Assembly: GCA_964643955.1 (NCBI GenBank)
Contig: CAZXUO010000001.1
Location: forward strand, 171,828-235,827
Reading direction: 5' to 3'
Length of the DNA: 64,000 bases
From: an uncultured Candidatus Saccharibacteria bacterium
GTDB taxonomy: Bacteria; Patescibacteriota; Minisyncoccia; Phycocordibacterales; UBA918
In this document: positions 1-64,000 of the stretch, in pieces
How the letters are laid out: every line of letters begins with the position of its first letter
Numbering within the stretch: position 1 is the first letter of the stretch
Notes under the pieces: model-generated
The model's database searches: none
What the model was told of the DNA's origin: nothing
What the model saw: the letters and a program-made list of their open reading frames with translations, nothing else
Made by a program: the position numbers and the translations under genes

Positions 1-140
1 CGGTGCGTGACCAGGTCCCCATCGGCACCTTCATGGTCGGTGGCACGGGCGACACGCCGGACGTCGCCGGCAGTCGTCTCGCGGCCTGACGAGCAGTCGG
101 CGGCTTCTCGGCCAATCGGCCGGAAGGCCTCACCAACACC

Positions 141-168
141 GGGGCCGGCGCGCTTGCGCGCCGGCCCC
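141..168 (+). other. Perfect 13-bp GC-only hairpin (ggggccggcgcgc / gcgcgccggcccc) in a high-GC patch
   Basis: Inverted repeat read directly in the sequence. Local GC is far above the window average. Confidence 0.5.
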
Positions 169-175
169 CACTACC

Positions 176-197
176 CCACCTTCACCGGTGGTTTTTT
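176..197 (+). terminator. Rho-independent terminator-like hairpin (ccacc-ttcacc-ggtgg) followed by T6. A near-identical copy lies at 900-920.
   Basis: Stem-loop followed by a T-run. A 21-bp motif, ccaccttcaccggtggttttt, is repeated 720 bp downstream. Confidence 0.45.
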
Positions 198-311
198 GTT
201 TTCAAATCACACGATCGACATTGACCAGTACGAGCCCGTGTCCTAGAGTAAATCTCATTCGAGAGGACCCACAGTGGATGCTTCTCGATCGCTCTTAAGG
301 AGGAACGCATC

Positions 312-482
312 ATGCTGAAGGACAACAACGGCAAGCCGATCGCACCGCGCGACTGCCAAGGCGAGCAGCCGCCATACACCTATCCGGTACTGCGGGAGCT
401 TCCGTCCGACTATCCCGCCGCCAATCCCAGGGAGATCGCACACACGAACGGCGGCACCGTTCCTGTAAAGACGACGCCTTGA
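312..482 (+). CDS. Small hypothetical protein (56 aa, Pro-rich) with a strong Shine-Dalgarno. It falls under the ORF-track length cutoff.
   Basis: An AAGGAGG motif at 297-303 sits 8 nt upstream of the ATG. A tandem terminator follows immediately (491-543). The codon usage is high-GC and atypical for the rest of the window. Confidence 0.4.
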   Translation: MLKDNNGKPIAPRDCQGEQPPYTYPVLRELPSDYPAANPREIAHTNGGTVPVKTTP

Positions 483-490
483 AGCCGAAC

Positions 491-543
491 GGCGGGCGCT
501 CATTTGAGCGCCCGCCGTCACCCACTCATCCGAGTGGTTTTTT
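491..543 (+). terminator. Tandem terminator: an 11-bp GC stem at 491-517, then a ccactc/gagtgg hairpin followed by T6 at 521-543.
   Basis: Inverted repeats with a T-run, located directly after the stop codon of the small ORF. Confidence 0.6.
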
Positions 544-899
544 AATATTCAAATAGTGTATCTGATGCTCGAACATTGACTTTTTATATATCTGTACTAT
601 TATGTCCACCAGTAGTTCCGAATCGATGAGCGACCTAAGTTGCTCATCGAGCAGGAGCATGTGGTATTCAACGGGTATCCCCACCCGTGGTTCAATCTGC
701 CCATCGATCCCCGGGCGCCCCAAGAGCGAATCAAGACTGCCACATGTGCCCTGCACAAGAAGGCGTTAAAGGTCAAAAACCTTTGCGCGATGCTCCCAAA
801 CCTTCGACGCCTTCTGCTAAACGGCCACGAGGTCTACAGCCAATTCGCATGACCCCCCTCAGTGCGAAAAAGCAAGGCCTCGTGGCCGTCCCTACCAAC

Positions 900-920
900 C
901 CACCTTCACCGGTGGTTTTT
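900..920 (+). terminator. Second copy of the ccaccttcaccggtgg-T-run terminator module
   Basis: About 30 bp of similarity to 169-197, including its flanking sequence. Confidence 0.4.
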
Positions 921-1365
921 ATTTTTTTGTACAAGGATTGACAAACTAAAAAAATCGTACTATCGTTGCCTTTAGTCAGTTCCCCTTGGAGGAGACGTGT
1001 GAAACGGGTGCTGCCTTTGCCCCCAGAGCAGTTCACGCCACACTATTCTCCAGGCATGGAGCACCTCGTTGCTTTCAAGCCGCCGCTCGCCCACATGGGT
1101 TGTCTGCGGTCCCCCGACGATGTGTTCCGTGGCGGCGCACGGGAAAGCCATATGCCTCCTCTTGGCAGACCCGTGCGCCGCACCCATCCTTCCTCGCATT
1201 ACCTGCGGGGATTTTCTATACCAAGAACCTAGACGGATGCGCTTTTTTGTAGTACATTGGCCACGTTCCAATTTATTAGTTCTCGGAGCGTATCGAGTAA
1301 TCCCGCGCATATGCGCACGGCCACGAGTATCGGCTGCGCGGAGCGATACGTTTCAGAAAAAAATC

Positions 1366-2508
1366 ATGAACACCACAACAGACGAGCAAATGCTCGCCGC
1401 AGAAGAAGCGTTGGACGCGAAGGAAGAATTAAAGAAGAACAGCCCGATGCATGCACTCGTGGCTGAGAGCCCAATGCCGCCAAAAGTAGGCGACGTTGTC
1501 GAAGGTACCGTCGCAGCCATTGGCCGCGCACGTGTCTTTGTCGATTTGCCACCATTTGGCTCAGGTATTATCTACGGTCGCGAGTACATGAATGCGCGCG
1601 ACATTCTCCGCAAAGTATCGGTTGGAGATACGATTGCCGCAAAGATCGTAGACGCCGGCAATGCCGACGGACATATCGAGCTCTCCCTCAAGGAGGCACG
1701 ACAGGCGCTCATCTGGAGCGATGCTGAAGAGGCTGCAAAGAAGCAGACTGTCCTCAACCTCGCTGTAAAAGAAGCAAACAAGGGTGGTCTCATCCTTATG
1801 TGGCAGGGCGTGTCAGGATTCCTTCCTGCCTCACAGCTTTCCGCAGAACACTACCCACGCGTTGAAGATGGCGACAAGGACAAGATCTTTACCGAACTCC
1901 AGAAGCTCATCGGTACACATCTCAATGTCGTTGTAATCACGGCAGATCAGAAGGAAGGCAAGCTCATCTTCTCTGAAAAGGGTCCGCAGGAAAAAGAAGA
2001 GAAGGAAGAGAAAGTCAGCAAGTACTCAGTGGGTGATGTTCGCGAGGGCACGGTCACCGGCGCTGTCGACTTCGGTATCTTCGTGAAGCTCGAAGAAGGT
2101 CTCGAAGGTCTCGTCCACATCTCTGAACTCGACTGGGGACTCGTCGAAGATACACGCGCACTCTACAAGGTTGGCGACAAGGTAAAAGTGAAGATCATCG
2201 AAGTGAAGGACGACAAGATCTCACTCTCAATCAAGCAACTTGAAGAGAATCCATGGGTGTCAGCAGGCAAGAAGTACAAGAAGGATGAAATCGCACAAGG
2301 CGTTATCATCAAGTACAACAAGCACGGCGCACTCGCCTCAATCGAAGAAGGTGTTGCAGGTCTCGTCCACATTTCTGAGTTTGAATCTGAGCAACAGCTC
2401 AAGAGCACACTCGAACTTGGTAAGAGCTATCCATTCAAGATCACGCTCTTTGAACCAAAAGAACAGCGCATGACGCTCTCATACAAAGAGGCACTCGCTG
2501 CAAAGTAA
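1366..2508 (+). CDS. rpsA: 30S ribosomal protein S1 (short form with four S1 domains)
   Basis: S1-domain repeats are visible (VGDVVEGTV..., GLVHISE twice, VGDKVKVKI). The in-frame region upstream (1069-1365) is non-coding leader. Confidence 0.85.
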   Translation: MNTTTDEQMLAAEEALDAKEELKKNSPMHALVAESPMPPKVGDVVEGTVAAIGRARVFVDLPPFGSGIIYGREYMNARDILRKVSVGDTIAAKIVDAGNADGHIELSLKEARQALIWSDAEEAAKKQTVLNLAVKEANKGGLILMWQGVSGFLPASQLSAEHYPRVEDGDKDKIFTELQKLIGTHLNVVVITADQKEGKLIFSEKGPQEKEEKEEKVSKYSVGDVREGTVTGAVDFGIFVKLEEGLEGLVHISELDWGLVEDTRALYKVGDKVKVKIIEVKDDKISLSIKQLEENPWVSAGKKYKKDEIAQGVIIKYNKHGALASIEEGVAGLVHISEFESEQQLKSTLELGKSYPFKITLFEPKEQRMTLSYKEALAAK

Positions 2509-2523
2509 TCGGAAGTAAAAAAT

Positions 2524-2564
2524 AAAAACCGCGCGCCCCTTTCGGGGCGCGCGGTTTTTATTTT
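2524..2564. terminator. Bidirectional rho-independent terminator (ccgcgcgcccc tttc ggggcgcgcgg, with an A-run on one side and a T-run on the other)
   Basis: Perfect 11-bp stem located between the convergent rpsA and tyrS genes. Confidence 0.8.
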
Positions 2565-2568
2565 CACA

Positions 2569-3840
2569 CTACTCCATCTTCAAGAACGCAGTCTTCTTCC
2601 CTGCGCGCATAAAAAGAATGCCGCGCGTAAATGTATCGGCAGTAACCATGAAGTCAGGTCCGCTCACAGGCACACCATTGACCGACACCGCACCACTCTC
2701 CACGAGCCGTCGCGCTTCGGATTTTGAAGGCGCAAGCCCTGCATGCACGAGTGCGGAAGATATACCAAAGCCCTGTTCAAGCTCCGTGTTCGTAACACTA
2801 TTAGGGCGCAACGAATTGACGAGCGCATGCAAGTCATCATCTGAGAGATCAGTGACAGAGAAATCTCCGCCAAAAATAATATCTGAGATACGCTCCTCCC
2901 TCCCTGCAGCATCCGCACCATGGACGAGTGACGTTACTGCGCGTGCAAGCGCACGCTGGCCGACACGTTTCTGCGGTTCCTTCGCATGCTCAACCATGAT
3001 CTCGGCAATCTCCGTGCGGGACATCAGGGTAAATATGTTGAGGTACTCCTCGAGACCATCGTCGGGCAAGTTAAACCAAAATTGATAGAACGCGAATGGG
3101 GAAGTCTTCTCCGGATCGAGCCAAACCGCATTCCCTTCTGATTTTCCAAATTTCTTCCCTGTCCGTTTATCTTCAATAATCGGCGTCGTAAGCGCGTACG
3201 CAGATGCGCTTTCCTTCCGTCGGATGAGATCAACACCTGAGATGATATTCGCCCACTGATCAGACCCACCGACCTGCAGGTCGACACCTTCAGTTTTGTA
3301 GAGATGAAGAAAATCGTATCCCTGCAAGAGTGAGTACGAAAACTCCGTAAATGAGAGCGCATCTTCTGCCTCAAGGCGCTTCTTGATGATGTCGCGCTTC
3401 ACGAGCTGATTGACCGTGAAGTGTTTTGCAATGTCGCGCAAAAATTCAATGATGCCGAGCTTCGTAAGCCAATCGGCGTTGTTGAAAATCTCGTACTGTT
3501 TATCACCGAAGATGCCGCTCAATTGCTTTTTGATCGCACTCGTATTTTTTGCAACGGTCTCATCATCGAGGAGCACGCGTTCGCCGCTCTCGCGTGGATC
3601 GCCGATCATACCTGTGCCTCCACCAACGATAAACACAATCTCATGCCCCGCGTCTGCAAGGCGCTTCAAGAGTAATACGGGCACGAGATTACCGACCTGA
3701 AGAGAATCTGCAGTTGGATCGATACCGAGGTACGCCTTTCGCTTTTCAGCGAGAAAAGCATTTGCCTCACCACCCCCTTCCTGACTTATGAGACCTCGAT
3801 CACGGAGATCCTGTGCGATATTTTCGACTGACATAGTCAT
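2569..3840 (-). CDS. tyrS: Tyrosyl-tRNA synthetase
   Basis: Class I aaRS with a HIGH-like region, the motif KFGKSEGNAVWLD (the KMSKS equivalent) and a C-terminal S4 domain. The start is probably at MTMSVENIAQDLRDRGL. The ATG at 3864 is an alternative. Confidence 0.85.
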   Translation of the reverse strand: MTMSVENIAQDLRDRGLISQEGGGEANAFLAEKRKAYLGIDPTADSLQVGNLVPVLLLKRLADAGHEIVFIVGGGTGMIGDPRESGERVLLDDETVAKNTSAIKKQLSGIFGDKQYEIFNNADWLTKLGIIEFLRDIAKHFTVNQLVKRDIIKKRLEAEDALSFTEFSYSLLQGYDFLHLYKTEGVDLQVGGSDQWANIISGVDLIRRKESASAYALTTPIIEDKRTGKKFGKSEGNAVWLDPEKTSPFAFYQFWFNLPDDGLEEYLNIFTLMSRTEIAEIMVEHAKEPQKRVGQRALARAVTSLVHGADAAGREERISDIIFGGDFSVTDLSDDDLHALVNSLRPNSVTNTELEQGFGISSALVHAGLAPSKSEARRLVESGAVSVNGVPVSGPDFMVTADTFTRGILFMRAGKKTAFLKME

Positions 3841-3908
3841 ACTATAGAAGATATGCCGCACCACAGCAAGAAATCAGCCAGATGCTCCTGATGGTATAAT
3901 CGAAACCA

Positions 3909-4817
3909 ATGACTGCTTTTGTACGCCCCCTGAAGCTCGGATCGATCCTCCTCCTTGCCGTCCTCACCTTTTTTGCGTGGACGATCTCCGCCGCTGCCGC
4001 AGGCACTGCGCTTGAGGACGCAACCGTCAATCTCTACTGTCAATTCAAAACAGGGAACAAAACCTTTAGTTCAAGCGGCAGCGGCGTCTTTGTAAGCGAG
4101 CGCGGCGTCATCCTCACCAACGCCCATGTTGCAAAATACTTTCTTCTGCAAGGCAAAGAAGGGAAGACAACCGGCACGTGTTCGGTCCGCACCGGCTCTC
4201 CTGCAAAAGCCACCTACACTGCCTCGGTCCTCTACATCTCTCCACAGTGGCTCGCTTCCTCTGCAGCAAAGACAAGCGGCACTGGTGAGCACGACTTCGC
4301 GCTCCTCTATGTCACCGGCACAACAAAGGGCGCACTTCCCTCCTCATTTCCAAAACTTCTGATGGAGCTCTTTTCTGACGCGCGCGAAGGAGAGACGGTC
4401 GCCATCGCCGGATACCCAACCGAAAAGCTCGATTTCAAAAAAGTACAAAACAAGCTCGCATTTGTGACCGCGTCCTCGACCATCACGAGCATCCGCACCT
4501 TTAGCACAAACGCATCCGCTGATGTTCTCAGCATCGCATCGTCCGCTGCAGGAAGCGCCGGTGTCTCAGGCGGACCAATCATCAATAAGGCTTCAGAAAT
4601 CGTCGGCATTGCAACAGCGCTCAGTAGTGGAAAGAAAGATCGCACGCTTCGAGCGATTACGCTGCCGTACATAAATAAGACGATCCAATCAGAGACAGGA
4701 CTCCCCCTCAATCTCATTCTCTGGGGCGACCTCCACACACGCGCGCTAAAAACAAAAGATTCAATTTCGTCCGAAACCCTCAAAACTCTCCGCACCTCCC
4801 TCTTCAAGAAAAAATAA
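3909..4817 (+). CDS. Secreted trypsin-like serine protease (S1 family, Trypsin_2-like)
   Basis: N-terminal signal/TM segment. Catalytic triad contexts are present: TNAHV, DFALL, and SGVSGGPI (a GDSGGP-like motif). Confidence 0.65.
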   Translation: MTAFVRPLKLGSILLLAVLTFFAWTISAAAAGTALEDATVNLYCQFKTGNKTFSSSGSGVFVSERGVILTNAHVAKYFLLQGKEGKTTGTCSVRTGSPAKATYTASVLYISPQWLASSAAKTSGTGEHDFALLYVTGTTKGALPSSFPKLLMELFSDAREGETVAIAGYPTEKLDFKKVQNKLAFVTASSTITSIRTFSTNASADVLSIASSAAGSAGVSGGPIINKASEIVGIATALSSGKKDRTLRAITLPYINKTIQSETGLPLNLILWGDLHTRALKTKDSISSETLKTLRTSLFKKK

Positions 4818-4822
4818 TACGA

Positions 4823-5266
4823 CTAAAAATTCCCAGGAAAATCTTCTGGATTAAAGATCTCTACGAGAGGCGTCATTTGTCCGGCAAGTTTTAGTGTTTT
4901 CAATTCCTCAGGCAAAAAGAATCGAATTTCCGCACACTCCTCAGACGGAGTAAAATCAAGATGTTCAAGCTCAATGCGGTACGCGACCACAAACGAATAA
5001 AACCAATTTTCAGTACGTTCATTTTTATGACTCCACACATATACGGGAGATTTGGACATCTTCACCGTCTGCAAACCCATCTCTTCCTCAGTCTCTCGAT
5101 TAAAACCTTCTCGGATGTCTTCACCAAAATCCAAGCCGCCGCCCGGCAATTCCCACTGGTCCTTACGACGTGTCTCGCGAATCATGAGCAGCTTTCCATT
5201 ACGAACACACAAACCTTTGATAGTCACTCTATAGAAAGCATCAGGAAAGAGAGGTGATTGCGCCAT
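4823..5266 (-). CDS. NUDIX hydrolase
   Basis: Nudix box GGGLDFGEDIREGFNRETEEEMGL. Confidence 0.7.
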   Translation of the reverse strand: MAQSPLFPDAFYRVTIKGLCVRNGKLLMIRETRRKDQWELPGGGLDFGEDIREGFNRETEEEMGLQTVKMSKSPVYVWSHKNERTENWFYSFVVAYRIELEHLDFTPSEECAEIRFFLPEELKTLKLAGQMTPLVEIFNPEDFPGNF

Positions 5267-5271
5267 GAATA

Positions 5272-5847
5272 CTAGTTGAACTGATTCATCGCCTGTACGT
5301 GTCCTTCAGCCATGATGATGTCGATTGCTTCAGTGATCTTTTTTGAAACTTTTTTAAGAACGTCGAGCTCAGCTGTTTTGAAATCTCCCATAAGAAAATC
5401 AAGGATCTTCTGCTCACCTTTTGGCTTGCGGAGTTTCCCTGTCGGCGTCGCCGGACAAATACCCACGCGAATACGCACAAAGTCTTTTGTCTTCAGCGTC
5501 TTGATGATTGACTCCACGCCATTATGACCGCCCGAGCTACGCCCAAACGAAATCTTGATCGAGCCGAGTGGAAGATCCATGTCGTCGTATACGACGACGA
5601 GATTCTTTGCTTTTTTTGCGCTCGTCACTATTTTTGCGACCGCGCTCCCCGACTTATTCATAAATGTTTCAGGGAACATGAGAAAAGCGTCATCAGCTTC
5701 TGAAATAAGTGATACATATTTTGCAGACGCAACAGGCGCGGGCATATCATGCGCCTTGAGGAATGCCGCAAGGACAATCCTGCCGGCATTGTGACGCGTC
5801 ATTTCATATTTTTCTCCTGGATTTCCTAATCCAACGATGTAGTGCAT
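5272..5847 (-). CDS. pth: Peptidyl-tRNA hydrolase
   Basis: MHYIVGLGNPGEKY...HNAG...GGHNGV motifs. The start is set at the internal Met. Confidence 0.85.
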   Translation of the reverse strand: MHYIVGLGNPGEKYEMTRHNAGRIVLAAFLKAHDMPAPVASAKYVSLISEADDAFLMFPETFMNKSGSAVAKIVTSAKKAKNLVVVYDDMDLPLGSIKISFGRSSGGHNGVESIIKTLKTKDFVRIRVGICPATPTGKLRKPKGEQKILDFLMGDFKTAELDVLKKVSKKITEAIDIIMAEGHVQAMNQFN

Positions 5848-5920
5848 ATCCGAAACATTGTACCTCAAATGCCAAAAACTTGTCTCGATCAAAACTTAGG
5901 AATATACTAGTGCCAATCGT

Positions 5921-6559
5921 ATGGATAATCACTTCACATCGTCGCGTGATACCAACGTCCCTCCTCCTTCAGAGTCGCAGCCCGAACCAAAAAACAAGAA
6001 AAACGAAAGCTTCTGGGGCGAGCTCGCACGTTTTGCGATCATTGCTGTGATTGTCGTGTTTCCGATTCGCATGTTTATCGCGCAGCCGTTTATCGTCTCG
6101 GGCGCATCGATGGAGCCAACCTTCCAAAACGGCCAATACCTCATCGTTGATCAGATCAGCTACCGCATGGAAGCACCACAGCGCGGTGACGTCGTCATTT
6201 TCCGCTATCCGCGCGATACCTCAAAGTTTTTCATCAAGCGCATCATCGGCCTCCCGGGAGAAACGATAAAAATAGAAGGGGACAGCATGCTCATTTATAA
6301 TCTCGCGCATCCAAACGGATTTGCTATCGACGAAACGTACGTCGAGCACATGGAAAAAGAATCATTTGTGACCCAGACGCTCGGCCCTGACGAATATTTT
6401 GTGCTCGGCGACAATCGCGACGCGAGCTCGGATTCACGCATCTGGGGCATCTTGCCGCGCGAAAATATCGTCGGTCGCGCATTCATCCGGCTCTTCCCTG
6501 TCTCTGAACTTGAGGTGTTCCCGGGACACATCGTGCCCGAAGAAGTTAATCGCTCTTAG
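5921..6559 (+). CDS. lepB: Signal peptidase I (P-type, Ser/Lys dyad)
   Basis: GASMEPTF, KRIIGLPGE and GDNRDASSDSR boxes. Confidence 0.8.
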   Translation: MDNHFTSSRDTNVPPPSESQPEPKNKKNESFWGELARFAIIAVIVVFPIRMFIAQPFIVSGASMEPTFQNGQYLIVDQISYRMEAPQRGDVVIFRYPRDTSKFFIKRIIGLPGETIKIEGDSMLIYNLAHPNGFAIDETYVEHMEKESFVTQTLGPDEYFVLGDNRDASSDSRIWGILPRENIVGRAFIRLFPVSELEVFPGHIVPEEVNRS

Positions 6560-6571
6560 TTCCTGAAACAC

Positions 6572-7741
6572 ATGTCTACACTTTCTCCCGTCGATTTTCT
6601 TAAGCTTGCACACCAGACCGCATACCATTTTGGATTTACGCACATCCAATCACTCAAAAGTCCTGAGCGTGCAAAGAAAATGGCGCGTATCCCGAAAGTG
6701 GGTATGCAAGAGCGACGCATCGACGCATTTGGCGGAGCGCTTGTGTGTGGTGTGACGAACTACCTCGAGAAAGCACTCCATGCAAGCGAGCCTGCATTTT
6801 TCTTCTCAACACAAGAAATGCCGCGCACGAAAGAAATCGCGCTCAACCTCCAGATTGTCGGCGTTAAAAAGAGTATTGCAGAATCGATTCTCATCCAGAC
6901 CATTAGGTCGCTCATCCGTGACGCAGGGTATCCAAATACCTCTATTCGCATCAATTCTCTCGGCGACAACGACTCGACCACGCGCTACCTCCGCGAGCTT
7001 ACGAGTTTTTTCAAAAAACGGCTCGAAGACATGCCGCCGCACGCGCGCGAACTCATGAAAGAGAGTGTACTCACGACACTTCTATATCTGATCGAACACG
7101 ATCACGAGATTGCCGCAAAGAGCCCGAGCCCGCTCGAGTATCTGAGCGACGCGAGCCGCCGACACTTCCGCGAGATCATCGAGCATCTCGACATGACGGA
7201 AACTCCGTACGAGATTGACACGCGCCTCGTCGGACACAACCACTGCTACTCAGATGCGATCTTCTCGCTCGATGTACGAGATGAGGAAAACAACCCGATT
7301 GCCGAGGCACCATTTACCATCCGCGGCGGACGTATCGACGCATTCACCAAGCGCATCCTCAAAGTCGATGTCCCTGCAACGGGCGCCGTCATCATCTTGA
7401 ATAGCAAGAAAGCGCCTGCCCGTATGCCGCAGCCGAAGATCGCTGCATGCCCTTCGGTATTCCTCGTACAGCTCGGTTTTGGTCCAAAAATACGAAGCCT
7501 AATGCTCGTCGATACGCTCCGGCACGCCGGTATCCGCGCGCACCAGGCCTTTGCGAGCGATTCACTCGGTGAGCAGCTCCGCCAGGCAGAAACCCTCGGC
7601 GTGCCGTATTCTCTCATCCTCGGCCAGAAAGAATACGTCGAAAATAGCGTGATTGTGCGCGATATGACCTCCCGTTCCCAGGAACACGTCCCATTCCCCG
7701 ACCTCGTACCCCACCTCCGCCGCACCCTCAAAATACGCTAG
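6572..7741 (+). CDS. HisRS-like class II aaRS paralog. It has HisRS architecture with an anticodon-binding domain, but its motif 2 is degenerate.
   Basis: IRINSLGD matches the HisRS LELNSLG region. The C-terminal about 100 aa match the class II anticodon-binding fold (VFLVQLGFGPK...GVPYSLILGQKE...VIVRDM). The FRHERPQ.GR motif-2 arginines are replaced (FFFSTQEMPRTKE). Confidence 0.5.
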   Translation: MSTLSPVDFLKLAHQTAYHFGFTHIQSLKSPERAKKMARIPKVGMQERRIDAFGGALVCGVTNYLEKALHASEPAFFFSTQEMPRTKEIALNLQIVGVKKSIAESILIQTIRSLIRDAGYPNTSIRINSLGDNDSTTRYLRELTSFFKKRLEDMPPHARELMKESVLTTLLYLIEHDHEIAAKSPSPLEYLSDASRRHFREIIEHLDMTETPYEIDTRLVGHNHCYSDAIFSLDVRDEENNPIAEAPFTIRGGRIDAFTKRILKVDVPATGAVIILNSKKAPARMPQPKIAACPSVFLVQLGFGPKIRSLMLVDTLRHAGIRAHQAFASDSLGEQLRQAETLGVPYSLILGQKEYVENSVIVRDMTSRSQEHVPFPDLVPHLRRTLKIR

Positions 7742-7800
7742 AAACAGAGCCCTATCCCCGCTTGCAGGAGGCTGTACTTCGTGGTATTCTCGTTGGCACT

Positions 7801-8040
7801 ATGGCTATAAACGTAGAAGTAGCAAAAAACGGATCTGAAAGCACAGCGAACCTCATTCGCCGCTTTACGAAGCGCATGCAAGGCGCTGGTATTGTCCAAA
7901 AAATTCGCGGCGGTCGCTATTTCAAGCGCATCAAGTCTGAAAACGTAAACCGCAAGGCAAAGCTCATCAAGCTTTCAAAGCAGGAGAAATACGAAACACT
8001 CCTCAAGCTCGGCAAGATTCAGGATCCACGCAGTCGCTAG
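7801..8040 (+). CDS. rpsU: 30S ribosomal protein S21
   Basis: A MAINVEV start, then RRFTKR...G...KR..YF.K....R+ in a basic pattern typical of bS21. Confidence 0.65.
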   Translation: MAINVEVAKNGSESTANLIRRFTKRMQGAGIVQKIRGGRYFKRIKSENVNRKAKLIKLSKQEKYETLLKLGKIQDPRSR

Positions 8041-8041
8041 T

Positions 8042-8434
8042 TTGTGTCTCGTGATGCCTGGATTCTCCATCGCACATACGACCCGCAGCTACCCGCGACT
8101 CCCCTACGAAGCAATCAAAAACGACGTCCTCGGGACGTCGTATATGCTTTCTCTCGTCTTCGTCGGTCCACGTCGCGCACAGGCACTCAACAAGCGCACG
8201 CGCAACAAAGACTACGTTCCCAATGTCCTCTCATTTGAGATAGATAGCGATCACGGAGAAATCTATATCACTCCTGCAATTGCAAAAAAAGAAGCGCGTC
8301 TTCGCGGCATGACGGTGCGCGGATACATCGGTTTTTTATTTATCCACGGATTACTTCATTTGAAAGGAATGCCGCACGGAGATAGAATGGATGAAGCCGA
8401 GCAACACTATTGCACTCGGTACAACCTCGCGTAG
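8042..8434 (+). CDS. ybeY: rRNA maturation endoribonuclease YbeY
   Basis: HGLLHLKGMPHGD zinc-binding motif (H..H.....H). The start codon is uncertain (TTG at 8042 or ATG at 8054). Confidence 0.7.
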   Translation: MCLVMPGFSIAHTTRSYPRLPYEAIKNDVLGTSYMLSLVFVGPRRAQALNKRTRNKDYVPNVLSFEIDSDHGEIYITPAIAKKEARLRGMTVRGYIGFLFIHGLLHLKGMPHGDRMDEAEQHYCTRYNLA

Positions 8435-8485
8435 CATCGGCACGAGAGATACACCTCTCGTGCATGCTCGTATGTTCAACATCTC

Positions 8486-9655
8486 ATGGCAGATCGTACC
8501 ATCACAGGCATCGACGTCGGCACCTATCAGGTGAAGGTCGTTATTGCGCGCCACCCAAAAAAGGCGGGGCCGCAATCGCTCCCGCACATCATTGGTACCG
8601 GCTACGCAGAATCACGCGGCATGCGCCACGGGTACATTATTAATGAGAGTGATGTTGTAAAGAGTGTTCGTACCGCAGTCTCTCAAGCAGAAAAAGCCGC
8701 CGGTATCGAGGTGAAGCGCGCCTACCTCTCGATCGGCGGTATCGGACTCGATGAAATCCGTTCATATGGCGAGGTCATCACCTCGCGCGCTGACTCAGAA
8801 ATATCGCCGATCGACGTAGAAAAAGCGATGGCTGACAGTGAGGAGCGCATCCAAGAAAAGATCCCCAATCGTAAGGTCCTCCACGCAATCCCACTTTCCT
8901 TTTCAGTCGACAACGAAAAGGCGCTCGGTCGAGTCGTCGGCCTCAAAGGCACTAAGCTCGAAGTCGAATCACTTTTCATCACCTGTTTCGAGCAGCACTT
9001 GAATGACCTCGTGAGTGCAATCGAGTCGACCGGTATCGCAGTTGACGACGTCATGGCATCGCCACTTGCCGGAAGTCTTGTCATGCTGACCAAGGCTCAG
9101 AAACGTGCCGGCTGCGTACTCGCCAACATCGGCGCAGAGACCGTCTCGATCGTCGTGTTTGAAAACAACACACCGATCTCGATGAAAGTCTTTCCGATCG
9201 GATCAACCGATATCACCAACGACATCGCGCTCGGCCTCAAGATTCCACTCGAAGAAGCAGAGAAGCTGAAGCGCGGACATTCTGCCGGTGTCACCTACTC
9301 AAAGCGCAAACTCGATGAAATCGTCGGTGCGCGCCTTTCAGATATTTTTGAACTCATTGACGCACACCTCAAGAAGATCAAACGTGACGGACTCCTTCCT
9401 GCCGGCATCATCATCACTGGCGGCGGCTCAGGTATCGCCACTATCCAAGACCTTGCAAAAGCATCACTCCGCCTCCCCTCACGTATCGCTACACTCGATC
9501 CCGGACAAAACGGAAAGGTCCGCGATGCTTCATGGGCGGTCGCATACGGACTCTGCATGTGGGGCTTCAGCGGCGAAGAAGAAGAGAGCGGCATCCGCAT
9601 CGCGCGCAACACCGGAAGCTCGATCCTCACGTGGCTCAAGCAATTCCTCCCGTAA
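8486..9655 (+). CDS. ftsA: Cell division protein FtsA
   Basis: Actin-fold motifs ITGIDVGTYQVKVV, SIGGIGL and IITGGGSGIA. Its position immediately upstream of ftsZ supports the call. Confidence 0.85.
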   Translation: MADRTITGIDVGTYQVKVVIARHPKKAGPQSLPHIIGTGYAESRGMRHGYIINESDVVKSVRTAVSQAEKAAGIEVKRAYLSIGGIGLDEIRSYGEVITSRADSEISPIDVEKAMADSEERIQEKIPNRKVLHAIPLSFSVDNEKALGRVVGLKGTKLEVESLFITCFEQHLNDLVSAIESTGIAVDDVMASPLAGSLVMLTKAQKRAGCVLANIGAETVSIVVFENNTPISMKVFPIGSTDITNDIALGLKIPLEEAEKLKRGHSAGVTYSKRKLDEIVGARLSDIFELIDAHLKKIKRDGLLPAGIIITGGGSGIATIQDLAKASLRLPSRIATLDPGQNGKVRDASWAVAYGLCMWGFSGEEEESGIRIARNTGSSILTWLKQFLP

Positions 9656-9800
9656 CTACGCGGTTTTTCTAACACGAAAGCTTTAAAAGGCAAACACACG
9701 GAAGTGGATATCTGTCAACGCCATGACAGATATTTTTTGTTCCTGTATGATAGGCAACGAGACAGATTACGAGCCTTTGCGAGGTATTCTTACGACTTAT

Positions 9801-11030
9801 ATGGAACAGGTAAAATCAGAAGTTGAATCATTCGCACGCATCCGCGTGGTTGGTGTCGGCGGTTCTGGTAACAATGCCGTCAATCACATGATCGCAACAA
9901 AAGTGAGCGGCGTTGAATACATCGCGGTCAACAGCGATGCGCAAGATCTCCACCACTCGCTCGCAAAAAAGAAAATCCATATCGGAAAAAATCTTACCCG
10001 CGGACTTGGTGCTGGCGGCAATCCCGATATGGGACGACGCGCTGCAGATGAGACGCGTGAAGAAATCGCAAACGCGCTCAAAGGTTCTGACATGATTTTC
10101 ATTACCTGCGGCATGGGCGGCGGTACCGGTACTGGTGCAGCTCCTGTTGTTGCAAAGATTGCGCGCGACAGCGGCGCACTCACCGTCGGAGTCGTGACTA
10201 AACCATTCTCCTTTGAAGGACAAGAGCGTATGCGCCTCGCGCTCGCCGGCATCGAACAGCTCAAAGCTGAAGTAGATGCACTCATCACCGTTCCAAACGA
10301 TCGCCTCCTTGCCATCGTCGACAAACAAACGACCGTCCAGAGCGCATTTGCAATGTGTGACGATGTCTTGAAGCAAGCCGTCCAGGGTATCTCTGACCTC
10401 ATCACGATGCCTGGTATCATCAACGTCGACTTTGCCGACATCCGCTCTGTCATGGAAAACGCCGGCTCAGCACTCATGGGCGTCGGTGTTTCCGCAGGCG
10501 ACAAGCGCGCAGAAGAAGCTGCACAAGCTGCGATCAACTCCCCACTTCTTGAAGTATCAATCACTGGCGCAAAGGGCGTACTCTTTGCAATCGCCGGCAA
10601 CGACGACCTCGGCATGCTCGAAATCCAAGACGCTGCCCGCACTATTACTGAGTCGATCGATCCACACGCGAAAGTTATCTTCGGTGCTGTTCGTGACGAA
10701 AAACTCAAGAAAAACGAAGTTAAAGTCACCGTTATTGCAACCGGTTTCCCTGAAGTGGGACCACGCGGCGCGCATCACTCAGTCGTCTCTGCTCCGCACA
10801 TCGAAGAGTCGCCGATCGCTGAAGACGAGCCGGTCCGCGGTCGTATCTTCAATTCCCTTTCACTCCCTCGAAAAGAAGTCCGCGAGCCTGTTGAAGAGCC
10901 TGTCGTAGAAGACAAGCGCCCTCCAGCACCTGCTCCGCAGACCGATTCACGTCCCGTCGATGAGGATGAAGACGATGATGACGACTGGGGCGCCGTTCCT
11001 GCGTTCTTGCGACGATCAAAACTCAAGTAG
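9801..11030 (+). CDS. ftsZ: Cell division GTPase FtsZ
   Basis: [12 protein letters not shown] and [13 protein letters not shown] (tubulin signature) with an acidic C-terminal tail. The upstream ATG at 9723 is an alternative start. Confidence 0.9.
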
Positions 11031-11133
11031 CATTTCCTGATACGCGTCACTCCTTTTCGTGATTATTCACGAAGTATTTCTTTGATGTGGTATTCTGTAC
11101 GCACATCTTTGTTTTATTTATCGACCTTAATAC

Positions 11134-12066
11134 ATGACTGATATGTTGGATCTTATTATCATCGGCGGTGGTCCTGGTGGCGTTGCAGCAGGCGTATACG
11201 CATCGCGCAAGCAGCTCCAGACCGAATTTATTACGAAAGATTGGGGCGGTCAGAGTACCGTCTCAACCGATATCCAAAACTGGATCGGTACGATCTCAAT
11301 AAGCGGCGATGATTTTGCGAAATCACTGAAAGCGCATCTCGAGGCGTACGCAGGAGAATTTGTAAAAATTACTGAAGGCGTCCTCGCAACTAAAGTCGAA
11401 AAGGCCGCAGACGGTTTTACAGTCACGCTCGACAACGGCCAGACGCGCTCTGCGAAGACCGTCCTCATCACGACTGGCTCAGAGCGTCGCAAGCTCACCG
11501 TCCCGGGCGCGGCAGAATTTGATAACAAAGGTCTCACATATTGCGCATCATGTGACGGCCCACTCTTCTCTGGTATGGATGTCGCTGTGATTGGTGGCGG
11601 CAACGCAGGCTTTGAGACCGCCGCACAGCTCCTCGCATACACCAAGAGCGTCACACTCCTCAATCGCGGCGATGCATTTAAGGCAGATCCTTCGACCGTC
11701 GAGAAAGTTCTCTCGCATCCCAACATGAAAGCACTCATGAATGCAGAGCCAACGGCGATTATCGGAGACAAATTTGTATCAACACTCAAATATAAAGATG
11801 CGAGCACAAACGAAGAGAAAGAGCTCGCTGTAAACGGCATCTTCGTTGAGATTGGTCTCGTACCAAACACTGACTTTGTAAAAGACATTGTCAAAGTCGA
11901 TCAGTACGGCCGTATCGAAATTGATCCGTGGACGCAGCAGACGTCAGTACCCGGCATCTGGGCTGCGGGCGACTGTACCAATATCAAGTACCACCAAAAC
12001 AACATCTCTGCAGGAGATTCGGTGAAGGCACTTGAAGACATTTACGTTCATCTCCACGCAAAATAA
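11134..12066 (+). CDS. trxB: Thioredoxin-disulfide reductase-like flavoprotein
   Basis: FAD site GGGPGG, a CASC redox motif (canonical is CATC), NADPH site VIGGGNAG, and GDCT. Confidence 0.75.
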   Translation: MTDMLDLIIIGGGPGGVAAGVYASRKQLQTEFITKDWGGQSTVSTDIQNWIGTISISGDDFAKSLKAHLEAYAGEFVKITEGVLATKVEKAADGFTVTLDNGQTRSAKTVLITTGSERRKLTVPGAAEFDNKGLTYCASCDGPLFSGMDVAVIGGGNAGFETAAQLLAYTKSVTLLNRGDAFKADPSTVEKVLSHPNMKALMNAEPTAIIGDKFVSTLKYKDASTNEEKELAVNGIFVEIGLVPNTDFVKDIVKVDQYGRIEIDPWTQQTSVPGIWAAGDCTNIKYHQNNISAGDSVKALEDIYVHLHAK

Positions 12067-12087
12067 TTTATTGCACAGGGTACACAT

Positions 12088-12118
12088 AAAACCGCTCAAT
12101 TGAGCGGTTTTATGTGTA
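12088..12118 (+). terminator. Rho-independent terminator (aaaaccgctcaattgagcggtttt)
   Basis: Perfect hairpin followed by a T-run, located after trxB. Confidence 0.7.
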
Positions 12119-12205
12119 TAACTATGGGGATAACACTGTGGAAAACCACGGGATATTTCTGTGAATTATCGAAAAATATGATGCTTTTCAACCCTGCTAT
12201 ACTTT

Positions 12206-13015
12206 GTGTACATGAAAATTATCTCGCTTAATACGTGGGGTGGCAGGGGCGGAAAAGAAGGACTCCTCGACTTCTTTAAACATCATCGAGAAGATACTGA
12301 CGTATTTTGTCTGCAAGAAATATGGTCCGCTCCATATAAAGATCATGAGGGTCAGTATGCTGGCGGACGACCGATTGAGCATGCTGAGATACTCATAAAT
12401 GGTGTTCGTGATATTTCAGAAATTCTTTCCGATCACACACCTTTCTTTCACCCTCACTACCTCGACAACTACGGCCTTATGATGCTCGTCAAAAAGGAAT
12501 ACACGATTCGCGAGAGCGGTGACGTATTTGTGTACCACGAGCGCGGCTATATTCCCACGGGAGACGTCGGCAATCATGCGCGCAACATCCAGTATGCCAC
12601 CTGCACCGTGGATGGAAATGACATCACGTTCATCAATTTTCATGGTCTGTGGACCGACAAAGAAGAGGGTCGCGGGAAGCAAGACATTCCCGAGCGTATC
12701 AAACAATCTGAGAACATTCTCGCTTTTACTCGTACACTCAAAAATCCTTTCATACTCTGTGGTGACTTTAATCTCCTTCCGACCACCGAAAGCATCAAAA
12801 AAATTGAAGAAGCGGGTCTAAGAAATCTCATTAAGGAATACAACGTAAGCTCAACGCGCACGAGCCATTACACTAAGCCAGAAAAATTTGCAGACTACGC
12901 ATTTGTTTCTCATGGACTCACCGTCAACGATTTCAAGGTCTTGCCGGATGTTGTCTCAGATCACTCACCGCTCTTCATAGACATCGAATTTCCCAAAGCA
13001 ACTTCCCTTGCGTGA
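12206..13015 (+). CDS. Endonuclease/exonuclease/phosphatase (EEP) family protein
   Basis: Motifs ISLNTWGG, FCLQEI, CGDFN and SDHSPL. Confidence 0.6.
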   Translation: MYMKIISLNTWGGRGGKEGLLDFFKHHREDTDVFCLQEIWSAPYKDHEGQYAGGRPIEHAEILINGVRDISEILSDHTPFFHPHYLDNYGLMMLVKKEYTIRESGDVFVYHERGYIPTGDVGNHARNIQYATCTVDGNDITFINFHGLWTDKEEGRGKQDIPERIKQSENILAFTRTLKNPFILCGDFNLLPTTESIKKIEEAGLRNLIKEYNVSSTRTSHYTKPEKFADYAFVSHGLTVNDFKVLPDVVSDHSPLFIDIEFPKATSLA

Positions 13016-13027
13016 TAGAATCGCAGC

Positions 13028-13831
13028 ATGGCATATATTTTCTTTATTCTCCTTTTCGCGCTTTCATATGCGACAGCAACGCCCGGAGATGCGCCATACG
13101 AAGCACCTCGAGAGGAATCCCGAGAGACCGCTTCACAATCTCACCAAGAAGTATCCGTTAACCCAGTTCGTGAAGAACGTGAGGAGGCACCAGTCCCCAC
13201 TGGAGAGGTGTACGCGGTCATCCGCGCAATCGACGGCGACACCATCGAAGTACTCATCAACGGCGAGAAAAAGACGATTCGGTACATTGGCATCAACACA
13301 CCCGAGACCGTACATCCTTCAAAGCCTGCGGAATGTTTTGGAAAAGAAGCATCTGATAGAAATAAGGCGCTCGTTGAAGGGAAAGCTGTCAGACTTGAAA
13401 AAGATGTAAGCGAAACCGACAAGTACGGCCGGCTTTTGCGGTACGTGTATGTCGGCGACATGATGATAAATGAAGCGCTCGTTGAAGGAGGATACGCATT
13501 TGTCTCTACCTATCCACCAGATGTCGCACACACCGAAACATTTCGTGCAGCTGAAGTACGTGCGCGAGAAGCAGCACGCGGGCTATGGGGTGATACTTGT
13601 ATAGACACAACAACATCGAGCGCGCCGGTAAGCGCGCCCGCTTCAGAAGCAACACCTTCTGGTCAATGTACGATCAAAGGAAATATCAATGCCGAAGATG
13701 AAAAAATCTACCACGTCATCGGATGCCAGTCATACACAAAAACAGTGATCGACGAGAGTACCGGAGAGCAATGGTTTTGTACTGAAAAAGAAGCACTCGA
13801 CGCCGGTTGGCGCAAAGCACTTAATTGTTGA
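13028..13831 (+). CDS. Secreted thermonuclease (SNase-like) with a Cys-containing C-terminal domain
   Basis: Signal peptide. SNase core: IDGDTIEV...RYIGINTPE...YGRLLRYV. The C-terminus reads CTIKGNIN...IYHVIGCQSY...FCTEKEA..AGWR. Confidence 0.7.
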   Translation: MAYIFFILLFALSYATATPGDAPYEAPREESRETASQSHQEVSVNPVREEREEAPVPTGEVYAVIRAIDGDTIEVLINGEKKTIRYIGINTPETVHPSKPAECFGKEASDRNKALVEGKAVRLEKDVSETDKYGRLLRYVYVGDMMINEALVEGGYAFVSTYPPDVAHTETFRAAEVRAREAARGLWGDTCIDTTTSSAPVSAPASEATPSGQCTIKGNINAEDEKIYHVIGCQSYTKTVIDESTGEQWFCTEKEALDAGWRKALNC

Positions 13832-14218
13832 TTGACAAGATATAGGCGCTACTCTAATCTACTCCTGTTCTTTACGTTTATCAAAGAGGAGGCCAGTGTG
13901 ACCAAACACCATCCCTTCCATGAATCTCTCGTCATGGGAATTCACAACCTGAGACAGGAGCTGCCTCGCGATGTCGAGGAAGCACGCGTCTACAAGAAGC
14001 TTCTGGGGTGCACCGCGATTCCGCCTGAACAATTTCGCGTCGTTCGCACTGCACTGGACGACAAGATCAGGGAGCTCAACACCGACGGTGGATCGTTCGC
14101 AACATCAATGCGGATCGAGTTGGTCGGTGCTCGGGACGCGCTCGAGCTACAGATCGGAGAACACAGAATTCGCTACTCCGCTAGCGATCTTTCATGGAAG
14201 GGTCGTGCTGTATCCTAA
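13832..14218 (+). CDS. Hypothetical protein
   Basis: ORF only. A GTG near 13898 preceded by AAGAGGAGG is an alternative start. A hairpin follows the stop. Confidence 0.3.
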   Translation: MTRYRRYSNLLLFFTFIKEEASVTKHHPFHESLVMGIHNLRQELPRDVEEARVYKKLLGCTAIPPEQFRVVRTALDDKIRELNTDGGSFATSMRIELVGARDALELQIGEHRIRYSASDLSWKGRAVS

Positions 14219-14276
14219 GCTTTTCATTTGATGAACGCAGGCCGTCTCGGAACCACTTTTCCGGGGCGGCCTTTGC

Positions 14277-14996
14277 TTATTCACCTCTCATTTCTTCCAT
14301 CTCCAAAATCTCGTGGATTGAACTATTGCGATGAATGATCTCATCATTTCGTACCATACAGAAAAACTCATACTGATTGCGCGGATAGCGACCATACCAT
14401 TCAAGAAACTCACTACTCACCCGTCGATCCTTTAATTTTTCTTCATGCAACTTGAGAAACTCGCTGTATGAATCAAAGGCATGCTGTTCAAAGATATAAT
14501 TAAGCTCAAACGAATAGCGCGGATTGATGAAGTAAAGGATATACGACCACCAGAAATAAAAGAATGCGAAGAGGAGCGGGATGAAAGTGTGTCGAATGAA
14601 GCCTGCCTTCCCTGCTTCTTTCGCAAGATGCGAGATCACGACGACGTGCATGGTCTCATTGTCTTTTGCAAGTCGTGCAAATCGAGAAAGGTTTGAGAGA
14701 TCAATCGCTTTCTCTTCTTTTGTATAGAAAAACGTAAGGAGCGTAAACATCGCCGACTCCCATGAGTGATATGGGACACGCGCGATCACCTCAATAGCGC
14801 GGAATTTCAGATACGTGGGCGCGTGTCCATACACCACATTCCCTGCAGATACCAAAAACTTCCCGAGCATTCGAGGAACAAACGAAATGTGGTAATTGTC
14901 GTATGGCTCTTTGTATGCACGAAGCGCCTCATCGTCACAGAGCGCAGCCGCAAGCTCTTCAAACGCATCCTGATCTCGTCGATGTTCCATACGCAA
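14277..14996 (-). CDS. Alternative-oxidase-like di-iron carboxylate protein (AOX/PTOX family)
   Basis: Four AOX-like motifs appear in order: AIEVIARVP (compare LETVAGVP), DNETMHVV (compare NERMHL), FEQHAFDSY (compare LEEEA.HSY) and RNDEIIHRN (compare RADEAHHRD). Together they give the 2x(E...ExxH) iron ligand pattern. Confidence 0.55.
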   Translation of the reverse strand: MRMEHRRDQDAFEELAAALCDDEALRAYKEPYDNYHISFVPRMLGKFLVSAGNVVYGHAPTYLKFRAIEVIARVPYHSWESAMFTLLTFFYTKEEKAIDLSNLSRFARLAKDNETMHVVVISHLAKEAGKAGFIRHTFIPLLFAFFYFWWSYILYFINPRYSFELNYIFEQHAFDSYSEFLKLHEEKLKDRRVSSEFLEWYGRYPRNQYEFFCMVRNDEIIHRNSSIHEILEMEEMRGE

Positions 14997-15002
14997 AAGA
15001 GA

Positions 15003-15443
15003 CTACGCAGCAGATACTGCGCCACGAGCAGCGTGTACTTTACGCAAATAGATGTGCCCCAAATACGTACCAATAATAAAGACTGGAAGTCCGACGACAC
15101 TAAAGAGATAGTGGTGGCCGATCATGAGATTGTTCATGATGCCAAGGAGCGACAAAATAATACCTACCACAAACGAAAGTCGGTACGCGTGCTCTCGCGC
15201 AAGATATGTGGTTACGCATCCCGCTTTAAATGACCCAAACGCCCATCCCAAAAGAACGAGGATGTACGCAGTCCACGGGAGTGAATTGGTAAACGCCACC
15301 ACTGCATCTCGATCCATCACGTCGAGTCCTTCGGGAATTGGATATAGAAATGAATTTGCGTACTCAAAAACCATCATCACGATAAACGCTGTCAAAAGCC
15401 CGGCTACCACCGGCCACACCTTCCCCGTAAGAAAATTTCTCAT
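15003..15443 (-). CDS. Hypothetical multi-pass membrane protein, co-oriented with the AOX-like gene and ending 7 bp upstream of it
   Basis: Four predicted TM helices. No family recognised. Confidence 0.4.
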   Translation of the reverse strand: MRNFLTGKVWPVVAGLLTAFIVMMVFEYANSFLYPIPEGLDVMDRDAVVAFTNSLPWTAYILVLLGWAFGSFKAGCVTTYLAREHAYRLSFVVGIILSLLGIMNNLMIGHHYLFSVVGLPVFIIGTYLGHIYLRKVHAARGAVSAA

Positions 15444-15479
15444 AGCTTTATGATAGCACTTCAAAAGGATACTTTTACC

Positions 15480-15845
15480 TTAAAATTCTGTATATTTTGC
15501 GTTACTACCTTTTGCTTTCTCAATAGGATATTTCTTAGCACTTTTTTCAAGCTTCTTTTCAAATGACTGTGGGAGATTGATCTCCAAATCATGAGCCATA
15601 AGCAATACCCAGTACAAAACATCAGCAAGTTCATCGGCGATATCCTCTCGATGTGTACCAATATGTGCCTGCATCTCCACTTCGGACTTAAACAAAAAGT
15701 GCTCCATAACCTCGGCAGCTTCGAGAGCTAAACCTATAGAAGAGTCTTTTGGGTTATGAAATTTTTTCCAGTCTCTTTCCTCTCTAAACTTCAAAACCAT
15801 CTGTAATAAATCATCGAGTGTTTTGTGTTCTTTTGGTGTACCCAT
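15480..15845 (-). CDS. MazG-like nucleotide pyrophosphohydrolase
   Basis: EAAEVMEHF...EDIADELADVLYWVL motifs. Confidence 0.7.
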   Translation of the reverse strand: MGTPKEHKTLDDLLQMVLKFREERDWKKFHNPKDSSIGLALEAAEVMEHFLFKSEVEMQAHIGTHREDIADELADVLYWVLLMAHDLEINLPQSFEKKLEKSAKKYPIEKAKGSNAKYTEF

Positions 15846-15859
15846 ATCTTATTTTTATG

Positions 15860-15946
15860 CGGAGGAGGAGGGATTTGAACCCTCGATACGGTTTCCCGTA
15901 TGCCGGTTTTCGAAACCGGTGCCTTCAACCACTCAGCCACTCCTCC
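15860..15946 (-). tRNA. tRNA-Ser (anticodon CGA) with a long variable arm
   Basis: Acceptor GGAGGAG/CTCCTCC. D-arm GCTGAGTGGTTGAAGGC. Anticodon loop TTCGAAA. T-loop TTCAAAT. Confidence 0.8.
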
Positions 15947-16023
15947 CTTGGTTTGTAGACCCTAATAACCTAGCATTTTTGCGACTTTTTCGGTAGTATA
16001 GCAAGGTCCGAAAGGACTGTTTT

Positions 16024-16095
16024 GGCCCTATCGTCTAACGGTTAGGACGGAGGCTTTTCAAGCCTTAAATCGGGGTTCGATTCCCCGTAGGGTCA
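16024..16095 (+). tRNA. tRNA-Glu (anticodon TTC)
   Basis: D-loop TCGTCTAACGG (typical of Glu). Anticodon loop TTTTCAA. T-arm GGGGTTCGATTCCCC. Confidence 0.85.
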
Positions 16096-16106
16096 TGGGT
16101 TTAGGA

Positions 16107-16146
16107 AAATAGCTCTCAAACGTTTTGTTTGGGAGCTATTTTCGTA
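16107..16146 (+). terminator. Hairpin terminator after tRNA-Glu (aaaatagctc...gagctatttt)
   Basis: 10-bp outer stem with an inner caaac/gtttg stem, followed by a T-run. Confidence 0.55.
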
Positions 16147-16240
16147 GACCCAACTATGATGCCTGGGAGGCAAATCGAACGGCCGGAGGAGACTTGCTTT
16201 CCGAGGCGGGCTCGCGACCGAGCGAAGCGAGAGTTGTGAG

Positions 16241-16259
16241 TCGATTCCCCGTAGGGTCA
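16241..16259 (+). repeat. Perfect 19-bp direct repeat of the tRNA-Glu 3' end (tcgattccccgtagggtca; original at 16077-16095)
   Basis: Exact match. No cloverleaf can be folded around the copy. Confidence 0.8.
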
Positions 16260-16265
16260 CATGAG

Positions 16266-16300
16266 ACAAACAGACACTCCCTGCGGAGTGTCTGTTTGCG
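16266..16300 (+). terminator. Strong terminator hairpin (acaaacagacactcc ctgc ggagtgtctgtttg)
   Basis: 14-bp perfect stem. Confidence 0.7.
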
Positions 16301-16425
16301 TATGTGAAGGCGGAGCCATGTCGCTTCGCGACAGGCGAGCCGAGATCGACAAGTACTTAGTTAAAATCTGCCGGAGGACTGATTTTACTTAGTAACTTGT
16401 GACCACAAGGACAGCTGGAGAAAGC

Positions 16426-16443
16426 TTTTGTTATAATCAATCC
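16426..16443 (+). promoter_or_regulatory. Extended -10 promoter (TGtTATAAT) directly abutting the ATG at 16444, implying a leaderless transcript
   Basis: TATAAT at 16432-16437 with TGn immediately upstream. There are 6 nt between the -10 element and the start codon. Confidence 0.45.
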
Positions 16444-16974
16444 ATGAACTTTGAAAACCCCTCGGAAAGCATCCGTTTCCCAAAAATTGCACAGGAGCTA
16501 CAAGAGATGGTGACTGTTGATCAAGACATGCGCAAGCGCAGTCTTACTGAAGACTACTGGGACGAAACTGTTGATGCGAGGAACACCGAGCGGATGAAAG
16601 AAATAATCGCAGAGATTGGGTGGCCAACAGCATCAAAAGTCGGACCGCAAGGAGTAAGTGATGCATGGCTCTTAGTGCAGCACGCTGACCATGATGTCGA
16701 TTTTCAGGAACGATGTTTAGAATTGATGAAAAAAGCACCTGCGGGTGAGATCGATATGATTGATGTTGCCTACCTGACAGACCGAATACGTGTAAATCAA
16801 GGCAAAGGACAATTATACGGTACGCAATTCACGCAGGAAGACGGAAAGCACATCCCGCGGACAATCGAAGATGAAGCAAACATAGACGCGCGAAGGGCTG
16901 AAATGGGGATGGGTCCTTTATCGGAACAAGTACAGCTCATGTACGATCGGTACCCATTTGAGAAAGAGGTATGA
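16444..16974 (+). CDS. Hypothetical protein (176 aa)
   Basis: ORF with a leaderless-type start. The upstream ATG at 16399 is an alternative. No family recognised. Confidence 0.4.
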   Translation: MNFENPSESIRFPKIAQELQEMVTVDQDMRKRSLTEDYWDETVDARNTERMKEIIAEIGWPTASKVGPQGVSDAWLLVQHADHDVDFQERCLELMKKAPAGEIDMIDVAYLTDRIRVNQGKGQLYGTQFTQEDGKHIPRTIEDEANIDARRAEMGMGPLSEQVQLMYDRYPFEKEV

Positions 16975-17031
16975 TCCGTCGCTACGTGAGCCGCGAAACC
17001 AAATGGGCGTCTCCGTAGTTTCTATCGGTGT

Positions 17032-17586
17032 ATGCTAAAAAATAACTTTGTTCGAATCGCCATCGGAACGGTGCTTTTATTACTTATTCCCCTCGTACTC
17101 ACTCTCACCGGCAGCGGTGTAGACGGGATCGGCTGGCACTGGACCCTCATGGACTTTGTTTTTATGTTCGTGCTCATTTTCGGCACCGGATCGCTCTTTG
17201 AGCTTGCACGGACGCACTACACGGGAAACAGCACCTACACCATCGCCGCCGGCCTCGCGCTCGCAGACACCTTCCTACTCGTGTGGATCAATGCCGCAGT
17301 CGGCATCATTGGTGACAGTGACATTAATGCTCTCTATTGGCTTGTCGTAATTACGCTTTTTCTCGGAGGCGCTGCATCGCGCTTCAAGCCACAAGGCCTC
17401 TCCCTAACCCTCTTCGCTGCAGCGGGGGTACAAATGCTCATTCCCGTCATCGCATTCATCATCAACCAACCCGATTTCTCACCGGGAGTTGTACACGTAT
17501 TCATGATCAATGCGACCTTTGCTGCAGTCTTCATTGCGTCAGGACTTCTCTTTCGAGCACGTGCACAGGCACCGAAGATCGCATAG
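17032..17586 (+). CDS. Hypothetical integral membrane protein
   Basis: 5-6 hydrophobic helices. Confidence 0.4.
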   Translation: MLKNNFVRIAIGTVLLLLIPLVLTLTGSGVDGIGWHWTLMDFVFMFVLIFGTGSLFELARTHYTGNSTYTIAAGLALADTFLLVWINAAVGIIGDSDINALYWLVVITLFLGGAASRFKPQGLSLTLFAAAGVQMLIPVIAFIINQPDFSPGVVHVFMINATFAAVFIASGLLFRARAQAPKIA

Positions 17587-17631
17587 CAAATAGAATGTCG
17601 GCTCCACACCGATGCGCTACACTAGGGAGGT

Positions 17632-18135
17632 ATGGGAAAAATCATCGTTGTCCGCGACAGCATCCAAAAGGGATATCAGTACGAGCTTGCGGAGCCTATA
17701 GGAAAGCATTTTGATCCCAGCTTCAAGCCACAGCTTACTCCGAAAGAAATGCTCAAACTCGGTGTCTTCGATGGCCTCTACCTCAACGACTGCACCGACG
17801 AGTTTCCTGAAGACTGGTTTACCCACGCAAAACTTGCTGACGGAAAACCAGATCCCTCGCTCAACTATTTCGGCATCCACGCATCCCAACCGCTTTCCGT
17901 ATGGCAGAAAAATGGATGGATTCATCGCGATGATCCCCGCGGGTGGTTTCAGTGGTATTGCCGATATTATCTAGGGCGAAGACACAGCGATGATGAGCGA
18001 CAAATAAAACGCTGGCGCGCAATCCATCGCCACATCGCACAGATCATCAACAACTGCATGAAAGCGGATCTCACCTGTCGACCGCGCCAGCGACAAGCGG
18101 TCTTGCACTGGGCGTACGATAGTCGGAAGTTCTAG
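17632..18135 (+). CDS. Conserved hypothetical protein containing a GWFQWYCRYYLGRR motif
   Basis: ORF with a Trp/Tyr-rich conserved-looking block. Family not recognised with confidence. Confidence 0.4.
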   Translation: MGKIIVVRDSIQKGYQYELAEPIGKHFDPSFKPQLTPKEMLKLGVFDGLYLNDCTDEFPEDWFTHAKLADGKPDPSLNYFGIHASQPLSVWQKNGWIHRDDPRGWFQWYCRYYLGRRHSDDERQIKRWRAIHRHIAQIINNCMKADLTCRPRQRQAVLHWAYDSRKF

Positions 18136-18185
18136 CTCCACAGCCTCCCCTTTTATCACGCGCGTGAGTGATATGATGTACGCAT

Positions 18186-18845
18186 ATGCCAATAGCAGCA
18201 GATGAACAAAAAAACGTAGCGACGAGTAGCACACCAAATGGTGCGCCCATGAAAAGTATATTATTCGGTGTAATAGGTGTCCTCATCCTCGCAGGTATTG
18301 CGTTCTATTTTACAAGCATGAAAAATGACGGATCACCACTCATGCCAGGTGGCGGCTCCGAGGTCGTAGACGAAAATCAGAATGATCACATCATACTCGG
18401 ACAAACATTTGAAGGTCCCGTCGCGACAGTTGCGAAAGCCGAATTTCCCCGACCCGGCTTCGTCGTCATTTATCGACTCGACAATGACGGCGTCATCTAC
18501 CTCTCAGGCCGCTCGGACCTCCTCGATGTAGGTACTCACCAAAACATCATCATCCCGCTCAACCAGCCACTCACTGACGGCGAGTCAGTCGGCGCAGTAC
18601 CACACCTTGACGATGGTAATAGTGAATTTGAATTTCCCGGCAATGATCGTCCCGCTGCGATCGATGGCGCTGATATCTATGACATCAGTATCGTGAATGC
18701 CGCAGACGACATGGGCGATATGACCTTTGCGATGACACTCGAAGCATTCCTCGCTACCGGCGCACCGATCGATACCTCAATACAAGAAAATATGACCGCA
18801 GAAGAAGGAACTGAAGTCGACATGAGTAATGACATGATTGAGTAA
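18186..18845 (+). CDS. Hypothetical membrane-anchored acidic protein
   Basis: An N-terminal TM segment (MKSILFGVIGVLILAGIAF) and an Asp-rich C-terminus. The start may be the Met at 18249. Confidence 0.4.
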   Translation: MPIAADEQKNVATSSTPNGAPMKSILFGVIGVLILAGIAFYFTSMKNDGSPLMPGGGSEVVDENQNDHIILGQTFEGPVATVAKAEFPRPGFVVIYRLDNDGVIYLSGRSDLLDVGTHQNIIIPLNQPLTDGESVGAVPHLDDGNSEFEFPGNDRPAAIDGADIYDISIVNAADDMGDMTFAMTLEAFLATGAPIDTSIQENMTAEEGTEVDMSNDMIE

Positions 18846-18851
18846 TACTGA

Positions 18852-18890
18852 ATACAAAAAGAAAAAGCGCCGGCCTCTGGCCGGCGCTTT
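18852..18890. terminator. Bidirectional terminator (aaaaagcgccggcc tctg gccggcgcttttt)
   Basis: Perfect 11-bp stem located between convergent genes. Confidence 0.8.
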
Positions 18891-18903
18891 TTCTTTCCCC
18901 TCT

Positions 18904-20679
18904 TTACTCCTCCTGCAAAAATCCTCCCGCCTGATGCTGCCAAAGTCGGGCATACAATCCCTCAGACTTAAGAAGCTCATCGTGCGTTCCGTCCTCGACG
19001 ATCACTCCTTTATCGAGCACGATGATACGATCCATTTCGCGGAGCGTTGAGAGTCTATGCGCGATCGCAACCACTGTCTTACCCTCCATGAGCACCCGAA
19101 GTGCCTTCTGAATAGCGACCTCGCTCTCGCTATCGAGTGCTGAAGTCGCCTCGTCGAGGACAAGTATCGGAGCATCTTTCAGCATGGCTCGCGCGATTGC
19201 TATGCGCTGTCGCTGCCCGCCTGAGAGCTTCACACCGCGCTCGCCCACGAGCGTCTCATACCCCTCCGGCAGTGTCGTGACGAAGTCATGTATTTGTGCC
19301 ATCGCGGCAGCACGTTCAATTTCTTCCAATGTTGCATCCGGCTTTCCATACGCAATATTTTCTCGAATGGTGCGGTGAAAGAGCATCGGCTCCTGCGGCA
19401 CAATAGTGATTGCTTCGCGGAGCGAGTCCTGCGTAACTTCTGCAATATTTTGTCCGTCAATCTCAATCACTCCTCCATTGAGATCATGCTGACGCAACAT
19501 AAGCGAAACAAACGTCGTCTTACCTGCACCACTTGGGCCCACAAGCCCCACCCGCTGCCCTGCAGGAATCTGGAGCGAGAAATCTCGAAAGACATCTGCT
19601 TCACCGTATTTAAACACCACATCCTTCCATTTGACCTCACCACCTGAAGCCTGAAGCTTCTGCGCTCCAGCAACTTCTGTAATCTCGTGTGACGAAAGGA
19701 GGGCCTCAAGACCTTCTTTCATTTCACCATATGACTCCGCCGTACTGTTGAACGCTTGCGATATAAAGATAAGTGTTCCAGCGAGATTGGCGACGAGCGA
19801 AAGCACAAGTACAAACTGACCTGTTGAAATACTACCGGCACTCCATCCTGTAATAAGGAAATAGAGCATTCCTGAAGTAAAAAGAAAGAGCATTGTACAG
19901 TTTATAAAAAGCATGTACTCCGAATAGCGCCAGTTCATTTGTTGACGCTTTTTTCTATATTCAATACGTTCCTTTATCGCTGCAAATTCGCGCCCGCGCA
20001 TACTAAATTGTCTGACGGCGGACATGTTTGTGAGCACGTCGACCGTATGTCCGCGCAGTGCCGTCACCGCTGCAGCACTTTTTTCAGAAAGCCGTCGTTT
20101 TTGTGGGACTAAGTAGGTGTTCAATACCAGCAATACACCGATAAAGACCAAGAAGGTCAGGCCGACGCGCGTATCTACACTCATCAAAAGTCCACACGTC
20201 ACGACAAGCGAAACAATCGTCGAGAGATGAGTCCACAGATAATTCTCAACAAAACTGCCGGTGCTATCTATGACATTATTCATATTGCTCAACAGCGATC
20301 CTGCAAATCTGTTTGCAAAAAAATTATGGCTGTGGTCCAAAAGATATTTTGTAAGTTCTTCAGTCACATACGCCCTACTCGTCGTAGACCACCGCATACC
20401 CAAGAGACCCGACACACGCCAGAGAAGCTGGATAAAATAGACGACGAGCGGATAGCCGATTCCGAGAAGTATCACCAACGTCGTATTTCCGGTTCCGGCA
20501 GCATCAATGATTTTTTGAAAAATAATGTAGGAAAGTTGTCCTAGAGTCTCTGCGAGCACCACCACAAACGTCGCAAAAACTGCCCACCATTTAGCAGGTC
20601 CTGCCGCATAGAAAAAGAAGCCGAGCGGCTTCTTCGGCATTTCTCCTATCTGCTGTTTTGGAGGCATTTCTTTAGCCAT
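18904..20679 (-). CDS. ABC transporter, fused permease and ATP-binding protein (MsbA-like exporter)
   Basis: Six-TM N-terminal domain. Walker A GPSGAGKT. Signature LSGGQRQRIAIARA. Walker B ILVLDEATSALD. Confidence 0.85.
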   Translation of the reverse strand: MAKEMPPKQQIGEMPKKPLGFFFYAAGPAKWWAVFATFVVVLAETLGQLSYIIFQKIIDAAGTGNTTLVILLGIGYPLVVYFIQLLWRVSGLLGMRWSTTSRAYVTEELTKYLLDHSHNFFANRFAGSLLSNMNNVIDSTGSFVENYLWTHLSTIVSLVVTCGLLMSVDTRVGLTFLVFIGVLLVLNTYLVPQKRRLSEKSAAAVTALRGHTVDVLTNMSAVRQFSMRGREFAAIKERIEYRKKRQQMNWRYSEYMLFINCTMLFLFTSGMLYFLITGWSAGSISTGQFVLVLSLVANLAGTLIFISQAFNSTAESYGEMKEGLEALLSSHEITEVAGAQKLQASGGEVKWKDVVFKYGEADVFRDFSLQIPAGQRVGLVGPSGAGKTTFVSLMLRQHDLNGGVIEIDGQNIAEVTQDSLREAITIVPQEPMLFHRTIRENIAYGKPDATLEEIERAAAMAQIHDFVTTLPEGYETLVGERGVKLSGGQRQRIAIARAMLKDAPILVLDEATSALDSESEVAIQKALRVLMEGKTVVAIAHRLSTLREMDRIIVLDKGVIVEDGTHDELLKSEGLYARLWQHQAGGFLQEE

Positions 20680-20788
20680 TCTTCATGAAGACGTGCGGAT
20701 AGCTCAAACCTTTCTAAGCCTTAAACTAAGGGCTTGACTTTGTATATAAAATATATTATAGTTTTAACTGGTCTTAAAAGGAAGAGCA

Positions 20789-21007
20789 ATGAACGCTCAT
20801 CTGCTTCGGGAGCAATTCGCGGCCGAGATGGCCGCCATTTTCATCCTCAACCAAGAGCTGAAAGGGGCAGAGAAACTCCGCATATTCGAAACTGAAGAGT
20901 TCAAGCGAATCCTGGCGGCCATCAGAGCCGTGGATCGGCACGCACCGAAACTAACGGTGCTAAAGTTCATTCTAAGAGAGTACAGTGACATGCTTCGGCA
21001 TGTCTAA
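20789..21007 (+). CDS. Small hypothetical protein (72 aa)
   Basis: An AAGGAAG motif 7 nt upstream of the ATG. Confidence 0.35.
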   Translation: MNAHLLREQFAAEMAAIFILNQELKGAEKLRIFETEEFKRILAAIRAVDRHAPKLTVLKFILREYSDMLRHV

Positions 21008-21022
21008 GGGGGTGCCAGTTAC

Positions 21023-21811
21023 TTACTTGGCATCCCCTTTTGCGTTTTGTATCTGCTCAATTTCATCGATCTGACTATGGAGATTTACACTCACTGCCCA
21101 ATCTTGTATGAGACGTCGATCCGAAAGAAAACGTGGCGAAAATGTAATAAATGTTTTTGAACTAGCGCTTGGCATCGAAGTATCCTGACTTGGAAACCAC
21201 GCATACGCAGAAAAACCATCAAGTAAATCTTCTTTTTTAATCCACTCTAACGTCTGCGCATATACATTGAGCGACTCGATCAAACCATCGTGCGCCGTGC
21301 GCCGCCGTCGATCAATTTCTCCAATCTTTTCAGAAAATTCTTGAGGGTCCATTCGACTACGCCTTTGCGCAAGTGCATGAAATTGCGACAGGAGACCAAC
21401 GTACCGACGCACCGCGAGAGATATTTCTCGCCCACGAGAAGAAAGGAGGGCTAACTTCTTTGAAACTTCTTGTTTATATTCATCATCAAGTCCCTCAAGC
21501 TCTTTTTCTACAGATTGCCGCACGACTAAAATAGTTGCATCAATATCTGCAACCACTACTCCGCGATGCTCATGGATATGGTTGTACATTTCTGAAACTT
21601 CCGTCTCGCCCACGAGTGCATGCAGTGTCGATGGCTCCACTGGTACTGTATCAGGATGTGTCTTATGAAGCATGTGTATCTCATTAATTTTTGAGACCAC
21701 TTCTTCAACTGGCTTTAAACCCTTGCCTTCAGCCACCTCCTTCTGATCAGCCGGTACTGAAAAATTTTCATTCATATTCTCTATGATACGGCTCGAGACT
21801 CGACAGCTCAA
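21023..21811 (-). CDS. Hypothetical protein
   Basis: ORF only. The internal Met at 21775 is an alternative start. Confidence 0.4.
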   Translation of the reverse strand: MSCRVSSRIIENMNENFSVPADQKEVAEGKGLKPVEEVVSKINEIHMLHKTHPDTVPVEPSTLHALVGETEVSEMYNHIHEHRGVVVADIDATILVVRQSVEKELEGLDDEYKQEVSKKLALLSSRGREISLAVRRYVGLLSQFHALAQRRSRMDPQEFSEKIGEIDRRRRTAHDGLIESLNVYAQTLEWIKKEDLLDGFSAYAWFPSQDTSMPSASSKTFITFSPRFLSDRRLIQDWAVSVNLHSQIDEIEQIQNAKGDAK

Positions 21812-21856
21812 GACGGTGACTCGGGCAACTTTTTTTGATACTATGCGATTCTTAAT

Positions 21857-21932
21857 GCGCGGTTAGCTCAGCTGGTAGAGCATTACATTGACATTGTAAA
21901 GGCCATAGGTTCAAGTCCTATACCGCGCACCA
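21857..21932 (+). tRNA. tRNA-Val (anticodon GAC), CCA encoded
   Basis: GCGCGGT acceptor. TAGCTCAGCTGGTAGAGCA D-arm. Anticodon loop TTGACAT. GGTTCAAGTCC T-arm. Confidence 0.9.
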
Positions 21933-21992
21933 TTTAAATCCTAGCTTCGCTAGAATTTTGTACACAACACACTTACTCGTGAAATAAAAGCG

Positions 21993-22024
21993 AACCCCGA
22001 CGCTGGAAAGCGTCGGGGTTTCAG
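21993..22024. terminator. Hairpin terminator (ccccgacgc tggaaa gcgtcgggg ttt)
   Basis: 9-bp perfect stem followed by a T-run. Confidence 0.7.
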
Positions 22025-22038
22025 TTTGAGAGACAGAA

Positions 22039-22356
22039 TCATGGGCGGCGCAGTGCCCTCACGAGGCCAAGTGTCGTATAGCGGACTGCTTGGAGCGCAG
22101 TCTGTACTACGACCACGCCTTCGAGCAGGATCATTGCGCGATCGGCCATGAGGCCACCACGGAGCGCCGACTCGACGCGCGCTGCGTCTTGCGGCGAAAG
22201 GAAACTGCTGAGCCATTTGATGGCCCGTAGATTCCAGTCGAAGACCTCGACCAGCGTCTGCGGGTGGTAAAACCACGCGTAGACGACAACCACGATACCG
22301 ATGATGTTCACGAGGACAGTCCCCGTGAATTTGCCGACAAACTTTAAAAAGTTCAT
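22039..22356 (-). CDS. Small hypothetical membrane protein
   Basis: Two hydrophobic helices. Confidence 0.3.
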   Translation of the reverse strand: MNFLKFVGKFTGTVLVNIIGIVVVVYAWFYHPQTLVEVFDWNLRAIKWLSSFLSPQDAARVESALRGGLMADRAMILLEGVVVVQTALQAVRYTTLGLVRALRRP

Positions 22357-22448
22357 CCTGCGCCTCCTCTTATCCTGTATGTATTATGACATATTTTTTA
22401 CTCTAAATCAACTATCATTGCGTAGGGCTGTCGCGCATGTTTTGATAC

Positions 22449-23636
22449 GTGTGCATGATCATACTTTCTATCGAGACAAGCTGTGACGAGACCGCTGTGA
22501 GCATCGTGCGCGCCACGGGCGATTTCCCGCATGCCACATACGAGGTGCTCGGCAACGCCCTCTTCTCCCAGATCGACATCCATCGCGAGTTTGGCGGTGT
22601 CTTCCCTGCTGTCGCTAAGCGCGAGCACGCGAAGACCCTCGTCCCCATGCTCGAGCGCGCCCTCGAAGAATCAAAGCTCGAGTATCATCCTTCATCTCTT
22701 TCAGAATCGAAGACCGCGCTTCTTGAAGAAATCCTCTACCGCGAACCCGGTCTCACCGAAGCACTCCTCACTTTTTTAGGTAAACAAGGGACACCAGCTA
22801 TTGATCTCATCGCCGTTACCTCAGGACCCGGACTTGAGCCCGCGCTCTGGGTTGGTATCAATTTTGCAAAAGCACTCGCAGTCGCATGGGACATATCGCT
22901 TGCACCAATCAACCACATGGAGGGTCATATTTTTTCTTCACTGTTTGATGGAGAGCGATTTGGTCCACTCAAGTTTCCTGCGCTCGCACTCCTCATCTCA
23001 GGCGGCCACACTGAACTCGTCTTGATGCGCGACTGGTGCCAATACGAGCTCGTCGGACAGACCCGCGACGACGCAGTCGGCGAAGCCTTTGATAAAGTCG
23101 CGCGAACACTCGGACTGCCGTACCCAGGCGGCCCTGAAGTGTCAAAACTGGCCGAGGCGGGGCGCAGTGACGGGCTCGTGCCTTCGCTCACGCTCCCCAG
23201 ACCCATGCTCGCTACCGAGAGCTGTGACTTCTCTTTTTCTGGCATCAAAACCGCCGTGCTCACGGCAGTAAAAAAAGCAGAGGAACAGGGTGTGCCGCTC
23301 GAAAAGACCGCGCCTGAAGTTGCGCTTGATTTTGAAAATGCAGTTACTGAAGTACTGATTGCAAAAACAAAGCGCGCAATGGATCTCCATGATGTACAGA
23401 CCGTCATACTCGGTGGCGGCGTGTCAGCAAACACCAACATCCGCCGAGCTTTTAGAGAACTTTTTGAAACCGAATATCAGGATCGGGCGCTCTACCTCCC
23501 AGAACCAAAATTCACCACCGACAACGCCGTGATGATTGCACTTGCTGCACACGCACGCTTCTCGGTACTCAAAGAAGATGCGGTTGACGAGACACGTTCC
23601 TTCCGTGCCGACGGCAATCTCTCACTTCACTCGTAA
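22449..23636 (+). CDS. tsaD: tRNA N6-adenosine threonylcarbamoyltransferase
   Basis: LSIETSCDETAVS, NHMEGHI and GGGVSAN motifs (Kae1/TsaD family). Confidence 0.85.
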   Translation: MCMIILSIETSCDETAVSIVRATGDFPHATYEVLGNALFSQIDIHREFGGVFPAVAKREHAKTLVPMLERALEESKLEYHPSSLSESKTALLEEILYREPGLTEALLTFLGKQGTPAIDLIAVTSGPGLEPALWVGINFAKALAVAWDISLAPINHMEGHIFSSLFDGERFGPLKFPALALLISGGHTELVLMRDWCQYELVGQTRDDAVGEAFDKVARTLGLPYPGGPEVSKLAEAGRSDGLVPSLTLPRPMLATESCDFSFSGIKTAVLTAVKKAEEQGVPLEKTAPEVALDFENAVTEVLIAKTKRAMDLHDVQTVILGGGVSANTNIRRAFRELFETEYQDRALYLPEPKFTTDNAVMIALAAHARFSVLKEDAVDETRSFRADGNLSLHS

Positions 23637-23727
23637 ATTAGACAAAAGCTAGTCCGCTGCGAATTCCTGCTTTACATATTTAAGATTAATGTTATAGTGC
23701 CCGCGCATCTATTTTTTAAAATTTCTC

Positions 23728-24672
23728 ATGAAAGACCTCCAATCTGTGGCTTATTCTGTCGTAGTTCCTATATATAATGAGGAAGGCAATGTTGCTGAAC
23801 TCCATAACCGTATTAAGACAGCCTGCACTGCGCTAAATAAACCTTTCGAAATCATCTTTGTTGATGATGGTTCTACGGACAATACCCTTGCTGCATGTCG
23901 TGATCTCTCGCCTCTTGTACTTATTGAGCTGCGCAAAAATTTTGGCCAAACAGCGGCATTTGATGCAGGACTTAAACAAGCGCAAGGTGAAATTATTATC
24001 ACCCTTGATGGAGACCTCCAAAATGACCCCGCTGACATCCCACTCCTGCTCAAGAAACTGGACGAAGGATATGACGTGGTTTCAGGTTGGCGCTTTGACC
24101 GAAAGGATTCTCTGGGTAAACACATATCTTCCCGCATTGCGAATATGCTTCGCAAACTCCTTTTCAAAGATTCCATTCATGACTCTGGATGTGCGCTTAA
24201 AGCCTACCGACGTGAGTGTTTCGAATTTCTTGATTTGTACGGAGAAATGCATCGCTTCATCCCTGCACTCCTTGCGATTCAAGGTTTCAAAATCGGAGAA
24301 GTAAAAGTGAGTCATCACCCACGTACCCGCGGAAAGAGTAAATATAATTGGCGCCGTTATCTCAAAAGCATCGTCGATATGATATCGGTGTGGTTTTGGG
24401 GAAATTTCTCTCATCGACCACTCCACCTTTTTGGTAGTGCCGGATTTGTACTTATCGGCATCGGAGGAACATTTATTCTATGGATGGCGATCGAAAAAAT
24501 ATTTTTAGGTACTGAGCTTGCAAGTAAAATTTGGCCACTCATGGGAGTATTTATGGTAGTTGCAGGTCTTCAGCTCTTTACGGTGGGTATTATTACCGAT
24601 ATCCTGGTAAAGACATATTATCGTGGTCATAACCGGATGAACTACTCCGTCCGCACCACGAAAAACCAGTAA
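23728..24672 (+). CDS. GT2 polyprenol-phosphate glycosyltransferase (GtrB/ArnC-like)
   Basis: VVVPIYNEEGN, IIFVDDGSTDNT and DGDLQNDP motifs, plus two C-terminal TM helices. Confidence 0.8.
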   Translation: MKDLQSVAYSVVVPIYNEEGNVAELHNRIKTACTALNKPFEIIFVDDGSTDNTLAACRDLSPLVLIELRKNFGQTAAFDAGLKQAQGEIIITLDGDLQNDPADIPLLLKKLDEGYDVVSGWRFDRKDSLGKHISSRIANMLRKLLFKDSIHDSGCALKAYRRECFEFLDLYGEMHRFIPALLAIQGFKIGEVKVSHHPRTRGKSKYNWRRYLKSIVDMISVWFWGNFSHRPLHLFGSAGFVLIGIGGTFILWMAIEKIFLGTELASKIWPLMGVFMVVAGLQLFTVGIITDILVKTYYRGHNRMNYSVRTTKNQ

Positions 24673-24680
24673 AATATCAT

Positions 24681-24974
24681 ATGGAATTTGTAGTCAAAGT
24701 TTTTGCTGCGTTCCTTGATCCCTGGGTAATCTTTGGATTTGCTGCACAGTTTATATTCTTCGGCCGCTTTGTCATTCAATGGCTTGCGTCTGAACGAACA
24801 GGTGTCGTGACCATTCCTCGATCTTTTTGGCACCTCTCCATCGTCGGTGCCATCATGATTCTGATATACGCCATACACAGGGAGGATATCGTCTTTATAG
24901 CGGGCCAGCTTATTGCACTTGCAATTTACCTACGCAATCTCGTACTCGACAAAAAGCGCTCAAAATCTGTTTAG
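24681..24974 (+). CDS. Small membrane protein of the lipid-A-disaccharide-synthase N-terminal-like type (partner of GtrB-like GT2)
   Basis: 97 aa with three TM helices. It sits immediately downstream of the GT2, a common two-gene arrangement. Confidence 0.45.
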   Translation: MEFVVKVFAAFLDPWVIFGFAAQFIFFGRFVIQWLASERTGVVTIPRSFWHLSIVGAIMILIYAIHREDIVFIAGQLIALAIYLRNLVLDKKRSKSV

Positions 24975-25127
24975 ACCACAAAACTTTACGAGTATTGAAT
25001 AATGTGCTATAGTCACTCTCGTAAGAAAGCTCTGGTCACTGAACGACTCCAGCGTTGTTAAGCCTCACAAGCCCTAAACCCTGGAGTGCTTTTTTTTGTA
25101 AAAAAAGAAGAATTAAATAATTACAAT

Positions 25128-26339
25128 ATGAAGAAGTACACCCGCATACTCACCATACTTGTTGCAATCATAATATTTGTAGGAATAGTATTTTCTGCAT
25201 GGCTTTTCGTGTTCAAAGACGAGCGAAACTACTCATCGATATTTCTCAACACATACCGAGCTGCAGTAATTGACTCAATCTGGGTAGCGTATCGAGAAAC
25301 CATTCAGGAAGATGGGCGTACGATCGATCGTGGGCGAAATTACCTCACCACATCAGAAGGACAATCATATTCACTGCTTCGATCTGTCTGGATGGATGAC
25401 CGAGATACATTTGAACAGGTGTTAAAATGGACAAAGCATAATCTTCAAAAACGCGAAGAAGACCAACTTTTTGCTTGGCTGTGGGGACAGCAATCAAATG
25501 GTCGATGGGATATCATCACCGAAGAAGGCGGACGAAACAGTGCTTCAGATGCTGATCAAGATATTGCGCTCGCACTTATTTTCGCAGCTGTACGCTGGAA
25601 TGATAGTTACTATCTTGATGAGGCAAACGAAATTCTTGATGACATATGGCGACAGGAAGTTGTCCATATAGGAAATCGTCCGTATCTTGTTGCGGGTAAC
25701 TGGGCACGCGATGAGATTCGCCCAACGATAAATCCATCATATCTTTCTCCAGCATGGTATGAGATTTTTGCGCGCGTAGACACCGAGCATGACTGGCTCG
25801 CAGTCAAGGATACTTCGTATGAGGTATTAAACCGCGCTACATGGAATGAACTCGATCGCGGAACCGCAGTTGGACTTCCTCCTGACTGGGTCTCGATCGA
25901 TCGAACGACAGGCGCCATTGTCCCATCGATGCATGCAGACAAAACGACTAATTTCTCTGACGACGCATTTCGTACTTTTTGGCGAGTCGGCCTCGACTGG
26001 GAATGGCATCAAGATGAGCGCGCATACGAATATCTCAACCGCATAACATTTCTTAAGGATGAATGGGAAAAACGAGGACTTGTGTACGGAACATATGGTC
26101 ATGACGGCTCGCTCACAAAAACCGAGGAGAGCAGCTCTCTCTACGGAGTTTTACTTGCATATTTCTCAATCGTAGATAAGGAAATAGCACAAGAAATATA
26201 CGATAAAAAAATAGCAGAGTACTACGACACCGATACGGAGAATCTAAAAGACTATCTTGGATACTACCCACAAAACTGGGTATGGTTCGGCATGGCCTTT
26301 TACAATGACCGACTCCCCAACTTAGCGGATCCTGATTAA
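25128..26339 (+). CDS. Glycoside hydrolase family 8 (BcsZ-like endoglucanase), membrane-anchored
   Basis: TTSEGQSYSL and ASDADQDIALAL (GH8 catalytic region), with an N-terminal TM anchor. Confidence 0.65.
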   Translation: MKKYTRILTILVAIIIFVGIVFSAWLFVFKDERNYSSIFLNTYRAAVIDSIWVAYRETIQEDGRTIDRGRNYLTTSEGQSYSLLRSVWMDDRDTFEQVLKWTKHNLQKREEDQLFAWLWGQQSNGRWDIITEEGGRNSASDADQDIALALIFAAVRWNDSYYLDEANEILDDIWRQEVVHIGNRPYLVAGNWARDEIRPTINPSYLSPAWYEIFARVDTEHDWLAVKDTSYEVLNRATWNELDRGTAVGLPPDWVSIDRTTGAIVPSMHADKTTNFSDDAFRTFWRVGLDWEWHQDERAYEYLNRITFLKDEWEKRGLVYGTYGHDGSLTKTEESSSLYGVLLAYFSIVDKEIAQEIYDKKIAEYYDTDTENLKDYLGYYPQNWVWFGMAFYNDRLPNLADPD

Positions 26340-26347
26340 ACATACGT

Positions 26348-27940
26348 ATGGACGATTCGCGAACGACAAACATGTACTACATAAGCGCACAGGTGCCGCG
26401 AGTTCTTATACTTATCGCTGCTGCACTTTCGCTCTGGTACCTTACCTGGTGGTTTGACTTTTCTCGCGCGGGATCGATTACGTTGTTTGTACTCCTCTTT
26501 ATTGGTGAAATCTACCATGTATGGCAATCACTCGGTTTCCTCCATACCGTTTGGGATATGAAGAAAGTCGAACACAAAGTGAGCGTTACGAATCCTCTCG
26601 TCGATATTTTCATTACCGTCTGTGGTGAACCAGTTGATATTGTCGAGCAGACCGTACGTGGCGCACTTGCCATTAACTACCCAAATTTTACCGTTCACAT
26701 TCTTAACGATGGAAAAGTTGCTCGGAAAGAAAATTGGGAGGAAATTATCACGCTCGGAAAATCACTCGGGGTCAACGTTATTACACGCGAGATCCCTGGC
26801 GGTGCGAAAGCCGGAAATATCAACCACGCACTCAAGCTAACGTCAGCGCCATTTTTTGCGCTATTTGATGCTGACCACGTACCACACCCTGAGTTTCTTG
26901 AGCGCACCATGGGCCACCTTGAGGACCCAAAAATGGCTATCGTCCAATCGCCTCAATATTATATAAACAAGGGTGAAAATTTCTTGACGCGTGCGTCATG
27001 GGAACAGCAAGAACTTTTCTTTGGACCAATCTGTATTGGAAAGAATCGTCATAACGCTACCTTTTGGTGTGGCACCAATGCAGTCGTTCGTCGCACAGCC
27101 ATCGAAAGTATCGGAGGCGTTCCTGAGGACAATATTGCTGAAGATTTCTGCGCTTCGCTTTTCATTCATCAACGCGGATGGAAAACGCTTTTTATACCCG
27201 AGATCCTTGCAAAAGGCCTTGGTCCAACGGATCTAAAATCATTCTTCAATCAGCAATTCCGCTGGGCACGCGGATCTTTGGAGCTTGTATTTCGCTATAA
27301 CCCATTCTTTCGCAAAGGACTTACGTTTGCTCAGCGTTCACAATATCTCTACTCTGCCGGCTACTACCTAAGCGGCCTAATCATTTTGATCGATGCGGTC
27401 GTACCTCTCGTAGTACTTCTTACCGGTATTCGTCCTGTCGAAGACTCAACAGGAAACTTTATCATTTATTTCTTTCCATTCATCTTCATCACGCTCTATG
27501 TACTCATGCGTGCGACAAACTATTCGATAACATTCCGAGCTGTTCAGCTTTCAATGAGCTCGTTCTTCATCTTTATTCTTGCAGCTATCTCAACAATCAC
27601 TGGAAAAAAGTCTGCATTTAAAGTTACTGACAAACGTGCAGCGCAAGGAAACTACCTCATGTACGCACTCCCTAATATTATCTATACCGTTGCTACAGTA
27701 TTGATAATTGCATTTGCCCTATACATGCACGGACCAACTCCGCACGTCATCACAAACGCAGCGTGGGCAATCTTCAACGTTGTATTCTTCTTCCCATTCA
27801 TTGTTGTTGCGTATCCATGGCGAACTGAAGCAAACCACCTTTTGGAAAAAGCGAATCACCGCATAAACAGCACGACATTTGGTAAGTATGTAAATACTCA
27901 CACGATGATAATGCTCAATTCAGTAAAAAAACTATGGTAA
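26348..27940 (+). CDS. Cellulose-synthase-like processive GT2 (BcsA-like) with no recognisable PilZ domain
   Basis: D, DAD (FDADHVP), ED (NIAED) and QQFRWARG (QxxRW) motifs are present. The C-terminus is multi-TM and lacks the RxxxR/DxSxxG PilZ signature. Confidence 0.7.
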   Translation: MDDSRTTNMYYISAQVPRVLILIAAALSLWYLTWWFDFSRAGSITLFVLLFIGEIYHVWQSLGFLHTVWDMKKVEHKVSVTNPLVDIFITVCGEPVDIVEQTVRGALAINYPNFTVHILNDGKVARKENWEEIITLGKSLGVNVITREIPGGAKAGNINHALKLTSAPFFALFDADHVPHPEFLERTMGHLEDPKMAIVQSPQYYINKGENFLTRASWEQQELFFGPICIGKNRHNATFWCGTNAVVRRTAIESIGGVPEDNIAEDFCASLFIHQRGWKTLFIPEILAKGLGPTDLKSFFNQQFRWARGSLELVFRYNPFFRKGLTFAQRSQYLYSAGYYLSGLIILIDAVVPLVVLLTGIRPVEDSTGNFIIYFFPFIFITLYVLMRATNYSITFRAVQLSMSSFFIFILAAISTITGKKSAFKVTDKRAAQGNYLMYALPNIIYTVATVLIIAFALYMHGPTPHVITNAAWAIFNVVFFFPFIVVAYPWRTEANHLLEKANHRINSTTFGKYVNTHTMIMLNSVKKLW

Positions 27941-29676
27941 ACCTTCGTAACAACGCGCATTTCGCTTTTGCTTTTGCGGCCATCATACTCATTGGTATTT
28001 CCGTCCGACTTATCGGCATTTCTACCGAAAGTCTTCGTCTTGATGAGGCACAGAGTATTTGGCAAGCTTCTCATTCGATGGAGTTCATTCGGCAATACAT
28101 GCTGAAGAACGTGCACCTACCCCTCCACAACACACTTCTCCATGTATGGATGCAGTTCTTTGGCACAAGTGAAGCTTCGGTGCGCATGCTCGCGGCAATT
28201 CCAGGGATACTCTTTTTGCCTGCAATCTATCTCCTTGCTCGTGAATTTATGGCTCGACACTGGGCACTTGTTGCAATGACACTTGCCTCGATCGCCCCAA
28301 TCTTCGTTTGGTACAGTCGCGAAATTCGCATGTACTCTTTGCTTATCCTTATTGCTACCCTCTCGTTCTATCTCTATATCCGCATCCTTCGAGAGCCACG
28401 CATGCAATGGTATCTTCTCTACACAGCAGTAAACCTCATCGGCATTTACACACACTATTTCTTTATTTGGACACTTGTTGTTCAGCTCATTTTCTTTTTC
28501 GCAACGTGGAATATCGATTTTACGTCACACATTAAGAAAACGAAACGCCAGATCTTTATTGGACTTTCTGTTGTGGCAGGACTGCTCCTTATTGCATTTA
28601 GTCCGTGGCTTTATGGACTTTTTAGCAGCCACGGCTCCGGTTCGCTTGCTCCTGTCTTTGGTGCACCAAACAGCTTCAACATGGCGCTCACGCTGTTTGA
28701 ATTTCTGTTCGGTTTTCAGCCAGACATAATTACCGGAGGACTCTTTGCGCTCTGGCCACTTATTACGCTCTTTGGGTTTATTTTCCTCGCAAAACGAACT
28801 CCTATACCGCCCCTTGTATGGCTCCTTGTTATCGGTATCTTTCTACCCATAACGCTCACGTTCATCATTAGCGTTACAATCAAGCCGCTTTACCTCACAC
28901 GATATTTGATGATTGCCGCACCACTGGTCTTCGTGTTTATTACGTGGTTTATCAGCGAACTCCCTAAGTATCGAGTATTTTTTACTTTGGCTATTGCCAC
29001 AGTACTTGTATGTACCCTTTACACACAACAGTTCCATCCTGAAAGCCCCGCTAAAGAAAACTACCGCGATGTTGCAACATACATTAACGCAGAAGTCACC
29101 TCACGCGATATTGTTGTTCTTGCGCCTCCCTATCTTATTTACCCGTTCCAATACTATTACACGGGACAAGCTCATACGACGAGTATGCCTATTTGGGATA
29201 AACGCGAAGGCGCAATCCCGGTAATCACACCTGAACTTCTCGCGCGCGACGCCGAAATAATCAAAGGGAGTAGAAAGCGCATATTTCTTATCGTAGGATC
29301 AGATCTTGTTGGTGCAAACGAAGCAAAAGACTACTTTGACAGCAATCTTACAAAGATTGATAAAAAACAGTTTTCCAAAAATCTTTGGCTTCACGTCTAT
29401 CAAGCTGAATACCTCACCGATAATCAGGATGTTGTCACTATCCCGCCACCATCACCGTCATCAACACCTGTGCCCACCTCAGAACACACCACACAAACAC
29501 CTTCTAATTCTGTTTCAAACATCTCTGGAACATATGTTATTCAACAGGGAGACACACTAACTTCAATCTCGAAGAAGATTTATGGAGACTCGAGCAAATA
29601 CCTGTACATTGCTGAATTAAATGGCATAGTAGACCCCAACACCATTATTTTAGGCCGTACTTTGCTGACCCCGTAG
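27934..29676 (+). CDS. GT-C fold membrane glycosyltransferase (PMT_2/ArnT-like) with a C-terminal LysM domain
   Basis: N-terminus RLDEAQSIW...FGTSEASVRMLAAIPG matches the ArnT/PMT_2 signature. At least 10 TM helices. The C-terminus YVIQQGDTLTSISKKIYGD...IAELNGI is a LysM domain. Confidence 0.55.
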   Translation: MVNLRNNAHFAFAFAAIILIGISVRLIGISTESLRLDEAQSIWQASHSMEFIRQYMLKNVHLPLHNTLLHVWMQFFGTSEASVRMLAAIPGILFLPAIYLLAREFMARHWALVAMTLASIAPIFVWYSREIRMYSLLILIATLSFYLYIRILREPRMQWYLLYTAVNLIGIYTHYFFIWTLVVQLIFFFATWNIDFTSHIKKTKRQIFIGLSVVAGLLLIAFSPWLYGLFSSHGSGSLAPVFGAPNSFNMALTLFEFLFGFQPDIITGGLFALWPLITLFGFIFLAKRTPIPPLVWLLVIGIFLPITLTFIISVTIKPLYLTRYLMIAAPLVFVFITWFISELPKYRVFFTLAIATVLVCTLYTQQFHPESPAKENYRDVATYINAEVTSRDIVVLAPPYLIYPFQYYYTGQAHTTSMPIWDKREGAIPVITPELLARDAEIIKGSRKRIFLIVGSDLVGANEAKDYFDSNLTKIDKKQFSKNLWLHVYQAEYLTDNQDVVTIPPPSPSSTPVPTSEHTTQTPSNSVSNISGTYVIQQGDTLTSISKKIYGDSSKYLYIAELNGIVDPNTIILGRTLLTP

Positions 29677-29709
29677 AGACTACTTCGTTGCAGTGGTACC
29701 ATTGTCCGG

Positions 29710-31302
29710 ATGAGGAATACTCTTCTCTTTCTTGGACTTATATTCATTGGAACAATTTTTTATGCAGCACATACGTATGCGAATACTCAAAATGATCTAG
29801 GTGCGCTCTACAATGAATGGAAGGAAGAATTTGTCACGCATGAAGGTGCAGGTGGCCATGCGCGCGTACTTCAAAACAAGGATCGTCAAACCACCGTATC
29901 AGAAGGACAGGGATACGGAATGCTTCTTGCAATTTACAACAATGATCCAGAAACATTTGATAAGTTGTGGAAGTATACGAAACAGTACCTCAACGATCGC
30001 GGACTCATGCACTGGCAAATTGACAAGACGGGTGCTGTCATCGGCAGAAACGGTGCAACTGACGGCGATGAGGATATAGCCTTCGCATTACTCGCAGCAT
30101 ACAAACAATGGGGTATGTACGAGGAGGATGCTCGTGCCTATATCGATGCGATTTTTACTCACGAAGTTGAAGCGGAGACATACGTACTTAAGCCGGGTGA
30201 TGTATGGGGCGGCTCTCGCATTACAAATCCGTCATATTGTGCTCCTGCATATTACCGTGAATTCGCAGAATTTACCGGTGAGGAAAACTGGCTTCGTGTA
30301 CTCGACACTTGCTATTCAATTATTAAAAAAGCACGCAATATCAATACAGGTTTGTTACCTGAATGGACAACCATTGACGGCGGCATCGCGTACGATCTTA
30401 CACATAACAAGAATCGCGATAATTTTTCTTACAATGCAATTCGAGTACCTTGGCGTATCTCAGTTGATTGGGTATGGAACCGCGATCCCCGAGCATACTC
30501 AATCAACGACCGCATGACCAACTTTTTCGACAATGAACGAAAATTATATAGCGGGTACACGCTCTCAGGAAAACCAATTGTTATATACTTTGATGCAACG
30601 TTCGCTGCAGGAATTGCTGCAGGATCACTTGCTTCAGATAATACTAAGTTCAGGGAGGAGATGACCGAACGATTGATACAAACAACATCAAATAGCTACT
30701 ATGGTGCGACACTACGCTTGCTGTCACTCATGCTTGTCATGGAGAAATTTCCAAATCTTGCAATCGCGCCTGAAGCACCTCCTGAAAATGAGGAGGAGCA
30801 CAGCACGACTACACCTGAAGTAATCCCATCAGCTCCGCAAGAGCAAGAAATTATTCCCGATTCAGATTCTGTAGAAACAGAACCCATCCCCCAAGAAGAC
30901 CTTGCCGGAGAGGAAGCGAACGTCGGTTCGACAACTCCCGAGATACTCCCTCCTGAAGAACTAGAGGTACCTGAAATTGAGACATCCGTCATCGTTGAAC
31001 CTGAAGAAAATCATACGATAATAATCGACAGTCCTGAAGATAGCGCTACACTTTCTGGAGAGAAGAAGATTAAGGCATATATTGAGAATCTATCACTCGA
31101 CAGCTATACAATGATTTATTCTGTTGATGACAAAATGGAAGACCACATGCATGACGCCGCGGGAATGTTTAAGCAGGCAAAAATCCAATTCGATTCATGG
31201 ACATGGAATGAGAGCGGCCCCTACCGTGTCGACATCACTGCATATGATCTTTCAGGAAATACTCTTGCTACGACTCACATAGAAATCTACGTAAAACACT
31301 AG
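29710..31302 (+). CDS. Second GH8 glycoside hydrolase with an acidic linker and a C-terminal Ig-like domain
   Basis: TVSEGQGYGM and ATDGDEDIAFAL motifs. The C-terminal linker is Glu/Pro-rich. Confidence 0.65.
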   Translation: MRNTLLFLGLIFIGTIFYAAHTYANTQNDLGALYNEWKEEFVTHEGAGGHARVLQNKDRQTTVSEGQGYGMLLAIYNNDPETFDKLWKYTKQYLNDRGLMHWQIDKTGAVIGRNGATDGDEDIAFALLAAYKQWGMYEEDARAYIDAIFTHEVEAETYVLKPGDVWGGSRITNPSYCAPAYYREFAEFTGEENWLRVLDTCYSIIKKARNINTGLLPEWTTIDGGIAYDLTHNKNRDNFSYNAIRVPWRISVDWVWNRDPRAYSINDRMTNFFDNERKLYSGYTLSGKPIVIYFDATFAAGIAAGSLASDNTKFREEMTERLIQTTSNSYYGATLRLLSLMLVMEKFPNLAIAPEAPPENEEEHSTTTPEVIPSAPQEQEIIPDSDSVETEPIPQEDLAGEEANVGSTTPEILPPEELEVPEIETSVIVEPEENHTIIIDSPEDSATLSGEKKIKAYIENLSLDSYTMIYSVDDKMEDHMHDAAGMFKQAKIQFDSWTWNESGPYRVDITAYDLSGNTLATTHIEIYVKH

Positions 31303-31316
31303 CACTTGTTTTTTGT

Positions 31317-32537
31317 TTACCGCAACTCAACATCTTCCTCGATCTCTTCGTCATCACGTGACGGCATAAAAAGCAAATGTGAAATAAAGAACCAAATGAC
31401 AGAAAGAATTGTGGCAATCAACATCGGGAGGAAAAGACAATCGTACCAGAAGAAATATGAGAGTACCGCAACGACTGCATACCAACCCATATGCCAGTAG
31501 TGGTACGCCGACGGATTCCATGGGCGCATATCATGGTATCGCTCGCGGAAATCGAAGAAGAACCAGCCGATCATAAAGAGAAGTGCGAGGAGCCACCAGT
31601 CGCACAAGAGTAATAACTTATTGAGGAGCACCAGCACCACAACCATGAGTGCGGCAAAAATCGAGTTGCGTGAAAATGCACGGCGAGAGCCATACACTTC
31701 GTTTCGCAATCGCAGATCACGGATGAGAACCCAGCCATAAAAGATACCGAGCACGATGAGAAGTATCGGCATCACGCAGGCACAGTCAACCGAGATAATG
31801 TCAGAAACTCCTGCGACGATTCCGTCTGGCAACGTCGTGCTCCCTGTGCCCGTTGCTTCACCGAGCACCTGCGGCTCACCCGCACCTTCTGCTCCTGCTA
31901 CGCTTCCTGAAGGGACAAGTGGAACTGCAAACGGAAATCCGCCGCCAGTACCGAAGTCTTCAGGAGTTCCCGTGTCACCATCCCCGTCACCATCGCCGTC
32001 CCCGCTTGAGCGCGAACCACCGCCCCCTGTACTACCCCCTCCGTCACCATCCCCATCTCCGTCGCCATCACCACCCGAAGTTTCGCCATCGTCACATTCA
32101 AAATTCCCACCTGCAAACCCTATACAAAGATCAAACGAGAGCGATGCATACTGGTATTCATTTCCCGATTCAGGGAAGAATGTCATGCGATAGGTATAGA
32201 CCGTCGATGCGCCGTTTGAAAGTGTACTGAGCCCTACTTTTCCTGCTGTATCGAAATCGACAAATGATCCCGTGAAAAAATCTCCATTGTTGATGATGAC
32301 TCCCATTGCGTCGCCGAGTCCGTCGTCGTCAACCACATTGATAAGTTCGGTATATACACTCTTATCTTCACCGCTATTATTGGTGACCGTCACCGTCTTT
32401 GTGATGGTATCGCCCGGAAGAAAATTAGACTCACCGAAAAGCGGTACGGTCTCGAACTGCACCTCAAGTGGCGCGGCCTGCACACTGCCCGCAAAAAAGA
32501 AGAGTGAGACTGCGCAGATTGTAAGAAAATATTTCAT
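31317..32537 (-). CDS. Secreted and membrane-anchored protein: signal peptide, beta-rich domain, (GD)n linkers, an EPQVLGE motif and a C-terminal multi-TM domain
   Basis: GDGDGDGDGDGGG and GDGDGDGDGDTG low-complexity linkers. At least 5 C-terminal TM helices. Confidence 0.4.
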   Translation of the reverse strand: MKYFLTICAVSLFFFAGSVQAAPLEVQFETVPLFGESNFLPGDTITKTVTVTNNSGEDKSVYTELINVVDDDGLGDAMGVIINNGDFFTGSFVDFDTAGKVGLSTLSNGASTVYTYRMTFFPESGNEYQYASLSFDLCIGFAGGNFECDDGETSGGDGDGDGDGDGGGSTGGGGSRSSGDGDGDGDGDTGTPEDFGTGGGFPFAVPLVPSGSVAGAEGAGEPQVLGEATGTGSTTLPDGIVAGVSDIISVDCACVMPILLIVLGIFYGWVLIRDLRLRNEVYGSRRAFSRNSIFAALMVVVLVLLNKLLLLCDWWLLALLFMIGWFFFDFRERYHDMRPWNPSAYHYWHMGWYAVVAVLSYFFWYDCLFLPMLIATILSVIWFFISHLLFMPSRDDEEIEEDVELR

Positions 32538-32548
32538 AAATAAAATAA

Positions 32549-34633
32549 TTATTCGACCGGTGGCTCTGGCTCCGTCGTAGGTTCAGGCTCTGCGGGCGTC
32601 TCCTCTTCAGCAGGCGCTTCTTCGACTTCTTCTACAACATCTTCAACGACCATAAGATCATCTTCTGGCTGGACCTCGACAATTGGTTCTTCCTGCTCTT
32701 GCTCAACGGGTTCTACCACTGGCTCCGGCGGAAGAATATCTTCTTCACGCACGTCTCCAAGATCAGTAGAGCCGCCGGTCGATTGCTCATCGGTAGGTGG
32801 TGTCGCTTCAAGCACCGGCGCTGTCGACGATGCAGTTGAAGATGCCGTCGGCGTGACCGGTGCAATCTCCGGCGTAATCACTTCCTCTTCTGCAATGAGA
32901 AGCGCTTCAATTTCAGCATCAGTCATTTCAGGAAGTTCCTCAAGTCCTTCTGATATAGGAGCGACCTCAACACCTTCCATAGTGAAGCGAAGAATCTCGA
33001 TATCGTCTGATCCCGGATTGGTACCTGGATTTGGTGTCGCATTGAAAATCCAATCAGAAGCCGCGTCAGTGTCCCAGCCTTTCACCACGCGCGCGATCGA
33101 CTTGCCATCGAGTCCCGTGATGCCGACCGAAGGATTAAGCGCGACGGTATCGGTACCATAGCTTACTTGATCGACGACGACATCAGCGCCATCGCGGAGA
33201 ATCACGCGATCACCACCATCAGCGAGCCCATTGCCGAGCGATACGCCGAGCGCGATTTTAACCGCTGAAGCTGGGATGTCAGTCCAGTGGAGCGCAAATG
33301 TACTCGAGGCATTCGTGACGACCGCAAATCCATATGCAGGGATCGGTGTCGTAAGAAGCGGAATCATGTCGCAGCTCGTATTGTCACAAATATCCCATCC
33401 CGAAATATCAATCGGTGCAGCCGTCGGATTGTAAAGCTCTACCCACTCATTGTTTGTATCAGAGCCATGACCCGAATCTACATCATAGAAAACCTCGTTC
33501 ACGACCATGTGCGTGGTTGGTGCGACCGGCGCATCGATCGCCACCTCGAGGACTGGTCGTACATCGCTCTGACTTTGGTGCTCTGAGCTGCGGAACTTTC
33601 CCGAGCGGCTTCCGCTCTCAGGAAGCGCGTCGACATCCGCAAGCTTCCATCCATAGTTTGAGAAACTTCCATTTACAAAACCTGCGACATCACTCGTGAC
33701 ATCCCAGGACATCCACTTCGCATTCCCATCACCCGTACTCTCAGTGTCGGTCGGCGCAACCACCGCAGGCTTGCTATTCCACGTCACACTTCCCTCGCTC
33801 CACACTGCTGTCGCACGCGAGACTGCGTAATTGGTATTTGGCGTTGGTGCGGTGTAAAGATACGCCTTTAATTGTGCATCAGTGATGATCGAGCCGGGAG
33901 GAAGTGCGAAGTTGAATCCAACGAGCGCCTCAGAGTCCTTCGCACCAGACTGTCGACGAAGCTCAAGCTGCTGACTCGTGCCATTGTTGGTATTTGGCTG
34001 CTGCTCGTTTACATCAGTATCCATAATCGCTGCGATGTCAATCGTCGAAGTGCTTGTGTCGGACATGTTTTCCCACTGCGCTGTGGTGACGGCAAACGAT
34101 TCAGTCTCGACATCGTGATATGCCTTTCCTGAAGCAAAGCCAAACTGCCAACCATCAAACGTAATATCAAAATCGCAGGTCAGATTTGCGTATGAGCTGT
34201 CGACCGGCGGAAGCGAGGTGATGAAATCCCATGAGTTACCATCACCGGGGAAACTTGAGGTGCTGTGTGAGAAGCTTGCGAGCGGCCCCGTGTACACCGT
34301 GCTCGTTGCACGTTTTGCTTCGAGATTGAGTACGCCACAGAGTGGGCTCGTCGTCGCTGAAGTGAAAACGCGATATTCAAATGGCAATGAGTCGGTCGTG
34401 GTCGAAAGCGAGACAGGAAATGCCGGTGCACTGTTTTCAGGTGTGAGTCCGATGAATTCAGTCGTTGTGGTTGCGAGCATAAAATCAAGCTCTGCAGCAT
34501 CAAAAGAATTCTCTTCAGAAATTTCCGTATCGCTATAGTACGCCTGTGTGACACCCACTTGTGCGCAGCCGACCGTCGCAATGAGCGCGAATGCGAGTAC
34601 TTTTATTCCAAATTTATTTCTGAAGTTATGCAT
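32549..34633 (-). CDS. Large secreted protein (694 aa) with a SipW-cognate (TasA/camelysin-type) N-terminal signal
   Basis: The N-terminus ...GVTQAYYSDTEISEENSFDAAELDF matches the A[FY][FY]SDTE..(x)N.F.AG.LDL signature of SipW substrates. The C-terminal tail is Glu/Pro/Thr-rich. Confidence 0.55.
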   Translation of the reverse strand: MHNFRNKFGIKVLAFALIATVGCAQVGVTQAYYSDTEISEENSFDAAELDFMLATTTTEFIGLTPENSAPAFPVSLSTTTDSLPFEYRVFTSATTSPLCGVLNLEAKRATSTVYTGPLASFSHSTSSFPGDGNSWDFITSLPPVDSSYANLTCDFDITFDGWQFGFASGKAYHDVETESFAVTTAQWENMSDTSTSTIDIAAIMDTDVNEQQPNTNNGTSQQLELRRQSGAKDSEALVGFNFALPPGSIITDAQLKAYLYTAPTPNTNYAVSRATAVWSEGSVTWNSKPAVVAPTDTESTGDGNAKWMSWDVTSDVAGFVNGSFSNYGWKLADVDALPESGSRSGKFRSSEHQSQSDVRPVLEVAIDAPVAPTTHMVVNEVFYDVDSGHGSDTNNEWVELYNPTAAPIDISGWDICDNTSCDMIPLLTTPIPAYGFAVVTNASSTFALHWTDIPASAVKIALGVSLGNGLADGGDRVILRDGADVVVDQVSYGTDTVALNPSVGITGLDGKSIARVVKGWDTDAASDWIFNATPNPGTNPGSDDIEILRFTMEGVEVAPISEGLEELPEMTDAEIEALLIAEEEVITPEIAPVTPTASSTASSTAPVLEATPPTDEQSTGGSTDLGDVREEDILPPEPVVEPVEQEQEEPIVEVQPEDDLMVVEDVVEEVEEAPAEEETPAEPEPTTEPEPPVE

Positions 34634-35186
34634 GCGTATCAGTCTTTTCTGGTTCCTCTTTTGCTTCTTTTTTTGTTCGCAACTTTCTCAATTCATTCCA
34701 GAGTGCGACTCCCTCATCAAAAAGGACAAATCCTGCGGGAATGCCGATGAGTAATACGAAACCGAGCGGCTTCTTAGCAAAATCGAGGATGAATCCCATG
34801 TACGGAATCGAGAAGAAGACTTCTCCAAGTACCTGAGTACGCGGTATCGGCCGCGGATCAGGCGCGTTGTTGGCATCGCCTTTCGTGAGATACGAGATGC
34901 CACGACCGATCTCATCTACCTCGACGATGCGGTGCGTCGTCGGCACCTGATCGCCACGTTCAAAGTAGAAGGTGATGATATCACCCACTTGATAATCACC
35001 CGTTGGTCGCATCACAATGAGCGAGCCCGTCTTGATCTCAGGCTCCATCGAGCCGGACTGCACAATCTTTACTTCGAAGTTGCCTGGTACGGGCACGAGC
35101 GGCATGAGCAGCAGAAGACCAAGGAGAACCACTCCCACGATGAGTCCGTAATAGAGAATTGCGAAGAACTTTCCGATCATAAGCAT
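34626..35186 (-). CDS. sipW: Signal peptidase I, ER/archaeal type (SipW)
   Basis: SGSMEP box, a His-containing TTHRIV box (no Lys general base) and a TKGDANNAPD box. This differs from the P-type lepB at 5921. Confidence 0.75.
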   Translation of the reverse strand: MLMIGKFFAILYYGLIVGVVLLGLLLLMPLVPVPGNFEVKIVQSGSMEPEIKTGSLIVMRPTGDYQVGDIITFYFERGDQVPTTHRIVEVDEIGRGISYLTKGDANNAPDPRPIPRTQVLGEVFFSIPYMGFILDFAKKPLGFVLLIGIPAGFVLFDEGVALWNELRKLRTKKEAKEEPEKTDTHA

Positions 35187-35270
35187 ATCGAGGCTTAAAG
35201 ACTTAAGGCCTCATCCCTCCCCGCGATACTTCGCAGGGAGGGTGAGCCATCAAGACTTTAAAGAATTTCT

Positions 35271-37145
35271 TTAAAAGCCGAGAACGTCTCCGTTCAACAT
35301 GACGTCATCTACTTCAACAACCTGAGCTTTGTTGTACGTACCCATTCCTACTGATATACCGACAACTTTTGCTCCTGGATAAGCCGCAGCAAGCTGCTGA
35401 AGTGTGAAGTTGGTTGCGTATGCGCCACCTCCACCACTCACTCCGGCAGCTGTGGTAACTCCACTTGCCCACCACTTACCTTTTGTTTGATCGGCGCTCC
35501 ATGTCTGCTCAACACCAGTCATGATTGATGGTGGGTTGAGGTCATTGTGAGCGAAGATGTTGTAGTACGGTTCAAAGGTGATGTCCTTTGTAGTCGTACC
35601 CACACCATCTCCGTCGAGGTCAACAATGAGGCGAAGGCTCGCGTTTCCGTTTATAGGATCAAACGCTGAAACTTGCTTTGAGTCATACCTCACCATCGTG
35701 ACATCCTCTACATCGATATCTACACCGTAGTTGGTATAGCGAACGCGTGAGTTTACATCATCTGCAGTAACGAGCGTGATGAATCCATCCTCAACAACCA
35801 CATCTCCACCAGCTGATGATGTCTCAATCCACTCGTCCTCTTCTTCACCACCACCATTGTATTCTGCGATCACATCGGCGCATGAGAAGTCTGCGTTGTT
35901 GCGCTGCTGTACTGCGTATGCAGTGATGTCCGCAATGAGTGAGTCTGACTGTGATGCGTTGTCTACCGTAGAGCCATCACATTCGATCTCTCCATCATTG
36001 TTTGTCTGTGTACCTGCGCACCATGCGAGACCGAGGTATGCAGTTGTTGATGCAGTAAGACTGATCTCTTCTGGATTCCATGCATCTGCAAATGATGCGC
36101 CAGGACCAGCAATCACCGTCTCATCTCCTGCATCATATTCTCCATCTCCATTATCAACCCACGCGAAGAATTCAAGGACGCTGCCGAGCTCTCCAGTTGT
36201 AAGTCCATCTTCATCATCCTGTGATTCTGGCTCCGTCTGTGTATTGTCATCTTCCTCAATGTTATATGGGAAGACACACGCAAACGCATCATTGTCGAAC
36301 ACATGGAGTGAAATCACGTTTGTACCCCAGTCACCCGGCTTAATGTCGTTGAAGTTGAAGAACTTGTCTCCATCCGCAAGATCTTTTTCAGCCCAAAGGC
36401 GGCACATATTTTGGAAGTCTGTATCTGCAGCACATTCCTGTTCTGGACGTTCAATATTCAATTTGAACATCAAGCCTGCAGGGTTTGCTTCTGGTGTGCC
36501 GCCCTGTACTGCTTTGTTGCGAACGGTGATTTCAAGCACGTTCTCGCCAGTCTGTACCTCGGCCTGAAGTGCAGCTTGGAATGGCGCAGTATTTACAAGG
36601 TCGCCATAATTAAATTCAGTACCAAGATTGTTCACAATTTCTGTACCGTTGAGGACAATCTTGTAACCATTGTCAGCCGCAAGCGCAAGCGTAAGCGAGA
36701 TACCCGAAACGCCGCCATTCCACTGAAACTTGTTTTGGAATGTGTACTCTGCGTCTGTTGTGGTATCTGCCTGAAGCACTGGATTGGTTACCCAAATCCA
36801 CTGAGCAGGTGCAGCAGAAGCCTCTGGCTCCCATGCAGGGTGAACAAAACTCAACTCGACTGCATCCGTAGGAATTGGTCCTGCGTATGCACCATTGTCT
36901 GCAACAACGTCAGTACTTGCAGCAGACGAAAATACCGTCACGCTACATGTCTCACAGTCTGCGCCATTATACGTTTGCATTGCATGGTCTACCTTAAGAT
37001 CAATCGATCCAGCGGTAAACACGTTTCCTGCTGATGTCTCTGTATCACTGAAGAATGCGCCCGTTCCTGAGATCACAATCGCTGCGATTGCAGTGATGAG
37101 TCCGAGGCTCAAGAGCACTCGCTTTGTGTTAATAACTCCTGTCAT
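35271..37145 (-). CDS. Large secreted protein (624 aa) with a SipW-cognate signal (TasA-like)
   Basis: N-terminus ISGTGAFFSDTETSAGNVFTAGSIDLKVD is a near-canonical match to the SipW-cognate class. Confidence 0.6.
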   Translation of the reverse strand: MTGVINTKRVLLSLGLITAIAAIVISGTGAFFSDTETSAGNVFTAGSIDLKVDHAMQTYNGADCETCSVTVFSSAASTDVVADNGAYAGPIPTDAVELSFVHPAWEPEASAAPAQWIWVTNPVLQADTTTDAEYTFQNKFQWNGGVSGISLTLALAADNGYKIVLNGTEIVNNLGTEFNYGDLVNTAPFQAALQAEVQTGENVLEITVRNKAVQGGTPEANPAGLMFKLNIERPEQECAADTDFQNMCRLWAEKDLADGDKFFNFNDIKPGDWGTNVISLHVFDNDAFACVFPYNIEEDDNTQTEPESQDDEDGLTTGELGSVLEFFAWVDNGDGEYDAGDETVIAGPGASFADAWNPEEISLTASTTAYLGLAWCAGTQTNNDGEIECDGSTVDNASQSDSLIADITAYAVQQRNNADFSCADVIAEYNGGGEEEDEWIETSSAGGDVVVEDGFITLVTADDVNSRVRYTNYGVDIDVEDVTMVRYDSKQVSAFDPINGNASLRLIVDLDGDGVGTTTKDITFEPYYNIFAHNDLNPPSIMTGVEQTWSADQTKGKWWASGVTTAAGVSGGGGAYATNFTLQQLAAAYPGAKVVGISVGMGTYNKAQVVEVDDVMLNGDVLGF

Positions 37146-37214
37146 AACAGTTTGTAAAATTAATCTTTAAATAAATTTGATAAACCCACGCGCAGCTCTG
37201 GTGCTGAGCTGGTC

Positions 37215-37262
37215 TGGGTATAGAAAAAACGCCCCGCGCACGAATTACGTGCGAGAGGCGTT
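37215..37262. terminator. Long imperfect hairpin terminator (aacgccccgcgcacg aatta cgtgcgagaggcgtt) with A- and T-runs, embedded in a longer imperfect palindrome
   Basis: Located downstream of the sortase gene and upstream of the 624-aa gene. Confidence 0.55.
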
Positions 37263-37389
37263 TTTCCATACATCCAAACCAGACCAGCAGTACTTCAGAG
37301 TCATTATCATAGCTGTGGTAATCGCATACTAGCGCACCGCAACCGAATGTACATATTGACGTGTGGACTAGTTTGTATCGTGCCGCTCT

Positions 37390-38022
37390 TTATTTATCCT
37401 TGAGCGCCGCGTAAACAACCAGATTATGGCTGTATCGCTGCACGCCACGATCAAACGTACCCGTGCAGGTCACGAGGCGCAAACCCGCATGGTCGATGTC
37501 TCCATAGACTAATTGTGTCGGAAAATTTTCCTGCGCATATCGCTCCAGCGCAGTGACTTCAAATACTGCAATACTGCCGTCCTCTCGCACAATCTCAATC
37601 TCATCGCCGAGCGAGAGTTGTCCGAGTGAATAAAAGACTGCAGGACCCGCAACTGAGTCCACGTGCCCGAGCACAACCGCAGGACCAAGCTCACCGGGCG
37701 TCGGACCATGTTTGTACCATCCGACTTCCTCATAGCCTTTTGGCACTTCCACTTCACCATTTTCTGAGAGGCCGAGCGGGTCGGTAAATGATGCATCGAG
37801 ATCAATCGCAGGAATACGCAATTGAACTGGGAGAGACTCCTCGAGGTACGCGGCACTCGAAGATGCATATGGATCACCCATCTGTTCAGGTGAATACGCT
37901 GGCGCAGGGAGAAAAAGGTACATCACCAATGCGCCTATTACGAGGCCACATACGGCATACGCCGCCACGGTACCGTGGCGGCGTATGCATGATCCGAGTC
38001 GTTGTCTTGGATCAATACTCAT
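37390..38022 (-). CDS. Sortase (class E/F-like transpeptidase)
   Basis: An N-terminal TM anchor, a VVLGHVD His motif and an LVTCTG catalytic Cys motif (TLxTC). Confidence 0.7.
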   Translation of the reverse strand: MSIDPRQRLGSCIRRHGTVAAYAVCGLVIGALVMYLFLPAPAYSPEQMGDPYASSSAAYLEESLPVQLRIPAIDLDASFTDPLGLSENGEVEVPKGYEEVGWYKHGPTPGELGPAVVLGHVDSVAGPAVFYSLGQLSLGDEIEIVREDGSIAVFEVTALERYAQENFPTQLVYGDIDHAGLRLVTCTGTFDRGVQRYSHNLVVYAALKDK

Positions 38023-38027
38023 AAGTC

Positions 38028-39815
38028 CTAGTTGGCGAATCGTCGGAGTGCGAAGCCTGCGCCAAGAATTGCGAGGAGTGCGAAGACTGATACAAGTGAT
38101 GTATCACCTGAAGTGCCTCCTGCACCCGCATTTGGTGCGCCAATCGGCATAATTTCCGTCTGCACGCCGAGAACCTGCGGTACTGGCTCGTCATCGTCAG
38201 AGCTTGAAGACGAGCGACGTGAACCTCCACCCCCACCTCCTCCGCCGCCACCTGAGTCATTGAGACCAAAGTGTGCAACGAGGTCAATATTTCCGCTCAT
38301 AACCACCGTACATGGCGTCGTATTGCCGATGCAGGTACCTGAGCCCGTTGTCCAGCTATTATCGAAGTTTGAGCCTTCGTTTGGAGTCACCACAAGCGTA
38401 ACTTCGGTTCCTTCTGGGTATGTTTCAGAGCAGTCATTCTCTTCATTTTCGCCCGTAAGACAGAAGATTGTCGTCGTCGCCACTTCGGTCTCATTACCCT
38501 CGATTTTTCCGTGACCATCGCCCGTTGTCGTAATCGTGAGTGTATAGCGACCATCACCGTCTCCATCACCGTCTCCATCTCCGTCGCCACCACCGTTTGT
38601 TGGCACCTCAGTACAGTCTACTTCGGTATTGCCGGTAAGTGTCATCTTGTAGAGGAGACCTGCTGGATTTGATTCAGTTGTCCCCCCTTCAAGCGCCCAG
38701 TTTTTCACTTCGATTGAGAGCGTATTTTCGCCCATAATTATTTCGCCACCAAATCCAGTGTAATTGGTCGATGTTCCGAAGTTATCTTCAACGCCACTCG
38801 ATGCAATCTCTGTACCATTAAGCTTCACCGAGTATGAGTTGTCAGCTGCTATATCGAGCACAGAGGCTGTCACGGGACCGTTCCAATCGAAGGTTTTCGT
38901 AAATGTCTGAATCGTCTCGTTGACCGGATCGACAACGGGATCATCACCCCAGATCCATGATGCACCATCGATTACTGCGTCCCATGCATCGTGGATGAAT
39001 GAAACAAGTACTGCCGCAGCACCATCTTCAGTATTTGTCGTGTCACTCACGATCGTGACCGAACACATCTGTGGTTCTGGATCGGTGTCATCAGGCTGTG
39101 CAATGAGACAAAGTTCGACATGATCAAGCAATGTACCCGATGCATTTGATACACCCTGATCCTCAAACGCGATCTCAGTTGACAAGCCGTCAGCAACAAA
39201 CGTCTCCTCATAGAATGACCAATCTGTATCAGAATTACCGGTACCGTCTGCTGTTATTGAGTTTTTCTCAATACCATCTATAAATACACCGAGAATGTTT
39301 TCACTCTCATCCGTTCCGGGTAGTGGAGAAAAAAAGAATTTCAATGCATACGTACCACCCAAAATCGTAGGGACGTCTTGCATAATTCGAACCGATGGCT
39401 GCTCATTCGGACCGTCATCAATACCGGGACCACTCCAATCTGAATCAAGTTCAGTGTAGTAATCACCATGATATGCGCTCCACCAACCTGTATTCCCATT
39501 GTCGATCTCAATATTTGCGGTCTCCGGTGCGCCATCAACATCATGCACCCATCCTGCCTCCCACTCGACACCGTTAGTACCTGATGGTATTACCTCCCAC
39601 TCCTCAATCAAAATATCATCGTCATCAAATGTCTGATCTTCAAAAGAACCGTTTTTGATAAGATTCTCTCCATACACGAGACACTGTGTGCCTTCGGTCT
39701 CGTGCTGCACGCCGGCGTAAACCGGATTAGAGAAAGTACCAGAAAAGACCATCGCAGATACCAGTAAAAATACTCCTACCTTCCGGACTCCAGAGGAAAT
39801 CATAACCGTATTCAT
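38028..39815 (-). CDS. Cell-surface protein (595 aa) carrying a (GD)n linker, a poly-Gly/Ser tract, a PQVLG motif, and a C-terminal hydrophobic anchor followed by a basic RRFAN tail
   Basis: The C-terminal architecture (hydrophobic segment followed by RR) resembles a sortase sorting signal, but no canonical LPXTG is present. Confidence 0.5.
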   Translation of the reverse strand: MNTVMISSGVRKVGVFLLVSAMVFSGTFSNPVYAGVQHETEGTQCLVYGENLIKNGSFEDQTFDDDDILIEEWEVIPSGTNGVEWEAGWVHDVDGAPETANIEIDNGNTGWWSAYHGDYYTELDSDWSGPGIDDGPNEQPSVRIMQDVPTILGGTYALKFFFSPLPGTDESENILGVFIDGIEKNSITADGTGNSDTDWSFYEETFVADGLSTEIAFEDQGVSNASGTLLDHVELCLIAQPDDTDPEPQMCSVTIVSDTTNTEDGAAAVLVSFIHDAWDAVIDGASWIWGDDPVVDPVNETIQTFTKTFDWNGPVTASVLDIAADNSYSVKLNGTEIASSGVEDNFGTSTNYTGFGGEIIMGENTLSIEVKNWALEGGTTESNPAGLLYKMTLTGNTEVDCTEVPTNGGGDGDGDGDGDGDGRYTLTITTTGDGHGKIEGNETEVATTTIFCLTGENEENDCSETYPEGTEVTLVVTPNEGSNFDNSWTTGSGTCIGNTTPCTVVMSGNIDLVAHFGLNDSGGGGGGGGGGSRRSSSSSDDDEPVPQVLGVQTEIMPIGAPNAGAGGTSGDTSLVSVFALLAILGAGFALRRFAN

Positions 39816-39891
39816 ACAGAAATATTATAAGTGGTTAACCCAAACGTGACGCCGTTCTAGCATATTTTGGGTTAACCCGCAACACCAAGGA

Positions 39892-41292
39892 TCAGATGTC
39901 GAAAAGACGCTCGACCAAACCGCGATTTGAAAGCGACACGAGGTATACAGTATCAGGATCAACAAAAATACCCGCTAGACCCATGTATTGCCAGCGATAC
40001 GAATCTTGGATGGTACGACGCATGGTAATTGAACTACGGGTAAGGTCGTAGACAATCAGGCCAGTTGGCGCCGTCGCTTGTACGACCGTTGAGCCACGTA
40101 CAACTGAGTCTGATTCCCGCACAATAGAGGGAAGATCAGTACGCGCTACGATGGTGCTTCCCGAATTATTTATTACATACCCGAAACCACCACCTGCTGC
40201 GTATGATCCCTGCACAAAAAATGCATCGATACCAGGGACGTACGCGACGTTATAAGTGTAATACTTCACTCCCGAAGTAATCTTTGTTGGAGCTTTTGTA
40301 AGCATACCGGTTGCAGGATCAAGTGCTGCAACATAGAGATCAACTGCAGTCGACCCAGGGACGAATCGTTGCCAGACAAGTAGGGCAGTTTGAGGTGATC
40401 CTGCAACAACAGGCCACCAATCACGTTCGTTACCAACAGAAACATTCACGGTGCGCTCAAGAGAACCATCGTTCTTTATGATTGCCGCATAGACGTCGTC
40501 TCCTGAACCGAGCCCATCGACACCTCCACCATCTACCCATCCTTCAGAGAAAAATACGACAAATTTATTACCGACTGCAGAGACGTGCCCCGAATGACCT
40601 CCCTCCATTACTGTTTGCGGGTATGATTTACGTACTCCAAGTTCCGAATCAAAAACCGCGTATCGTTGAGAAACTTCATACGAAGTATCCCACCCATCTT
40701 CGGTTGTAACGAGAATATTCCCATTTTGTGCAATGGCTGCGCTTGCTGGCTCCTGTGCTTCAGGCTTTGAGATGAGTGTTTGGGGAATAATTACTGGAGC
40801 ACGAGGATCAATAATGGACGCGTATATATCGTGAGTCCAATTCCAATCCTGTTTCGGATCTGCTCCTTTCGGAGGATTCCCCGAACTCGACCAAATGAGA
40901 TAGTGAGTTCCATCTGATCGAGGAAGAAAAGAAATTCCATGCTGAAACTCTCGAAGATCATCAGATGAAGGAGCGTCTTTTGCATTGTTGTAATAAGAAC
41001 TATTGTTACTGAGCTTTACCGAGATATGTGAGCCTGCAGCATCGGGCATGACATTAGGCGCAGCTTCTTCGGTATCTGATGTTTCCGTCATAATAACTTC
41101 CGTAGGATTCTCTACATTTTCCTCGACCTCAGTTTCAATCTCGCTCTCTGGAAGAATCGGTACAACCACAGACAAATCTTCTGCCGTATCTACATACTCC
41201 TCTCCCGGTGCATTCAATCTCTCATAATATGCAAAGGCACCCACCAAAACAGTGGATGCCAATACAATGCCGAGTGCTGCTTTTCGTACCAT
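39892..41292 (-). CDS. Hypothetical secreted or membrane-anchored protein (466 aa)
   Basis: An N-terminal TM segment with a Gly/Ser/Thr-rich body. No family recognised. Confidence 0.4.
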   Translation of the reverse strand: MVRKAALGIVLASTVLVGAFAYYERLNAPGEEYVDTAEDLSVVVPILPESEIETEVEENVENPTEVIMTETSDTEEAAPNVMPDAAGSHISVKLSNNSSYYNNAKDAPSSDDLREFQHGISFLPRSDGTHYLIWSSSGNPPKGADPKQDWNWTHDIYASIIDPRAPVIIPQTLISKPEAQEPASAAIAQNGNILVTTEDGWDTSYEVSQRYAVFDSELGVRKSYPQTVMEGGHSGHVSAVGNKFVVFFSEGWVDGGGVDGLGSGDDVYAAIIKNDGSLERTVNVSVGNERDWWPVVAGSPQTALLVWQRFVPGSTAVDLYVAALDPATGMLTKAPTKITSGVKYYTYNVAYVPGIDAFFVQGSYAAGGGFGYVINNSGSTIVARTDLPSIVRESDSVVRGSTVVQATAPTGLIVYDLTRSSITMRRTIQDSYRWQYMGLAGIFVDPDTVYLVSLSNRGLVERLFDI

Positions 41293-41339
41293 GAGTACTT
41301 ACGATACCGCACCTGTAGGTATCGTCAACGGAGTAGGTC

Positions 41340-43286
41340 CTATTCAACAAACATTTCCACACCATCAATATACGCATGCCCAACTGAACCTGCAGTGAGG
41401 TACACCTGGAGGGAAGCCTGAGTGACTTCTGCAGATGTCGGAGTATACACGTACGATTCATCAATGGTGAAACTGGTGCCTGTCTGACCGAGCCATTTTC
41501 CAGAAATCCAGTTGTCGTCCATATCGTATTCATCCATGTAGAATCCGAGTTCTCCTGACGTAAGATCGTTTGCGTTCGTGACGAAACGGACACCGTAGCG
41601 CGTGTTGAAGTCAACATCAATCTTCTTGCCGAAGACATGCGTCGCAGCATCATTACCTGTCATTTTTAATGCTGCATCCGGAGTTGGATATGCACCATTG
41701 CGTCCCATATCTATTTCAGCAAAATCAGCGTCACTCACCATCCATGAATCAGAGAGTCCATCCTCAAAACTTCCGTTCTCTACCATATTTGACCCAAACT
41801 CAAGCATCTCCTTCACTGTCTTTGCCTTAATACCGCGTGCTTCAAAAGCCTCCATGAGTGTCTCGAGCTTCTCAGTCGTCCATACATACTCGTATAGATT
41901 CTCCTCAGGAACAGTCACCGCAAATTCATGGAAGACAAGGACGAGCCAATGATCATTCTCAACGGCCGCATCAATGTGTACTTCAATCTCTTCAACTGTC
42001 GTACTGGTATGTACAGGGACAACATGGAGAAGATACTTATTGAACGGCCATTTGTTGAGGGAAACATGATTGAACGTTCGGTGGGAGTTGAAATTCTTTA
42101 TGACTTCAGCGAGCACATTTATGTCATATGCCCCATATGGTGAAGCGAAATTTTCTCCCAAAAATCCGTGATCTTCAAGATCCTCAATACTTTGCTCAAG
42201 TTCCTGGGTCACCTCTTCGGGCGATAGTGTCGGCAATTCCGCATGGGTGACGGTATGTGCACCCATTTCGACGTCAATCATGTGGAGACTGTCGAGGTCT
42301 GCCCATGTCATATGCCCTTCGGTACCGATTTGGCCTGTTGGAACATAAAGTGTCGCCTTCTGCTTGAACTGCTGAAGAACCGGAGCTGCGTACAGATATT
42401 GCGAAATGACCGCATCGTCGAACGTCAATGTGACGCCACCCTTTACAAACGGATTCTCAACAGGATCTACGTCAGGCGTATTGTCGAACGTAAGTGTAAC
42501 AATAGACGTCGTTGCCACATTAAGCGCATGATCGATTGCTGAAGCGTAAATAGTGTACTCACCGTCCGCAAAGAAAGCGGTATCAAGCGAAACGCTTGAT
42601 GGAGACGTGGTAGCAGCATCCCCAAAAGTAACTCCACCGACGAAGAATTGAATCTCTTTAAGGCCGCTCGTCACCTGACCAAGTACCACTGGATCAGTCG
42701 AAGACGCTTCGAGCGAAATAACTCCCGAGACCGTAGCACTTACCGAAGGAGCGATAAGTGTAATGATAGGTGTGGTCGTATCAGCATCATCAGTAGGGAC
42801 AGGCTCTTCTTCACCGCCAGAGTCAGTTGTTGTGCCGGTATTAACCTCTTCATTTGAACTTGAGCCACCACCTCCACCCGAACGTCGGCGCGGCTTCTTT
42901 TCCCCGGTCGTATCATCAGAAGTATCACCCGCATCCGCTACTGTCGTTGTTCCTGCAACCGTAGGAACGGGAGAATTCGCAAAAAAATCAAAAGGTTCTT
43001 CAAAAAGTGGACCATTCAATAGCGTAGACGAAACGTCAGACGGATTTGAAGACTCTTGTTCTTCTTCCACATCTTCATCGTCTGTTTCTTCTGAAGCTGG
43101 ATCTACATCGTTAACATCTGAAAATTCAACTGAAGCAGTCTGATCATCCGACCTCTCGAACATACCTGCATTAAGAAACAGGAAACCTACAAAAAACAGT
43201 ATCGCGACAGAGAGTGCTCCTGCCGTATACCACAACTTCTTATTATCTTCTTTTTTAAAAATATTATTCATAGCTTCTTTGTACAC
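41340..43286 (-). CDS. Polysaccharide deacetylase (CE4, NodB homology; IcaB/PgaB-like) with an N-terminal TM segment and a C-terminal beta-sandwich domain
   Basis: NodB motifs TLTFDDA, HTVTHAEL and ASPYG. The acidic linker near the N-terminus is rich in Asp and Thr. Confidence 0.7.
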   Translation of the reverse strand: MYKEAMNNIFKKEDNKKLWYTAGALSVAILFFVGFLFLNAGMFERSDDQTASVEFSDVNDVDPASEETDDEDVEEEQESSNPSDVSSTLLNGPLFEEPFDFFANSPVPTVAGTTTVADAGDTSDDTTGEKKPRRRSGGGGGSSSNEEVNTGTTTDSGGEEEPVPTDDADTTTPIITLIAPSVSATVSGVISLEASSTDPVVLGQVTSGLKEIQFFVGGVTFGDAATTSPSSVSLDTAFFADGEYTIYASAIDHALNVATTSIVTLTFDNTPDVDPVENPFVKGGVTLTFDDAVISQYLYAAPVLQQFKQKATLYVPTGQIGTEGHMTWADLDSLHMIDVEMGAHTVTHAELPTLSPEEVTQELEQSIEDLEDHGFLGENFASPYGAYDINVLAEVIKNFNSHRTFNHVSLNKWPFNKYLLHVVPVHTSTTVEEIEVHIDAAVENDHWLVLVFHEFAVTVPEENLYEYVWTTEKLETLMEAFEARGIKAKTVKEMLEFGSNMVENGSFEDGLSDSWMVSDADFAEIDMGRNGAYPTPDAALKMTGNDAATHVFGKKIDVDFNTRYGVRFVTNANDLTSGELGFYMDEYDMDDNWISGKWLGQTGTSFTIDESYVYTPTSAEVTQASLQVYLTAGSVGHAYIDGVEMFVE

Positions 43287-43295
43287 TTGGTAATG

Positions 43296-43538
43296 TTATT
43301 GATTTATCTGTAAACCCAGGTCGTGTATGCTCACCTGACGCAACGCACCCTTATATTTCCTGAGATTTATAAAAAATCTGATGAGCATGAGTACTGAGAG
43401 CCCAAACGAGATTATTGTAAAGATTAGAAATATCCGTGCCAAAATGATATTGCCGGAAGAGTTTAGCAAAAAAGCCGTCGCGACCGCGAGCGGCATCGAT
43501 GACAAAGTTGAGATCACTGTCCCTCCGTGCAGATTCAT
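43296..43538 (-). CDS. Small two-TM membrane protein, positioned like IcaD/PgaD
   Basis: 80 aa with two hydrophobic helices, lying between the processive GT2 and the CE4 deacetylase. Confidence 0.35.
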   Translation of the reverse strand: MNLHGGTVISTLSSMPLAVATAFLLNSSGNIILARIFLIFTIISFGLSVLMLIRFFINLRKYKGALRQVSIHDLGLQINQ

Positions 43539-43607
43539 AGTCGTACCGAATTACTACACGACCTGTGTATCATGCTTTCTTGGCTTTGGCAAGTTTTAGA
43601 AAGTATT

Positions 43608-44846
43608 TTACCCACTTCGTGTGCCCCATCCTTTTGTATATCCCACTTTAAGGAACATCTTCCTAAGACCACGCATAAATGACGTATCCGGGATTGATAC
43701 GCTCACTACATTAAACAACCAAAATAGATATGACCCCAGTAACACAAGCGTTAATAAATTCGCATATATAAATTCCGGCACGAGTGATATTCGAAGCAAC
43801 CAATCTATACGATCCTTATCAGCATAAAACTTCATGAGCCAAAGCTGGAAACTATACCAAAGAATAACTTGAGCGAGTGAGAGCGCAATAATACATTGAA
43901 ATATCACATGTGACATCACCCCTCTTTCTGCAAACATATACGACACGATAATAAGAAAGAGTGTCCCCACAAACATGACATGCCCGATAATATCCTGGAT
44001 GATACCCGGTGCGAACTTCATCTCCGACACAACGGTTACACCTCCATAGACCCATCGTGTGCGTTGTCTCCATAGATGGGAAAATCTTGCAGGCACTTCA
44101 GTCCATGCGTATGCATGTGGCGCAAGGCGGACATGCCAACCGAGAGACTTAATACGAGAAGTAATCTCATAATCCTCGATAAGGTGCCCTTCTTTAAAGC
44201 CTCCGACCGCATAGAGCACGTCCGCACGAAATGCCGTAAGCATACCGTGCATAACGAGCGGACCATAAAAAAATCCTTCGTCGGCAAGGCGTGTTGCGTT
44301 AAAACCAAGGTATTCAAGCCCCTGAAGGCGGGTCAAGAAATTAGCATTCTTATTGAGCACGCGACATTGCGAACATGCTGCGCCGATACGCTCATCGGAA
44401 AGCACGCCATGTACGAGTGCCTTCACTGTGTTTCTATCGACAACGACATCATCATCGAGTGTAAGAATAATATCGGGACGCACGCCGGCATCTCGCATAG
44501 AAAAAAGTGCATAATTTATTGCACCTGCCTTCATCTTATTAACAGGAGTCCGAAGCAATGTCACCCGATCCGACATCTTTGCTATTGAAGCAAAATAAGC
44601 GTACTCATGTTCATACGACTCTGGAGTACAGTCATCAACAACGTAAATGCACAATTCGTCGTTCCAACGAAGAAGGTCAGAAACGAGCTTTACAGTGAGT
44701 GGACCGGGCTTAAATGAAGGAATGATGGCGACAACAGCACAAGGATGTGATGTTGCTGACTGCACCTTGTTTTGAAATCGGTGAGGAACAACAAAACTCG
44801 CAATATGCTGCATTGACGAAATTGAGTTTTGTGAAAAATCACCCAT
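43608..44846 (-). CDS. Processive GT2 polysaccharide synthase (IcaA/PgaC/NodC-like)
   Basis: VVDDC, LDDDVVV, EDYEIT and RQRTRW (QxxRW-type) motifs, plus C-terminal TM helices. Confidence 0.7.
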   Translation of the reverse strand: MGDFSQNSISSMQHIASFVVPHRFQNKVQSATSHPCAVVAIIPSFKPGPLTVKLVSDLLRWNDELCIYVVDDCTPESYEHEYAYFASIAKMSDRVTLLRTPVNKMKAGAINYALFSMRDAGVRPDIILTLDDDVVVDRNTVKALVHGVLSDERIGAACSQCRVLNKNANFLTRLQGLEYLGFNATRLADEGFFYGPLVMHGMLTAFRADVLYAVGGFKEGHLIEDYEITSRIKSLGWHVRLAPHAYAWTEVPARFSHLWRQRTRWVYGGVTVVSEMKFAPGIIQDIIGHVMFVGTLFLIIVSYMFAERGVMSHVIFQCIIALSLAQVILWYSFQLWLMKFYADKDRIDWLLRISLVPEFIYANLLTLVLLGSYLFWLFNVVSVSIPDTSFMRGLRKMFLKVGYTKGWGTRSG

Positions 44847-44966
44847 ATAAATATAGATAAAAGAAAGATTGGCTTCGACACGACGGTACAGATTTTTTTG
44901 TAAAAGTCAAGAGACGGTGTCGGAAAATACTGACAAATTGGCGCTCATACAAAGAGCGAAGGAGGT

Positions 44967-47210
44967 ATGCTACTATCGAGAAATATGGACGAAAAAAATA
45001 CGCTGGCAACTCCGCCAATCCCCGAAGAATTCCTCAAACCGTACGATGCACGTGCGCTTGAAGATGCCACCTATGTTGCATGGGAAGAGAGCGGGTACTT
45101 CAACCCTGATATTTGTATTGAAAAAGGCGTGACAAAGCCCGACGCCGAGCCATTTGCGATTGTCCTCCCTCCTCCAAATGTCACTGGAATCCTCCACATG
45201 GGACATGCAGCGATGCTCGCGGTCGAAGATATTTTCATCCGTTTCGCGCGCATGCAGGGTAAGCGCACGCTCTGGATTCCTGGTACCGACTCCGCGGCAA
45301 TCGCTACCCAGTCGAAAGTTGAAAGCATCATATATAAAGAGGAAAACAAGACCCGCTACGATTACGGTCGCGAGGAATTTCTCAAGAAAGTAAATGCTTT
45401 TGCGCTCGAAAGCCAGAGTATGATCTTGAGCCAGCTCCGCAAGATGGGCTCATCGCTTGATTGGTCGCGCCTCGCGTACACACTTGACGACACCCGCTAC
45501 AAAGCGGTAATGGAGGCGTTTGTTCGAATGTACAACGCCGGGCTCATCTACCGCGGCATGCGCATCGTCAACTGGGATCCAAAAATGCAAACGACCGTCT
45601 CTGACGATGAGGTTGATCATGAGGAAGTCACTGAGTCCCTCTACTATCTAAAATACGGACCATTTACGATCGCGACCGCGCGACCTGAAACAAAGTTTGG
45701 AGACAAGTATGTCGTGATGCACCCAGAGGACGAGCGCTATAACGCATGGGAGCATGGCCAAAAAATAGAACTCGAGTGGATTAACGGCCCCATTACCGCA
45801 ACCGTCATAAAAGACGCGGCGATTGATATGGAATTTGGTACGGGCGTCATGACGATCACCCCTTGGCACGACCTCGCTGACTTTGAAATTGCTGAACGTC
45901 ACAAACTTGAAAAAGAGCAGGTGATCGACTACAACGGCAAGCTGCTTCCCATTGCAGGAGAAGAATTTGCAGGGCTCCACATCAAGAAAGCGCGGCCACT
46001 CATTGTCGAAAAGCTCAAGGAAAAAGGCCTCGTTGAGAAAATCGATGAGAAATACACGCACAACGTAGCGACCAACAGTCGCGGCGGTGGCATGATCGAA
46101 CCACAAATCAAAATGCAGTGGTTTGTTGCGGTTGATAAAGAGTTCACTATTCCCCATTCTGAAATCGCAGGAATCGAGAGTGGTTCGATGACCACACTCA
46201 AGCGCCTCATGCGCGCTGCAGTAGAAGGGGGACAAGTAAAAATCACGCCGGACAATTTTGAAAAAATCTACTATCACTGGATAGAAAACCTGCACGACTG
46301 GTGCATCTCACGCCAGATTTGGTTTGGACACCGCATCCCGGTGTGGTATCGCGGTGATGAGATCTTCTGCGGAACAGGAGCGCCCGATGGCGACGGATGG
46401 GAGCAAGACTCCGACACGCTCGATACGTGGTTCTCCTCTGGTCTTTGGACATTCTCGACACTCGGCTGGCCAGAAAAAACACTTGATCTTGAGACCTATC
46501 ACCCGACCGCGATCCTTGAGACCGGCCACGATATTCTTTTCTTCTGGGTTGCACGCATGGTCCTTATGTCGGGCTTTCACCTTGGTACCGTACCGTTTAA
46601 AGATGTGTACCTCCACGGCATGGTGCGCGACGGACAAGGACGCAAGATGTCGAAATCCCTCGGTAACATCATCGACCCTGTCGATATGATCACAAAGTAT
46701 GGCGCTGACGCGACCCGCCTCTCGCTCATTATTGGCGCGACGCCCGGCACGGACATCAAACTTTCTGAAGACAAAGTCCGCGGCTACAAACATTTTGCAA
46801 ACAAGCTCTGGAATATCACACGCTTTGTTCTCACCAATACCGCCGGTGCCTCACTTCAAAAACCTGCGGCACTTCCGGCACGCGATGAAGAAATACTTGC
46901 GACACTTGGCGCAACAGTTGCTGAAATCACTAAAGACATCGAGGAATATCGCCTCTACATGGCAGGAGAAAAAGCGTATCACTATGTCTGGCACGAATTT
47001 GCCGACATCATCCTCGAAGAATCAAAGGCGATCCTTCAGAGCGAAGATGCAAATGCAAAAGCTGCGCGCCAGTATGTGCTCTACACATGTCTTACCACCT
47101 CACTCAAACTCCTCCACCCTTTCATGCCGTTTGTGACCGAAGCAATCTGGCAACGACTTCCCAAAAAAGACGCCGACATGCTCATTGTTGCGCCGTGGCC
47201 AAAAGCCTAG
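44967..47210 (+). CDS. valS: Valyl-tRNA synthetase (short form, lacking the C-terminal coiled-coil)
   Basis: PPPNVTGILHMGHA (HIGH) and RKMSKSLGN (KMSKS) motifs. The CP1 insertion between the two motifs has typical ValRS length. Confidence 0.75.
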   Translation: MLLSRNMDEKNTLATPPIPEEFLKPYDARALEDATYVAWEESGYFNPDICIEKGVTKPDAEPFAIVLPPPNVTGILHMGHAAMLAVEDIFIRFARMQGKRTLWIPGTDSAAIATQSKVESIIYKEENKTRYDYGREEFLKKVNAFALESQSMILSQLRKMGSSLDWSRLAYTLDDTRYKAVMEAFVRMYNAGLIYRGMRIVNWDPKMQTTVSDDEVDHEEVTESLYYLKYGPFTIATARPETKFGDKYVVMHPEDERYNAWEHGQKIELEWINGPITATVIKDAAIDMEFGTGVMTITPWHDLADFEIAERHKLEKEQVIDYNGKLLPIAGEEFAGLHIKKARPLIVEKLKEKGLVEKIDEKYTHNVATNSRGGGMIEPQIKMQWFVAVDKEFTIPHSEIAGIESGSMTTLKRLMRAAVEGGQVKITPDNFEKIYYHWIENLHDWCISRQIWFGHRIPVWYRGDEIFCGTGAPDGDGWEQDSDTLDTWFSSGLWTFSTLGWPEKTLDLETYHPTAILETGHDILFFWVARMVLMSGFHLGTVPFKDVYLHGMVRDGQGRKMSKSLGNIIDPVDMITKYGADATRLSLIIGATPGTDIKLSEDKVRGYKHFANKLWNITRFVLTNTAGASLQKPAALPARDEEILATLGATVAEITKDIEEYRLYMAGEKAYHYVWHEFADIILEESKAILQSEDANAKAARQYVLYTCLTTSLKLLHPFMPFVTEAIWQRLPKKDADMLIVAPWPKA

Positions 47211-47265
47211 GGATATCCTCCATTGATCCATATCCCGCACAAACCCTCTGCTACAATACTAGTGC

Positions 47266-47949
47266 ATGGACTGGTTCTATATCTCAATTGCACTTGCTGC
47301 AGGTTTAGTTCCTGCGCTTTTTTGGCTCTGGTTTTGGCTTCGTGAAGATAAAGCACGACCCGAGCCGCGCACACTCATTATTTCCTCATTCCTCGCAGGC
47401 ATGCTCGTCGTTCCTGCAGTGTTGCCACTACAAAAATTTGCCACACAACGTTTCTCGGGTGACGAACTGATTTTTGTATGGGTCGTTATCGAAGAAGTGC
47501 TGAAATACAGCGCAGCGCTCATTGTTGTGCTTTGGAACAAAGCGGTCGATGAGCCAATCGACGCAATTATCTACATGATTACGATTGCACTCGGCTTCTC
47601 TGCACTTGAGAATGCGCTCTTCATTTTCAATCCATTGGTCGCCGGACAATTTATCGAGTCAATCATCACCGGACATTTCCGTTTTCTTGGTGCAACTTTG
47701 CTTCACGTACTCGCATCCGGCACCGTTGGTGTGTTGATGGCATTTGCATTTTATAAACGAAAAGCGGTGCGTATTGCGTATGCAACGTTTGGGTTATTCA
47801 TAGCCATTGCATTGCATGCGCTATTCAACTTTTCTATAATGGGAGCACGCGGAGAGACTATACTTTCGGTCTTCCTACTTGTCTGGATTGGCATCATCAT
47901 ACTCTTCCTTATTTTTGAAAAAGTTAAGCGCATCGCGCGACCTCGATAA
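47266..47949 (+). CDS. PrsW-family intramembrane protease-like protein
   Basis: A multi-TM protein with an EEVLKY (EExxK) motif and a conserved His-containing helix. Confidence 0.45.
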   Translation: MDWFYISIALAAGLVPALFWLWFWLREDKARPEPRTLIISSFLAGMLVVPAVLPLQKFATQRFSGDELIFVWVVIEEVLKYSAALIVVLWNKAVDEPIDAIIYMITIALGFSALENALFIFNPLVAGQFIESIITGHFRFLGATLLHVLASGTVGVLMAFAFYKRKAVRIAYATFGLFIAIALHALFNFSIMGARGETILSVFLLVWIGIIILFLIFEKVKRIARPR

Positions 47950-47956
47950 CATAGCT

Positions 47957-48442
47957 ATGGCTCGAAAACCTTCATTCATCCAACGTCTCACTGGTGCAGT
48001 GTCTATTCGTGAATATGACGATGAGATAGAAGATGACCTCGATGAGGATATGCGCGACGATGACGCGCGCGAAAGTGCATGGCAAGAGCCTGCACAAGTC
48101 CAAGAAGAAGGTGAACTCCCTATCGATATGTACCAGACCGGAGAAAAGATTGTCATTCGCGCACTCATTGCCGGTGTAAGTCCAGATGACCTCGATATAG
48201 CGATCACACGCGACATGGTGACTATCAAAGGAGGACGCGAGGAAAACCGCGAGGCACCGGACGAAGACTATTACCATCGCGAGCTCTACTGGGGTGGATT
48301 TTCACGCACCATTCTCCTTCCCGAAGAGATTTTGATTGACGAAGCAGAAGCAAAAGAGAAGCACGGTATGCTCGAAATTATTTTGCCAAAAGTAGACAAG
48401 GACCGCAGTACGAGACTCAAGGTAAAGACAAAGGCGGGATAA
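47957..48442 (+). CDS. Hsp20/alpha-crystallin small heat-shock protein
   Basis: Alpha-crystallin domain (DMYQTGEKIVIRA...GMLEIILPK) with an acidic N-terminus. Confidence 0.8.
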   Translation: MARKPSFIQRLTGAVSIREYDDEIEDDLDEDMRDDDARESAWQEPAQVQEEGELPIDMYQTGEKIVIRALIAGVSPDDLDIAITRDMVTIKGGREENREAPDEDYYHRELYWGGFSRTILLPEEILIDEAEAKEKHGMLEIILPKVDKDRSTRLKVKTKAG

Positions 48443-48447
48443 GAAAT

Positions 48448-48482
48448 AATAAAACCGCCGGCCTAAAGGCCGGCGGTTTTTT
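48448..48482 (+). terminator. Terminator (aaaaccgccggcc taaa ggccggcggtttttt)
   Basis: Perfect 11-bp stem. Confidence 0.8.
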
Positions 48483-48483
48483 G

Positions 48484-48502
48484 GTGCTTGGGGCCGGGTT
48501 CG
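48484..48502 (-). repeat. 19-bp direct copy of the tRNA-Phe 3' end (gtgcttggggccgggttcg; original at 48670-48688)
   Basis: Exact repeat lying 168 bp beyond the tRNA 3' end. Confidence 0.8.
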
Positions 48503-48670
48503 GTCACGAATCACTAAGTCTTTTGTTCACTTCGTTCCAAAAGACTAAGTGTTCGCGACCCCACCTTGGCGCTTCATCCCGCAACGCGGGCGCACCTCCG
48601 GCTTTCTCACCCAGCCAGCAATACATGAGAATAAAAAAGGCCTGCTCGAAGCAGGTCTTTTTTATTCTTG

Positions 48671-48743
48671 TGCTTGGGGCCGGGTTCGAACCGGCGACCC
48701 CTTCCTCTTCAGGGAAGTGCTCTACCAACTGAGCTACCCAAGC
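48671..48743 (-). tRNA. tRNA-Phe (anticodon GAA)
   Basis: Reverse complement is GCTTGGGTAGCTCAGTTGGTAGAGC...CTGAAGA...GGTTCGAACCCGGCCCCAAGCA. Confidence 0.85.
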
Positions 48744-48796
48744 GTCGCTCTATGCTATCGCAAAAAGAGCCTCTAAACAAGGCAAAAAAGCCTTAT

Positions 48797-49087
48797 TTAC
48801 TCCATCATCGAGTCAAAAGCCTTGAACCCCGGCAATTCCCCTATTCCGAGACGAAACTGCTCGTACGAGCCTCCAAAGGCCTCAAAATAGGGCTCAAGGA
48901 CGTAGAAGTAGACTGCAAATGGCAGACCGATGAGGAGCGCAAACCAGATGATCCTGATCCAAAAATCAATAATGCTATTACGGTAGAGTTTCTTAACGAG
49001 AGCAGTGTTCTCGCGCACCAAATCGCTGTTCTCCTTGATTAAACGACCAAGCTCACTGTGAATATCAGATTCCATAGTGCTATTCAT
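48797..49087 (-). CDS. Small hypothetical membrane protein
   Basis: ORF with two TM helices. Confidence 0.3.
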   Translation of the reverse strand: MNSTMESDIHSELGRLIKENSDLVRENTALVKKLYRNSIIDFWIRIIWFALLIGLPFAVYFYVLEPYFEAFGGSYEQFRLGIGELPGFKAFDSMME

Positions 49088-49217
49088 TATATCAAAGCAG
49101 CTCTCATTTAAGCCAAAAGTTGTTCAGTAGCATTGTTAAAAAGCAGATACTTGACTTTTCTTGAAATTTATAGTTAAATCCTCGACAGGAAACGCACCTA
49201 TACACGGAGGATCTCGC

Positions 49218-49916
49218 GTGGAAACATCACGCATCTATGGGTCGAAGAGCAATCTGCGACCCATCTACGTCATGCATGAGGAGGGTCTGGAGTCATCACA
49301 TCTCCAGGCCGTCCTCGATGGTGTCTCTGCGGTCTGCAGGATCGCGGGCGTCGCCGACAAGGTCGGGATCCACAATCTCGGCGCTTGGAGGGGTTCCGGT
49401 TGGCGCGCGGGCAACACGCTCACCAGCTGGAACAGCATCGACTGGTATCTTGCGCATACGCGCAACGCCAGTCGGAACGACCGCCAGCTCCACGGCGGCC
49501 ATCTCATGCAACTGCTCTACAACGAGCCGTGGCAGGAGCTTGCGCCGCACTACGATATCGTGGTGACCCATTCGGATCTGTACGACGACGGGTGCAACTT
49601 CTGCATCGGTCTCGCGATCCGTGGGCTCGGCACGGTCATCTCGACCAACCGGTTCATGGGGCTGGATGCCCGCGCCGCGCGCGAGTGCATCATCACAGAG
49701 ACAATGCACGAGGTCGGTCACGTCTTCGGGCTCGTTCCCGAAGATCGCACCGACAACGTGGAGATGTCGCTTGGGTTGCACTGCACCAACCGGTGCATCA
49801 TGCGGCAGGGGCTCTCGGTGCCCCATGACTGGGTCACGATTACGAACGATCGGCTTGCGGGACATGAGTTCTGCTCGACCTGTCGTCGTGATCTCCGTCG
49901 TTTCTTCTGTACCTAG
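49218..49916 (+). CDS. Archaemetzincin-like zinc metallopeptidase (M54-like), high-GC
   Basis: HEVGHVFG, then GLHCTNRCIM (GxHCxxxCxM), then CSTC about 23 aa later. Upstream is CNFCIGLAIRGLGTVISTNRF. A GTG start is preceded by GGAGGA. Local GC is about 65% against about 48% for the flanks. Confidence 0.55.
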   Translation: METSRIYGSKSNLRPIYVMHEEGLESSHLQAVLDGVSAVCRIAGVADKVGIHNLGAWRGSGWRAGNTLTSWNSIDWYLAHTRNASRNDRQLHGGHLMQLLYNEPWQELAPHYDIVVTHSDLYDDGCNFCIGLAIRGLGTVISTNRFMGLDARAARECIITETMHEVGHVFGLVPEDRTDNVEMSLGLHCTNRCIMRQGLSVPHDWVTITNDRLAGHEFCSTCRRDLRRFFCT

Positions 49917-49974
49917 CGAGCTTCGGCTCAACCCGCTACGTCTTCGGACCTCTGGCGGGCTTTCTTTTGTCTTA

Positions 49975-49996
49975 GTGCCCTCGGCAGGAATCGAAC
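49975..49996 (-). repeat. 22-bp direct copy of the tRNA-Arg 3' end (gtgccctcggcaggaatcgaac; original at 50116-50137)
   Basis: Exact repeat lying 118 bp beyond the tRNA 3' end. Confidence 0.8.
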
Positions 49997-50113
49997 ATTA
50001 CATGTTCAGTACAGGTTGCCGATAATTTTTTCACACGTTCAAAATTATCTGGCAACCTTTTCGATTCCGTGCGACCAACACAAAAAGCCGGACGGGAGTC
50101 CGACTCTTTATGT

Positions 50114-50188
50114 TGGTGCCCTCGGCAGGAATCGAACCTACATCTTTCCCTTAGGACGGGACTGCTCTATCCATTGAGCTACGAAGGC
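50114..50188 (-). tRNA. tRNA-Arg (anticodon CCT), CCA encoded
   Basis: Acceptor GCCTTCG/CGAGGGC with one G-U pair. D-arm GCTCAATGGATAGAGC. Anticodon loop GTCCTAA. T-arm GTAGGTTCGATTCCTGC. The anticodon stem has one mismatch. Confidence 0.7.
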
Positions 50189-50221
50189 AAAACATCGCTC
50201 GGTGGTTCGTTCAAGCGTACT

Positions 50222-50262
50222 TTAGCACAAAACCGCCTCGCGGATGCGAGGCGGTTTTGTGC
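50222..50262. terminator. Bidirectional terminator (aaaaccgcctcgc ggat gcgaggcggtttt)
   Basis: Perfect stem. Confidence 0.8.
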
Positions 50263-50267
50263 GTACC

Positions 50268-50504
50268 TTATGCCATTCCGAGCAGCTCTTTTACCTTTCC
50301 CTGATCAAAACCAACCACCACATCATCACCAATCTTGATGACGGGTACGCCCATTTGTCCGGTCATCTCGATCATCTCCTTTCGTTTTTCAAGATCCGAA
50401 GCAACATCGAAATCCTGAAATGATACGTTATTTTCGGTGAAAAATTCTTTAGCAGCGTGGCAGAAGTGACAAGATGGCGTGCTGTAGATAGTTACTTGTT
50501 CCAT
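50268..50504 (-). CDS. Glutaredoxin-like protein (NrdH/thioredoxin fold, CHFC active site)
   Basis: TIYSTPSCHFCHAAKEFF...GVPVIKIGD motifs. Confidence 0.65.
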   Translation of the reverse strand: MEQVTIYSTPSCHFCHAAKEFFTENNVSFQDFDVASDLEKRKEMIEMTGQMGVPVIKIGDDVVVGFDQGKVKELLGMA

Positions 50505-50585
50505 ATGATGTGGGCTAAAACTCGTAAGTGCACCGTAGTATACCAAATGAATGCACGCTGGGAAATAAAATGTAGGGCTGCGTTT

Positions 50586-50945
50586 TCACGCAGCCCTGTC
50601 GAAAAACATTTTTGCATGCGGTCCATTGATGAGCATGCCGCGACGCCCCTCCCAGTATCCTGGGATCACTGCCCACATGACTATCGCGATCGGAATCGCT
50701 CCGTGTCGCTCCACATTCAGAACCTCAACTTCAAGACGCGTATCGGGGTAGCAAATGAATAGGTCGGCGCCGCGAGTCTCAAAGAGCACTCTCTGTAGGA
50801 GTGTAGACTTTCGGCGAAACCAAAAAGCCCACACTGATTGCCGCTTCTGCATCTCCGTTTCAAACGCCATGTATTCACGCACGCGCCATTCTGGCTGCGG
50901 TGCTGCACGACGGATGAATGGTTCATCCGTAAAAATGTCATTCAT
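50586..50945 (-). CDS. Hypothetical protein
   Basis: ORF only. Confidence 0.3.
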   Translation of the reverse strand: MNDIFTDEPFIRRAAPQPEWRVREYMAFETEMQKRQSVWAFWFRRKSTLLQRVLFETRGADLFICYPDTRLEVEVLNVERHGAIPIAIVMWAVIPGYWEGRRGMLINGPHAKMFFDRAA

Positions 50946-51029
50946 TCTCTCCTCCCGAGAACAGATCAAAGCATACTATTGCACGGAATATATCGGTATT
51001 CAATATATGTCACGCACAAAATGTCTGCC

Positions 51030-51413
51030 CTACCGCCAAAAAAGTAAACGTGAGAAAAAACCTCGTTCCTCTTCTGGTGGCGGCGGGAGCGGAGTGGTTG
51101 TCGCCTTCTCTTCATCCATAATAATGACTGCACGCTCGCCTTCCTTTACGACATCATACCGATGCCGAATCTCGTCTTCGATGCCGCGCGTACTTTGCAT
51201 GTATGCAACCTTCGTCTCAAGTGCCGCGGCGCGCGCATTGAGCTCAACGAGCTCAGCCGAACGTTCAGCGTACTTCACCGCCGTCTCTCGCTCCTTCTGA
51301 TACCGCTCAAATACACTTACACTCAAAAGTCCTGACGCGACGAGGAGAAGCGCAATCGAGGTGCGCGAAAACAACCAACTCTTAATTTTTCTTTTTTCGT
51401 GAAAGTCGAACAC
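51030..51413 (-). CDS. Septum-formation-initiator-like protein (FtsB/DivIC-type: TM segment plus coiled coil)
   Basis: An N-terminal TM segment is followed by a coiled coil (ELNARAAALETKVAYMQ). Confidence 0.45.
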   Translation of the reverse strand: MFDFHEKRKIKSWLFSRTSIALLLVASGLLSVSVFERYQKERETAVKYAERSAELVELNARAAALETKVAYMQSTRGIEDEIRHRYDVVKEGERAVIIMDEEKATTTPLPPPPEEERGFFSRLLFWR

Positions 51414-51579
51414 GTATGATATTATAGCCCCTGAAACGGCCCCTCAGGCCTTGTCCATAATACCAACGCACTATGCTTTTTCATAAAAACACCAAGACTG
51501 CCGTGAAGTGGATCTGGATTATCCTTTCAATCCTGATCATCATCAGTATGGTCTTTGCGTACTCCGCAGGCTACTAGCG

Positions 51580-53376
51580 CTATTCTGAGCGCACCATCTT
51601 CATAAAGACATCCTGCGGGATGTTTACCTTTCCCATTTCTTTCATACGCTTCTTTCCTTTCTTCTGCTTTTCACGGAGTTTCATTTTTCGCGTAATATCG
51701 CCGCCGTAGAGATAGCCGGTCACATCCTTTTTAAGCGCAGAAAGCGTGCGTGAGGAAATAATGCGACCACGCGCTCTTCCTTGAATCTTTGTAACAAACA
51801 TCTGACGAGGGAGAATGGTATAAAGCTTTTCAACCACCGCTTGTGCCTCGAGCTCCGTGCGGCGCGCACCAACAACACGCGCAAACGCAGGGACGATCTC
51901 GTCAGCAACAAGTATGTCGAGTCGCTCCACGTCCGCAGGACGCATACCGGTAATCTCATACGAAAGCGAAGCATACCCTGAGGTCGCATTTTTGAGCTTA
52001 TCGAAAAATGTACGCATGAGTTCACGGAGTGGCATGTCGACATGAAGCAAAGTACGTCCGTCGCCAAACACTTCTGTGTTGGTGATCTCTCCTTCGTGGT
52101 CATAGAGAAGCGTCATGGTCGGACCGAGATAATCCGGTGGAACAATGATCTGCACATCGACCCACGGCTCACGCACCGATGTGGCTGCGCCATGATCAGG
52201 AAAACGCGACGGCGCATAGATGAGCTCGGTATTGCCCTGCGGCCACGTGACCTCGTACGCGATCGATGGCGAGGTGATCACAAGCTCAATATCAAACTCA
52301 CGCTTCAGACGCTCGGTAATAATCTCGAGGTGGAGCATACCGAGGAAACCGCAGCGGAAGCCACGCCCGAGTACACCCGAAGATTCTTCTTCATATGAGA
52401 GCGAAGAATCAGAGAGCTTGAGACGATCGAGCGCTTGGCGGAGCATCGTAAAATCATCCTGACTCTCAGGAAAGACTGACGCCCACACCACGGGCTTCGG
52501 TTCGAAATATCCTGCGAGCGCTTCGGAGCCGCTCTTCGTGCCGATGAGCGTGTCTCCGACTGAGGCAACGCCCGGCTCTTTGATACCCGTCACAATGTAC
52601 CCGATCTCTCCTGCGCCGAGCTTTGGTACCGGATTTTCTTCGGGCGAAAGCATGCCCACTTCAAGCGCGGTAAATGATTTCTTCGCAGCGGCGAACGAAA
52701 GCTGATCACCTTTTTTCACTGCGCCATCAAACACGCGCAAGAACACGATAATGCCGCGATGATTTGAATATTGAAAATCAAAAATGAGACCTCGAAATGC
52801 GTCAACACTCGGCGCGCGTGGCGGCGGAATGGTCGCGCAGATATAATCCAAAAGTTCTGAGACGCCCTCGCCTGTTTTTCCCGACACGCGGCGGACATCT
52901 TCTTTTGCACATCCAAGCAGCGTCACGAGCTCACTCGTCACCTCGTCAATGCGCGCATGCGGCACATCAATTTTTGAAAGCACCGGGATGATCGTGAGGC
53001 CTTCGTCACGTGCCATCTGGAGCGTGGTGAGTGTCTGTGCCTGCACGCCTTGCGTAGAGTCAACGAGCAGGATCACGCCCTCGACAGCTTTGAGTGCACG
53101 CGAAACCTCGTAGGAGAAATCGATGTGTCCCGGCGTGTCGATGAGATTGAGTTCATACTCACCTTTTGCCATAGAGCCCACGGGCGTATACCGCATACGA
53201 ACCGGCTGCATCTTGATCGTGATGCCGCGTTCGCGCTCGAGCTCCATAGAGTCGAGCACCTGCTCTTTCATCTTGCGCGCCTCGACAGTCTTTGTGACCT
53301 CAAGCATGCGGTCAGCCAAGGTCGACTTGCCGTGGTCGATGTGCGCAATAATACTGAAATTACGAATGTGTTCCAT
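51580..53376 (-). CDS. lepA: Elongation factor 4 (LepA)
   Basis: NFSIIAHIDHGKSTLADR, DTPGHIDF and the C-terminal LepA domain. Confidence 0.9.
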   Translation of the reverse strand: MEHIRNFSIIAHIDHGKSTLADRMLEVTKTVEARKMKEQVLDSMELERERGITIKMQPVRMRYTPVGSMAKGEYELNLIDTPGHIDFSYEVSRALKAVEGVILLVDSTQGVQAQTLTTLQMARDEGLTIIPVLSKIDVPHARIDEVTSELVTLLGCAKEDVRRVSGKTGEGVSELLDYICATIPPPRAPSVDAFRGLIFDFQYSNHRGIIVFLRVFDGAVKKGDQLSFAAAKKSFTALEVGMLSPEENPVPKLGAGEIGYIVTGIKEPGVASVGDTLIGTKSGSEALAGYFEPKPVVWASVFPESQDDFTMLRQALDRLKLSDSSLSYEEESSGVLGRGFRCGFLGMLHLEIITERLKREFDIELVITSPSIAYEVTWPQGNTELIYAPSRFPDHGAATSVREPWVDVQIIVPPDYLGPTMTLLYDHEGEITNTEVFGDGRTLLHVDMPLRELMRTFFDKLKNATSGYASLSYEITGMRPADVERLDILVADEIVPAFARVVGARRTELEAQAVVEKLYTILPRQMFVTKIQGRARGRIISSRTLSALKKDVTGYLYGGDITRKMKLREKQKKGKKRMKEMGKVNIPQDVFMKMVRSE

Positions 53377-53430
53377 AGATACGATAGGTACCCACTGTAC
53401 CGAAAAGAACGCCTCTTTACCAGCGTCGAG

Positions 53431-55104
53431 CTATTCGGTCTCCTGTGGAGCGATCGGACGACTCTTCCAAAATCGATGATGAAGTGAGGTGCTTACTTCC
53501 GTCAATTCTGGGCTTCGCGCACTTGCGAGGAATGCAATTCCGGCAGCAATTCCGATAAGTCCTGCAATCACTCCCTGCATAAAGATACCCATGAAGGTCT
53601 CTACACGGAAACCATCAACGAGTGCGTTGAGTGCGATATATGCTGCGGCAGACGCGGTGATTGCGCCACCCACTGAGCGCAAAAATACACCACCGAGATC
53701 GCTCGCGATGCCACGCCCGTACTGATATACAAAAAGACCCGTAAGCACAAATCCATGGATAAGGAATACTGAAGAAAATGCGAGCGGAATGATAAGAATT
53801 TCTGTTCCGGCAACATCCTCAACACGGAAGAAGTCACTGAGGAAGCGTGCAAATGCCGGATGTTGTTCGTAGAAAATAAAGAGGTACCCTGCAAGGAAAA
53901 TAGTGAGTGTCGAAGAAAGCGCGGTTACTAAAAGTGGTGTACGCGTATTGCCTGCCGCGTAGTATGCGCGCACCACAAGTAGATGAACCGCTTGAGACGC
54001 GAGCGCGACGATGAAGAGCGCAAGCGCAGCAGCAGTGAGGCGCGTATCATCCCAATCAAATGCGCCTGAGCCAAGCACGACGCGCACGAGCTGTGCGCGC
54101 AGTACAACGACGAGCGCAAGCGCAGGAATTGACCAAAAGATAATGTGCCTAAGTGCCGTGTAGACGTGCTGCACAAACGCAACACGATCTCCTTCAGAAA
54201 AAAGTCGCGCGAGCGTAGGGAACGCCGCAACTGAGTACGACACGCCGATGATTGCGAGCGGCACAGATTGTAGATTGTACGCAAACTGCATGACCGCGAC
54301 CGAGCCGGTCGCCATAAATGTCGCGAGGCCCGTGAGCGCAAGCAGTACGAATTGCTGCAGCATGAGCGTGAGTGCACGCGGCACCGACACCTTGAGAATC
54401 CTGCCGAGAAGCTCGGTATCAATCTGCATAAGCAAGCGTGGCGAAAGTCCGCTGTGGTGTACAAATGGAATCTGCACGGCCATGTGTGCGAATGCACCAG
54501 CTACCACACCGATTGCCAATCCTTGAATACCCCAAATCGGATAGAGCCACGCGATTCCGACAATAATACCGACGTTGTAGAGGAGCGGACTGATCGCGTA
54601 CAGTACAAACTTTCTATGGAGCTGGGTCACGACACCAAACAAGCTCGAGAGGCTGAGCAGGAATGGCTGTATAAGCATGATGCGCATCATGCTTACGAGG
54701 TGTTGTTGCTCAAGCGGCGAAAAGCCCGGAAAGAACACGTGGCTGATGAGCGGCGCAAACATAAAGATAACGAGTGCAACCGTTGCGTACCAAATGAGAA
54801 ACCACGTGAAGACCGTCGAGATCAGCTCGCGCGCACGCTCAGTGCCTTCGAGGATTCGATCGGCAACAAACGGAATCAATACGTACACCGAGAGCATCGA
54901 CGCAAACGCAACAAACAAAAGATCAGGAATGCGAAACGCAGCGTAGTACACGTCGAGCGTCGCATCAGCACCAAACTGATGCGCCATCAATCGATCTCGA
55001 ATGAGCGCGAGGATTTGAGATCCAAATGCAAAGAGTGCCAAGATATACGCTGCCTCATGGAGGCCACGTATTTCTCGGTACAACACTTGCAGTACGCCGC
55101 GCAC
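53431..55104 (-). CDS. murJ: Lipid II flippase MurJ (MviN)
   Basis: 14-TM MOP-family protein whose N-terminus is conserved with MurJ. Confidence 0.8.
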   Translation of the reverse strand: MRGVLQVLYREIRGLHEAAYILALFAFGSQILALIRDRLMAHQFGADATLDVYYAAFRIPDLLFVAFASMLSVYVLIPFVADRILEGTERARELISTVFTWFLIWYATVALVIFMFAPLISHVFFPGFSPLEQQHLVSMMRIMLIQPFLLSLSSLFGVVTQLHRKFVLYAISPLLYNVGIIVGIAWLYPIWGIQGLAIGVVAGAFAHMAVQIPFVHHSGLSPRLLMQIDTELLGRILKVSVPRALTLMLQQFVLLALTGLATFMATGSVAVMQFAYNLQSVPLAIIGVSYSVAAFPTLARLFSEGDRVAFVQHVYTALRHIIFWSIPALALVVVLRAQLVRVVLGSGAFDWDDTRLTAAALALFIVALASQAVHLLVVRAYYAAGNTRTPLLVTALSSTLTIFLAGYLFIFYEQHPAFARFLSDFFRVEDVAGTEILIIPLAFSSVFLIHGFVLTGLFVYQYGRGIASDLGGVFLRSVGGAITASAAAYIALNALVDGFRVETFMGIFMQGVIAGLIGIAAGIAFLASARSPELTEVSTSLHHRFWKSRPIAPQETE

Positions 55105-55115
55105 GGTATGGATGA

Positions 55116-57587
55116 TTATTCGACCGGAGCTCCTTCACTCGGTGTATTTACGGGTGTAACGAGCGGCGTGTCGGTATCTTCATCGGTCGTGACTGATCCA
55201 TTCTCTTCGCTGACCTGTGGTTCTTCTGGTACTGCTTGCACTGCAGTATCCACGGTATTTACCAGACGTTCACCACGATCAAGTTTGCCGAGTAGCTCCG
55301 TTACGAGCGCATTGTCAGAATTTGTTTCAAGAAGCGTATTGAGCTCAGCGCGTGCGTCTCCCGCTCTATTGAGCTCACTATAGGTGAGTGCAAGGTAGTA
55401 ACGCGCATTTGCATACTGTGCATCAAGCGCTAGTGCCTGCTCAAGATTGGCTGCTGCATCAGCATATCGACGATCCGAGAACTGGAGGAGTCCGAGCTGG
55501 AAAAAGCGAAGCGGATTTTGCGGCTCAAGAATAGTGATTGCGCGCGCTGCATCAATCGCTCCAGCAATATTTCCCGCATCGACATCGAGCTGTGCGAGGA
55601 AGAATATCGCGTCGCTGTAGTTACGCTTCATCGCAAGTGATTCTTCAGTAAACGGACGCGCCTCGTCTTTTCGATCAGCAGCAAACGCGAGCTGTCCGAG
55701 TGAGAGTACTCGGAGCGGATTGTGTGGATCAAACTCGCGTGCCTTATCGAGCGCTTCACGCGCACGATCGTACGAACCCTCTACTTTTGCAGGCACGAGC
55801 GCAGCGTACATATTTGCAAGTACATTCCAGTTGCGCGGATCAGTCTTGTCGGCATTCACTGCTACCTGCGCTGCGTTGATACCGGTGCTAAATGCGTTGC
55901 TAAATTGCTGGCGTTGCTCTTCGGTTGGCTCAGGCACACCCATGAGCGCCTCCATGCGCGCGACTTGATATTCGGCGAGCCGTCGAGCAAAAAGATCATC
56001 GCGAGAAAACTCAAACGCTGCGACTGCTTTTTGCTCAACTTGTTCGAGCGAGCCACCGCTCACCATCGCAACTAATCCCTGATTGAAGGTGTACACGCCT
56101 ACGTAGTGTCGTCCTACAGTATAGAGCGTAAACACTGAGCCTAAGATCAGCACGAGAAATCCCACGACAAAGACAAATGCCATGCGACGATTACCACGCG
56201 TAGCCAGCTCACGCACGCGCTGCGGCATCAAGACATGCGACGACGCAGCAACGAGTCCTGTACAGAGCGCGGCCGTAAGCAGCAGTACCGCACCCGGAAC
56301 ATACACCACCGTCATACACCATATATAGAAGCCTCCGACAAAAGATGCAGTACCAATGAAATACCACGTACGGTCCGTCATGGTCGTACGCAACAGCATA
56401 CGTAATCCCGTAAAGAGATACATGCCAAAAAATACAAGCCACATGATGCCTCCCAAGATGCCGGTGGTCACGAAGAATGTCGGTACGTACCCGAAACCTG
56501 AAGGAAAGTCAGTTGCCCAGAAAATACTATCGTTGATTGAGGCATCCTTGTGAAGTCGCCACGCGTCAGTAAATCGATTTGGTCCGATACCAAAGAGTGC
56601 TTCTGAAGCGTACACGTTGCGTGTGATATCAACCGTTGCTGTAAAGGAAGGACGGACTTCGGTATACGTAATGCCCGTCATGCGCGAGACAGCACCACCA
56701 ATCGTTGCTCCACCGAGCACAAAGACGATCGACGCAACGAGTACTGCGAGCGAGATACCGATAGAGACACCTGAGACAGCCGGACGCATCTCAGTATGTG
56801 CTGCGGCAAATCGATCTTTCGTGAGGCCATAAATAAGTACCGCAAGCGAGATGAGTCCGAGGATGACCCATACTGCAAAAAAATTGATTACAGCAAGCAT
56901 GATGAGCGCGACCGCTACAACGAGACCGAAAAGCGTTTTACCAACCGTTGTAAGTCGTAGTTGCTCAAGCGCAACAAGCGAGAGGATGATGACGAGACCG
57001 AAGAAAATACCGAGGTCATTCCAGCTGCCAAGTGGTGAGAGAAGCGCACTTCCGTCAAAGACACCAAACGAGAGAAATCCTTGACCAAAGACGAGTCGCA
57101 ACACATGGAAGAATGAGAGTACGAAGGTGCTGAGCGCGAGCACAATGAAAAGGTGCATGATTGCTGCGCGGTTATCAACAAGATATGTCCATGCAGATGC
57201 TGCGAGCGCCATGAGCGCAAGAAACGCCACCGTATGTACCTCAAAAGCTTCTCCGACGAGCGCATCACGTATATCACCCGAGAGGAGTGCTGAGACAAGT
57301 GCAATAAATGTCGTCATCCAAAGCGTGACCGGAAGCCATGAAAACCACAACCGCACATTCCCACTCCGAAGTAGTGCAAAACCTGAAAGGAAGAGCGCTG
57401 CAAAGACACCGATGACCACCAAAAATATCTTTGAGTAAATAAACGGCGCAGCGGCAGTTGGGATGAAAAATACTGGGAGGAGACCAAAGACTCCGACAAG
57501 CACGTACTGAGCGATTAATGTAAACTTTGCGCCAAGCGCATCAGCAGCAGCTCCACGTTCGTGTGATGACATATGCAATGAACCCAC
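55116..57587 (-). CDS. O-antigen-ligase-like polytopic membrane protein with C-terminal TPR repeats
   Basis: At least 12 TM helices, a Wzy_C-like loop, and about 6 TPR-like repeats (ALDAQYANARYYLALTY...). Confidence 0.5.
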   Translation of the reverse strand: MGSLHMSSHERGAAADALGAKFTLIAQYVLVGVFGLLPVFFIPTAAAPFIYSKIFLVVIGVFAALFLSGFALLRSGNVRLWFSWLPVTLWMTTFIALVSALLSGDIRDALVGEAFEVHTVAFLALMALAASAWTYLVDNRAAIMHLFIVLALSTFVLSFFHVLRLVFGQGFLSFGVFDGSALLSPLGSWNDLGIFFGLVIILSLVALEQLRLTTVGKTLFGLVVAVALIMLAVINFFAVWVILGLISLAVLIYGLTKDRFAAAHTEMRPAVSGVSIGISLAVLVASIVFVLGGATIGGAVSRMTGITYTEVRPSFTATVDITRNVYASEALFGIGPNRFTDAWRLHKDASINDSIFWATDFPSGFGYVPTFFVTTGILGGIMWLVFFGMYLFTGLRMLLRTTMTDRTWYFIGTASFVGGFYIWCMTVVYVPGAVLLLTAALCTGLVAASSHVLMPQRVRELATRGNRRMAFVFVVGFLVLILGSVFTLYTVGRHYVGVYTFNQGLVAMVSGGSLEQVEQKAVAAFEFSRDDLFARRLAEYQVARMEALMGVPEPTEEQRQQFSNAFSTGINAAQVAVNADKTDPRNWNVLANMYAALVPAKVEGSYDRAREALDKAREFDPHNPLRVLSLGQLAFAADRKDEARPFTEESLAMKRNYSDAIFFLAQLDVDAGNIAGAIDAARAITILEPQNPLRFFQLGLLQFSDRRYADAAANLEQALALDAQYANARYYLALTYSELNRAGDARAELNTLLETNSDNALVTELLGKLDRGERLVNTVDTAVQAVPEEPQVSEENGSVTTDEDTDTPLVTPVNTPSEGAPVE

Positions 57588-58042
57588 TTCGATTACTTAT
57601 ACCTCGTAATACATATCAGCATATCATGAACGAACAACAGCCCCCGAAGGGGCTGTTGTTTTCTGGTGCCGATAAGCCGAATTCTGTACGCAGATATACT
57701 CTGCGTGATAGTCATTTATCTGGGATGATTGTTACCAATCACCTCAAGCGGCACTTCTTTTGTAGGCATATGCTGCTACAAAAGACACGGCCTTGCGCGC
57801 AGGTAGGAATTTAGCCGTTTCACCTCGCACGTCGCCATGCAAGCTCATCTCATCATTGCTGATGAGATGCTCTCATCCTTTCGTAGAGAGCGTCTCTGCT
57901 CGCATCCCGAAGATTTCTCTCGATGGGCGTTACCCACTACCGTCCTCCTCTATTGCTAGAGGGCGTGTTCGGACTTTCCTCCCGCACCCATATTAGGTAC
58001 GAGCGACTATCTGGCACAACAATATTATACAATACGAAACAA

Positions 58043-58531
58043 TTATCGCAAGTCTTCAGGAATGAGGTACTGCGGAAGAGTAAGCGTATCCCCTATCTTA
58101 ATTCCAAATGATTCTGCGTACGTGCCGTTGGTCTCAATCACGAAGCGTGCGGGTGTGCGCGGCTCAAATGCTTGTGGAAATGTATCAGGACGCATCTCGC
58201 TTTTTATATCAACCACTTTGAAATTTTCATCAATCCAAATAACATCAATCACGATCAGCATGTCTTTCATCCAGATGCGATGATAATCGCTTTCATCAAA
58301 AATAAAGAGCATGCCCTCAGTCGGTCCGAGCGCTGTGCGGCCACTAAGACCTTGCGCACGCAACTCAGGTGTATCAGCAATCGATACTCGTATCGGAACA
58401 TTCTCAATACGAATCACTGGATTTTCACTATTTGAAGGAGGTGTCACAAACGGTATTGTCCCACCAGAAAAATAAACAAACGCACCACCAATAACAACTA
58501 AAACGACGACGAGAATAAGTGCCTTCTGCAT
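58043..58531 (-). CDS. DUF192 family protein (COG1430)
   Basis: GLSGR...GMLFIFD...IWMKDMLIVIDVIWID signature. The Met at 58579 falls inside the terminator hairpin, so the internal Met is used as the start. Confidence 0.6.
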   Translation of the reverse strand: MQKALILVVVLVVIGGAFVYFSGGTIPFVTPPSNSENPVIRIENVPIRVSIADTPELRAQGLSGRTALGPTEGMLFIFDESDYHRIWMKDMLIVIDVIWIDENFKVVDIKSEMRPDTFPQAFEPRTPARFVIETNGTYAESFGIKIGDTLTLPQYLIPEDLR

Positions 58532-58575
58532 ACCCCTCAATAATAGCACGTGTATTTTGGTGGTGCGCAAACTAT

Positions 58576-58608
58576 ACACAAAAGCGCCCGTACGGGCGCT
58601 TTTGTGTA
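58576..58608. terminator. Terminator (acacaaaagcgcccg tac gggcgcttttgtgt)
   Basis: Perfect 15-bp stem. Confidence 0.8.
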
Positions 58609-58622
58609 TCTACGCATCAAAC

Positions 58623-61600
58623 CTACGGACACGAGTACGAGAAGGTCGACCCTGCAAACGCTTCGTGTACAAGGTTGTAGAGATTAAGATCGTATTGCTG
58701 CAACTCGGACTTTGTATTTACGTAATTGTGAATACCATTTGGATTTGTTGCTTGGAGATTTGTGTTGAAGTACGACTGCACACCCTCTGCCCAATATTCT
58801 TCGTGATTAGTGCGTGCGTACGTATTTGCCCACAAGCCTGCTGACATTGCTACCTGGTATGCCTGCTGTACTCGACCGACAAATGATCCATCGAGACCGA
58901 GATTGAGAATTGAGTGTGCAAATTCGTGCACAAAGACGCTCTCTCCGCGGTATCGATCAGCGGTATAACAGAGGAGATTTTCTTCAGCTGCTGTTGAGTA
59001 CGGCATAAACGTGGTGCCGCCGAGACCACGTGCGCGGTTGTCCCAATCCGTTCCTGGGAACTGCGAGTAGAGATTGCGGTGCTCTGGAATATCAGTCGTC
59101 ACTTCATTCTTTGACATGATACCCACGCGATGTCCGTTTCCGTTCATCGTGACAAATACATCAGCGCGCTTCTCGAGCATACGTGACGCAAGTCGAGCGG
59201 CTTCAGCAACCGCAGCATTTGGCGTAGCCGAAGATGCGGCAAAACGCATACCCTTATAATCGCAATACTTGTCGTACCACGGATCAAGTCCGAGACCCTG
59301 TGCTTCACTATCACTAATCGTTCTCACCGTACACACTGCTGATGCCTGCGGTGTCTGTGGTTGCGTCGGAGTGGTTGGTGTCGTTGGTTGTGTTGGTACC
59401 GTCGGCTGCGTGACCACGGGTGCAGTTACCTTAAACGAGATCGAGCTACAGTTATTATTTTCGTTTGACTCTCCGACAAGATTGGTCACATCTGCGCAGA
59501 AATAGACGCGATGATCTCCAGCGGTCGGCGACCATACGATAGACACCGGTGCCGAGAGACCTCCTGCGGTAATTCCGGTTACAAGCGGATCAATTCCACC
59601 AATACGACCACTCGAAGATGTACATGATTCATTGTTGAGACAGAACCGTGTGTAGAAGACATCCGCAATACCCCCTGTGTTACGCACATTCGCCATAAAT
59701 GTGATTGGCGTACCTGCAACGAGCGTGTTCGTGAGTCGTGTAAGACCTTCAGGACGAAGTTCTGGCAATACTGGTGCCTGAACGGGTGGTACATAGATTG
59801 GCTGCTGCGGCGTCTGCGGTTGTTGTGGTGCTGATGGCGCTCCTACTCCCGTACCATTTCCTGAAAGATAATTCATGACCGGCGTGTACGCAGGCTTTCG
59901 TGAATCACCTCCCTGACGCACCAGACCAAAACTATTTTCGGTGGTCTCAAAGTCAGCATTACCAATACCCGACCAATCAGAATCACGATATTCGTATACA
60001 AGCACTGGCGAGATACCAACTGCTGAGATTGCCTGCACTGACTTCAAGATAATGTCAGTCTGCTGCGATTCACTTCTTCCTGGACCTTGTGATGCCATTC
60101 CCGTCTCAGCGGTGTAGATACGCTTTTCAGGATAGCGATTCTTTAGTTGGCCAAAGAATGACGGAATCTGATCGAATGCGCGCTGATAGTTTGCGTCAAT
60201 TCCCTGCCCAGGCAGATACACGTCCATACCGATCCAGTCGATTGAAGGACGTACTGCGTCAATAAATGCGAAGAGTCGATTGAGATTTTGTGCGGTCATT
60301 GCCTCAGTGACGCCAGGTGCGCCTGAGATAGACATCGTGATTGGCGCACTGCTGTGAGCGCGGATAGCCGAGCGAGCAACCGCCATCGTCTCACCAAGCT
60401 CTGAGAGATACGACGTGCGCATCGCGAGCGTGTCGGCAGAATCCCAATTTGAGAAGGTGCGATTTGCGAGTGCACCAGGACGGAGATCAGGGAGTGTCCA
60501 ATTTGGCTCCCACAGATGATTACCCGTTCGATAGTCGGTGATGTTTGCTTCGTTGGTCACCTGCCAGAGATCGACATTGCCCGCAAACTGTCGCGCGAGG
60601 TAGTCCATGTGTGTACGCGTGAGTTCAAGATATTCACTATGAGTGAATTGTTGTGAACGCGCATTCAAACGCGGAATAAGGTTGAGCTGTACTTTAAGTC
60701 CTTTTGATTTTGCGTACGCAACGGCTTCCTTGTATCGATCGATGTGCGCTTGATTGAAGGTGATGTTTGTTGGACTTGCGATGTTGAGCATCGTGTCCCA
60801 CTCCTGTACATAGAGACGCACCCACGCAACCTCACCTGCGATATCATCGATTGCGCGCTTGAAGTCAGCAAGTACGGGGCCGTCTGCGGTATTACTTGAG
60901 CCTTGCATCTGTACTGTAAATCCAAATTCTGCGCTACCTCCAACAACCGGAGGAATCACCGGCTCAACAGGAACAACCGGTACTACAGGCACGACAGGAG
61001 GAACGACAGCTCCTGAGACCTCAAGCTCGATTGAAGCGCAGTTATTGTCTCGATTTACCTCAGGCACATCATCGTCTGTGTTTACACAGAAATAAAGTGT
61101 GTGGTCTCCCGCTTCTGCAGTCCATGTGCGCGATACTGGCAACGACGTCTCTCCTGACTGGAGTGGCAAACCTTGTGCAGAGACACGATGACCCGGATTA
61201 AGTCGGCCATTTGCATTCGTCAAACAATTTGGATTGTCGATACAGAAACGCGCCCATGAGTCTGGTGCAGGAGCATTACCGATATTTCGAATGTACGCGA
61301 TAAATGTCACGTACGAACCTGTCGTGATTGGCCCCGTGCCAATACGAGCAACTCCTGTTGGTACAAGATCGTGCTGGCCTATCGGCGTTGGAATGATTGG
61401 TGTTTCAATATCAGGAACTTCTATCGGATACGTAGGGACGACTGGGACCGTCGGCGTCACGGGTACGATCGGCACTTGAGCAGCAGTTCCCTCCACATAC
61501 ACCGGAAATGAGGTGCAGTTGTTGTCTTCGTTTGATTCAGTGACTGCCCTGCTTACATCTGCACAGAAATAAATCGTATGTGTACCTCCGGTCGCAGTCC

Positions 61601-63953
61601 ACGTGGCTGCAACCGGAGTTGAGACGGTGTTTTGACTCATTATTCCGATCGTATGGCTTGAACCGATCGTACCTGCTGAACTATCGAGACACTCGTCGTT
61701 GTCAACGCAAAAACGTGCCTGCGATGTACCTGCGACGCCGCCGAGATTGCGCACATTTGAGAGAAATGTCACGGGATCGCCTGCGCGAATAATGCCTGTG
61801 CCTAGGCGTGTGAAATTGACTGGATTGAGATCAGGCTGGATGGTAGTAACCGGAGGTACTACCTGTGTTTGAGAGACAACCGTAACAGTAACGTGCGCGC
61901 AGTTGTTATTTTCGTTTGATTCACTAAGTGCTCGAGTAACATCGGTACAGAAATATACCGTGTACGTTCCTGCGCTCGAAGGGACCCAGCTACGAGTTAC
62001 GAGGCCATGAGTCTGAGATTGCTGGAGTGATGGGATGCTCTGATCAGTACCAAGACGTCCAGACGTACTTGTCGTGCAGTTTTCATTATCAACGCATATA
62101 CGTGCGAATGATGAATTTGCAACTCCACCAGCATTCCCGACATATCCCATCACACTAATCGGTGTACCGAGGTACACCGCACCCGCAGGTGACGCAGAGA
62201 ATCCAGAAACATAGAGATCGGGCTGGATCGTCGTTACCGGAGGTACGATAGGCTCAGAAACAGTCGCCGCGTTTACACTAAAAGTGAGTGACGTACAGTT
62301 GTTGTCTTCGTTTGATTCAGTCACCTGTGCACTTGGACTTGGATCTGCGCAGAAATAAATCGTGTGCGTACCCGCGGTCGCAGCCCACGTACTTGAAGTC
62401 ATCGTGCGACTCGTTTGATTGCTTCCGAGCGATCCACCTGAAGTCGAGAGTCGATGTCCGTCGCCAAGTCGCGTATTTGCCGAACCATAGCAATCTCCTT
62501 CCCCTCGACTATCGATACAAAAGCGCGCCCACGAGTCAGGGGCTGTTGCATTACCGTAGTTGCGGACTGCAGCAGAAAATACGACCGGCTGCCCCGCAGT
62601 AATTGCTCCCGATGGCGAACGCATGAGGTTGATCGGAATAAGATCCGCACGCAATGTCGGCGCTTCTACCGGCGCATTCACGCTGAAAGAAAGTGACGTA
62701 CAGTTGTTTGAAAGGGATCCTTCTGCTACGCGCGGGTTACCAGTATTGGCACACATATAGACCGTGTGATTGCCTGCGACTGCTGTCCACGTGCGTGCTT
62801 GTGACGCAGAACTATTTGGATCGAGCGCGGGAATAGTCTGATCTGAACCGATGTACCCTGCGTCATTGTTAAGACAATCTGCATTGTTGAGACAGAAACG
62901 CACCCACGGCCCACCCACCGAACGAGTCGCGCCTACGTTGCGCACTGAACCAGAGAAGGTCATGAGCTGGCCAGCGGTTATCGTCCCTGATGGCGAACGC
63001 GTGAGATTGATCGCAGAAAAATCAGCAGGAGTTGCGACAGGTGCAGTGCCTACGCTAAACGTCATTGACGTACAGTTGTTACTTTCGTTTGACTCATTGA
63101 CCTGCGGACTTGGACTTGGGTCTGCACAGAAATAAATCGTGTGCGTGCCTTGCGTTGCGGTCCATGTACGTGATGCAGACGAGGACGTCTGACCTGCGGG
63201 GAGCGGACTTCCCGATTCAGAAAGTCGATGACCAGGATCGAGACGGCCGTTTGTTGACGTGAGACAGCTTGAATTATCGATACAGAAGCGTGCCCATGAG
63301 TCGGGTGCTTCTGCGGTACCTTGGTTGCGCACCGCCGCGGTAAAGGTTACTTCTGTACCCGCAGTCAATGTGCCTGATGGTGAGCGCGAGAGACCAACAG
63401 GAATGAGGTCTGCACGCGCTGAAGAAGACGTATCGGTTGCTGCATTCACGGTAAACGTGAGCGAAGCACAGTTGTTGTTGAGTGTACTTTCTGGTACAGG
63501 AGGGTTACCAGTGTTTACACAAAAGTATGCCGTATGAGTACCGGCAGTCGCATTCCATGCACGCGTGTATGTATCTGACACCTGATCAGCATTGAGTGCC
63601 GTTGTCGACGGATCAAAACCTATGTGACCCGTATCGCTCGTCAAACAATTTGGATTATCGATACAGAAGCGTGCCCATGGTGCGTATGGATTGTCACCAC
63701 CTTGATTGCGTACTGCCGCAGAAAAATAAACCTGCGACCCTTCAGTGATCGTGCCCGAAGGATTGCGTGAGAAGTTTGCAGGCACAAGATCAGGTGTACC
63801 TGATGTCTGCGCCACCATACTTCCCTGCAACAGCTGCACCAAACGCTCAAGAAGCGACACCTGCGTCACGAGTGACGACGATGTCTGTGCGAACGCAGGC
63901 ATTGCGATAGCAAAAGCGAGTGTGAGCGAAAGGATTCCGGTAGTTAATCTCAT
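58623..63953 (-). CDS. Giant secreted surface protein (1776 aa): signal peptide, about 10 CARDB-like repeat domains, a clan GH-A-like glycoside hydrolase domain, further CARDB repeats and a C-terminal HEFAH zincin-like domain
   Basis: The repeated unit reads DL.P.....P.G.I..G..V.F...VRN.G...A.....ARFC.DN..C...(T/S)G..TIYFC.D....V.ES.E.NNC. The GH domain contains WQVTNEAN. The zincin-like motif is VHEFAHSIL. Confidence 0.7.
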   Translation of the reverse strand: MRLTTGILSLTLAFAIAMPAFAQTSSSLVTQVSLLERLVQLLQGSMVAQTSGTPDLVPANFSRNPSGTITEGSQVYFSAAVRNQGGDNPYAPWARFCIDNPNCLTSDTGHIGFDPSTTALNADQVSDTYTRAWNATAGTHTAYFCVNTGNPPVPESTLNNNCASLTFTVNAATDTSSSARADLIPVGLSRSPSGTLTAGTEVTFTAAVRNQGTAEAPDSWARFCIDNSSCLTSTNGRLDPGHRLSESGSPLPAGQTSSSASRTWTATQGTHTIYFCADPSPSPQVNESNESNNCTSMTFSVGTAPVATPADFSAINLTRSPSGTITAGQLMTFSGSVRNVGATRSVGGPWVRFCLNNADCLNNDAGYIGSDQTIPALDPNSSASQARTWTAVAGNHTVYMCANTGNPRVAEGSLSNNCTSLSFSVNAPVEAPTLRADLIPINLMRSPSGAITAGQPVVFSAAVRNYGNATAPDSWARFCIDSRGEGDCYGSANTRLGDGHRLSTSGGSLGSNQTSRTMTSSTWAATAGTHTIYFCADPSPSAQVTESNEDNNCTSLTFSVNAATVSEPIVPPVTTIQPDLYVSGFSASPAGAVYLGTPISVMGYVGNAGGVANSSFARICVDNENCTTSTSGRLGTDQSIPSLQQSQTHGLVTRSWVPSSAGTYTVYFCTDVTRALSESNENNNCAHVTVTVVSQTQVVPPVTTIQPDLNPVNFTRLGTGIIRAGDPVTFLSNVRNLGGVAGTSQARFCVDNDECLDSSAGTIGSSHTIGIMSQNTVSTPVAATWTATGGTHTIYFCADVSRAVTESNEDNNCTSFPVYVEGTAAQVPIVPVTPTVPVVPTYPIEVPDIETPIIPTPIGQHDLVPTGVARIGTGPITTGSYVTFIAYIRNIGNAPAPDSWARFCIDNPNCLTNANGRLNPGHRVSAQGLPLQSGETSLPVSRTWTAEAGDHTLYFCVNTDDDVPEVNRDNNCASIELEVSGAVVPPVVPVVPVVPVEPVIPPVVGGSAEFGFTVQMQGSSNTADGPVLADFKRAIDDIAGEVAWVRLYVQEWDTMLNIASPTNITFNQAHIDRYKEAVAYAKSKGLKVQLNLIPRLNARSQQFTHSEYLELTRTHMDYLARQFAGNVDLWQVTNEANITDYRTGNHLWEPNWTLPDLRPGALANRTFSNWDSADTLAMRTSYLSELGETMAVARSAIRAHSSAPITMSISGAPGVTEAMTAQNLNRLFAFIDAVRPSIDWIGMDVYLPGQGIDANYQRAFDQIPSFFGQLKNRYPEKRIYTAETGMASQGPGRSESQQTDIILKSVQAISAVGISPVLVYEYRDSDWSGIGNADFETTENSFGLVRQGGDSRKPAYTPVMNYLSGNGTGVGAPSAPQQPQTPQQPIYVPPVQAPVLPELRPEGLTRLTNTLVAGTPITFMANVRNTGGIADVFYTRFCLNNESCTSSSGRIGGIDPLVTGITAGGLSAPVSIVWSPTAGDHRVYFCADVTNLVGESNENNNCSSISFKVTAPVVTQPTVPTQPTTPTTPTQPQTPQASAVCTVRTISDSEAQGLGLDPWYDKYCDYKGMRFAASSATPNAAVAEAARLASRMLEKRADVFVTMNGNGHRVGIMSKNEVTTDIPEHRNLYSQFPGTDWDNRARGLGGTTFMPYSTAAEENLLCYTADRYRGESVFVHEFAHSILNLGLDGSFVGRVQQAYQVAMSAGLWANTYARTNHEEYWAEGVQSYFNTNLQATNPNGIHNYVNTKSELQQYDLNLYNLVHEAFAGSTFSYSCP

Positions 63954-64000
63954 ACGAAAATTATTAAATGGTTATGCTGATCATGTATCTTCTTCTACTT

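What the first reader, a model, noticed from the sequence alone, without database searches (positions are those of the whole stretch)
31317..44846. 13.5-kb co-oriented 'matrix supercluster' fusing a PNAG-like EPS module, a sortase locus and a SipW/TasA-like fibre locus
Nine consecutive minus-strand genes encode the following, in order. A processive GT2 synthase, a small two-TM protein and a CE4 deacetylase, in the icaA-icaD-icaB order. A secreted 466-aa protein of unknown type. A 595-aa surface protein. A sortase. Then a 624-aa SipW-substrate-like protein, sipW itself, a 694-aa SipW-substrate-like protein, and finally a membrane-anchored (GD)n protein. In Bacillus and staphylococci the EPS operon, tapA-sipW-tasA and the sortase loci are separate. 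Here they appear contiguous and co-oriented, separated by only one internal terminator (37215-37262). This predicts a single inducible surface-matrix programme. The two TasA-like proteins are 2.5 times larger than TasA and may form a different kind of fibre.
Basis: partly seen in the sequence, partly recalled or inferred. Interest (0 to 1): 0.8.

Follow-up and report, generated by a model that had tools for sequence, protein, structure and literature searches.

The report
TasA-type fibre cassette beside add-on modules
The ten genes are real, but they are not one conserved "supercluster": the part conserved across ultra-small (CPR/Patescibacteria) bacteria is a four-gene TasA/SipW cassette that probably builds a sugar-binding surface fibre anchored in the membrane, and in this lineage a polysaccharide module and a sortase module sit next to it.

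Summary
- a GT2 synthase with QRTRW
- a conserved 80-aa two-TM partner
- a CE4 deacetylase
- a class F sortase
- an archaeal-type SipW peptidase
- a 624-aa protein with a SipW-type signal peptide

The "fused supercluster" reading does not hold.
- The nearest relative (~90% nt identity) lacks GT2/80-aa/CE4/466-aa at this site.
- Among 53 TasA-anchored loci from Patescibacteria genomes, sortase is nearby in 3 and GT2 in 1.
- A strong terminator (37222-37262) and two further hairpins divide the run.

What is conserved is the order TasA-like (1-4 copies), SipW, LTD protein, membrane protein. SipW is present in 41 of 41 loci, and the strict order holds in 28 of 41.

Best model (inferred): a donor-strand fibre with an adhesin tip, a lectin shaft and a membrane anchor. 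I rate it a new variant of a known kind.

The parts
43608..44846 (-). Membrane GT2 synthase (412 aa) of the processive cellulose/chitin/PNAG/hyaluronan-synthase type. Part of the accessory polysaccharide module.
   Evidence: Pfam Glyco_trans_2_3 84 bits and Chitin_synth_2 32 bits. NCBIfam best hit is PgaC_IcaA at 97.7 bits, far below the 422 cutoff. Motifs DD71, DDD131, ED224 and QRTRW261, with three C-terminal TM helices and no N-terminal TM helix in the hydropathy scan. Closest solved relatives are 6yv7 and hyaluronan synthases. Absent from the nearest relative at this site.
43296..43538 (-). 80-aa two-TM protein, a conserved partner of the GT2. It occupies the IcaD/PgaD position, but no homology to those proteins was detected.
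   Evidence: TM helices at 7-25 and 31-49. A homolog lies directly downstream of the GT2 on the same strand in 30 of 36 related metagenome loci. No Pfam or NCBIfam family. Public gene calls choose the opposite-strand ORF 43381-43599, which has no homolog outside identical contigs.
41340..43286 (-). Membrane-anchored multidomain CE4 polysaccharide deacetylase (648 aa from a GTG start; the public call is 643 aa from the ATG at 43271).
   Evidence: Polysacc_deac_1 59 bits at aa 282-394. HfsH 51.7 and IcaB 17 bits are both far below their cutoffs. TFDD288 and HTVTH344 metal-site motifs, and a TM helix at 25-43. Best solved relative is 6dq3. A CE4 follows GT2 plus the small protein in 10 of 36 related loci.
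39892..41292 (-). Secreted 466-aa protein. Residues 104-466 form an uncharacterised domain of about 360 aa, probably carbohydrate-active.
   Evidence: No Pfam or NCBIfam hit. 156 cluster representatives among 1.84 billion. In other proteins the domain is fused to CE4 (P0148, P0162, P0193), to F5/8 type C, to GDSL esterase and to SLH. Only a weak Kelch-propeller match in PDB sequences. No homolog in any of the 90 or so related loci except identical contigs.
39833..39877 (-). Stem-loop between the 466-aa gene and the 595-aa gene. Possibly a weak terminator or processing site.
   Evidence: strand folding: 12-bp perfect stem, region -27.1 kcal/mol, z = -3.2.
38028..39815 (-). 595-aa surface protein and candidate sortase substrate. 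Domain order: signal peptide, choice-of-anchor-C-like domain, CBM67-like lectin domain (aa 249-393), InlB-B-repeat-like domain, Gly/Ser linker, C-terminal sorting signal.
   Evidence: TIGR04362 40.8 bits (below cutoff) and Flg_new_2 31 bits. 40% identity over 167 aa to the inserted domain of the 624-aa protein, E = 5e-26. The C-terminus QVLGVQTEIMPIGAPNAGAGG, followed by a hydrophobic stretch and RRFAN, is conserved in L001 and L005 (APNTG in L005). The N-terminal 245 aa belong to the segment that differs from the nearest relative.
37390..38022 (-). Class F sortase (210 aa).
   Evidence: NF033748 180.7 bits against a cutoff of 166; Pfam Sortase 74.6 bits. Motifs GHVD119 (catalytic His120), TCT185 (Cys186) and RYS196 (Arg196), with an N-terminal TM helix. 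Found next to the TasA cassette only in L001, L002, L005 and L015.
37222..37262 (-). Intrinsic terminator (A-tract, GC hairpin, U6) between the sortase gene and the TasA-like gene.
   Evidence: Sequence read directly. Fold -31 kcal/mol, z = -7.9. The whole 244-nt spacer has z = -5.1.
35271..37145 (-). 624-aa TasA-family protein, the predicted major fibre subunit. It has a SipW-type signal peptide and a donor-strand-like N-terminus (AFFSDTETSAGNVFTAGSIDL). The core spans aa 8-65 plus 250-425. A CBM67-like lectin domain (about aa 66-249; 36399-36950) is inserted in the core, and an extra C-terminal beta-jelly-roll follows (aa 430-624).
   Evidence: TIGR04088 21.7 bits against 19; PF12389 23.1 against 22.5, N-terminus only. 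More than 459 homologs, nearly all from Patescibacteria MAGs; where a source gives a functional name it is 'TasA family protein' or 'SipW-dependent-type signal peptide-containing protein'. Paralogs without the insertion align to 8-65 plus 250-424. The profile of those paralogs hits only TasA (5of1, 8aur) in the whole PDB, E = 0.04-0.06. The insertion hits Pleurotus lectin 6t1d/6kbj (E about 4e-6) and the rhamnosidase 3w5m that holds CBM67. AF2 model pLDDT 84, with residues 26-44 disordered. Fold searches return CBM-type jelly rolls.
35209..35248 (-). Very stable GC-rich hairpin without a U-tract, between the 624-aa gene and sipW. Possibly an attenuator or mRNA-stabilising element that raises the ratio of major subunit to accessory proteins.
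   Evidence: strand folding: region -46.1 kcal/mol, z = -5.6, 0 of 200 shuffles as stable. The function is inferred.
34626..35186 (-). SipW-type (archaeal/ER-type) signal peptidase I (186 aa).
   Evidence: TIGR02228 109.8 bits against 51.85. The Bacillus SipW equivalog scores 122 bits, below its cutoff of 190. Motifs SGSMEP44, THRI84 and GDAN103, with N- and C-terminal TM helices. Present in 41 of 41 related loci that have at least 5 kb downstream.
32549..34633 (-). 694-aa minor component, predicted TapA-like tip or nucleator. It has a SipW-type signal and a donor-strand-like N-terminus (AYYSDTEISEENSFDAAELDF). Then come a small TasA-fold-related beta-domain (aa about 47-160), CBM96/DNRLRE (199-364), LTD (371-493) and an acidic, Pro-rich tail.
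   Evidence: CBM96 73 bits, LTD 52.6 bits, DNRLRE 87 bits. The N-terminus matches the TasA-like paralog profile (hmmsearch E = 2.5e-8; hhalign Prob 98.3, E = 1.8e-14). The beta-domain is homologous to the N-domain of the 406-aa protein (hhalign Prob 97.8, E = 8e-13). The L063 homolog passes PF12389 (23.5 against 22.5). The N-terminal motif is conserved in nearly all of 41 homologs. A homolog follows SipW in 33 of 41 loci.
31317..32537 (-). 406-aa membrane-anchored TasA-fold protein, the predicted fibre base or terminator. It has an ordinary signal peptide (AQA|AP). A TasA-fold domain (aa 21-154; 32076-32477) lacks a donor strand. A (GD)n/Gly linker and C-terminal TM helices (aa 247-374) follow.

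Best explanation
The region is a lineage-specific juxtaposition of separable envelope modules in a Patescibacteria (Paceibacteria-like) chromosome. It is not one conserved unit.

(1) Core: 31317-37145, the genes for the 624-aa TasA-family protein, SipW, the 694-aa LTD protein and the 406-aa membrane protein. This cassette is conserved across Patescibacteria. It most likely builds a TasA-type fibre by donor-strand exchange.
- SipW removes the special signal peptides of the 624- and 694-aa proteins. This exposes an N-terminal strand of the form A-F/Y-F/Y-x-D-x-E-x-S-x-x-N-x-F-x-A-G.
- 624-aa subunits polymerise into the shaft. Each displays an inserted CBM67-like lectin domain and a C-terminal jelly roll.
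- The 694-aa protein has the strand plus CBM96 and LTD domains. It sits at the strand-donating end, like TapA, as an adhesive tip or nucleator.
- The 406-aa protein has a TasA-fold domain but no strand of its own, and it has a C-terminal membrane anchor. It accepts the last free strand and so ties the fibre to the cell.

(2) 37390-39815: a class F sortase and its probable substrate. This wall-anchored protein carries the same lectin domain. The pair is found only in the closest relatives.

(3) 39892-44846: the GT2 synthase, its 80-aa two-TM partner, CE4 and the 466-aa protein. This is an ica/pga-like but non-orthologous module. It probably makes and partly deacetylates a beta-linked N-acetylhexosamine polymer. 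It is an accessory segment absent from the nearest relative.

Shown: gene content, family matches, the TasA fold of the 406-aa protein's N-domain, the homologies between parts, and the conservation pattern.

Inferred: polymerisation, the tip-shaft-base order, SipW specificity, the polymer's chemistry, and any binding of the lectin domains to that polymer or to host glycans.
For: Modularity:
- Nearest relative L001 has 1.57 kb where the window has 5.9 kb.
- Outgroup L005 has surface protein, sortase, T, W, L, M and no GT2 or CE4.
- Of 41 TasA-anchored loci with at least 5 kb downstream, SipW is in 41, an LTD-type protein in 33, a 406-type protein in 35, and the strict order T+WL+M in 28. Across all 53 loci, sortase is nearby in 3 and GT2 in 1.
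- The GT2 plus small-protein pair is conserved on its own in 30 of 36 loci, CE4 follows in 10, and the TasA cassette follows in 1.
- A terminator and two hairpins divide the run.
- There is a GC step between the variable segment and the cassette.

Fibre model:
- TIGR04088 and PF12389 are both above their cutoffs.
- The only PDB sequence hits of the insertion-free paralog profile are TasA.
- The beta-domains of the 694- and 406-aa proteins are homologous, E = 8e-13. The N-termini of the 694-aa protein and the TasA-like paralogs are homologous, E = 1.8e-14.
- The donor-strand motif is present in nearly all L-type proteins, in 79 of 113 T-type ORFs (strict motif) and in 0 of 37 M-type proteins. 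A TM anchor is present in 35 of 37 M-type against 1 of 113 T-type.
- The N-terminal segment 26-44 of the 624-aa model is disordered.
- Established knowledge: TasA polymerises through its N-terminal donor strand, and TapA mimics that strand (PMC9674648).

Lectin domains.

Polysaccharide module: motifs and family scores. The 466-aa domain is fused to CE4 in other organisms.
Against: - The profile comparison of the 406-aa N-domain with the TasA-like core is weak (E = 0.0055, probability 7%).
- No multimer modelling was possible, so the tip-shaft-base order rests on domain logic.
- The 694-aa protein also has a beta-domain whose own complementation state is unknown.
- The GT2-CE4 module does recur next to a TasA cassette in L063 (same strand) and L040 (divergent). 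Some functional link therefore cannot be excluded.
- The shared lectin domain links the sortase substrate to the fibre subunit.
- The product of the GT2 is unknown.
Confidence: 0.6

Rival explanations
1. The ten genes form one functional 'matrix supercluster', expressed as a single inducible programme, in which EPS, sortase-anchored protein and TasA-like fibres are made together. The lectin domains on the fibre and on the sortase substrate bind the polymer made by the GT2/CE4 module.
For: - All ten genes are co-oriented with short gaps.
- The CBM67-like domain is shared by the 595- and 624-aa proteins.
- GT2, the small protein and CE4 lie directly upstream of a TasA cassette on the same strand in an independent locus, L063. 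They lie next to one, divergently, in L040.
- A second polysaccharide cluster converges on the other side.
Against: - The nearest relative lacks the EPS module at this site.
- Adjacency is seen in 1 of 53 TasA-anchored and 1 of 36 GT2-anchored loci. This is not clearly above the roughly 2% expected by chance in a genome of about 1000 genes.
- A strong terminator and two hairpins lie inside the run.
- The GC content differs between the modules.
- A ten-gene co-oriented run also occurs elsewhere in the window.
- In C. perfringens a sortase gene next to sipW is functionally unrelated to the fibre.
Confidence: 0.15
2. The TasA-family proteins are not fibre subunits. They are monomeric, secreted or surface glycan-binding proteins (or camelysin-like proteases) that merely use a SipW-type signal peptide. 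The 406-aa protein is an unrelated membrane protein with an Ig-like ectodomain.
For: - Similarity to PF12389 is confined to the signal peptide and the first strand.
- Most of the mass of the 624-aa protein is CBM-like.
- No experimental data exist for any member.
Against: - The post-cleavage N-terminal strand motif is conserved across T- and L-type proteins in about 40 genomes. A signal peptide alone would not need this.
- The 406-aa ectodomain's best structural match in the PDB is specifically the fibre form of TasA. Other donor-strand fibre subunits follow in the list.
- The three classes co-occur in a fixed order.
- The complementary pattern fits donor-strand logic: strand without anchor in T and L types, anchor without strand in M type.
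Confidence: 0.15
3. Free matrix fibres, as in Bacillus. The 624-aa protein forms released extracellular TasA-like fibres. The 694-aa protein is a TapA-like nucleator. The 406-aa protein is a chaperone or assembly platform, like CapP of B. cereus or the membrane-anchored PamC/D of the CPR Pam pilus. It is not a structural anchor.
For: - TapA-like logic applies to the 694-aa protein.
- Accessory chaperone-like proteins exist in the B. cereus and Pam systems.
- A strand-less TasA fold could transiently cap subunits.
Against: - A stoichiometric chaperone would not need the long Gly-rich and FN3-like stalk seen in most family members.
- Nothing tested here distinguishes transient from permanent strand acceptance.
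Confidence: 0.1

Closest known systems
tapA-sipW-tasA of Bacillus subtilis, and sipW-tasA-capP-calY of B. cereus
   Same: A dedicated archaeal-type signal peptidase is encoded next to its substrates. The substrates carry a SipW-type signal peptide followed by a conserved N-terminal strand. There is one major subunit class and one minor protein (TapA-like, here the 694-aa protein) that shares only the N-terminal strand. A TasA jelly-roll fold is demonstrated here for the 406-aa N-domain (PMC9674648).
   Different: - The gene order is subunit(s), sipW, minor protein, anchor.
- The subunit has a CBM67-like lectin domain inserted into the core, plus a C-terminal jelly roll.
- The minor protein carries CBM96 and LTD domains.
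- A fourth, conserved component is a TasA-fold protein with a C-terminal membrane anchor and no donor strand. It has no counterpart in the Bacillus operons.
- The Bacillus SipW equivalog HMM is not met (122 bits against 190).
- The host is a CPR bacterium.
Pam pili of CPR bacteria (Ca. Mycosynbacter amalyticus; bioRxiv 10.64898/2026.03.03.709456)
   Same: A CPR-specific, Sec-dependent surface filament that assembles by donor-strand exchange. The published model has a tip pilin, shaft pilins and a membrane-anchored terminator (PamR). This is the same architecture logic as proposed here.
   Different: - Pam pilins are two-domain Ig-like proteins whose linker strand is donated. They have membrane-anchored PapD-like chaperones and no dedicated signal peptidase.
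- They occur mainly in Saccharimonadia and Microgenomatia.
- The present cassette is TasA-type with SipW. Most named hosts of related loci are Paceibacteria/Parcubacteria-type lineages (Kaiser-, Zambryski-, Nealson-, Vogel-, Nomurabacteria).
- The paper does not mention TasA or signal peptidase.
Archaeal bundling pili (AbpA/AbpB) and other TasA-like archaeal fibres
   Different: The archaeal operon has no dedicated peptidase. It has no lectin insertion and no membrane-anchored strand-less member described.
icaADBC / pgaABCD poly-beta-1,6-GlcNAc (PNAG) systems
   Same: A GT2 synthase with the D, D, D, Q-x-x-R-W signature. A small two-TM protein is encoded immediately downstream, followed by an extracytoplasmic CE4 deacetylase, in the same order as icaA-icaD-icaB.
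   Different: - The equivalog models are far from met (PgaC_IcaA 97.7 bits against 422; IcaB 17 against 248).
- The 80-aa protein has no detectable similarity to IcaD or PgaD.
- There is no IcaC or PgaA.
- The CE4 carries extra Ig-like and CBM-like domains.
- An additional 466-aa domain of unknown fold takes the place where PgaB has its hydrolase-like domain.
- The product is unknown.
srtB next to the sipW-bsaABCRSD operon in Clostridium perfringens
   Same: A sortase gene lies immediately 5' of a sipW/TasA-like fibre operon (PMC7395162).
   Different: - It is a different sortase class.
- There the sortase was shown to be dispensable for the fibre.
- Here the sortase has its own adjacent substrate, which shares a lectin domain with the fibre subunit.

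Membership tests
TasA/camelysin family (PF12389) with SipW-dependent signal (TIGR04088) | SipW-dependent-type signal peptide model at or above its cutoff | tested here: met
   624-aa protein: TIGR04088 21.7 bits against a cutoff of 19. The 694-aa protein is not listed at E <= 0.01, but its N-terminus matches the paralog profile (E = 2.5e-8; hhalign E = 1.8e-14).
TasA/camelysin family (PF12389) with SipW-dependent signal (TIGR04088) | Pfam PF12389 at or above the gathering score over the domain | tested here: inconclusive
   The score is above the cutoff (23.1 against 22.5), but only profile positions 6-49 of 196 are matched. The same holds for ten insertion-free paralogs. The L063 homolog of the 694-aa protein scores 23.5 bits on positions 10-78.
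TasA/camelysin family (PF12389) with SipW-dependent signal (TIGR04088) | TasA jelly-roll fold | tested here: inconclusive
TasA/camelysin family (PF12389) with SipW-dependent signal (TIGR04088) | Polymerisation by N-terminal donor-strand exchange | not testable with these tools
   No multimer prediction or experiment was available. Indirect support only: a conserved N-terminal motif and a disordered segment 26-44 in the monomer model.
SipW (ER/archaeal-type signal peptidase I) | Archaeal-type SPase I model at or above its cutoff, with Ser/His/Asp boxes | tested here: met
   TIGR02228 109.8 bits against 51.85. SGSMEP44, THRI84 and GDAN103 are present.
SipW (ER/archaeal-type signal peptidase I) | Bacillus SipW equivalog (NF046067) | tested here: not met
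   122.3 bits against a cutoff of 190. It works like SipW but is not an ortholog by NCBI's criterion.
PNAG synthesis (icaADBC/pgaABCD) | PgaC/IcaA equivalog model | tested here: not met
   TIGR03937 97.7 bits against a cutoff of 422.3, although the alignment is full-length.
PNAG synthesis (icaADBC/pgaABCD) | IcaB/PgaB-type deacetylase | tested here: not met
   TIGR03933 17.1 bits against 248. Only the generic CE4 domain is met (Polysacc_deac_1 59 bits).
PNAG synthesis (icaADBC/pgaABCD) | Small two-TM partner (IcaD/PgaD) encoded after the synthase | tested here: inconclusive
   An 80-aa two-TM protein is conserved in this position in 30 of 36 loci. No family hit or sequence similarity to IcaD or PgaD was detected.
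PNAG synthesis (icaADBC/pgaABCD) | Product is poly-beta-1,6-GlcNAc | not testable with these tools
   Needs chemistry. The closest solved relatives are an archaeal membrane GT2 and hyaluronan synthases.
Class F sortase system | Class F sortase model at or above its cutoff, with the His-Cys-Arg triad | tested here: met
   NF033748 180.7 bits against 166. Motifs GHVD119 (catalytic His120), TCT185 (Cys186) and RYS196 (Arg196).
Class F sortase system | Adjacent substrate with a tripartite sorting signal (LPXTG-like motif, hydrophobic stretch, basic tail) | tested here: inconclusive
   The 595-aa protein ends with MPIGAPNAGAGG, then 19 hydrophobic residues, then RRFAN. The motif is APNAG (APNTG in L005), not LPXTG. 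Cleavage was not tested.

The most novel reading that the evidence does not exclude
Paceibacteria-type CPR bacteria assemble a cell-anchored, lectin-studded pilus of the TasA type, previously undescribed. A SipW-processed LTD/CBM96 adhesin with a TapA-like strand forms the tip. TasA-fold subunits with an inserted CBM67-like lectin form the shaft. A TasA-fold protein that has lost its donor strand and gained a membrane anchor terminates the fibre and tethers it. This would be a second, independent donor-strand pilus system in CPR, beside Pam pili. It would be a candidate device for attaching to hosts or glycans.
Probability: 0.4. Interest if true: 0.75.

Novelty: new variant of a known kind. 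Interest (0 to 1): 0.55.

Why it matters
CPR/Patescibacteria are mostly uncultured, ultra-small and thought to live attached to other cells. How they attach is largely unknown beyond type IV pili and the Pam pili described in 2026. This work defines a four-part TasA/SipW cassette found in dozens of Paceibacteria-type genomes. It has a built-in lectin, an LTD/CBM adhesin and a membrane-anchored TasA-fold protein. That gives a concrete, testable candidate for a second attachment fibre.

It would also extend TasA biology. TasA is so far known as a released matrix fibre with a soluble nucleator; here it would be a cell-tethered pilus with a dedicated strand-less terminator.

For annotation, the result shows that the apparent 13.5-kb 'supercluster' should be split into modules. 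It also shows that a conserved 80-aa synthase partner is being mis-called on the wrong strand in public assemblies.

Tried and rejected
- Pfam scans of ten insertion-free paralogs were run in the hope of a full-length PF12389 match. Only the N-terminal 50 or so profile positions matched.
- BLASTP of the 694- and 406-aa proteins against the 624-aa protein found nothing. The relationships appeared only with profiles.
- The simple terminator scan missed the real terminator, and its 12 hits equal the shuffled expectation. It was replaced by direct folding.
- Attempts to name the source organism failed. Exact look-ups of window proteins returned an unnamed NCBI contig of 244 kb and Logan contigs.
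- The profile of the 466-aa family against PDB sequences gave only a marginal match to a designed Kelch propeller.
- I considered that the 80-aa ORF might be spurious, because public gene calls prefer the opposite strand. I rejected this because of its conservation in 30 of 36 loci.
- I considered Pam pili as the identity of the cassette. I rejected this because the folds, accessory proteins and taxa differ.
- Four literature searches found no description of this cassette.

Full report
**1. What is in the sequence**

Ten ORFs run head-to-tail on the minus strand from 44846 to 31317, at exactly the coordinates given.

- 43608-44846 is a membrane GT2 of the processive type (Glyco_trans_2_3, 84 bits). 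Its motifs are DD71, DDD131, ED224 and QRTRW261, and it has three C-terminal TM helices.
- 43296-43538 encodes an 80-aa protein with two TM helices and no family match.
- 41340-43286 is a CE4 deacetylase (Polysacc_deac_1, 59 bits) with TFDD and HTVTH motifs.
- 39892-41292 has no family match.
- 38028-39815 is a surface protein with a C-terminal hydrophobic segment and an RRFAN tail.
- 37390-38022 is a class F sortase (180.7 bits against a cutoff of 166).
- 35271-37145 has a SipW-cognate signal peptide (TIGR04088, 21.7 bits against 19). It also matches PF12389 (23.1 bits against 22.5), but only over the first 44 residues.
- 34626-35186 is an archaeal-type signal peptidase I (109.8 bits against 51.85).
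- 32549-34633 carries CBM96/DNRLRE and LTD domains.
- 31317-32537 has no family match.

It has an A-tract, a GC hairpin and a U6 tail (-31 kcal/mol, z = -7.9).

It is not the only internal structure. A very stable hairpin without a U-tract lies between the 624-aa gene and sipW (about 35209-35248, z = -5.6). A 12-bp stem lies between the 466-aa and 595-aa genes (about 39833-39877, z = -3.2).

Co-orientation carries little weight by itself, because another run of ten co-oriented ORFs lies at 5921-14218. The window is chromosomal, with RNase P RNA, five tRNAs, LeuRS, LepA, MurJ and TsaD.

**2. Whose genome, and how the region varies**

The 624-aa protein has more than 459 homologs. Nearly all come from Patescibacteria/CPR metagenome-assembled genomes (Parcubacteria/Paceibacterota, Nealson-, Zambryski- and Kaiserbacteria). 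Most carry no name; where a source gives a functional one it is "TasA family protein" or "SipW-dependent-type signal peptide-containing protein".

The nearest relative is L001 (GCA_020049755.1), which is about 90% identical in DNA on both sides. Its order is PrsW, LeuRS, then an 827-aa surface protein, sortase, TasA-like, SipW, CBM96/LTD protein and a 408-aa protein. Between LeuRS and the conserved C-terminal half of the surface protein it has 1.57 kb. The window has 5.9 kb there (39079-44965).

GT2, the 80-aa gene, CE4, the 466-aa gene and the N-terminal domain of the 595-aa protein therefore form a variable segment. Its GC content is 0.456, against 0.485-0.524 for the cassette genes. A more distant relative, L005, also has surface protein, sortase, T, W, L, M and no GT2 or CE4.

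**3. Synteny survey**

I scanned one genome per species with an alignment of the TasA-like family and recovered 53 loci, all from CPR bacteria apart from a few that are probably mis-binned. Removing duplicate copies and adding the loci found by direct look-up of homologs again left 53 non-redundant loci. I searched all their ORFs with the ten window proteins.

Among the 41 loci with at least 5 kb downstream:

| Feature | Loci |
|---|---|
| SipW homolog | 41 of 41 |
| LTD-type protein (694-aa class) | 33 of 41 |
| 406-aa-type protein | 35 of 41 |
| Strict order: TasA-like (1-4 copies), SipW, LTD-type, 406-type | 28 of 41 |

These are lower bounds, because the queries were single sequences. Across all 53 loci, sortase was nearby in 3 and GT2 in 1 (L040, on the opposite strand).

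The reciprocal scan was anchored on the GT2 and gave 36 metagenome loci.

- The 80-aa protein follows the GT2 in 30 of 36, so it is a genuine, conserved partner.
- CE4 follows in 10.
- The 466-aa protein follows in none.
- A TasA cassette follows in one locus, L063. There the order is GT2, small protein, CE4, a 390-aa ORF, two TasA-like genes, SipW and an LTD protein, all on one strand.

The juxtaposition therefore recurs, but rarely. The rate is about what chance would give for two common modules in genomes of about 1000 genes.

**4. The conserved cassette**

*The 624-aa protein.* Short paralogs (240-300 aa) from other loci align to residues 8-65 and 250-424 of the 624-aa protein. Residues about 66-249 are therefore an insertion.

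- A family profile places the insertion with the Pleurotus lectin (6t1d, 6kbj; E about 4e-6) and the rhamnosidase 3w5m that contains CBM67.
- Fold searches of the AF2 model (pLDDT 84) return CBM-type jelly rolls for it and for the extra C-terminal domain.
- The same lectin domain occurs in the 595-aa sortase substrate (40% identity, E = 5e-26).
- A profile of the insertion-free paralogs, searched against every PDB sequence, hits only TasA (5of1 at E = 0.043; 8aur at E = 0.06). The KPGD and C-terminal Q-x-D-S...F-x-F motifs are colinear. This is weak but specific.
- The direct fold test of the core was inconclusive.

Other donor-strand fibre subunits follow in the list: DUF1102 (7.4), CanX (7.3), AbpA (7.0), the PapG and FimH pilin domains (6.7) and the Sulfolobus thread (6.3).

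The family architecture is an ordinary signal peptide, this domain, a Gly-rich linker, usually an FN3-like domain, and one or more C-terminal TM helices with a basic tail.

*The 694-aa protein.* Its N-terminus (AYYSDTEISEENSFDAAELDF) matches the N-terminus of the TasA-like paralogs (hhalign Prob 98.3, E = 1.8e-14). The beta-domain that follows is homologous to the 406-aa N-domain (Prob 97.8, E = 8e-13). The alignment with the 406-aa protein begins right after that protein's AQA|AP cleavage site, so the 406-aa protein lacks the strand.

*Across genomes.* The pattern is complementary.

| Class | Donor-strand motif | TM helix beyond residue 150 |
|---|---|---|
| T-type (624-aa class) | 79 of 113 (strict motif) | 1 of 113 |
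| L-type (694-aa class) | nearly all of 41 | 4 of 42 |
| M-type (406-aa class) | 0 of 37 | 35 of 37 |

**5. How it most likely works**

In B. subtilis, TasA polymerises because the N-terminal strand of each subunit completes the sandwich of the next subunit. TapA carries a look-alike strand and supplies the first one (PMC9674648).

Applying that logic here gives a unique linear order, whichever end grows.

- The 694-aa protein has the strand plus CBM96 and LTD domains. It sits at the strand-donating end, like TapA, as the tip.
- The 624-aa subunits form the shaft and display their lectin domains.
- The 406-aa protein can accept a strand but has none to give. It closes the other end and ties the fibre to the membrane.

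SipW would process the two strand-bearing proteins. The 406-aa protein has an ordinary signal peptide.

This is inference. Polymerisation, cleavage specificity and ligand binding were not tested. The architecture parallels the model recently proposed for the unrelated Pam pili of other CPR classes, which have a tip pilin PamT and a membrane-anchored terminator PamR (bioRxiv 10.64898/2026.03.03.709456).

**6. The other two modules**

*Sortase module.* The 595-aa protein ends with QVLGVQTEIMPIGAPNAGAGG, a hydrophobic stretch and RRFAN. This ending is conserved in L001 and L005, where L005 has APNTG. It is a plausible LPXTG-like sorting signal. The pair probably yields a wall-anchored lectin protein.

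The pair occurs only in the nearest relatives. There it takes the position where most genomes have a short TasA paralog. In C. perfringens a sortase gene also lies 5' of sipW-bsaA, and it is dispensable for the fibre (PMC7395162).

*Polysaccharide module.* The order GT2, two-TM protein, CE4 mirrors icaA-icaD-icaB. The equivalog models fail by a wide margin (PgaC_IcaA 97.7 bits against 422; IcaB 17 against 248). I therefore describe it as working like an ica/pga system, not as a member of that family.

The 466-aa protein belongs to a small family of 156 representatives. In other organisms its domain of about 360 aa is fused to CE4, to discoidin-type domains, to GDSL esterase or to SLH domains. 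This suggests a carbohydrate-active partner of the deacetylase. The fold is unknown.

**7. Novelty and verdict**

PF12389 members in Patescibacteria have been noted only as a taxonomic distribution (PMC9245690). Four literature searches found no description of this cassette.

- The "supercluster / single programme" interpretation is only partly supported.
- The more interesting result is the conserved CPR cassette with a lectin-inserted subunit, an LTD/CBM96 TapA-like protein and a membrane-anchored TasA-fold protein that lacks a donor strand. I rate this a new variant of a known kind.
- Interest is 0.55. The probability that it is a genuine cell-anchored TasA-type pilus is about 0.4.

Noticed in passing
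window 23728-31302 (+): A second envelope-polysaccharide cluster converges on the finding, ending 14 bp from the stop of the 406-aa gene. Its genes are GT2, GH8, a BcsA-like GT2 (Cellulose_synt hit), a PMT_2 glycosyltransferase with a LysM domain, and a second GH8. Its GC content is low (0.443 against 0.494 for the window). It looks like a cellulose-type synthase/endoglucanase module.
   Followed up: partly
window 43381-43599 (+) versus 43296-43538 (-): Public gene calls on identical contigs (Logan SRR12762303/4) annotate a 72-aa ORF on the plus strand here. The overlapping 80-aa minus-strand ORF is the one conserved after the GT2 in 30 of 36 related loci. This is a likely systematic mis-annotation of a small membrane partner.
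   Followed up: yes
window 38160-38190 and 31860-31875 (protein level: 595-aa protein aa 546-552; 406-aa protein aa 222-228): Both the sortase substrate and the membrane-anchored TasA-fold protein carry a P-Q-V-L-G-x-x-T motif a few dozen residues before their membrane segment. L001 and L005 homologs have it too. Its meaning is unknown; it could be a processing or recognition site.
   Followed up: partly
window 35209-35248 (-): An unusually stable GC-rich hairpin (z = -5.6) without a U-tract lies directly after the major-subunit gene and before sipW. It is reminiscent of the read-through terminator after bsaA in C. perfringens, which sets subunit-to-accessory stoichiometry.
   Followed up: partly
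window 39892-41292 (-); proteins P0148, P0162, P0193, P0202: The domain of about 360 aa in the 466-aa protein defines a small uncharacterised family (156 representatives). In other organisms it is fused to CE4 deacetylase, F5/8 type C, GDSL esterase and SLH domains. It is a candidate new carbohydrate-active domain.
   Followed up: partly
window 35274-35858 (-) (624-aa protein aa 430-624): The C-terminal jelly-roll extension of the TasA-like protein is present only in the five closest homologs. Most family members stop at about 430 aa, and two (P0048, P0094) carry an Ice_binding (PF11999) domain instead. The C-terminus seems to be a swappable display position.
   Followed up: no
window 58623-63953 (-): A 1776-aa protein with seven CARDB repeats, probably another giant surface protein. 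It lies next to RNase P RNA (57657-58022), a DUF192 protein and a TPR protein.
   Followed up: no
window 31317-32537 (-) versus homologs P0123-P0135: Most homologs of the 406-aa protein have an FN3-like Pur_ac_phosph_N (PF16656) domain between the TasA-fold domain and a single TM anchor. The window's version lacks it and instead has four predicted TM helices.
   Followed up: partly
L063 (SDBT01000198.1) 9983-21049 and L040 (CAINCQ010000009.1) 606-12332: These are the only two other loci where a GT2/CE4 module lies next to a TasA/SipW cassette. In L063 they are on the same strand with a 390-aa ORF of unknown family between them. In L040 they are divergent, and the CE4 carries four Big_7 domains.
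   Followed up: partly

What the first reader, a model, noticed from the sequence alone, without database searches (positions are those of the whole stretch)
32549..37145. An ER-type signal peptidase SipW is flanked on both sides by giant proteins bearing the SipW-cognate signal motif
34626-35186 has the SGSMEP / THRIV / TKGDAN boxes of archaeal and ER-type SPase I, with His in place of the Lys general base. A conventional P-type lepB also exists, at 5921. Both neighbours start with the TasA-class motif after a hydrophobic segment: AFFSDTETSAGNVFTAGSIDL in one and AYYSDTEISEENSFDAAELDF in the other. The arrangement is substrate, dedicated peptidase, substrate. The substrates are 624 and 694 aa long and have acidic, Pro-rich tails.
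Basis: partly seen in the sequence, partly recalled or inferred. Interest (0 to 1): 0.65.

Follow-up and report, generated by a model that had tools for sequence, protein, structure and literature searches.

The report
TasA-like lectin fibre operon, CPR bacteria
A four-gene operon in an ultra-small (Patescibacteria/CPR) bacterium encodes a dedicated archaeal/ER-type signal peptidase plus three TasA-fold proteins, which most likely form a sugar-binding surface fibre tied to the cell membrane. The same cassette occurs in hundreds of CPR species, so it is a candidate attachment organelle, though it is a variant of a known system.

Summary
34626-35186(-) encodes an ER/archaeal-type signal peptidase I: TIGR02228 109.8 bits, Ser46/His85/Asp104/Asp110, best solved relative human SEC11A. 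A P-type LepB sits at 5921-6559. Only the two ORFs flanking sipW carry the TasA-class N-terminal motif in the whole 64 kb.

Corrections:
- Only the 694-aa protein has an acidic, Pro-rich tail.
- The proteins are large, not giant.
- The 694-aa N-terminus misses the TIGR04088 cut-off by about 1 bit.
- The unit has a fourth gene, 31317-32537(-).

Relatives occur in 506 species genomes. Among the 80 loci fetched, nearly all labelled Patescibacteria, the order [short paralogue]-A-SipW-B-C recurs.
- A (624 aa) is a TasA-like jelly roll with an inserted CBM67-like lectin domain.
- B (694 aa) is a TasA-like N-domain plus CBM96, LTD and an acidic tail.
- C (406 aa) has an ordinary AxA signal and a TasA-like head whose best PDB match is the TasA fibre. 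It lacks the donor strand. Its anchor is a membrane helix bundle here and LPXTG in three relatives.

Best reading: SipW exposes an N-terminal donor strand. A polymerises, B is a nucleator or tip adhesin, and C is the anchor. Polymerisation itself is inferred, not shown.

This is a new variant of a known kind (B. subtilis tapA-sipW-tasA; haloarchaeal Tafi pili).

The parts
35271..37145 (-). A (624 aa), predicted major fibre subunit. Layout: Sec signal with predicted SipW cleavage after Ala30 (nt 37056-37145); donor-strand motif FFSDTETSAGNVFTAGSIDLKVD (nt 36987-37055); inserted CBM67-like lectin domain, residues ~62-246 (nt 36408-36962); TasA-like jelly-roll body, residues ~247-430 (nt 35856-36407); clade-specific C-terminal beta domain, residues 431-624 (nt 35274-35855).
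   Evidence: - TIGR04088 21.7 bits (cut-off 19) and PF12389 23.1 bits (cut-off 22.5, N-terminal 44 positions only).
- At least 459 homologues, several named 'TasA family' or 'SipW-dependent-type signal peptide' by NCBI.
- AF2 model, mean pLDDT 83.6, with residues 26-45 below 50.
- Short paralogues align end to end with A except for a ~184-residue insertion (E 1.4e-84), and align with TasA 2-236 at 85% probability.
- The insert matches PDB lectins 6T0Q/6KBJ (E 6e-6) and rhamnosidase 3W5M residues 133-230.
35194..35262 (-). Very stable RNA hairpin in the 84-nt gap between gene A and sipW. Probably an intra-operon attenuator or mRNA stabiliser that favours the major subunit.
   Evidence: - MFE -43.1 kcal/mol, z -7.1, 0 of 200 shuffles as stable.
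- The feature recurs in relatives: A->SipW gaps have median z -5.5 and 94% below -3. Other same-strand gaps in the same loci have median -1.6 and 28% below -3.
34626..35186 (-). SipW-like ER/archaeal-type signal peptidase I (186 aa), with an N-terminal and a C-terminal membrane segment and a Ser46/His85 dyad. Its stop overlaps the start of gene B by 8 nt.
   Evidence: - TIGR02228 109.8 bits (cut-off 51.85); Bacillus SipW equivalog 122.3 bits (cut-off 190, not reached); TIGR02227 23.6 bits.
- Best solved relative is SEC11A 7P2P (E 1.2e-11) with the catalytic boxes aligned.
- Ser46, His85, Asp104 and Asp110 are each kept in 81-82 of 83 cassette-linked homologues, the rest being alignment gaps.
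- Membrane segments at 15-33 and 144-162.
32549..34633 (-). B (694 aa), predicted minor subunit (nucleator or tip adhesin). Layout: signal with predicted cleavage after Ala31; donor-strand motif YYSDTEISEENSFDAAELDF; TasA-like N-domain, residues ~32-190 (nt 34064-34540); CBM96/DNRLRE domain, 199-364 (nt 33542-34039); lamin-tail domain, 371-493 (nt 33155-33523); acidic Pro-rich tail, ~550-694 (nt 32552-32986).
   Evidence: - NF033679 87.3 bits, PF24517 73.3 bits, PF00932 52.6 bits.
- TIGR04088 17.8-18.4 bits against a cut-off of 19.
- B N-domain profile vs TasA 2-236: 88.6% probability, E 2.7e-6. Vs the short paralogues: 97.8%.
- Tail composition.
31317..32537 (-). C (406 aa), predicted fibre anchor. 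Layout: ordinary AxA signal (VQA|AP, residues 1-21); TasA-like head without a donor strand, residues 22-145 (nt 32103-32474); Gly/Asp-rich disordered linker, 146-238 (nt 31824-32102); helical membrane bundle, 239-390 (nt 31368-31823).
   Evidence: - AF2 model: head pLDDT above 90, linker below 50, six helices between 238 and 390.
- Best PDB match of the model is the TasA fibre 8AUR_A (E 9e-6), about 100-fold better than the next hit.
- C head vs B N-domain: 95.9-97% probability.
- The alignment to TasA has a 12-residue gap exactly over the TasA donor strand.
- The N-motif HMM hits 0 of 57 C-family members.
- The anchor module varies among relatives: 1-5 TM segments in 45 of 52, canonical LPXTG in 3.
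37223..37267 (-). Intrinsic terminator after the sortase gene. It separates the sortase operon from the A-SipW-B-C operon.
   Evidence: Hairpin of -35.5 kcal/mol, z -7.6, followed by UUUUUU.
37390..39815 (-). Lineage-specific neighbours, not part of the conserved cassette: a class F sortase (37390-38022) and its likely substrate D (595 aa, 38028-39815). D carries the same lectin domain as A and a C-terminal hydrophobic segment with an RRFAN tail.
   Evidence: - NF033748 class F sortase 180.7 bits (cut-off 166).
- A residues 65-231 vs D residues 249-393: 40% identity, E 1e-25.
- A sortase is adjacent to the cassette in only 2 of the 80 distinct related loci.
5921..6559 (+). Housekeeping P-type signal peptidase I (LepB), the likely processor of protein C and other secreted proteins.
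   Evidence: TIGR02227 149.1 bits (cut-off 47); PF10502 158.8 bits.

Best explanation
The operon A-SipW-B-C (37145..31317, minus strand) is the Patescibacteria version of a TasA-superfamily, donor-strand fibre system.

Shown:
- SipW is an ER/archaeal-type Ser/His signal peptidase.
- A and B, and no other ORF in the window, carry the TasA-class motif directly after the hydrophobic core of their signal peptides.
- A, B and C all contain TasA-related jelly-roll domains.
- C lacks the motif and carries a membrane anchor.
- The gene order is conserved in dozens of related CPR genomes.

Inferred by homology with B. subtilis TasA (fibre structure 8AUR):
- SipW cuts after Ala30 of A and Ala31 of B (T-x-A|[FY][FY]-S-D). 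[quoted passage not shown] A signal with aromatic residues at P1'/P2' is a poor LepB substrate, which would explain the need for a dedicated peptidase.
- The free strand of one subunit completes the beta-sandwich of the next, so A polymerises into a fibre. Each A subunit displays a CBM67-like lectin domain.
- B has a strand plus an acceptor domain, carbohydrate-binding and lamin-tail modules and a long acidic tail. It would be the low-copy nucleator or tip adhesin, a TapA/TafC-like role.
- C can accept a strand but cannot donate one, so it must sit at one end of the chain. It would tether the fibre to the membrane through a long flexible linker.
- The conserved hairpin after gene A would give an excess of the major subunit.

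The fibre probably binds glycans, either of the cell's own exopolysaccharide (synthase loci flank the operon) or of a host cell.
For: Peptidase type.

Motif and gene order:
- The motif occurs only in the two flanking genes.
- By family it is present in A 79/81, paralogues 83/99, B 56/64 and C 0/57.
- Cassette conservation: SipW downstream of A in 79/80 loci; C-family gene present in 49/62; short paralogue directly upstream of A in 50/64.

TasA relationship:
- Short paralogue vs TasA full length, 85% probability, with the hallmark motifs aligned (AF.D, KPGD, Q..s..f.F.a.Q).
- A equals the paralogue plus an insertion (E 1.4e-84).
- B N-domain vs TasA, 88.6%.
- The C head's best PDB match is the TasA fibre 8AUR (E 9e-6), and C has a gap over the donor strand.

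TasA reference and mechanism:
- The TasA sequence and its mature N-terminus were verified against 8AUR.
- Residues 28-38 are the donor strand and TapA supplies the first strand (PMC9674648).
- The N-terminal motif of A is disordered in the monomer model (pLDDT below 50 for residues 26-45), as expected for a strand that needs a partner.

Anchor role of C:
- The head is constant while the anchor varies: 1-5 TM segments in 45/52 members and canonical LPXTG in 3.
- One of the LPXTG members (L017) has a sortase gene directly downstream.

Abundance and expression:
- The A orthologue of Ca. Microsyncoccus archaeolyticus (PMX.50_00003, next to sipW PMX.50_00004) is among the five most highly expressed signal-peptide genes of unknown function (PMC10936435; locus L023).
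- Conserved hairpin after gene A.

Precedent: haloarchaeal Tafi loci are reported or proposed to combine a major pilin, a minor pilin, a tip protein, a dedicated SPase I and a membrane anchor with a jelly-roll domain (PMC12337348).
Against: - No multimer model and no experiment. Polymerisation, subunit order, polarity and cleavage sites are all inferred.
- The jelly-roll body of A does not match TasA directly. Pfam PF12389 covers only the N-terminal 44 positions even after the insertion is removed. The A core profile vs TasA gives 1.4% probability. The full-length A model did not return TasA among the top 50 Foldseek PDB hits. The link runs through the short paralogue family.
- B misses the curated TIGR04088 cut-off, and only 11 of 56 B-family N-termini reach about that level.
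- The pairwise hhalign probabilities to TasA (72-89%) are moderate.
- The window lacks the short paralogue that 78% of relatives have.
- A subunit of 63 kDa with a lectin insertion and an extra C-terminal domain is much bulkier than any TasA-type subunit known to polymerise.
Confidence: 0.6

Rival explanations
1. A and B are SipW-processed but non-polymerising surface or secreted lectins/adhesins. The conserved N-terminal motif would serve only as the peptidase recognition element, and C would be an unrelated membrane protein that shares a beta-sandwich.
For: - A and B carry carbohydrate-binding modules.
- No direct evidence of filaments exists.
- A's body matches TasA only indirectly.
Against: - The motif extends about 23 residues past the cleavage site and is nearly invariant. 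That is far more than a peptidase needs, and it aligns residue for residue with the TasA donor strand.
- C is homologous to B's N-domain yet lacks exactly that strand.
- The co-inherited set of a strandless head, strand-bearing paralogues and a variable anchor is hard to explain without strand exchange.
Confidence: 0.17
2. A forms a two-dimensional lattice, S-layer-like coat or hydrogel network (as reported for archaeal AbpX) rather than discrete anchored fibres. B and C would be accessory components.
For: - A is very acidic (15% D+E, computed pI at the routine's lower limit of 4.05), like the calcium-dependent AbpX family (bioRxiv 10.64898/2026.01.04.697558).
- Its orthologue is very highly expressed.
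- Exopolysaccharide synthase loci flank the operon.
Against: This reading still relies on donor-strand polymerisation, so it is a variant of the main explanation. The membrane-anchored or LPXTG-anchored strandless head argues for cell-attached filaments.
Confidence: 0.12
3. C is an accessory subunit of the signal peptidase, analogous to SPC22/23 in eukaryotes or to DUF5305/TafG in archaeal loci, and not a fibre anchor.
For: - C is a membrane protein with an extracellular beta-sandwich, encoded two genes downstream of sipW.
- Accessory SPase subunits have been proposed in archaeal TasA-superfamily loci.
Against: - No DUF5305 hit and no other Pfam hit for C.
- The head is homologous to B's TasA-like domain and matches the TasA fibre best.
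- A disordered linker of about 90 residues separates the head from the membrane.
- Three orthologues are LPXTG cell-wall proteins, which cannot be stable partners of a membrane peptidase.
Confidence: 0.06
4. The locus encodes a sortase-assembled Gram-positive-type pilus, or A is a camelysin-type metalloprotease.
For: - A class F sortase lies directly upstream.
- Pfam names PF12389 'camelysin metallo-endopeptidase'.
Against: - A and B have no C-terminal sorting signal or C-terminal membrane segment.
- An intrinsic terminator separates the sortase operon from gene A.
- A sortase is adjacent to the cassette in only 2 of the 80 distinct related loci.
- None of A, B or C contains an HExxH motif.
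Confidence: 0.03

Closest known systems
Bacillus subtilis tapA-sipW-tasA biofilm fibre operon
   Same: - A dedicated ER-type signal peptidase sits between two substrates that share the AF.D...F.sGtLDL N-terminal motif.
- The substrates have a TasA jelly roll.
- The mature N-terminus would act as a donor strand.
- There is one major and one minor, strand-bearing component.
   Different: - The gene order is reversed: the major subunit comes first.
- The major subunit is 2.4 times larger, with a CBM67-like lectin inserted after the first strand and an extra C-terminal domain.
- The minor subunit carries CBM96, a lamin-tail domain and an acidic tail.
- A fourth gene encodes a strandless TasA-fold head on a membrane anchor. 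B. subtilis has no such gene.
- The peptidase does not reach the Bacillus SipW equivalog cut-off (122 bits against 190).
Haloarchaeal Tat-fimbriae (Tafi: TafA/E pilins, TafC tip, TafD signal peptidase, TafF membrane anchor; PMC12337348, PMC11821415)
   Same: The same parts list is reported or proposed: major and minor strand-donating pilins, a multidomain tip protein, a dedicated TIGR02228-type SPase I, and a membrane protein that combines a transmembrane helix with a jelly-roll domain as the proposed anchor.
   Different: - The system here is bacterial (CPR).
- Its signals are Sec-type, not Tat.
- No DUF5305 accessory protein was detected by Pfam.
- Anchor topology differs: here the head is N-terminal and the helices C-terminal, whereas TafF-like proteins are described as a membrane helix followed by the jelly roll.
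- No sequence-level relationship to the Taf proteins was tested here.
Archaeal bundling pili and AbpX (TasA superfamily; PMC9245690; bioRxiv 10.64898/2026.01.04.697558)
   Same: - Chaperone-free donor-strand polymers of a TasA-related jelly roll.
- Often found next to an SPase I gene.
[quoted passage not shown]
- Bacterial AbpX loci include LPXTG or SLH anchors predicted to join the fibre by strand exchange.
   Different: - Those subunits are small single-domain proteins.
- The AbpX-linked peptidase has ten membrane helices.
- No lectin insertion is described.
- Patescibacteria are not mentioned in the AbpX preprint (0 occurrences). They appear in the bundling-pilus paper only as a phylum that holds PF12389 hits.
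Chaperone-usher pili of Gram-negative bacteria (analogy only)
   Same: Donor-strand exchange, lectin-bearing adhesin subunits, a terminal subunit with only one of the two interaction elements, and an excess of the major subunit. Pilin domains appear among the weaker Foldseek hits of the C head.
   Different: No chaperone, no usher and no outer membrane here, and no evolutionary relationship is implied.

Membership tests
ER/archaeal-type signal peptidase I (SEC11/SipW class, TIGR02228) | Score above the curated cut-off of the archaeal/ER-type model, and higher than on the P-type model | tested here: met
   TIGR02228 109.8 bits (cut-off 51.85); TIGR02227 23.6 bits (cut-off 47). The only solved relatives at E<=1 are SEC11A/C.
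ER/archaeal-type signal peptidase I (SEC11/SipW class, TIGR02228) | Ser/His catalytic pair (His in place of the P-type Lys) plus conserved Asp residues | tested here: met
   Ser46, His85, Asp104 and Asp110 align with the SGSMEP, HR and GD..N..D boxes of SEC11A. Each is kept in 81-82 of 83 cassette-linked homologues.
Bacillus SipW (equivalog NF046067) | Score at or above the equivalog cut-off of 190 bits | tested here: not met
   122.3 bits. It is the same class of enzyme but not an orthologue by NCBI's criterion.
ER/archaeal-type signal peptidase I (SEC11/SipW class, TIGR02228) | Actual cleavage of the neighbouring proteins | not testable with these tools
   Cleavage after Ala30 (A) and Ala31 (B) is predicted only by alignment to the verified mature N-terminus of TasA.
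SipW-cognate signal peptide (TIGR04088) | A (624 aa) scores at or above the 19-bit cut-off | tested here: met
   21.7 bits for the full length, 27.9 bits for the N-terminus alone.
SipW-cognate signal peptide (TIGR04088) | B (694 aa) scores at or above the 19-bit cut-off | tested here: not met
   17.8-18.4 bits, E 0.002-0.003. Of 56 B-family N-termini, 11 match at about the cut-off and 29 at E<=0.1. A family-specific motif HMM gives 19.2 bits, E 1.6e-5. B is a divergent, sub-threshold member.
SipW-cognate signal peptide (TIGR04088) | Encoded next to a SipW-type peptidase | tested here: met
   Both genes flank sipW here. The adjacency holds in 79 of 80 related loci.
TasA/camelysin family (Pfam PF12389) and TasA superfamily | Pfam gathering score reached | tested here: inconclusive
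   A scores 23.1 bits against 22.5, but the match covers only positions 6-49 of 196. B scores 12.8 bits. C has no hit.
TasA/camelysin family (Pfam PF12389) and TasA superfamily | Jelly-roll body homologous to TasA | tested here: met
   - hhalign to TasA over its full length: short paralogue 85%, B N-domain 88.6%, C head 71.6%.
- A aligns end to end with the short paralogue (E 1.4e-84).
- The C head model's best PDB match is the TasA fibre 8AUR_A, E 9e-6.
- The direct A-core vs TasA comparison is not significant.
TasA/camelysin family (Pfam PF12389) and TasA superfamily | Assembly into fibres by N-terminal donor-strand exchange | not testable with these tools
   Supported only by alignment of the motif to TasA residues 28-47, by disorder of this segment in the monomer model and by the strandless C family.
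Sortase-dependent (LPXTG) pilus | Subunits carry a C-terminal sorting signal | tested here: not met
   A and B have no C-terminal hydrophobic segment. Only the neighbour D (595 aa) has one. Three C-family orthologues in other genomes have LPXTG.
Tafi-like archaeal pilus locus | Tat signal on the pilins and a DUF5305 accessory protein | tested here: not met
   The N-termini read show no twin-arginine motif. No DUF5305 hit in Pfam scans of the seven genes between 31317 and 41292. The resemblance is in architecture only.

The most novel reading that the evidence does not exclude
The cassette builds a so far undescribed surface organelle of Paceibacteria-type CPR bacteria. It would be a chaperone-free donor-strand fibre in which every subunit displays a lectin domain. 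The fibre would be rooted in the cytoplasmic membrane (or, in some species, the cell wall) by a strandless TasA-fold protein on a long flexible stalk and tipped by a multidomain adhesin. The cells would use it to hold on to host cells or matrix glycans. If so, it would be a second attachment system of CPR episymbionts besides type IV pili. It could be tested directly in the Ca. Microsyncoccus/methanogen enrichment cultures, where the major subunit is already known to be among the most highly expressed secreted proteins.
Probability: 0.4. Interest if true: 0.75.

Novelty: new variant of a known kind. Interest (0 to 1): 0.55.

Why it matters
How the ultra-small, host-dependent Patescibacteria attach to their partners is largely open, and type IV pili are the main known player.

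This cassette has relatives in 506 species-level genomes. Among the 80 loci fetched, nearly all are labelled Patescibacteria. In the one transcriptome available, its major protein is among the five most highly expressed signal-peptide genes of unknown function of an archaeon-parasitising CPR bacterium. That study described it only as a 'galactose-binding domain fold' (PMC10936435).

Recognising it as a TasA-type, SipW-dependent fibre with built-in lectins and a dedicated anchor gives concrete, testable predictions: cleavage sites, strand-groove pairs, subunit order and glycan ligands. It also extends the TasA superfamily's 'pilin, tip, peptidase, anchor' architecture from archaea and Firmicutes to the CPR. 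For the TasA field it offers a natural example of a large domain inserted into a donor-strand subunit, and of an acceptor-only terminal subunit.

Tried and rejected
- Exact look-up of the SipW protein in the contig index found nothing. The CPR assignment therefore rests on the relatives.
- Foldseek of the full-length A model against the PDB was dominated by galactose-binding-like domains of GH2 enzymes, rhamnosidase and Cry toxins, with TM-scores of 0.16 or less. TasA was not among the 50 hits shown. This is uninformative for the jelly-roll body because the model has several domains.
- Pfam on an insertion-deleted chimera of A still matched only the N-terminal 44 positions of PF12389. The direct profile of the A core against TasA, C or B was not significant. 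The TasA link for A therefore rests on the short-paralogue family.
- The consensus promoter/terminator scan of 31000-40100 found no more sites than shuffled sequence and missed both strong hairpins, which were found by reading and folding.
- Literature searches for TasA or SipW together with Patescibacteria or CPR returned only a one-line distribution remark in PMC9245690.
- Rejected readings: a sortase pilus (no sorting signals on A or B, and a terminator in between); a metalloprotease (no HExxH); C as a peptidase accessory subunit (see rivals).
- An earlier guess of cleavage at G29|A30 was replaced by A30|F31 after alignment to the verified TasA mature end.

Full report
**1. What is in the sequence**

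Four ORFs lie head to tail on the minus strand:
- A: 37145..35271, 624 aa.
- SipW: 35186..34626, 186 aa.
- B: 34633..32549, 694 aa. Its start overlaps the sipW stop by 8 nt.
- C: 32537..31317, 406 aa, 11 nt after B.

A class F sortase (38022..37390) and a 595-aa protein D (39815..38028) lie upstream. A strong intrinsic terminator at 37223-37267 separates them from A (-35.5 kcal/mol, z -7.6, U-tract). Downstream, the next gene is convergent.

The window is bacterial: it has RNase P class A and tRNAs. Judged by its relatives, it comes from a Patescibacteria (CPR) genome of the Paceibacteria/Parcubacteria type.

**2. Check of the observation**

The peptidase is confirmed.
- It carries SGSMEP, THRIV and TKGDANNAPD.
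- It scores 109.8 bits on TIGR02228 (cut-off 51.85) but only 23.6 on the P-type model.
- Its only solved relatives are human SEC11A/C, with the catalytic boxes aligned.
- Ser46, His85, Asp104 and Asp110 are each kept in 81-82 of 83 homologues that sit in the same cassette elsewhere.
- It has an N-terminal and a C-terminal membrane segment.
- It does not reach the Bacillus SipW equivalog cut-off (122 bits against 190). 'SipW-like' is therefore the accurate name.

A P-type LepB is at 5921-6559 (149 bits).

Both quoted N-terminal strings are present.
- TIGR04088 is passed by A (21.7 and 27.9 bits; cut-off 19) and narrowly missed by B (17.8-18.4).
- A motif HMM built from relatives finds only these two ORFs in the whole window (E 1.6e-18 and 1.6e-5; the next best is 0.5).

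Two details are wrong. Only B has an acidic, Pro-rich tail (31% D+E and 16% P, against 10% and 3% in A). Neither protein is giant.

**3. A conserved cassette**

A has at least 459 homologues. Most are about 430 aa long, come from Parcubacteria-type MAGs, and some are named 'TasA family protein' or 'SipW-dependent-type signal peptide-containing protein' by NCBI.

A scan of one genome per species found relatives in 506 genomes. Among the 80 loci fetched, nearly all are labelled Patescibacteria; a few carry other taxon labels from automated assemblies.

ORF calling and phmmer on the distinct fetched loci gave:
- SipW downstream of A on the same strand in 79 of 80 loci.
- With at least 4.5 kb of sequence after SipW: a motif-bearing gene directly after it in at least 42 of 62 loci, and a C-family gene in 49 of 62.
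- A short (about 250-300 aa) A paralogue directly upstream of A in 50 of 64 loci.

The window and its closest relative (L001, 93% identity) lack that paralogue and have the sortase pair instead. A sortase is adjacent to the cassette in only 2 of the 80 distinct related loci.

The N-terminal motif is present in 79/81 A, 83/99 paralogue and 56/64 B proteins, and in 0/57 C proteins.

**4. What the three non-peptidase proteins are**

I verified my copy of the B. subtilis TasA sequence against PDB 8AUR. It is identical, and the mature chain starts at Ala28, AFNDIK.

*Short paralogue and A.* Profile-profile alignment shows that the short paralogue family aligns with TasA residues 2-236 (85% probability). 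The hallmark motifs are in register:
- GATGAFFSDTETS.GNTFTAGAIDL with GGTWAAFNDIK-SKDATFASGTLDL.
- FFNFSDVKPGD with SVNLSNLKPGD.
- NESQTDSVTADISFRVEQSRNN with NKYQGNSIKLQFSFEATQWNG.

A aligns with the paralogue from end to end (E 1.4e-84), except for an insertion of about 184 residues after the first strand.

*The insertion.* It matches PDB 'Lectin' entries 6T0Q, 6T1D and 6KBJ and residues 133-230 of the S. avermitilis rhamnosidase 3W5M. From memory, those lectin entries are the Pleurotus ostreatus lectin and the rhamnosidase region holds its CBM67 module. The 'CBM67-like' lectin class is described in PMC11186620. The same domain occurs in the sortase substrate D (40% identity, E 1e-25).

*The A model.* The AF2 model is good (mean pLDDT 83.6), but residues 26-45, the cleavage site and motif, are disordered. 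In the window's clade, a further beta domain (residues 431-624) without any family match follows.

*B.* Its first 190 residues align with TasA 2-236 (88.6%) and with the short paralogues (97.8%). CBM96/DNRLRE, a lamin-tail domain and the acidic tail follow.

*C.*
- It has an ordinary signal (VQA|AP).
- Its 125-residue head is modelled with pLDDT above 90. A Gly/Asp-rich disordered linker of about 90 residues and six helices follow.
- The best PDB match of the model is the TasA fibre 8AUR_A (E 9e-6, about 100-fold better than the next hit). Chaperone-usher pilins appear among the weaker hits.
- The C head is homologous to the B N-domain (95.9-97%).
- Its alignment to TasA has a 12-residue gap exactly where TasA has its donor strand. 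C's mature N-terminus falls at the strand that corresponds to TLDLS in TasA and SIDLK in A.

*The anchor end of C.* Across 52 complete C-family members, 45 have one to five membrane segments and three end in a canonical LPXTG sorting signal. One of those three (L017) has a sortase gene directly downstream. The head is constant.

**5. Mechanism**

In TasA fibres, residues 28-38 of each subunit complete the sandwich of the next. A subunit releases its strand only when its own groove is filled, and TapA is thought to supply the first strand (PMC9674648).

Transferred to this operon, the following steps are inferred.
- SipW cuts after Ala30 of A and Ala31 of B (T-x-A|, as T-W-A| in TasA). [quoted passage not shown] TasA (AFND) has the same pattern, and it is reported for AbpX homologues.
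- E. coli LepB is reported to cleave inefficiently when P2' is aromatic, as it is in TasA (abstract of PMC10269814). That would explain why a second peptidase is kept.
- A polymerises by strand exchange and carries one lectin per subunit.
- B, which has a strand, an acceptor domain and adhesin-type modules of variable make-up (265-1353 aa among relatives), is the nucleator or tip.
- C can only accept a strand, so it must be a terminal subunit. It ties the chain to the membrane, and its linker is long enough to cross the envelope.

The order of events and the polarity of growth cannot be decided here.

Two further observations fit a highly expressed major subunit.
- The 84-nt gap after gene A holds a hairpin of -43.1 kcal/mol (z -7.1). 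Such a hairpin recurs in relatives: A->SipW gaps have median z -5.5 with 94% below -3, against median -1.6 and 28% in control gaps of the same loci.
- In Ca. Microsyncoccus archaeolyticus PMX.50, the third gene of contig 1 is the A orthologue and the fourth is annotated SEC11/sipW (locus L023; supplement). [quoted passage not shown]

**6. Context**

The operon lies between two exopolysaccharide loci.
- 25086-31302: a cellulose-synthase-like GT2, two GH8 glycosidases and a PMT-family/LysM protein.
- 41340-44846: a PgaC-like GT2 and a polysaccharide deacetylase.

The relatives examined (L001, L003/L004, L006/L007) lack these neighbours, so they are not part of the cassette. They do make a matrix-related role plausible here.

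**7. Comparison and novelty**

The closest characterised system is tapA-sipW-tasA. The closest in architecture are the haloarchaeal Tafi loci, reported or proposed to hold pilins, a tip protein, a dedicated SPase I and a membrane anchor with a jelly roll (PMC12337348). Also close are bacterial AbpX loci with LPXTG or SLH anchors (bioRxiv 10.64898/2026.01.04.697558).

That Patescibacteria hold PF12389 hits has been noted in one sentence (PMC9245690). I found no description of the cassette, of the lectin insertion or of the strandless anchor in the searchable literature.

I therefore rate it a new variant of a known kind. The system-level picture in CPR bacteria, and the anchor, are what is new.

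**8. Limits**

No multimer prediction or experiment was possible. The TasA relationship of A's body rests on a transitive argument through the short paralogue. B is sub-threshold on the curated motif model. The pairwise profile probabilities are moderate. Gene calls in the related loci are my own ORF calls, so the cassette frequencies are lower bounds.

Noticed in passing
window 35194-35262 (-), and the A->SipW gaps of L001, L006, L009, L012-L087: A very stable hairpin with no clear U-tract follows the major-subunit gene. It is conserved as a structure across very divergent genomes: 94% of such gaps have z below -3, against 28% of control gaps. It may set the ratio of major subunit to peptidase, minor subunit and anchor.
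   Followed up: partly
window 37390-39815 (-); L001 6614-9757: A class F sortase sits with a 595-aa protein that has choice-of-anchor C/DUF642, InlB-B-repeat-like and CBM67-like domains. That protein shares the lectin domain of A (40% identity). Its C-terminus, ...PQVLGVQTEIMPIGAPNAGAGG-hydrophobic-RRFAN, has no LPXTG, and the whole tail is conserved in L001. The sortase recognition motif is unclear.
   Followed up: partly
window 31824-32102 (linker of C) and 38028-38200 (C-terminus of D); C-family members in L003, L006, L015, L018, L019, L027, L032, L035, L037, L076: A short motif, G(E/Q)(V/I)LG(A/E)x(T/S), recurs upstream of the membrane segment in about 20 of 52 C-family proteins and in the sortase substrate D. 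Its frequency is 2.1 per 1000 aa against a background of 0.6. Its function is unknown; it could be a processing or sorting element.
   Followed up: partly
window 25086-31302 (+) and 41340-44846 (-): Two exopolysaccharide loci flank the fibre operon. One holds a BcsA-like cellulose synthase with two GH8 enzymes and a PMT_2/LysM protein. The other holds a PgaC-like GT2 with a 648-aa polysaccharide deacetylase. The GH8 at 29710-31302 has a long acidic, Pro-rich extension followed by a beta domain.
   Followed up: no
L023 (BTXY01000001.1:1-14612, Ca. Microsyncoccus archaeolyticus PMX.50): The cassette is present in an enrichment-cultured parasite of methanogens. Its A orthologue, PMX.50_00003, was published as a top-five expressed secreted protein with a 'galactose-binding domain fold' but was not linked to TasA or SipW. 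The supplement table lists a sipW (K13280) gene only for PMX.50, not for the other two CPR MAGs in that study.
   Followed up: partly
L017 17207-19009; L027 5144-6595; L046 15150-17267: In three species the C-family protein ends in a canonical LPXTG sorting signal (LPNTG, LPGTG, LPKTG) instead of membrane helices. In L017 a sortase gene follows directly.
   Followed up: partly
L003/L004 17243-18229; L006/L007 13144-13662: A CAP/SCP-domain protein is encoded directly after the C gene in at least two distant relatives. It is absent from the window.
   Followed up: no
P0048, P0094 (A-family members of 666 aa): Some A-family proteins carry a different C-terminal extension annotated PF11999, in place of the window's 190-residue domain. 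The C-terminus of the subunit therefore seems to be a swappable module.
   Followed up: no
window 58623-63953 (-) and 39892-41292 (-): The first is a 1776-aa secreted protein with at least eight CARDB repeats. The second is a 466-aa secreted protein with no family match that lies between the deacetylase and the sortase substrate.
   Followed up: no
A-family alignment A1/A2 (window A residues 64, 67, 238, 248, 290, 376, 389, 422): Eight invariant or nearly invariant cysteines suggest four disulfide bonds in an extracellular protein of CPR bacteria. Glutaredoxin genes lie a few kb away in L001 and L006.
   Followed up: no

What the first reader, a model, noticed from the sequence alone, without database searches (positions are those of the whole stretch)
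37390..39815. Sortase paired with a surface protein that lacks LPXTG; a PQVLG motif is shared with a second cluster protein
The sortase (catalytic motif LVTCTG) lies directly downstream of a 595-aa protein. That protein ends ...DDDEPVPQVLGVQTEIMPIGAPNAGAGG..., then a hydrophobic segment, then RRFAN, which is a sorting-signal architecture without a canonical LPXTG or LAXTG. The 406-aa protein at 31317-32537 has the same order: a (GD)n linker, then EPQVLGEATG, then TM segments. So PQVLG, or a nearby motif, may be a non-canonical recognition element. Alternatively it marks a conserved domain boundary.
Basis: inference. Interest (0 to 1): 0.55.

Follow-up and report, generated by a model that had tools for sequence, protein, structure and literature searches.

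The report
CPR class F sortase sorting signal

Summary
The sequences are as described. 37390-38022(-) is a class F sortase (NCBIfam 180.7 bits, cutoff 166). The 595-aa protein 5 nt upstream has no LPXTG or LAXTG.

The tail is still a sorting signal. In 38 of 42 CPR loci and at least 21 of 27 actinobacterial loci, the gene just upstream of a class F sortase ends in PxG-[AG]-x-x-[T/A]-G-x-G-G, then a hydrophobic stretch, then basic residues. Background is 2 of 385 ORFs in the CPR loci.

The actinobacterial tails pass NCBIfam's GVDTG_CTERM model. The window's MPIGAPNAGAGG scores 21 bits against a cutoff of 29. APNAG is therefore the probable LPXTG equivalent.

PQVLG belongs to a CPR-only VLG box. 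Its G lies exactly 13 residues before the T/A position in 29 of the 38 CPR tails. The actinobacterial tails never have it. It can occur twice in one tail, and it also occurs in proteins with no sorting signal, for example upstream of a PG_binding_1 domain.

The 406-aa protein does not match the signal profile (-1.9 bits). It belongs to a separate conserved TasA-like/SipW/LTD module. The shared pentamer alone is not significant (15% of shuffles).

Verdict: a new variant of a known kind. The role of the VLG box is unresolved.

The parts
37390..38022 (-). Class F sortase, 210 aa. It has an N-terminal membrane anchor (residues 19-37), a catalytic His120 in GHVD, a catalytic Cys186 in LVTCTG, and a probable catalytic Arg196.
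   Evidence: NCBIfam NF033748 scores 180.7 bits against a cutoff of 166, and Pfam PF04203 gives E = 7e-21. The AlphaFold2 model has pLDDT 87.9, and Foldseek matches sortases C, A and E at probability 1.00. His120 and Cys186 are invariant in 61/61 sequences.
38028..39815 (-). Predicted sortase substrate, 595 aa. Domain order: Sec signal peptide, a choice-of-anchor-C-like domain (residues 51-234), a rhamnosidase-N-like beta domain (about 250-400), a (GD)n linker, an InlB B-repeat-like domain (461-517), a Gly/Ser linker, and the C-terminal sorting signal.
   Evidence: TIGR04362 scores 40.8 bits, which is below its cutoff. PF18998 scores 31.4 bits, above its cutoff.
38031..38180 (-). The complete CPR-type class F sorting signal, residues 546-595: PQVLGVQTEIMPIGAPNAGAGGTSGDTS-LVSVFALLAILGAGFAL-RRFAN.
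   Evidence: It scores 63.1 bits against a profile of 27 sortase-adjacent CPR tails built without the window sequence. It is the only hit in the window.
38166..38180 (-). The VLG box, here PQVLG (residues 546-550). It is a CPR-specific upstream element of the signal, and its function is unknown.
   Evidence: V and L are conserved in at least 90% of sequences and G in 100% of the alignment of sortase-adjacent tails. The spacing to the T/A position is 13. It is absent from the actinobacterial tails.
38115..38147 (-). Core motif P-I-G-A-P-N-A-G-A-G-G (residues 557-567). APNAG (38124-38138) is the probable LPXTG equivalent, and the inferred cleavage is between A563 and G564.
   Evidence: P, G, G and G are invariant. 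The consensus is PxGAPN[T/A]GAGG. NCBIfam NF058571 GVDTG_CTERM aligns from MPIG onwards at 21.2 bits, E = 2.6e-4, below its cutoff of 29. The cleavage position is inferred by analogy with LPXT|G.
38031..38096 (-). Hydrophobic segment LVSVFALLAILGAGFAL (residues 574-590) followed by the basic tail RRFAN (residues 591-595).
   Evidence: The Kyte-Doolittle 19-residue window scores 2.19.
31317..32537 (-). The 406-aa protein: signal peptide, a conserved N-terminal beta domain, a (GD)n linker, PQVLG (31860-31874), and a four-segment membrane domain. It is not a recognisable sortase substrate. It is the last gene of the TasA-like/SipW/LTD module.
   Evidence: It scores -1.9 bits against the signal profile. 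Synteny without an adjacent sortase is seen in L084 and L085.
32549..37145 (-). The neighbouring module, which is context rather than part of the sortase system. It comprises a TasA/camelysin-like 624-aa protein with a SipW-type signal (35271-37145), a SipW-type signal peptidase (34626-35186), and a 694-aa CBM96/DNRLRE + LTD protein (32549-34633).
   Evidence: TIGR04088 scores 21.7 against a cutoff of 19, TIGR02228 scores 109.8 against 51.85, and PF24517 and PF00932 both hit. The same gene order is found in L023, L081, L084 and, more loosely (fragmentary signal-peptidase ORFs, an extra Laminin_G_3 gene), L085.

Best explanation
This is a two-gene surface-anchoring unit of a Patescibacteria (CPR) bacterium. 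A membrane-anchored class F sortase is co-transcribed with its dedicated substrate, a 595-aa multidomain protein that probably binds carbohydrate or acts as an adhesin.

Proposed sequence of events:
1. The substrate is exported by Sec.
2. It is held in the membrane by its C-terminal hydrophobic segment and RRFAN stop-transfer tail.
3. It presents the motif P-I-G-A-P-N-A-G-A-G-G to the sortase.
4. The sortase cysteine (Cys186) cleaves within APNA|G, which is the position equivalent to LPXT|G.
5. The acyl-enzyme is resolved by an amine of the peptidoglycan precursor, which links the protein covalently to the wall.

The signal is the CPR version of the class F signal. In Actinobacteria that signal reads P-x-G-G-x-x-T-G-x-G-G, and NCBIfam models it as GVDTG_CTERM.

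CPR tails add a VLG box (here PQVLG), whose G lies exactly 13 residues before the T/A position. I think the box is an accessory, separable module at the junction between the flexible linker and the wall-attachment element. I do not think it is the scissile site.

What is shown: the family assignment, the fold, the invariant His and Cys, the conservation of both motifs, their spacing, and the gene adjacency.

What is inferred: the cleavage position, the acceptor, and the role of the VLG box.
For: - Sortase identity: NF033748 scores 180.7 bits, above its cutoff of 166. The fold is confirmed. His120 and Cys186 are present in 61/61 sequences.
- Adjacency: the core motif is in the last 60 aa of 38/42 CPR and 21/27 actinobacterial sortase-upstream ORFs. 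Background is 2/385 and 18/772. Most of those background hits are real neighbours that my adjacency rule missed, or tandem paralogues.
- Modularity: the passenger proteins range from 114 to 1820 aa with unrelated domains. In a search of 1.84 billion representatives, every one of the 150 listed hits (of 333 at E <= 1e-3) matches at or within about 25 residues of the C-terminus of a protein of 45-1809 aa.
- Core consensus: A-P-N-T-G, with P in 131/144, T in 120/144 (A in 24) and G in 144/144. It lies about 5-10 residues before the hydrophobic stretch.
- Link to a curated model: actinobacterial tails upstream of class F sortases pass the NF058571 cutoff at 29.2-41.3 bits. The window tail scores 21.2-21.4 bits over the same region.
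- Close relative: in L081, whose sortase is 85% identical, the substrate is 827 aa with a different N-terminal part but keeps ...PIPQVLGAQTEIMPIGAPNAGAGG....
- T-to-A variants: these cluster among the sortases nearest the window's (Mann-Whitney p = 0.0096, not corrected for phylogeny).
Against: - There is no biochemical evidence for any CPR class F sortase.
- The window tail falls below the curated GVDTG_CTERM cutoff.
- It has Ala where the canonical sortase motif has the scissile Thr.
- The VLG box is as strongly conserved as the core (V and L at least 90%, G 100%). A direct role for it in recognition cannot be excluded.
- The third catalytic residue (Arg) could not be placed unambiguously. 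R196 occupies its alignment column in only 31/61 sequences, probably because of a one-residue alignment shift in the actinobacterial sequences.
- Many CPR tails have unusually short or weak hydrophobic segments. This is atypical for sortase signals.
Confidence: 0.78

Rival explanations
1. The VLG box (PQVLG) is itself an essential recognition element for CPR class F sortases. In this reading the signal is bipartite. The box acts either as an exosite bound by the enzyme or as a second processing site.
For: - V, L and G are conserved as strongly as the core motif in tails chosen only for sortase adjacency.
- The spacing is exactly 13 residues in 29 of 38 core-bearing tails, and in 138/138 profile-selected tails (partly circular, because VLG was in the profile).
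- CPR sortases differ from actinobacterial ones at a few conserved positions: L68, F79, V100, Q164 versus K, and H199 versus D.
Against: - VLG is absent from all 21 actinobacterial class F tails.
- It lies about 23 residues from the hydrophobic segment.
- It often occurs in two or three tandem copies within one tail (42 of 144).
- It also occurs in proteins without any sorting signal. One example lies 20 residues before a PG_binding_1 domain. Others lie in the linker of CAP-domain proteins.
- Some sortase-adjacent tails replace L with A, K or D (IVAG, EVKG, KVDG).
- No covariation with the sortase sequence was found within CPR.
Confidence: 0.2
2. PQVLG is a generic CPR linker-boundary motif with no mechanistic link to the sortase. 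It could be a structural cap, a protease site or a glycosylation site at the end of low-complexity stalks. It would then sit next to the signal only because the signal follows a stalk.
For: - The box follows acidic or Gly/Ser-rich linkers in proteins with and without sorting signals.
- It occurs in the 406-aa family in some members (P0123, P0124, the L023 member) but not in P0122, the nearest diverged (46% identity) homologue.
Against: - An incidental linker end would not hold an exact 13-residue register to the core.
- Occurrences of the box outside signals are only about twice the rough chance expectation in the loci sampled (my estimate).
Confidence: 0.3
3. The 595-aa protein is simply a C-terminally membrane-anchored protein. 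The sortase acts on other, unlinked substrates or has a non-anchoring role.
For: - In Actinoplanes, deleting all four class F sortases gave no phenotype, and the physiological role of the class is described as unknown (PMC13251363).
- The scissile Thr is replaced by Ala here.
Against: - The 5-nt gene spacing and the cross-phylum adjacency statistics argue for a dedicated enzyme-substrate pair.
- The invariant P/G/G/G core upstream of the hydrophobic segment has no explanation if the tail is only an anchor.
Confidence: 0.07

Closest known systems
GVDTG sorting domain (NCBIfam NF058571, GVDTG_CTERM), found next to class F sortases (NF033748) in Actinomycetota
   Same: - The architecture matches: P-x-G-[AG]-x-x-T-G-x-G-G, then a spacer, a hydrophobic helix and Arg/Lys residues.
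- The gene order matches: the substrate lies immediately upstream of a class F sortase.
- The window tail aligns to the model over 42 of 44 positions.
   Different: - The window tail is below the cutoff (21 bits against 29).
- The core reads G-A-P-N-A-G instead of G-G-[AV]-[DE]-T-G. It has Pro at position 2, as in LPXTG, Asn at the X position, and Ala in place of Thr.
- CPR tails add the VLG box 13 residues upstream, which no actinobacterial tail has.
- CPR passengers are large multidomain proteins, whereas the actinobacterial ones are mostly 160-300 aa.
- I know the NCBIfam model only by its name and scores. The link to class F sortases is my inference from adjacency.
LPXTG cell-wall anchor with class A sortase (TIGR01167 / PF00746)
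   Same: The signal is tripartite, with x-P-x-T-G just before a hydrophobic segment and a basic tail. The enzyme has the same fold and a Cys/His active site.
   Different: - Ala replaces Leu at position 1, and Ala replaces Thr at position 4 in the window protein.
- Invariant flanking Gly residues are present (PxG...GxGG).
- Neither the LPXTG nor the Gram_pos_anchor model hits the window tail, even at E <= 10.
LAXTG signal with class E sortase (Streptomyces, Corynebacterium)
   Same: It is a lineage-specific one-residue variant of LPXTG handled by a dedicated sortase class (PMC8225981).
   Different: - The sortase class differs: the class E model scores only 20.4 bits.
- The variant position differs (position 2 in LAXTG, positions 1 and 4 here).
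- LAXTG signals have no VLG box.
Propionibacterium (Cutibacterium) acnes SrtF, the only biochemically studied 'class F' sortase
   Same: It carries the same class label, and it is reported to work as a housekeeping anchoring enzyme (reviews read).
   Different: It is reported to recognise canonical LPXTG. I could not read the original paper or test whether that enzyme belongs to NF033748.
tapA-sipW-tasA (Bacillus) and sipW-bsaA (Clostridium perfringens) fibre operons
   Same: The adjacent module encodes a SipW-type signal peptidase and proteins with SipW-dependent, TasA/camelysin-like signal peptides. In C. perfringens a sortase gene also flanks sipW (PMC7395162).
   Different: - The proteins here are much larger (624 and 694 aa) and carry CBM96 and LTD domains.
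- The module includes the 406-aa membrane protein.
- In C. perfringens the flanking sortase was dispensable for fibre formation.

Membership tests
Class F sortase (NCBIfam NF033748) | Score above the curated cutoff of the family HMM | tested here: met
   180.7 bits against a cutoff of 166, covering 152 of 155 profile positions. Classes E, D and GN score 21 bits or less.
Class F sortase (NCBIfam NF033748) | Sortase beta-barrel fold | tested here: met
   The AlphaFold2 model has mean pLDDT 87.9. The top 50 Foldseek PDB hits are all sortases (classes C, A and E) at probability 1.00, E = 4e-9 to 2e-7.
Class F sortase (NCBIfam NF033748) | Catalytic His and Cys (TLxTC-type motif) | tested here: met
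   H120 (GHVD) and C186 (LVTCTG) are invariant in 61/61 aligned class F sortases.
Class F sortase (NCBIfam NF033748) | Catalytic Arg after the Cys strand | tested here: inconclusive
   The window protein has R196 (QRYSHN). That column holds Arg in 31/61 sequences. The actinobacterial sequences have Arg one column earlier (RSYxDN). No coordinates were available to check the geometry.
Class F sortase (NCBIfam NF033748) | Transpeptidase activity on a defined signal | not testable with these tools
   This needs an enzyme assay.
GVDTG sorting domain (NCBIfam NF058571) | Score above the curated cutoff (29 bits) | tested here: not met
   The window tail scores 21.2-21.4 bits, E about 2.5e-4. Typical CPR GAPNTG tails score 13.9-21.9 bits. 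Actinobacterial tails and one CPR GGADTG tail pass at 29.2-41.3 bits.
GVDTG sorting domain (NCBIfam NF058571) | Motif, then a hydrophobic segment, then a basic tail, at the extreme C-terminus | tested here: met
   PIGAPNAGAGG, a 6-residue spacer, a 17-residue hydrophobic segment, then RRFAN and the stop codon.
GVDTG sorting domain (NCBIfam NF058571) | Encoded next to a class F sortase | tested here: met
   There is a 5-nt gap on the same strand. The adjacency holds family-wide in 38/42 CPR and 21/27 actinobacterial loci. That this feature defines the family is my inference, not the curators' stated rule.
GVDTG sorting domain (NCBIfam NF058571) | Thr-Gly at the presumed scissile position | tested here: not met
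   The window has Ala-Gly (APNAG). Ala occupies this position in 24/144 CPR tails and in the closest relatives.
LPXTG cell-wall anchor (TIGR01167 / PF00746) | LPXTG motif and a match to the family HMM | tested here: not met
   No L[PA]x[TA]G is present in the protein. Neither TIGR01167 nor PF00746 hits the window tail at E <= 10.
CPR extended class F signal (profile built here) | Match to a profile of sortase-adjacent CPR tails built without the window sequence | tested here: met
   The 595-aa tail scores 63.1 bits, E = 1.5e-21. The 406-aa protein scores -1.9 bits.
CPR extended class F signal (profile built here) | VLG box whose G lies 13 residues before the T/A of the core | tested here: met
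   The window spacing is 13. The same spacing occurs in 29 of 38 adjacency-selected tails.
SipW / TasA-like secretion module (neighbouring genes) | Archaeal-type signal peptidase I together with a SipW-dependent signal peptide | tested here: met
   TIGR02228 scores 109.8 against 51.85 for 34626-35186. TIGR04088 scores 21.7 against 19 for 35271-37145. The equivalog model for Bacillus SipW itself is below its cutoff (122.3 against 190).

The most novel reading that the evidence does not exclude
CPR bacteria may use a bipartite wall-targeting code. In this reading the VLG box (P-x-[GP]-x-V-L-G-[EDA]-x-[TV]-S) is a functional module in its own right. It could be a wall-proximal element or an exosite. 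It would precede both covalent attachment (the class F signal) and non-covalent attachment (PG_binding_1), and CPR class F sortases would need it.

A related idea concerns the 406-aa family, the last gene of the TasA-like/SipW module. It may be the base or anchor of a fibre, and it appears to switch between two anchors:
- Sortase anchoring in L023, where its tail KVLGDQISQWPLGGLALGSGG is in register with the signal and scores 24 bits.
- A polytopic membrane anchor in this window.
Probability: 0.2. Interest if true: 0.6.

Novelty: new variant of a known kind. Interest (0 to 1): 0.4.

Why it matters
More than half of CPR genomes encode a sortase (PMC6744442). I found no paper in the searchable library that says what CPR sortases recognise. 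The physiological role of class F sortases is still described as unknown (PMC13251363).

The consensus signal is [PG]-x-V-L-G-[EDA]-[QAS]-[VT]-S-x-[VM]-P-x-G-A-P-N-[T/A]-G-A-G-G, followed by a hydrophobic segment and then basic residues. It gives a simple way to list the covalently wall-anchored surface proteins of these uncultured, mostly episymbiotic bacteria. At least 333 clusters at the 50% identity level carry it, attached to very diverse adhesin-like passenger domains. NCBI's current GVDTG model mostly scores them below its cutoff, so they are annotated as hypothetical proteins.

It also gives a concrete peptide for testing class F specificity in vitro. The enzymology itself is expected to be ordinary sortase chemistry.

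Tried and rejected
1. Word-indexed protein search with a profile of 28 tails. It returned only 6 short proteins. The index is unsuited to a 50-residue signal. The exhaustive representative search was used instead.
2. Covariation between sortase residues and the substrate motif.
   - The Q164/K and H199/D differences separate CPR from Actinobacteria.
   - Within CPR they do not track the X residue (N versus D) of the motif, so the differences are phylogenetic, not evidence of recognition.
   - The link between T-to-A tails and the sortases closest to the window's (p = 0.0096) is not corrected for phylogeny.
3. Promoter and terminator scan of 31000-44000. The counts equal the shuffle expectation, so nothing usable came of it.
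4. Treating the 406-aa protein as a second substrate.
   - It has no hit to the signal profile.
   - Its PQVLG is followed by a stretch that is out of register with the signal (10 residues before P-D-G instead of 6, then IVAG instead of APNTG).
   - P0122, its nearest diverged (46% identity) homologue, lacks the box.
   - Its gene module occurs without an adjacent sortase in L084 and L085.
5. Literature searches for 'class F sortase', sortase with CPR or Patescibacteria, GVDTG and APNTG. None describes this signal. The 'novel pilus system in CPR' preprint concerns unrelated Pam pili. The P. acnes SrtF paper is not held.
6. Sequence search of the PDB with the sortase. It gave only a weak class D hit (4d70, E = 1.7e-4). 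No class F structure appeared among the sequence or fold-search hits.
7. The exact 595-aa sequence is not in the protein collection, probably because a different start codon was called there. Context therefore came from the sortase and from the 406-aa protein.
Full report
**1. What is in the window**

On the minus strand, ORF 38028-39815 (595 aa) stops 5 nt before ORF 37390-38022 (210 aa).

The 210-aa protein is a class F sortase.
- NCBIfam NF033748 scores 180.7 bits against a curated cutoff of 166. Classes E, D and GN score 21 bits or less. Pfam Sortase gives E = 7e-21.
- An AlphaFold2 model built from 25 homologues has mean pLDDT 87.9. Its top 50 Foldseek hits in the PDB are all sortases of classes C, A and E, at probability 1.00.
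- His120 (GHVD) and Cys186 (LVTCTG) are invariant in 61 aligned family members.
- An N-terminal hydrophobic helix (residues 19-37) anchors it in the membrane.

The closest relatives, at 50-85% identity, come from Parcubacteria, Paceibacteria, Kaiserbacteria and other Patescibacteria MAGs. The window therefore comes from a CPR bacterium.

The 595-aa protein has these parts:
- a Sec-type signal peptide;
- a distant choice-of-anchor-C-like domain;
- a beta domain resembling the N-terminal domain of rhamnosidases, which it shares with the 624-aa neighbour;
- an InlB B-repeat-like domain;

It contains no L[PA]x[TA]G.

**2. The tail is a conserved, modular sorting signal, and its core is LPXTG-like**

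I fetched 80 genomic loci that encode relatives of the sortase. For each I read the C-terminus of the gene just upstream.

| Group | Upstream ORFs with G-[AGV]-x-x-[TAM]-G-x-[GS] in the last 60 aa | Other ORFs of at least 150 aa in the same loci |
|---|---|---|
| CPR | 38 of 42 | 2 of 385 |
| Actinobacteria | 21 of 27 | 18 of 772 |

- One of the two CPR background hits is a true neighbour that my adjacency rule missed.
- Most of the 18 actinobacterial background hits are also missed neighbours or tandem paralogues.

In the alignment of CPR tails, P18, G20, G25 and G27 of the core and G11 of VLG are invariant, and V9 and L10 are at least 90% conserved. The passenger proteins range from 114 to 1820 aa and carry different domains. 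That is the expected behaviour of a sorting signal.

I then searched 1.84 billion representative proteins exhaustively with a profile made of the window tail plus six short hits. It found 333 proteins at E <= 1e-3. Every one of the 150 listed hits matches at or within about 25 residues of the C-terminus of a protein of 45-1809 aa. Of the 145 listed hits other than the query-profile members, 144 read P-x-G-A-P-N-[T/A]-G-A-G-G:
- A at position 1 in 142;
- P in 131;
- N in 113;
- T in 120 and A in 24;
- G in all 144.

So the family motif is A-P-N-T-G, which is LPXTG with Leu replaced by Ala. It lies about 5-10 residues before the hydrophobic stretch. The window's APNAG is the T-to-A variant.
- The closest relative keeps this variant. 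In L081 the sortase is 85% identical and the substrate tail is PIPQVLGAQTEIMPIGAPNAGAGG.
- The variant is concentrated among the sortases most similar to the window's (not corrected for phylogeny).

**3. Relation to a curated model**

NCBIfam release 20 contains NF058571, 'GVDTG sorting domain'.
- Actinobacterial tails upstream of class F sortases pass its 29-bit cutoff at 29.2-41.3 bits.
- One CPR tail with GGADTG passes at 31.2 bits.
- Typical CPR GAPNTG tails score 13.9-21.9 bits.
- The window tail scores 21.2-21.4 bits (E about 2.5e-4), aligned from MPIG to the end.
- The LPXTG models do not hit the window tail.

The kind of signal is therefore already curated. The CPR form is a divergent variant that the model mostly misses. 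I know that model only by its name and scores. The link to class F sortases is my inference from adjacency.

**4. The PQVLG element**

In CPR tails a VLG box precedes the core. Its G lies exactly 13 residues before the T/A position.
- This holds in 29 of 38 tails selected only by sortase adjacency, and 34 of the 38 have a VLG somewhere upstream.
- It holds in 138 of 138 profile-selected tails. This count is partly circular, because VLG was in the profile.
- The window fits the pattern (PQVLG, spacing 13).

Four observations argue against VLG being the site of sortase action:
- No actinobacterial class F tail has it (0 of 21).
- It lies about 23 residues from the hydrophobic segment.
- It is often duplicated within one tail, as in ...GEVLGAATTTPTGMVLGEATSTMPVGAPNTGAGG... 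(two or three copies in 42 of 144 tails).
- The same box occurs in proteins without any sorting signal. PEGQVLGEATST lies 20 residues before a PG_binding_1 domain in L033. Other copies lie in the linker of CAP-domain proteins encoded downstream of the sortase in L021 and L023.

I conclude that the box is a separable, CPR-specific module at the junction between a flexible stalk and a wall-attachment element. Whether the sortase reads it remains open.

**5. The 406-aa protein**

- Its PQVLG is followed by a stretch that is out of register with the signal.
- A signal profile built without any window sequence scores it at -1.9 bits, against 63.1 bits for the 595-aa tail. In a six-frame search of the window, only the 595-aa protein is hit.
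- Its nearest diverged homologue (P0122, 46% identity) lacks the box. The near-identical orthologue in L081 keeps PQVLG.
- In 15% of shuffles of the two proteins, at least one non-trivial pentamer is shared.

The protein is the last gene of a conserved module. The module comprises a TasA/camelysin-like protein with a SipW-type signal, a SipW-type signal peptidase, a CBM96/LTD protein, and the 406-aa family.
- The module recurs next to the sortase in L081 and L023.
- It recurs without an adjacent sortase in L084 and, more loosely, in L085, where the signal-peptidase position holds two short unannotated ORFs and an extra Laminin_G_3 gene intervenes.
- In L023 the family member lies directly upstream of the sortase. 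It ends KVLGDQISQWPLGGLALGSGG, then a hydrophobic segment, then SRKRK. This is in exact register with the signal, with Leu at the T position, and scores 24 bits.

The family can therefore carry a class-F-type tail in other genomes. In this window the protein has instead a four-segment membrane domain.

**6. Mechanism and its status**

Shown:
- the enzyme family, its fold, and the invariant His and Cys;
- the signal architecture;
- cross-phylum adjacency of enzyme and substrate genes;
- conservation and spacing of both motifs.

Inferred by analogy with LPXTG sortases:
- cleavage between A563 and G564;
- a thioacyl intermediate on Cys186;
- transfer to a peptidoglycan amine.

Unknown:
- the role of the VLG box;
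- the acceptor;
- the function of the passenger domains.

The catalytic Arg is probably R196, but it could not be fixed from sequence alone.

**7. Literature**

- Reviews and a 2026 study state that the only characterised class F enzyme, from P. acnes, uses LPXTG. They also state that the physiological roles of the class are unknown.
- A CPR protein-family survey notes that a sortase family occurs in more than half of CPR genomes, but does not describe a signal.
- Full-text searches for GVDTG and APNTG found nothing relevant.

**8. Verdict**

The hedge 'or a nearby motif' is right. This is a divergent, CPR-specific variant of the class F (GVDTG-type) sorting signal. It has an LPXTG-like APN(T/A)G core plus a VLG box that I did not find documented in the libraries searched.

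Interest is moderate. The signal is useful for annotating CPR surface proteomes and for choosing a peptide to test class F specificity, but the mechanism is expected to be ordinary sortase chemistry.

Noticed in passing
window 31317-37145 (-); L023 1520-5830; L081 10856-16675; L084 1441-6618; L085 3479-9317: A four-gene module recurs in CPR genomes. It comprises a TasA/camelysin-like protein with a SipW-type signal, a SipW-type signal peptidase, a CBM96/LTD (or Laminin_G + LTD) protein that also has a SipW-type signal, and a member of the 406-aa membrane-protein family. It occurs with and without an adjacent class F sortase (L085 keeps the order only loosely, with fragmentary ORFs at the signal-peptidase position). 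It may encode a TasA-like fibre with its own anchor.
   Followed up: partly
L023 4769-5830: A 353-aa member of the 406-aa family lies directly upstream of the class F sortase. It ends KVLGDQISQWPLGGLALGSGG, then a TM segment, then SRKRK. This is in register with the CPR signal but has Leu at the T position (24 bits against the signal profile). The family therefore appears to switch between a sortase-type tail and a polytopic membrane anchor.
   Followed up: partly
window 35271-37145 (-) and 38028-39815 (-): The SipW-dependent 624-aa protein (residues about 65-233) and the sortase substrate (residues about 243-402) share a beta domain of about 150 aa. The domain resembles the N-terminal domain of alpha-L-rhamnosidases. 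The same passenger domain is thus delivered by two different surface-targeting routes.
   Followed up: partly
L033 6696-8630; L050 6696-11387; L021 6594-7775; L023 6479-7645: The VLG box (for example PEGQVLGEATST) also ends low-complexity linkers in proteins without a sorting signal. One copy lies 20 residues before a PG_binding_1 domain. Others lie in the linker of CAP-domain proteins encoded just downstream of the sortase in several CPR loci.
   Followed up: partly
L079 977-4981 (Amycolatopsis xylanica): At least five tandem paralogues of small (160-250 aa) proteins ending ...KVPxGAPQTGG... lie upstream of one class F sortase. This looks like a local expansion of GVDTG-type substrates.
   Followed up: no
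tails in L001, L005, L012, L013, L021, L024 and many hits: Many CPR class F tails have very short or weak hydrophobic segments of 10-12 residues (for example EFFHVVPVALLRRKA and LTLLQLLFVQRRRDVA). These are shorter than a normal membrane-spanning stop-transfer segment. The window's segment, at 17 residues, is normal.
   Followed up: no
L019 (PWWA01000121.1): A contig binned as 'Candidatus Woesearchaeota archaeon' carries a class F sortase and a substrate with the full CPR-type tail (LVLGEQVSVVPVGGAATGAGG). This is either a mis-binned CPR contig or a transfer into DPANN archaea.
   Followed up: no
window 27934-31302 (+) and 39892-43286 (-): The cluster sits within other cell-envelope genes. These include a 580-aa polytopic membrane protein with a C-terminal LysM-like end, a GH8 endoglucanase-like protein (PF01270, E = 2e-64), a 466-aa secreted protein with no family match, and a 648-aa polysaccharide deacetylase.
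   Followed up: no
sortase residues 164 and 199 (window 37426-37428 and 37531-37533): Two conserved positions near the presumed substrate-binding region separate CPR class F sortases (Q164, H199) from actinobacterial ones (K164, D199). No covariation with the substrate motif was found within CPR.
   Followed up: yes
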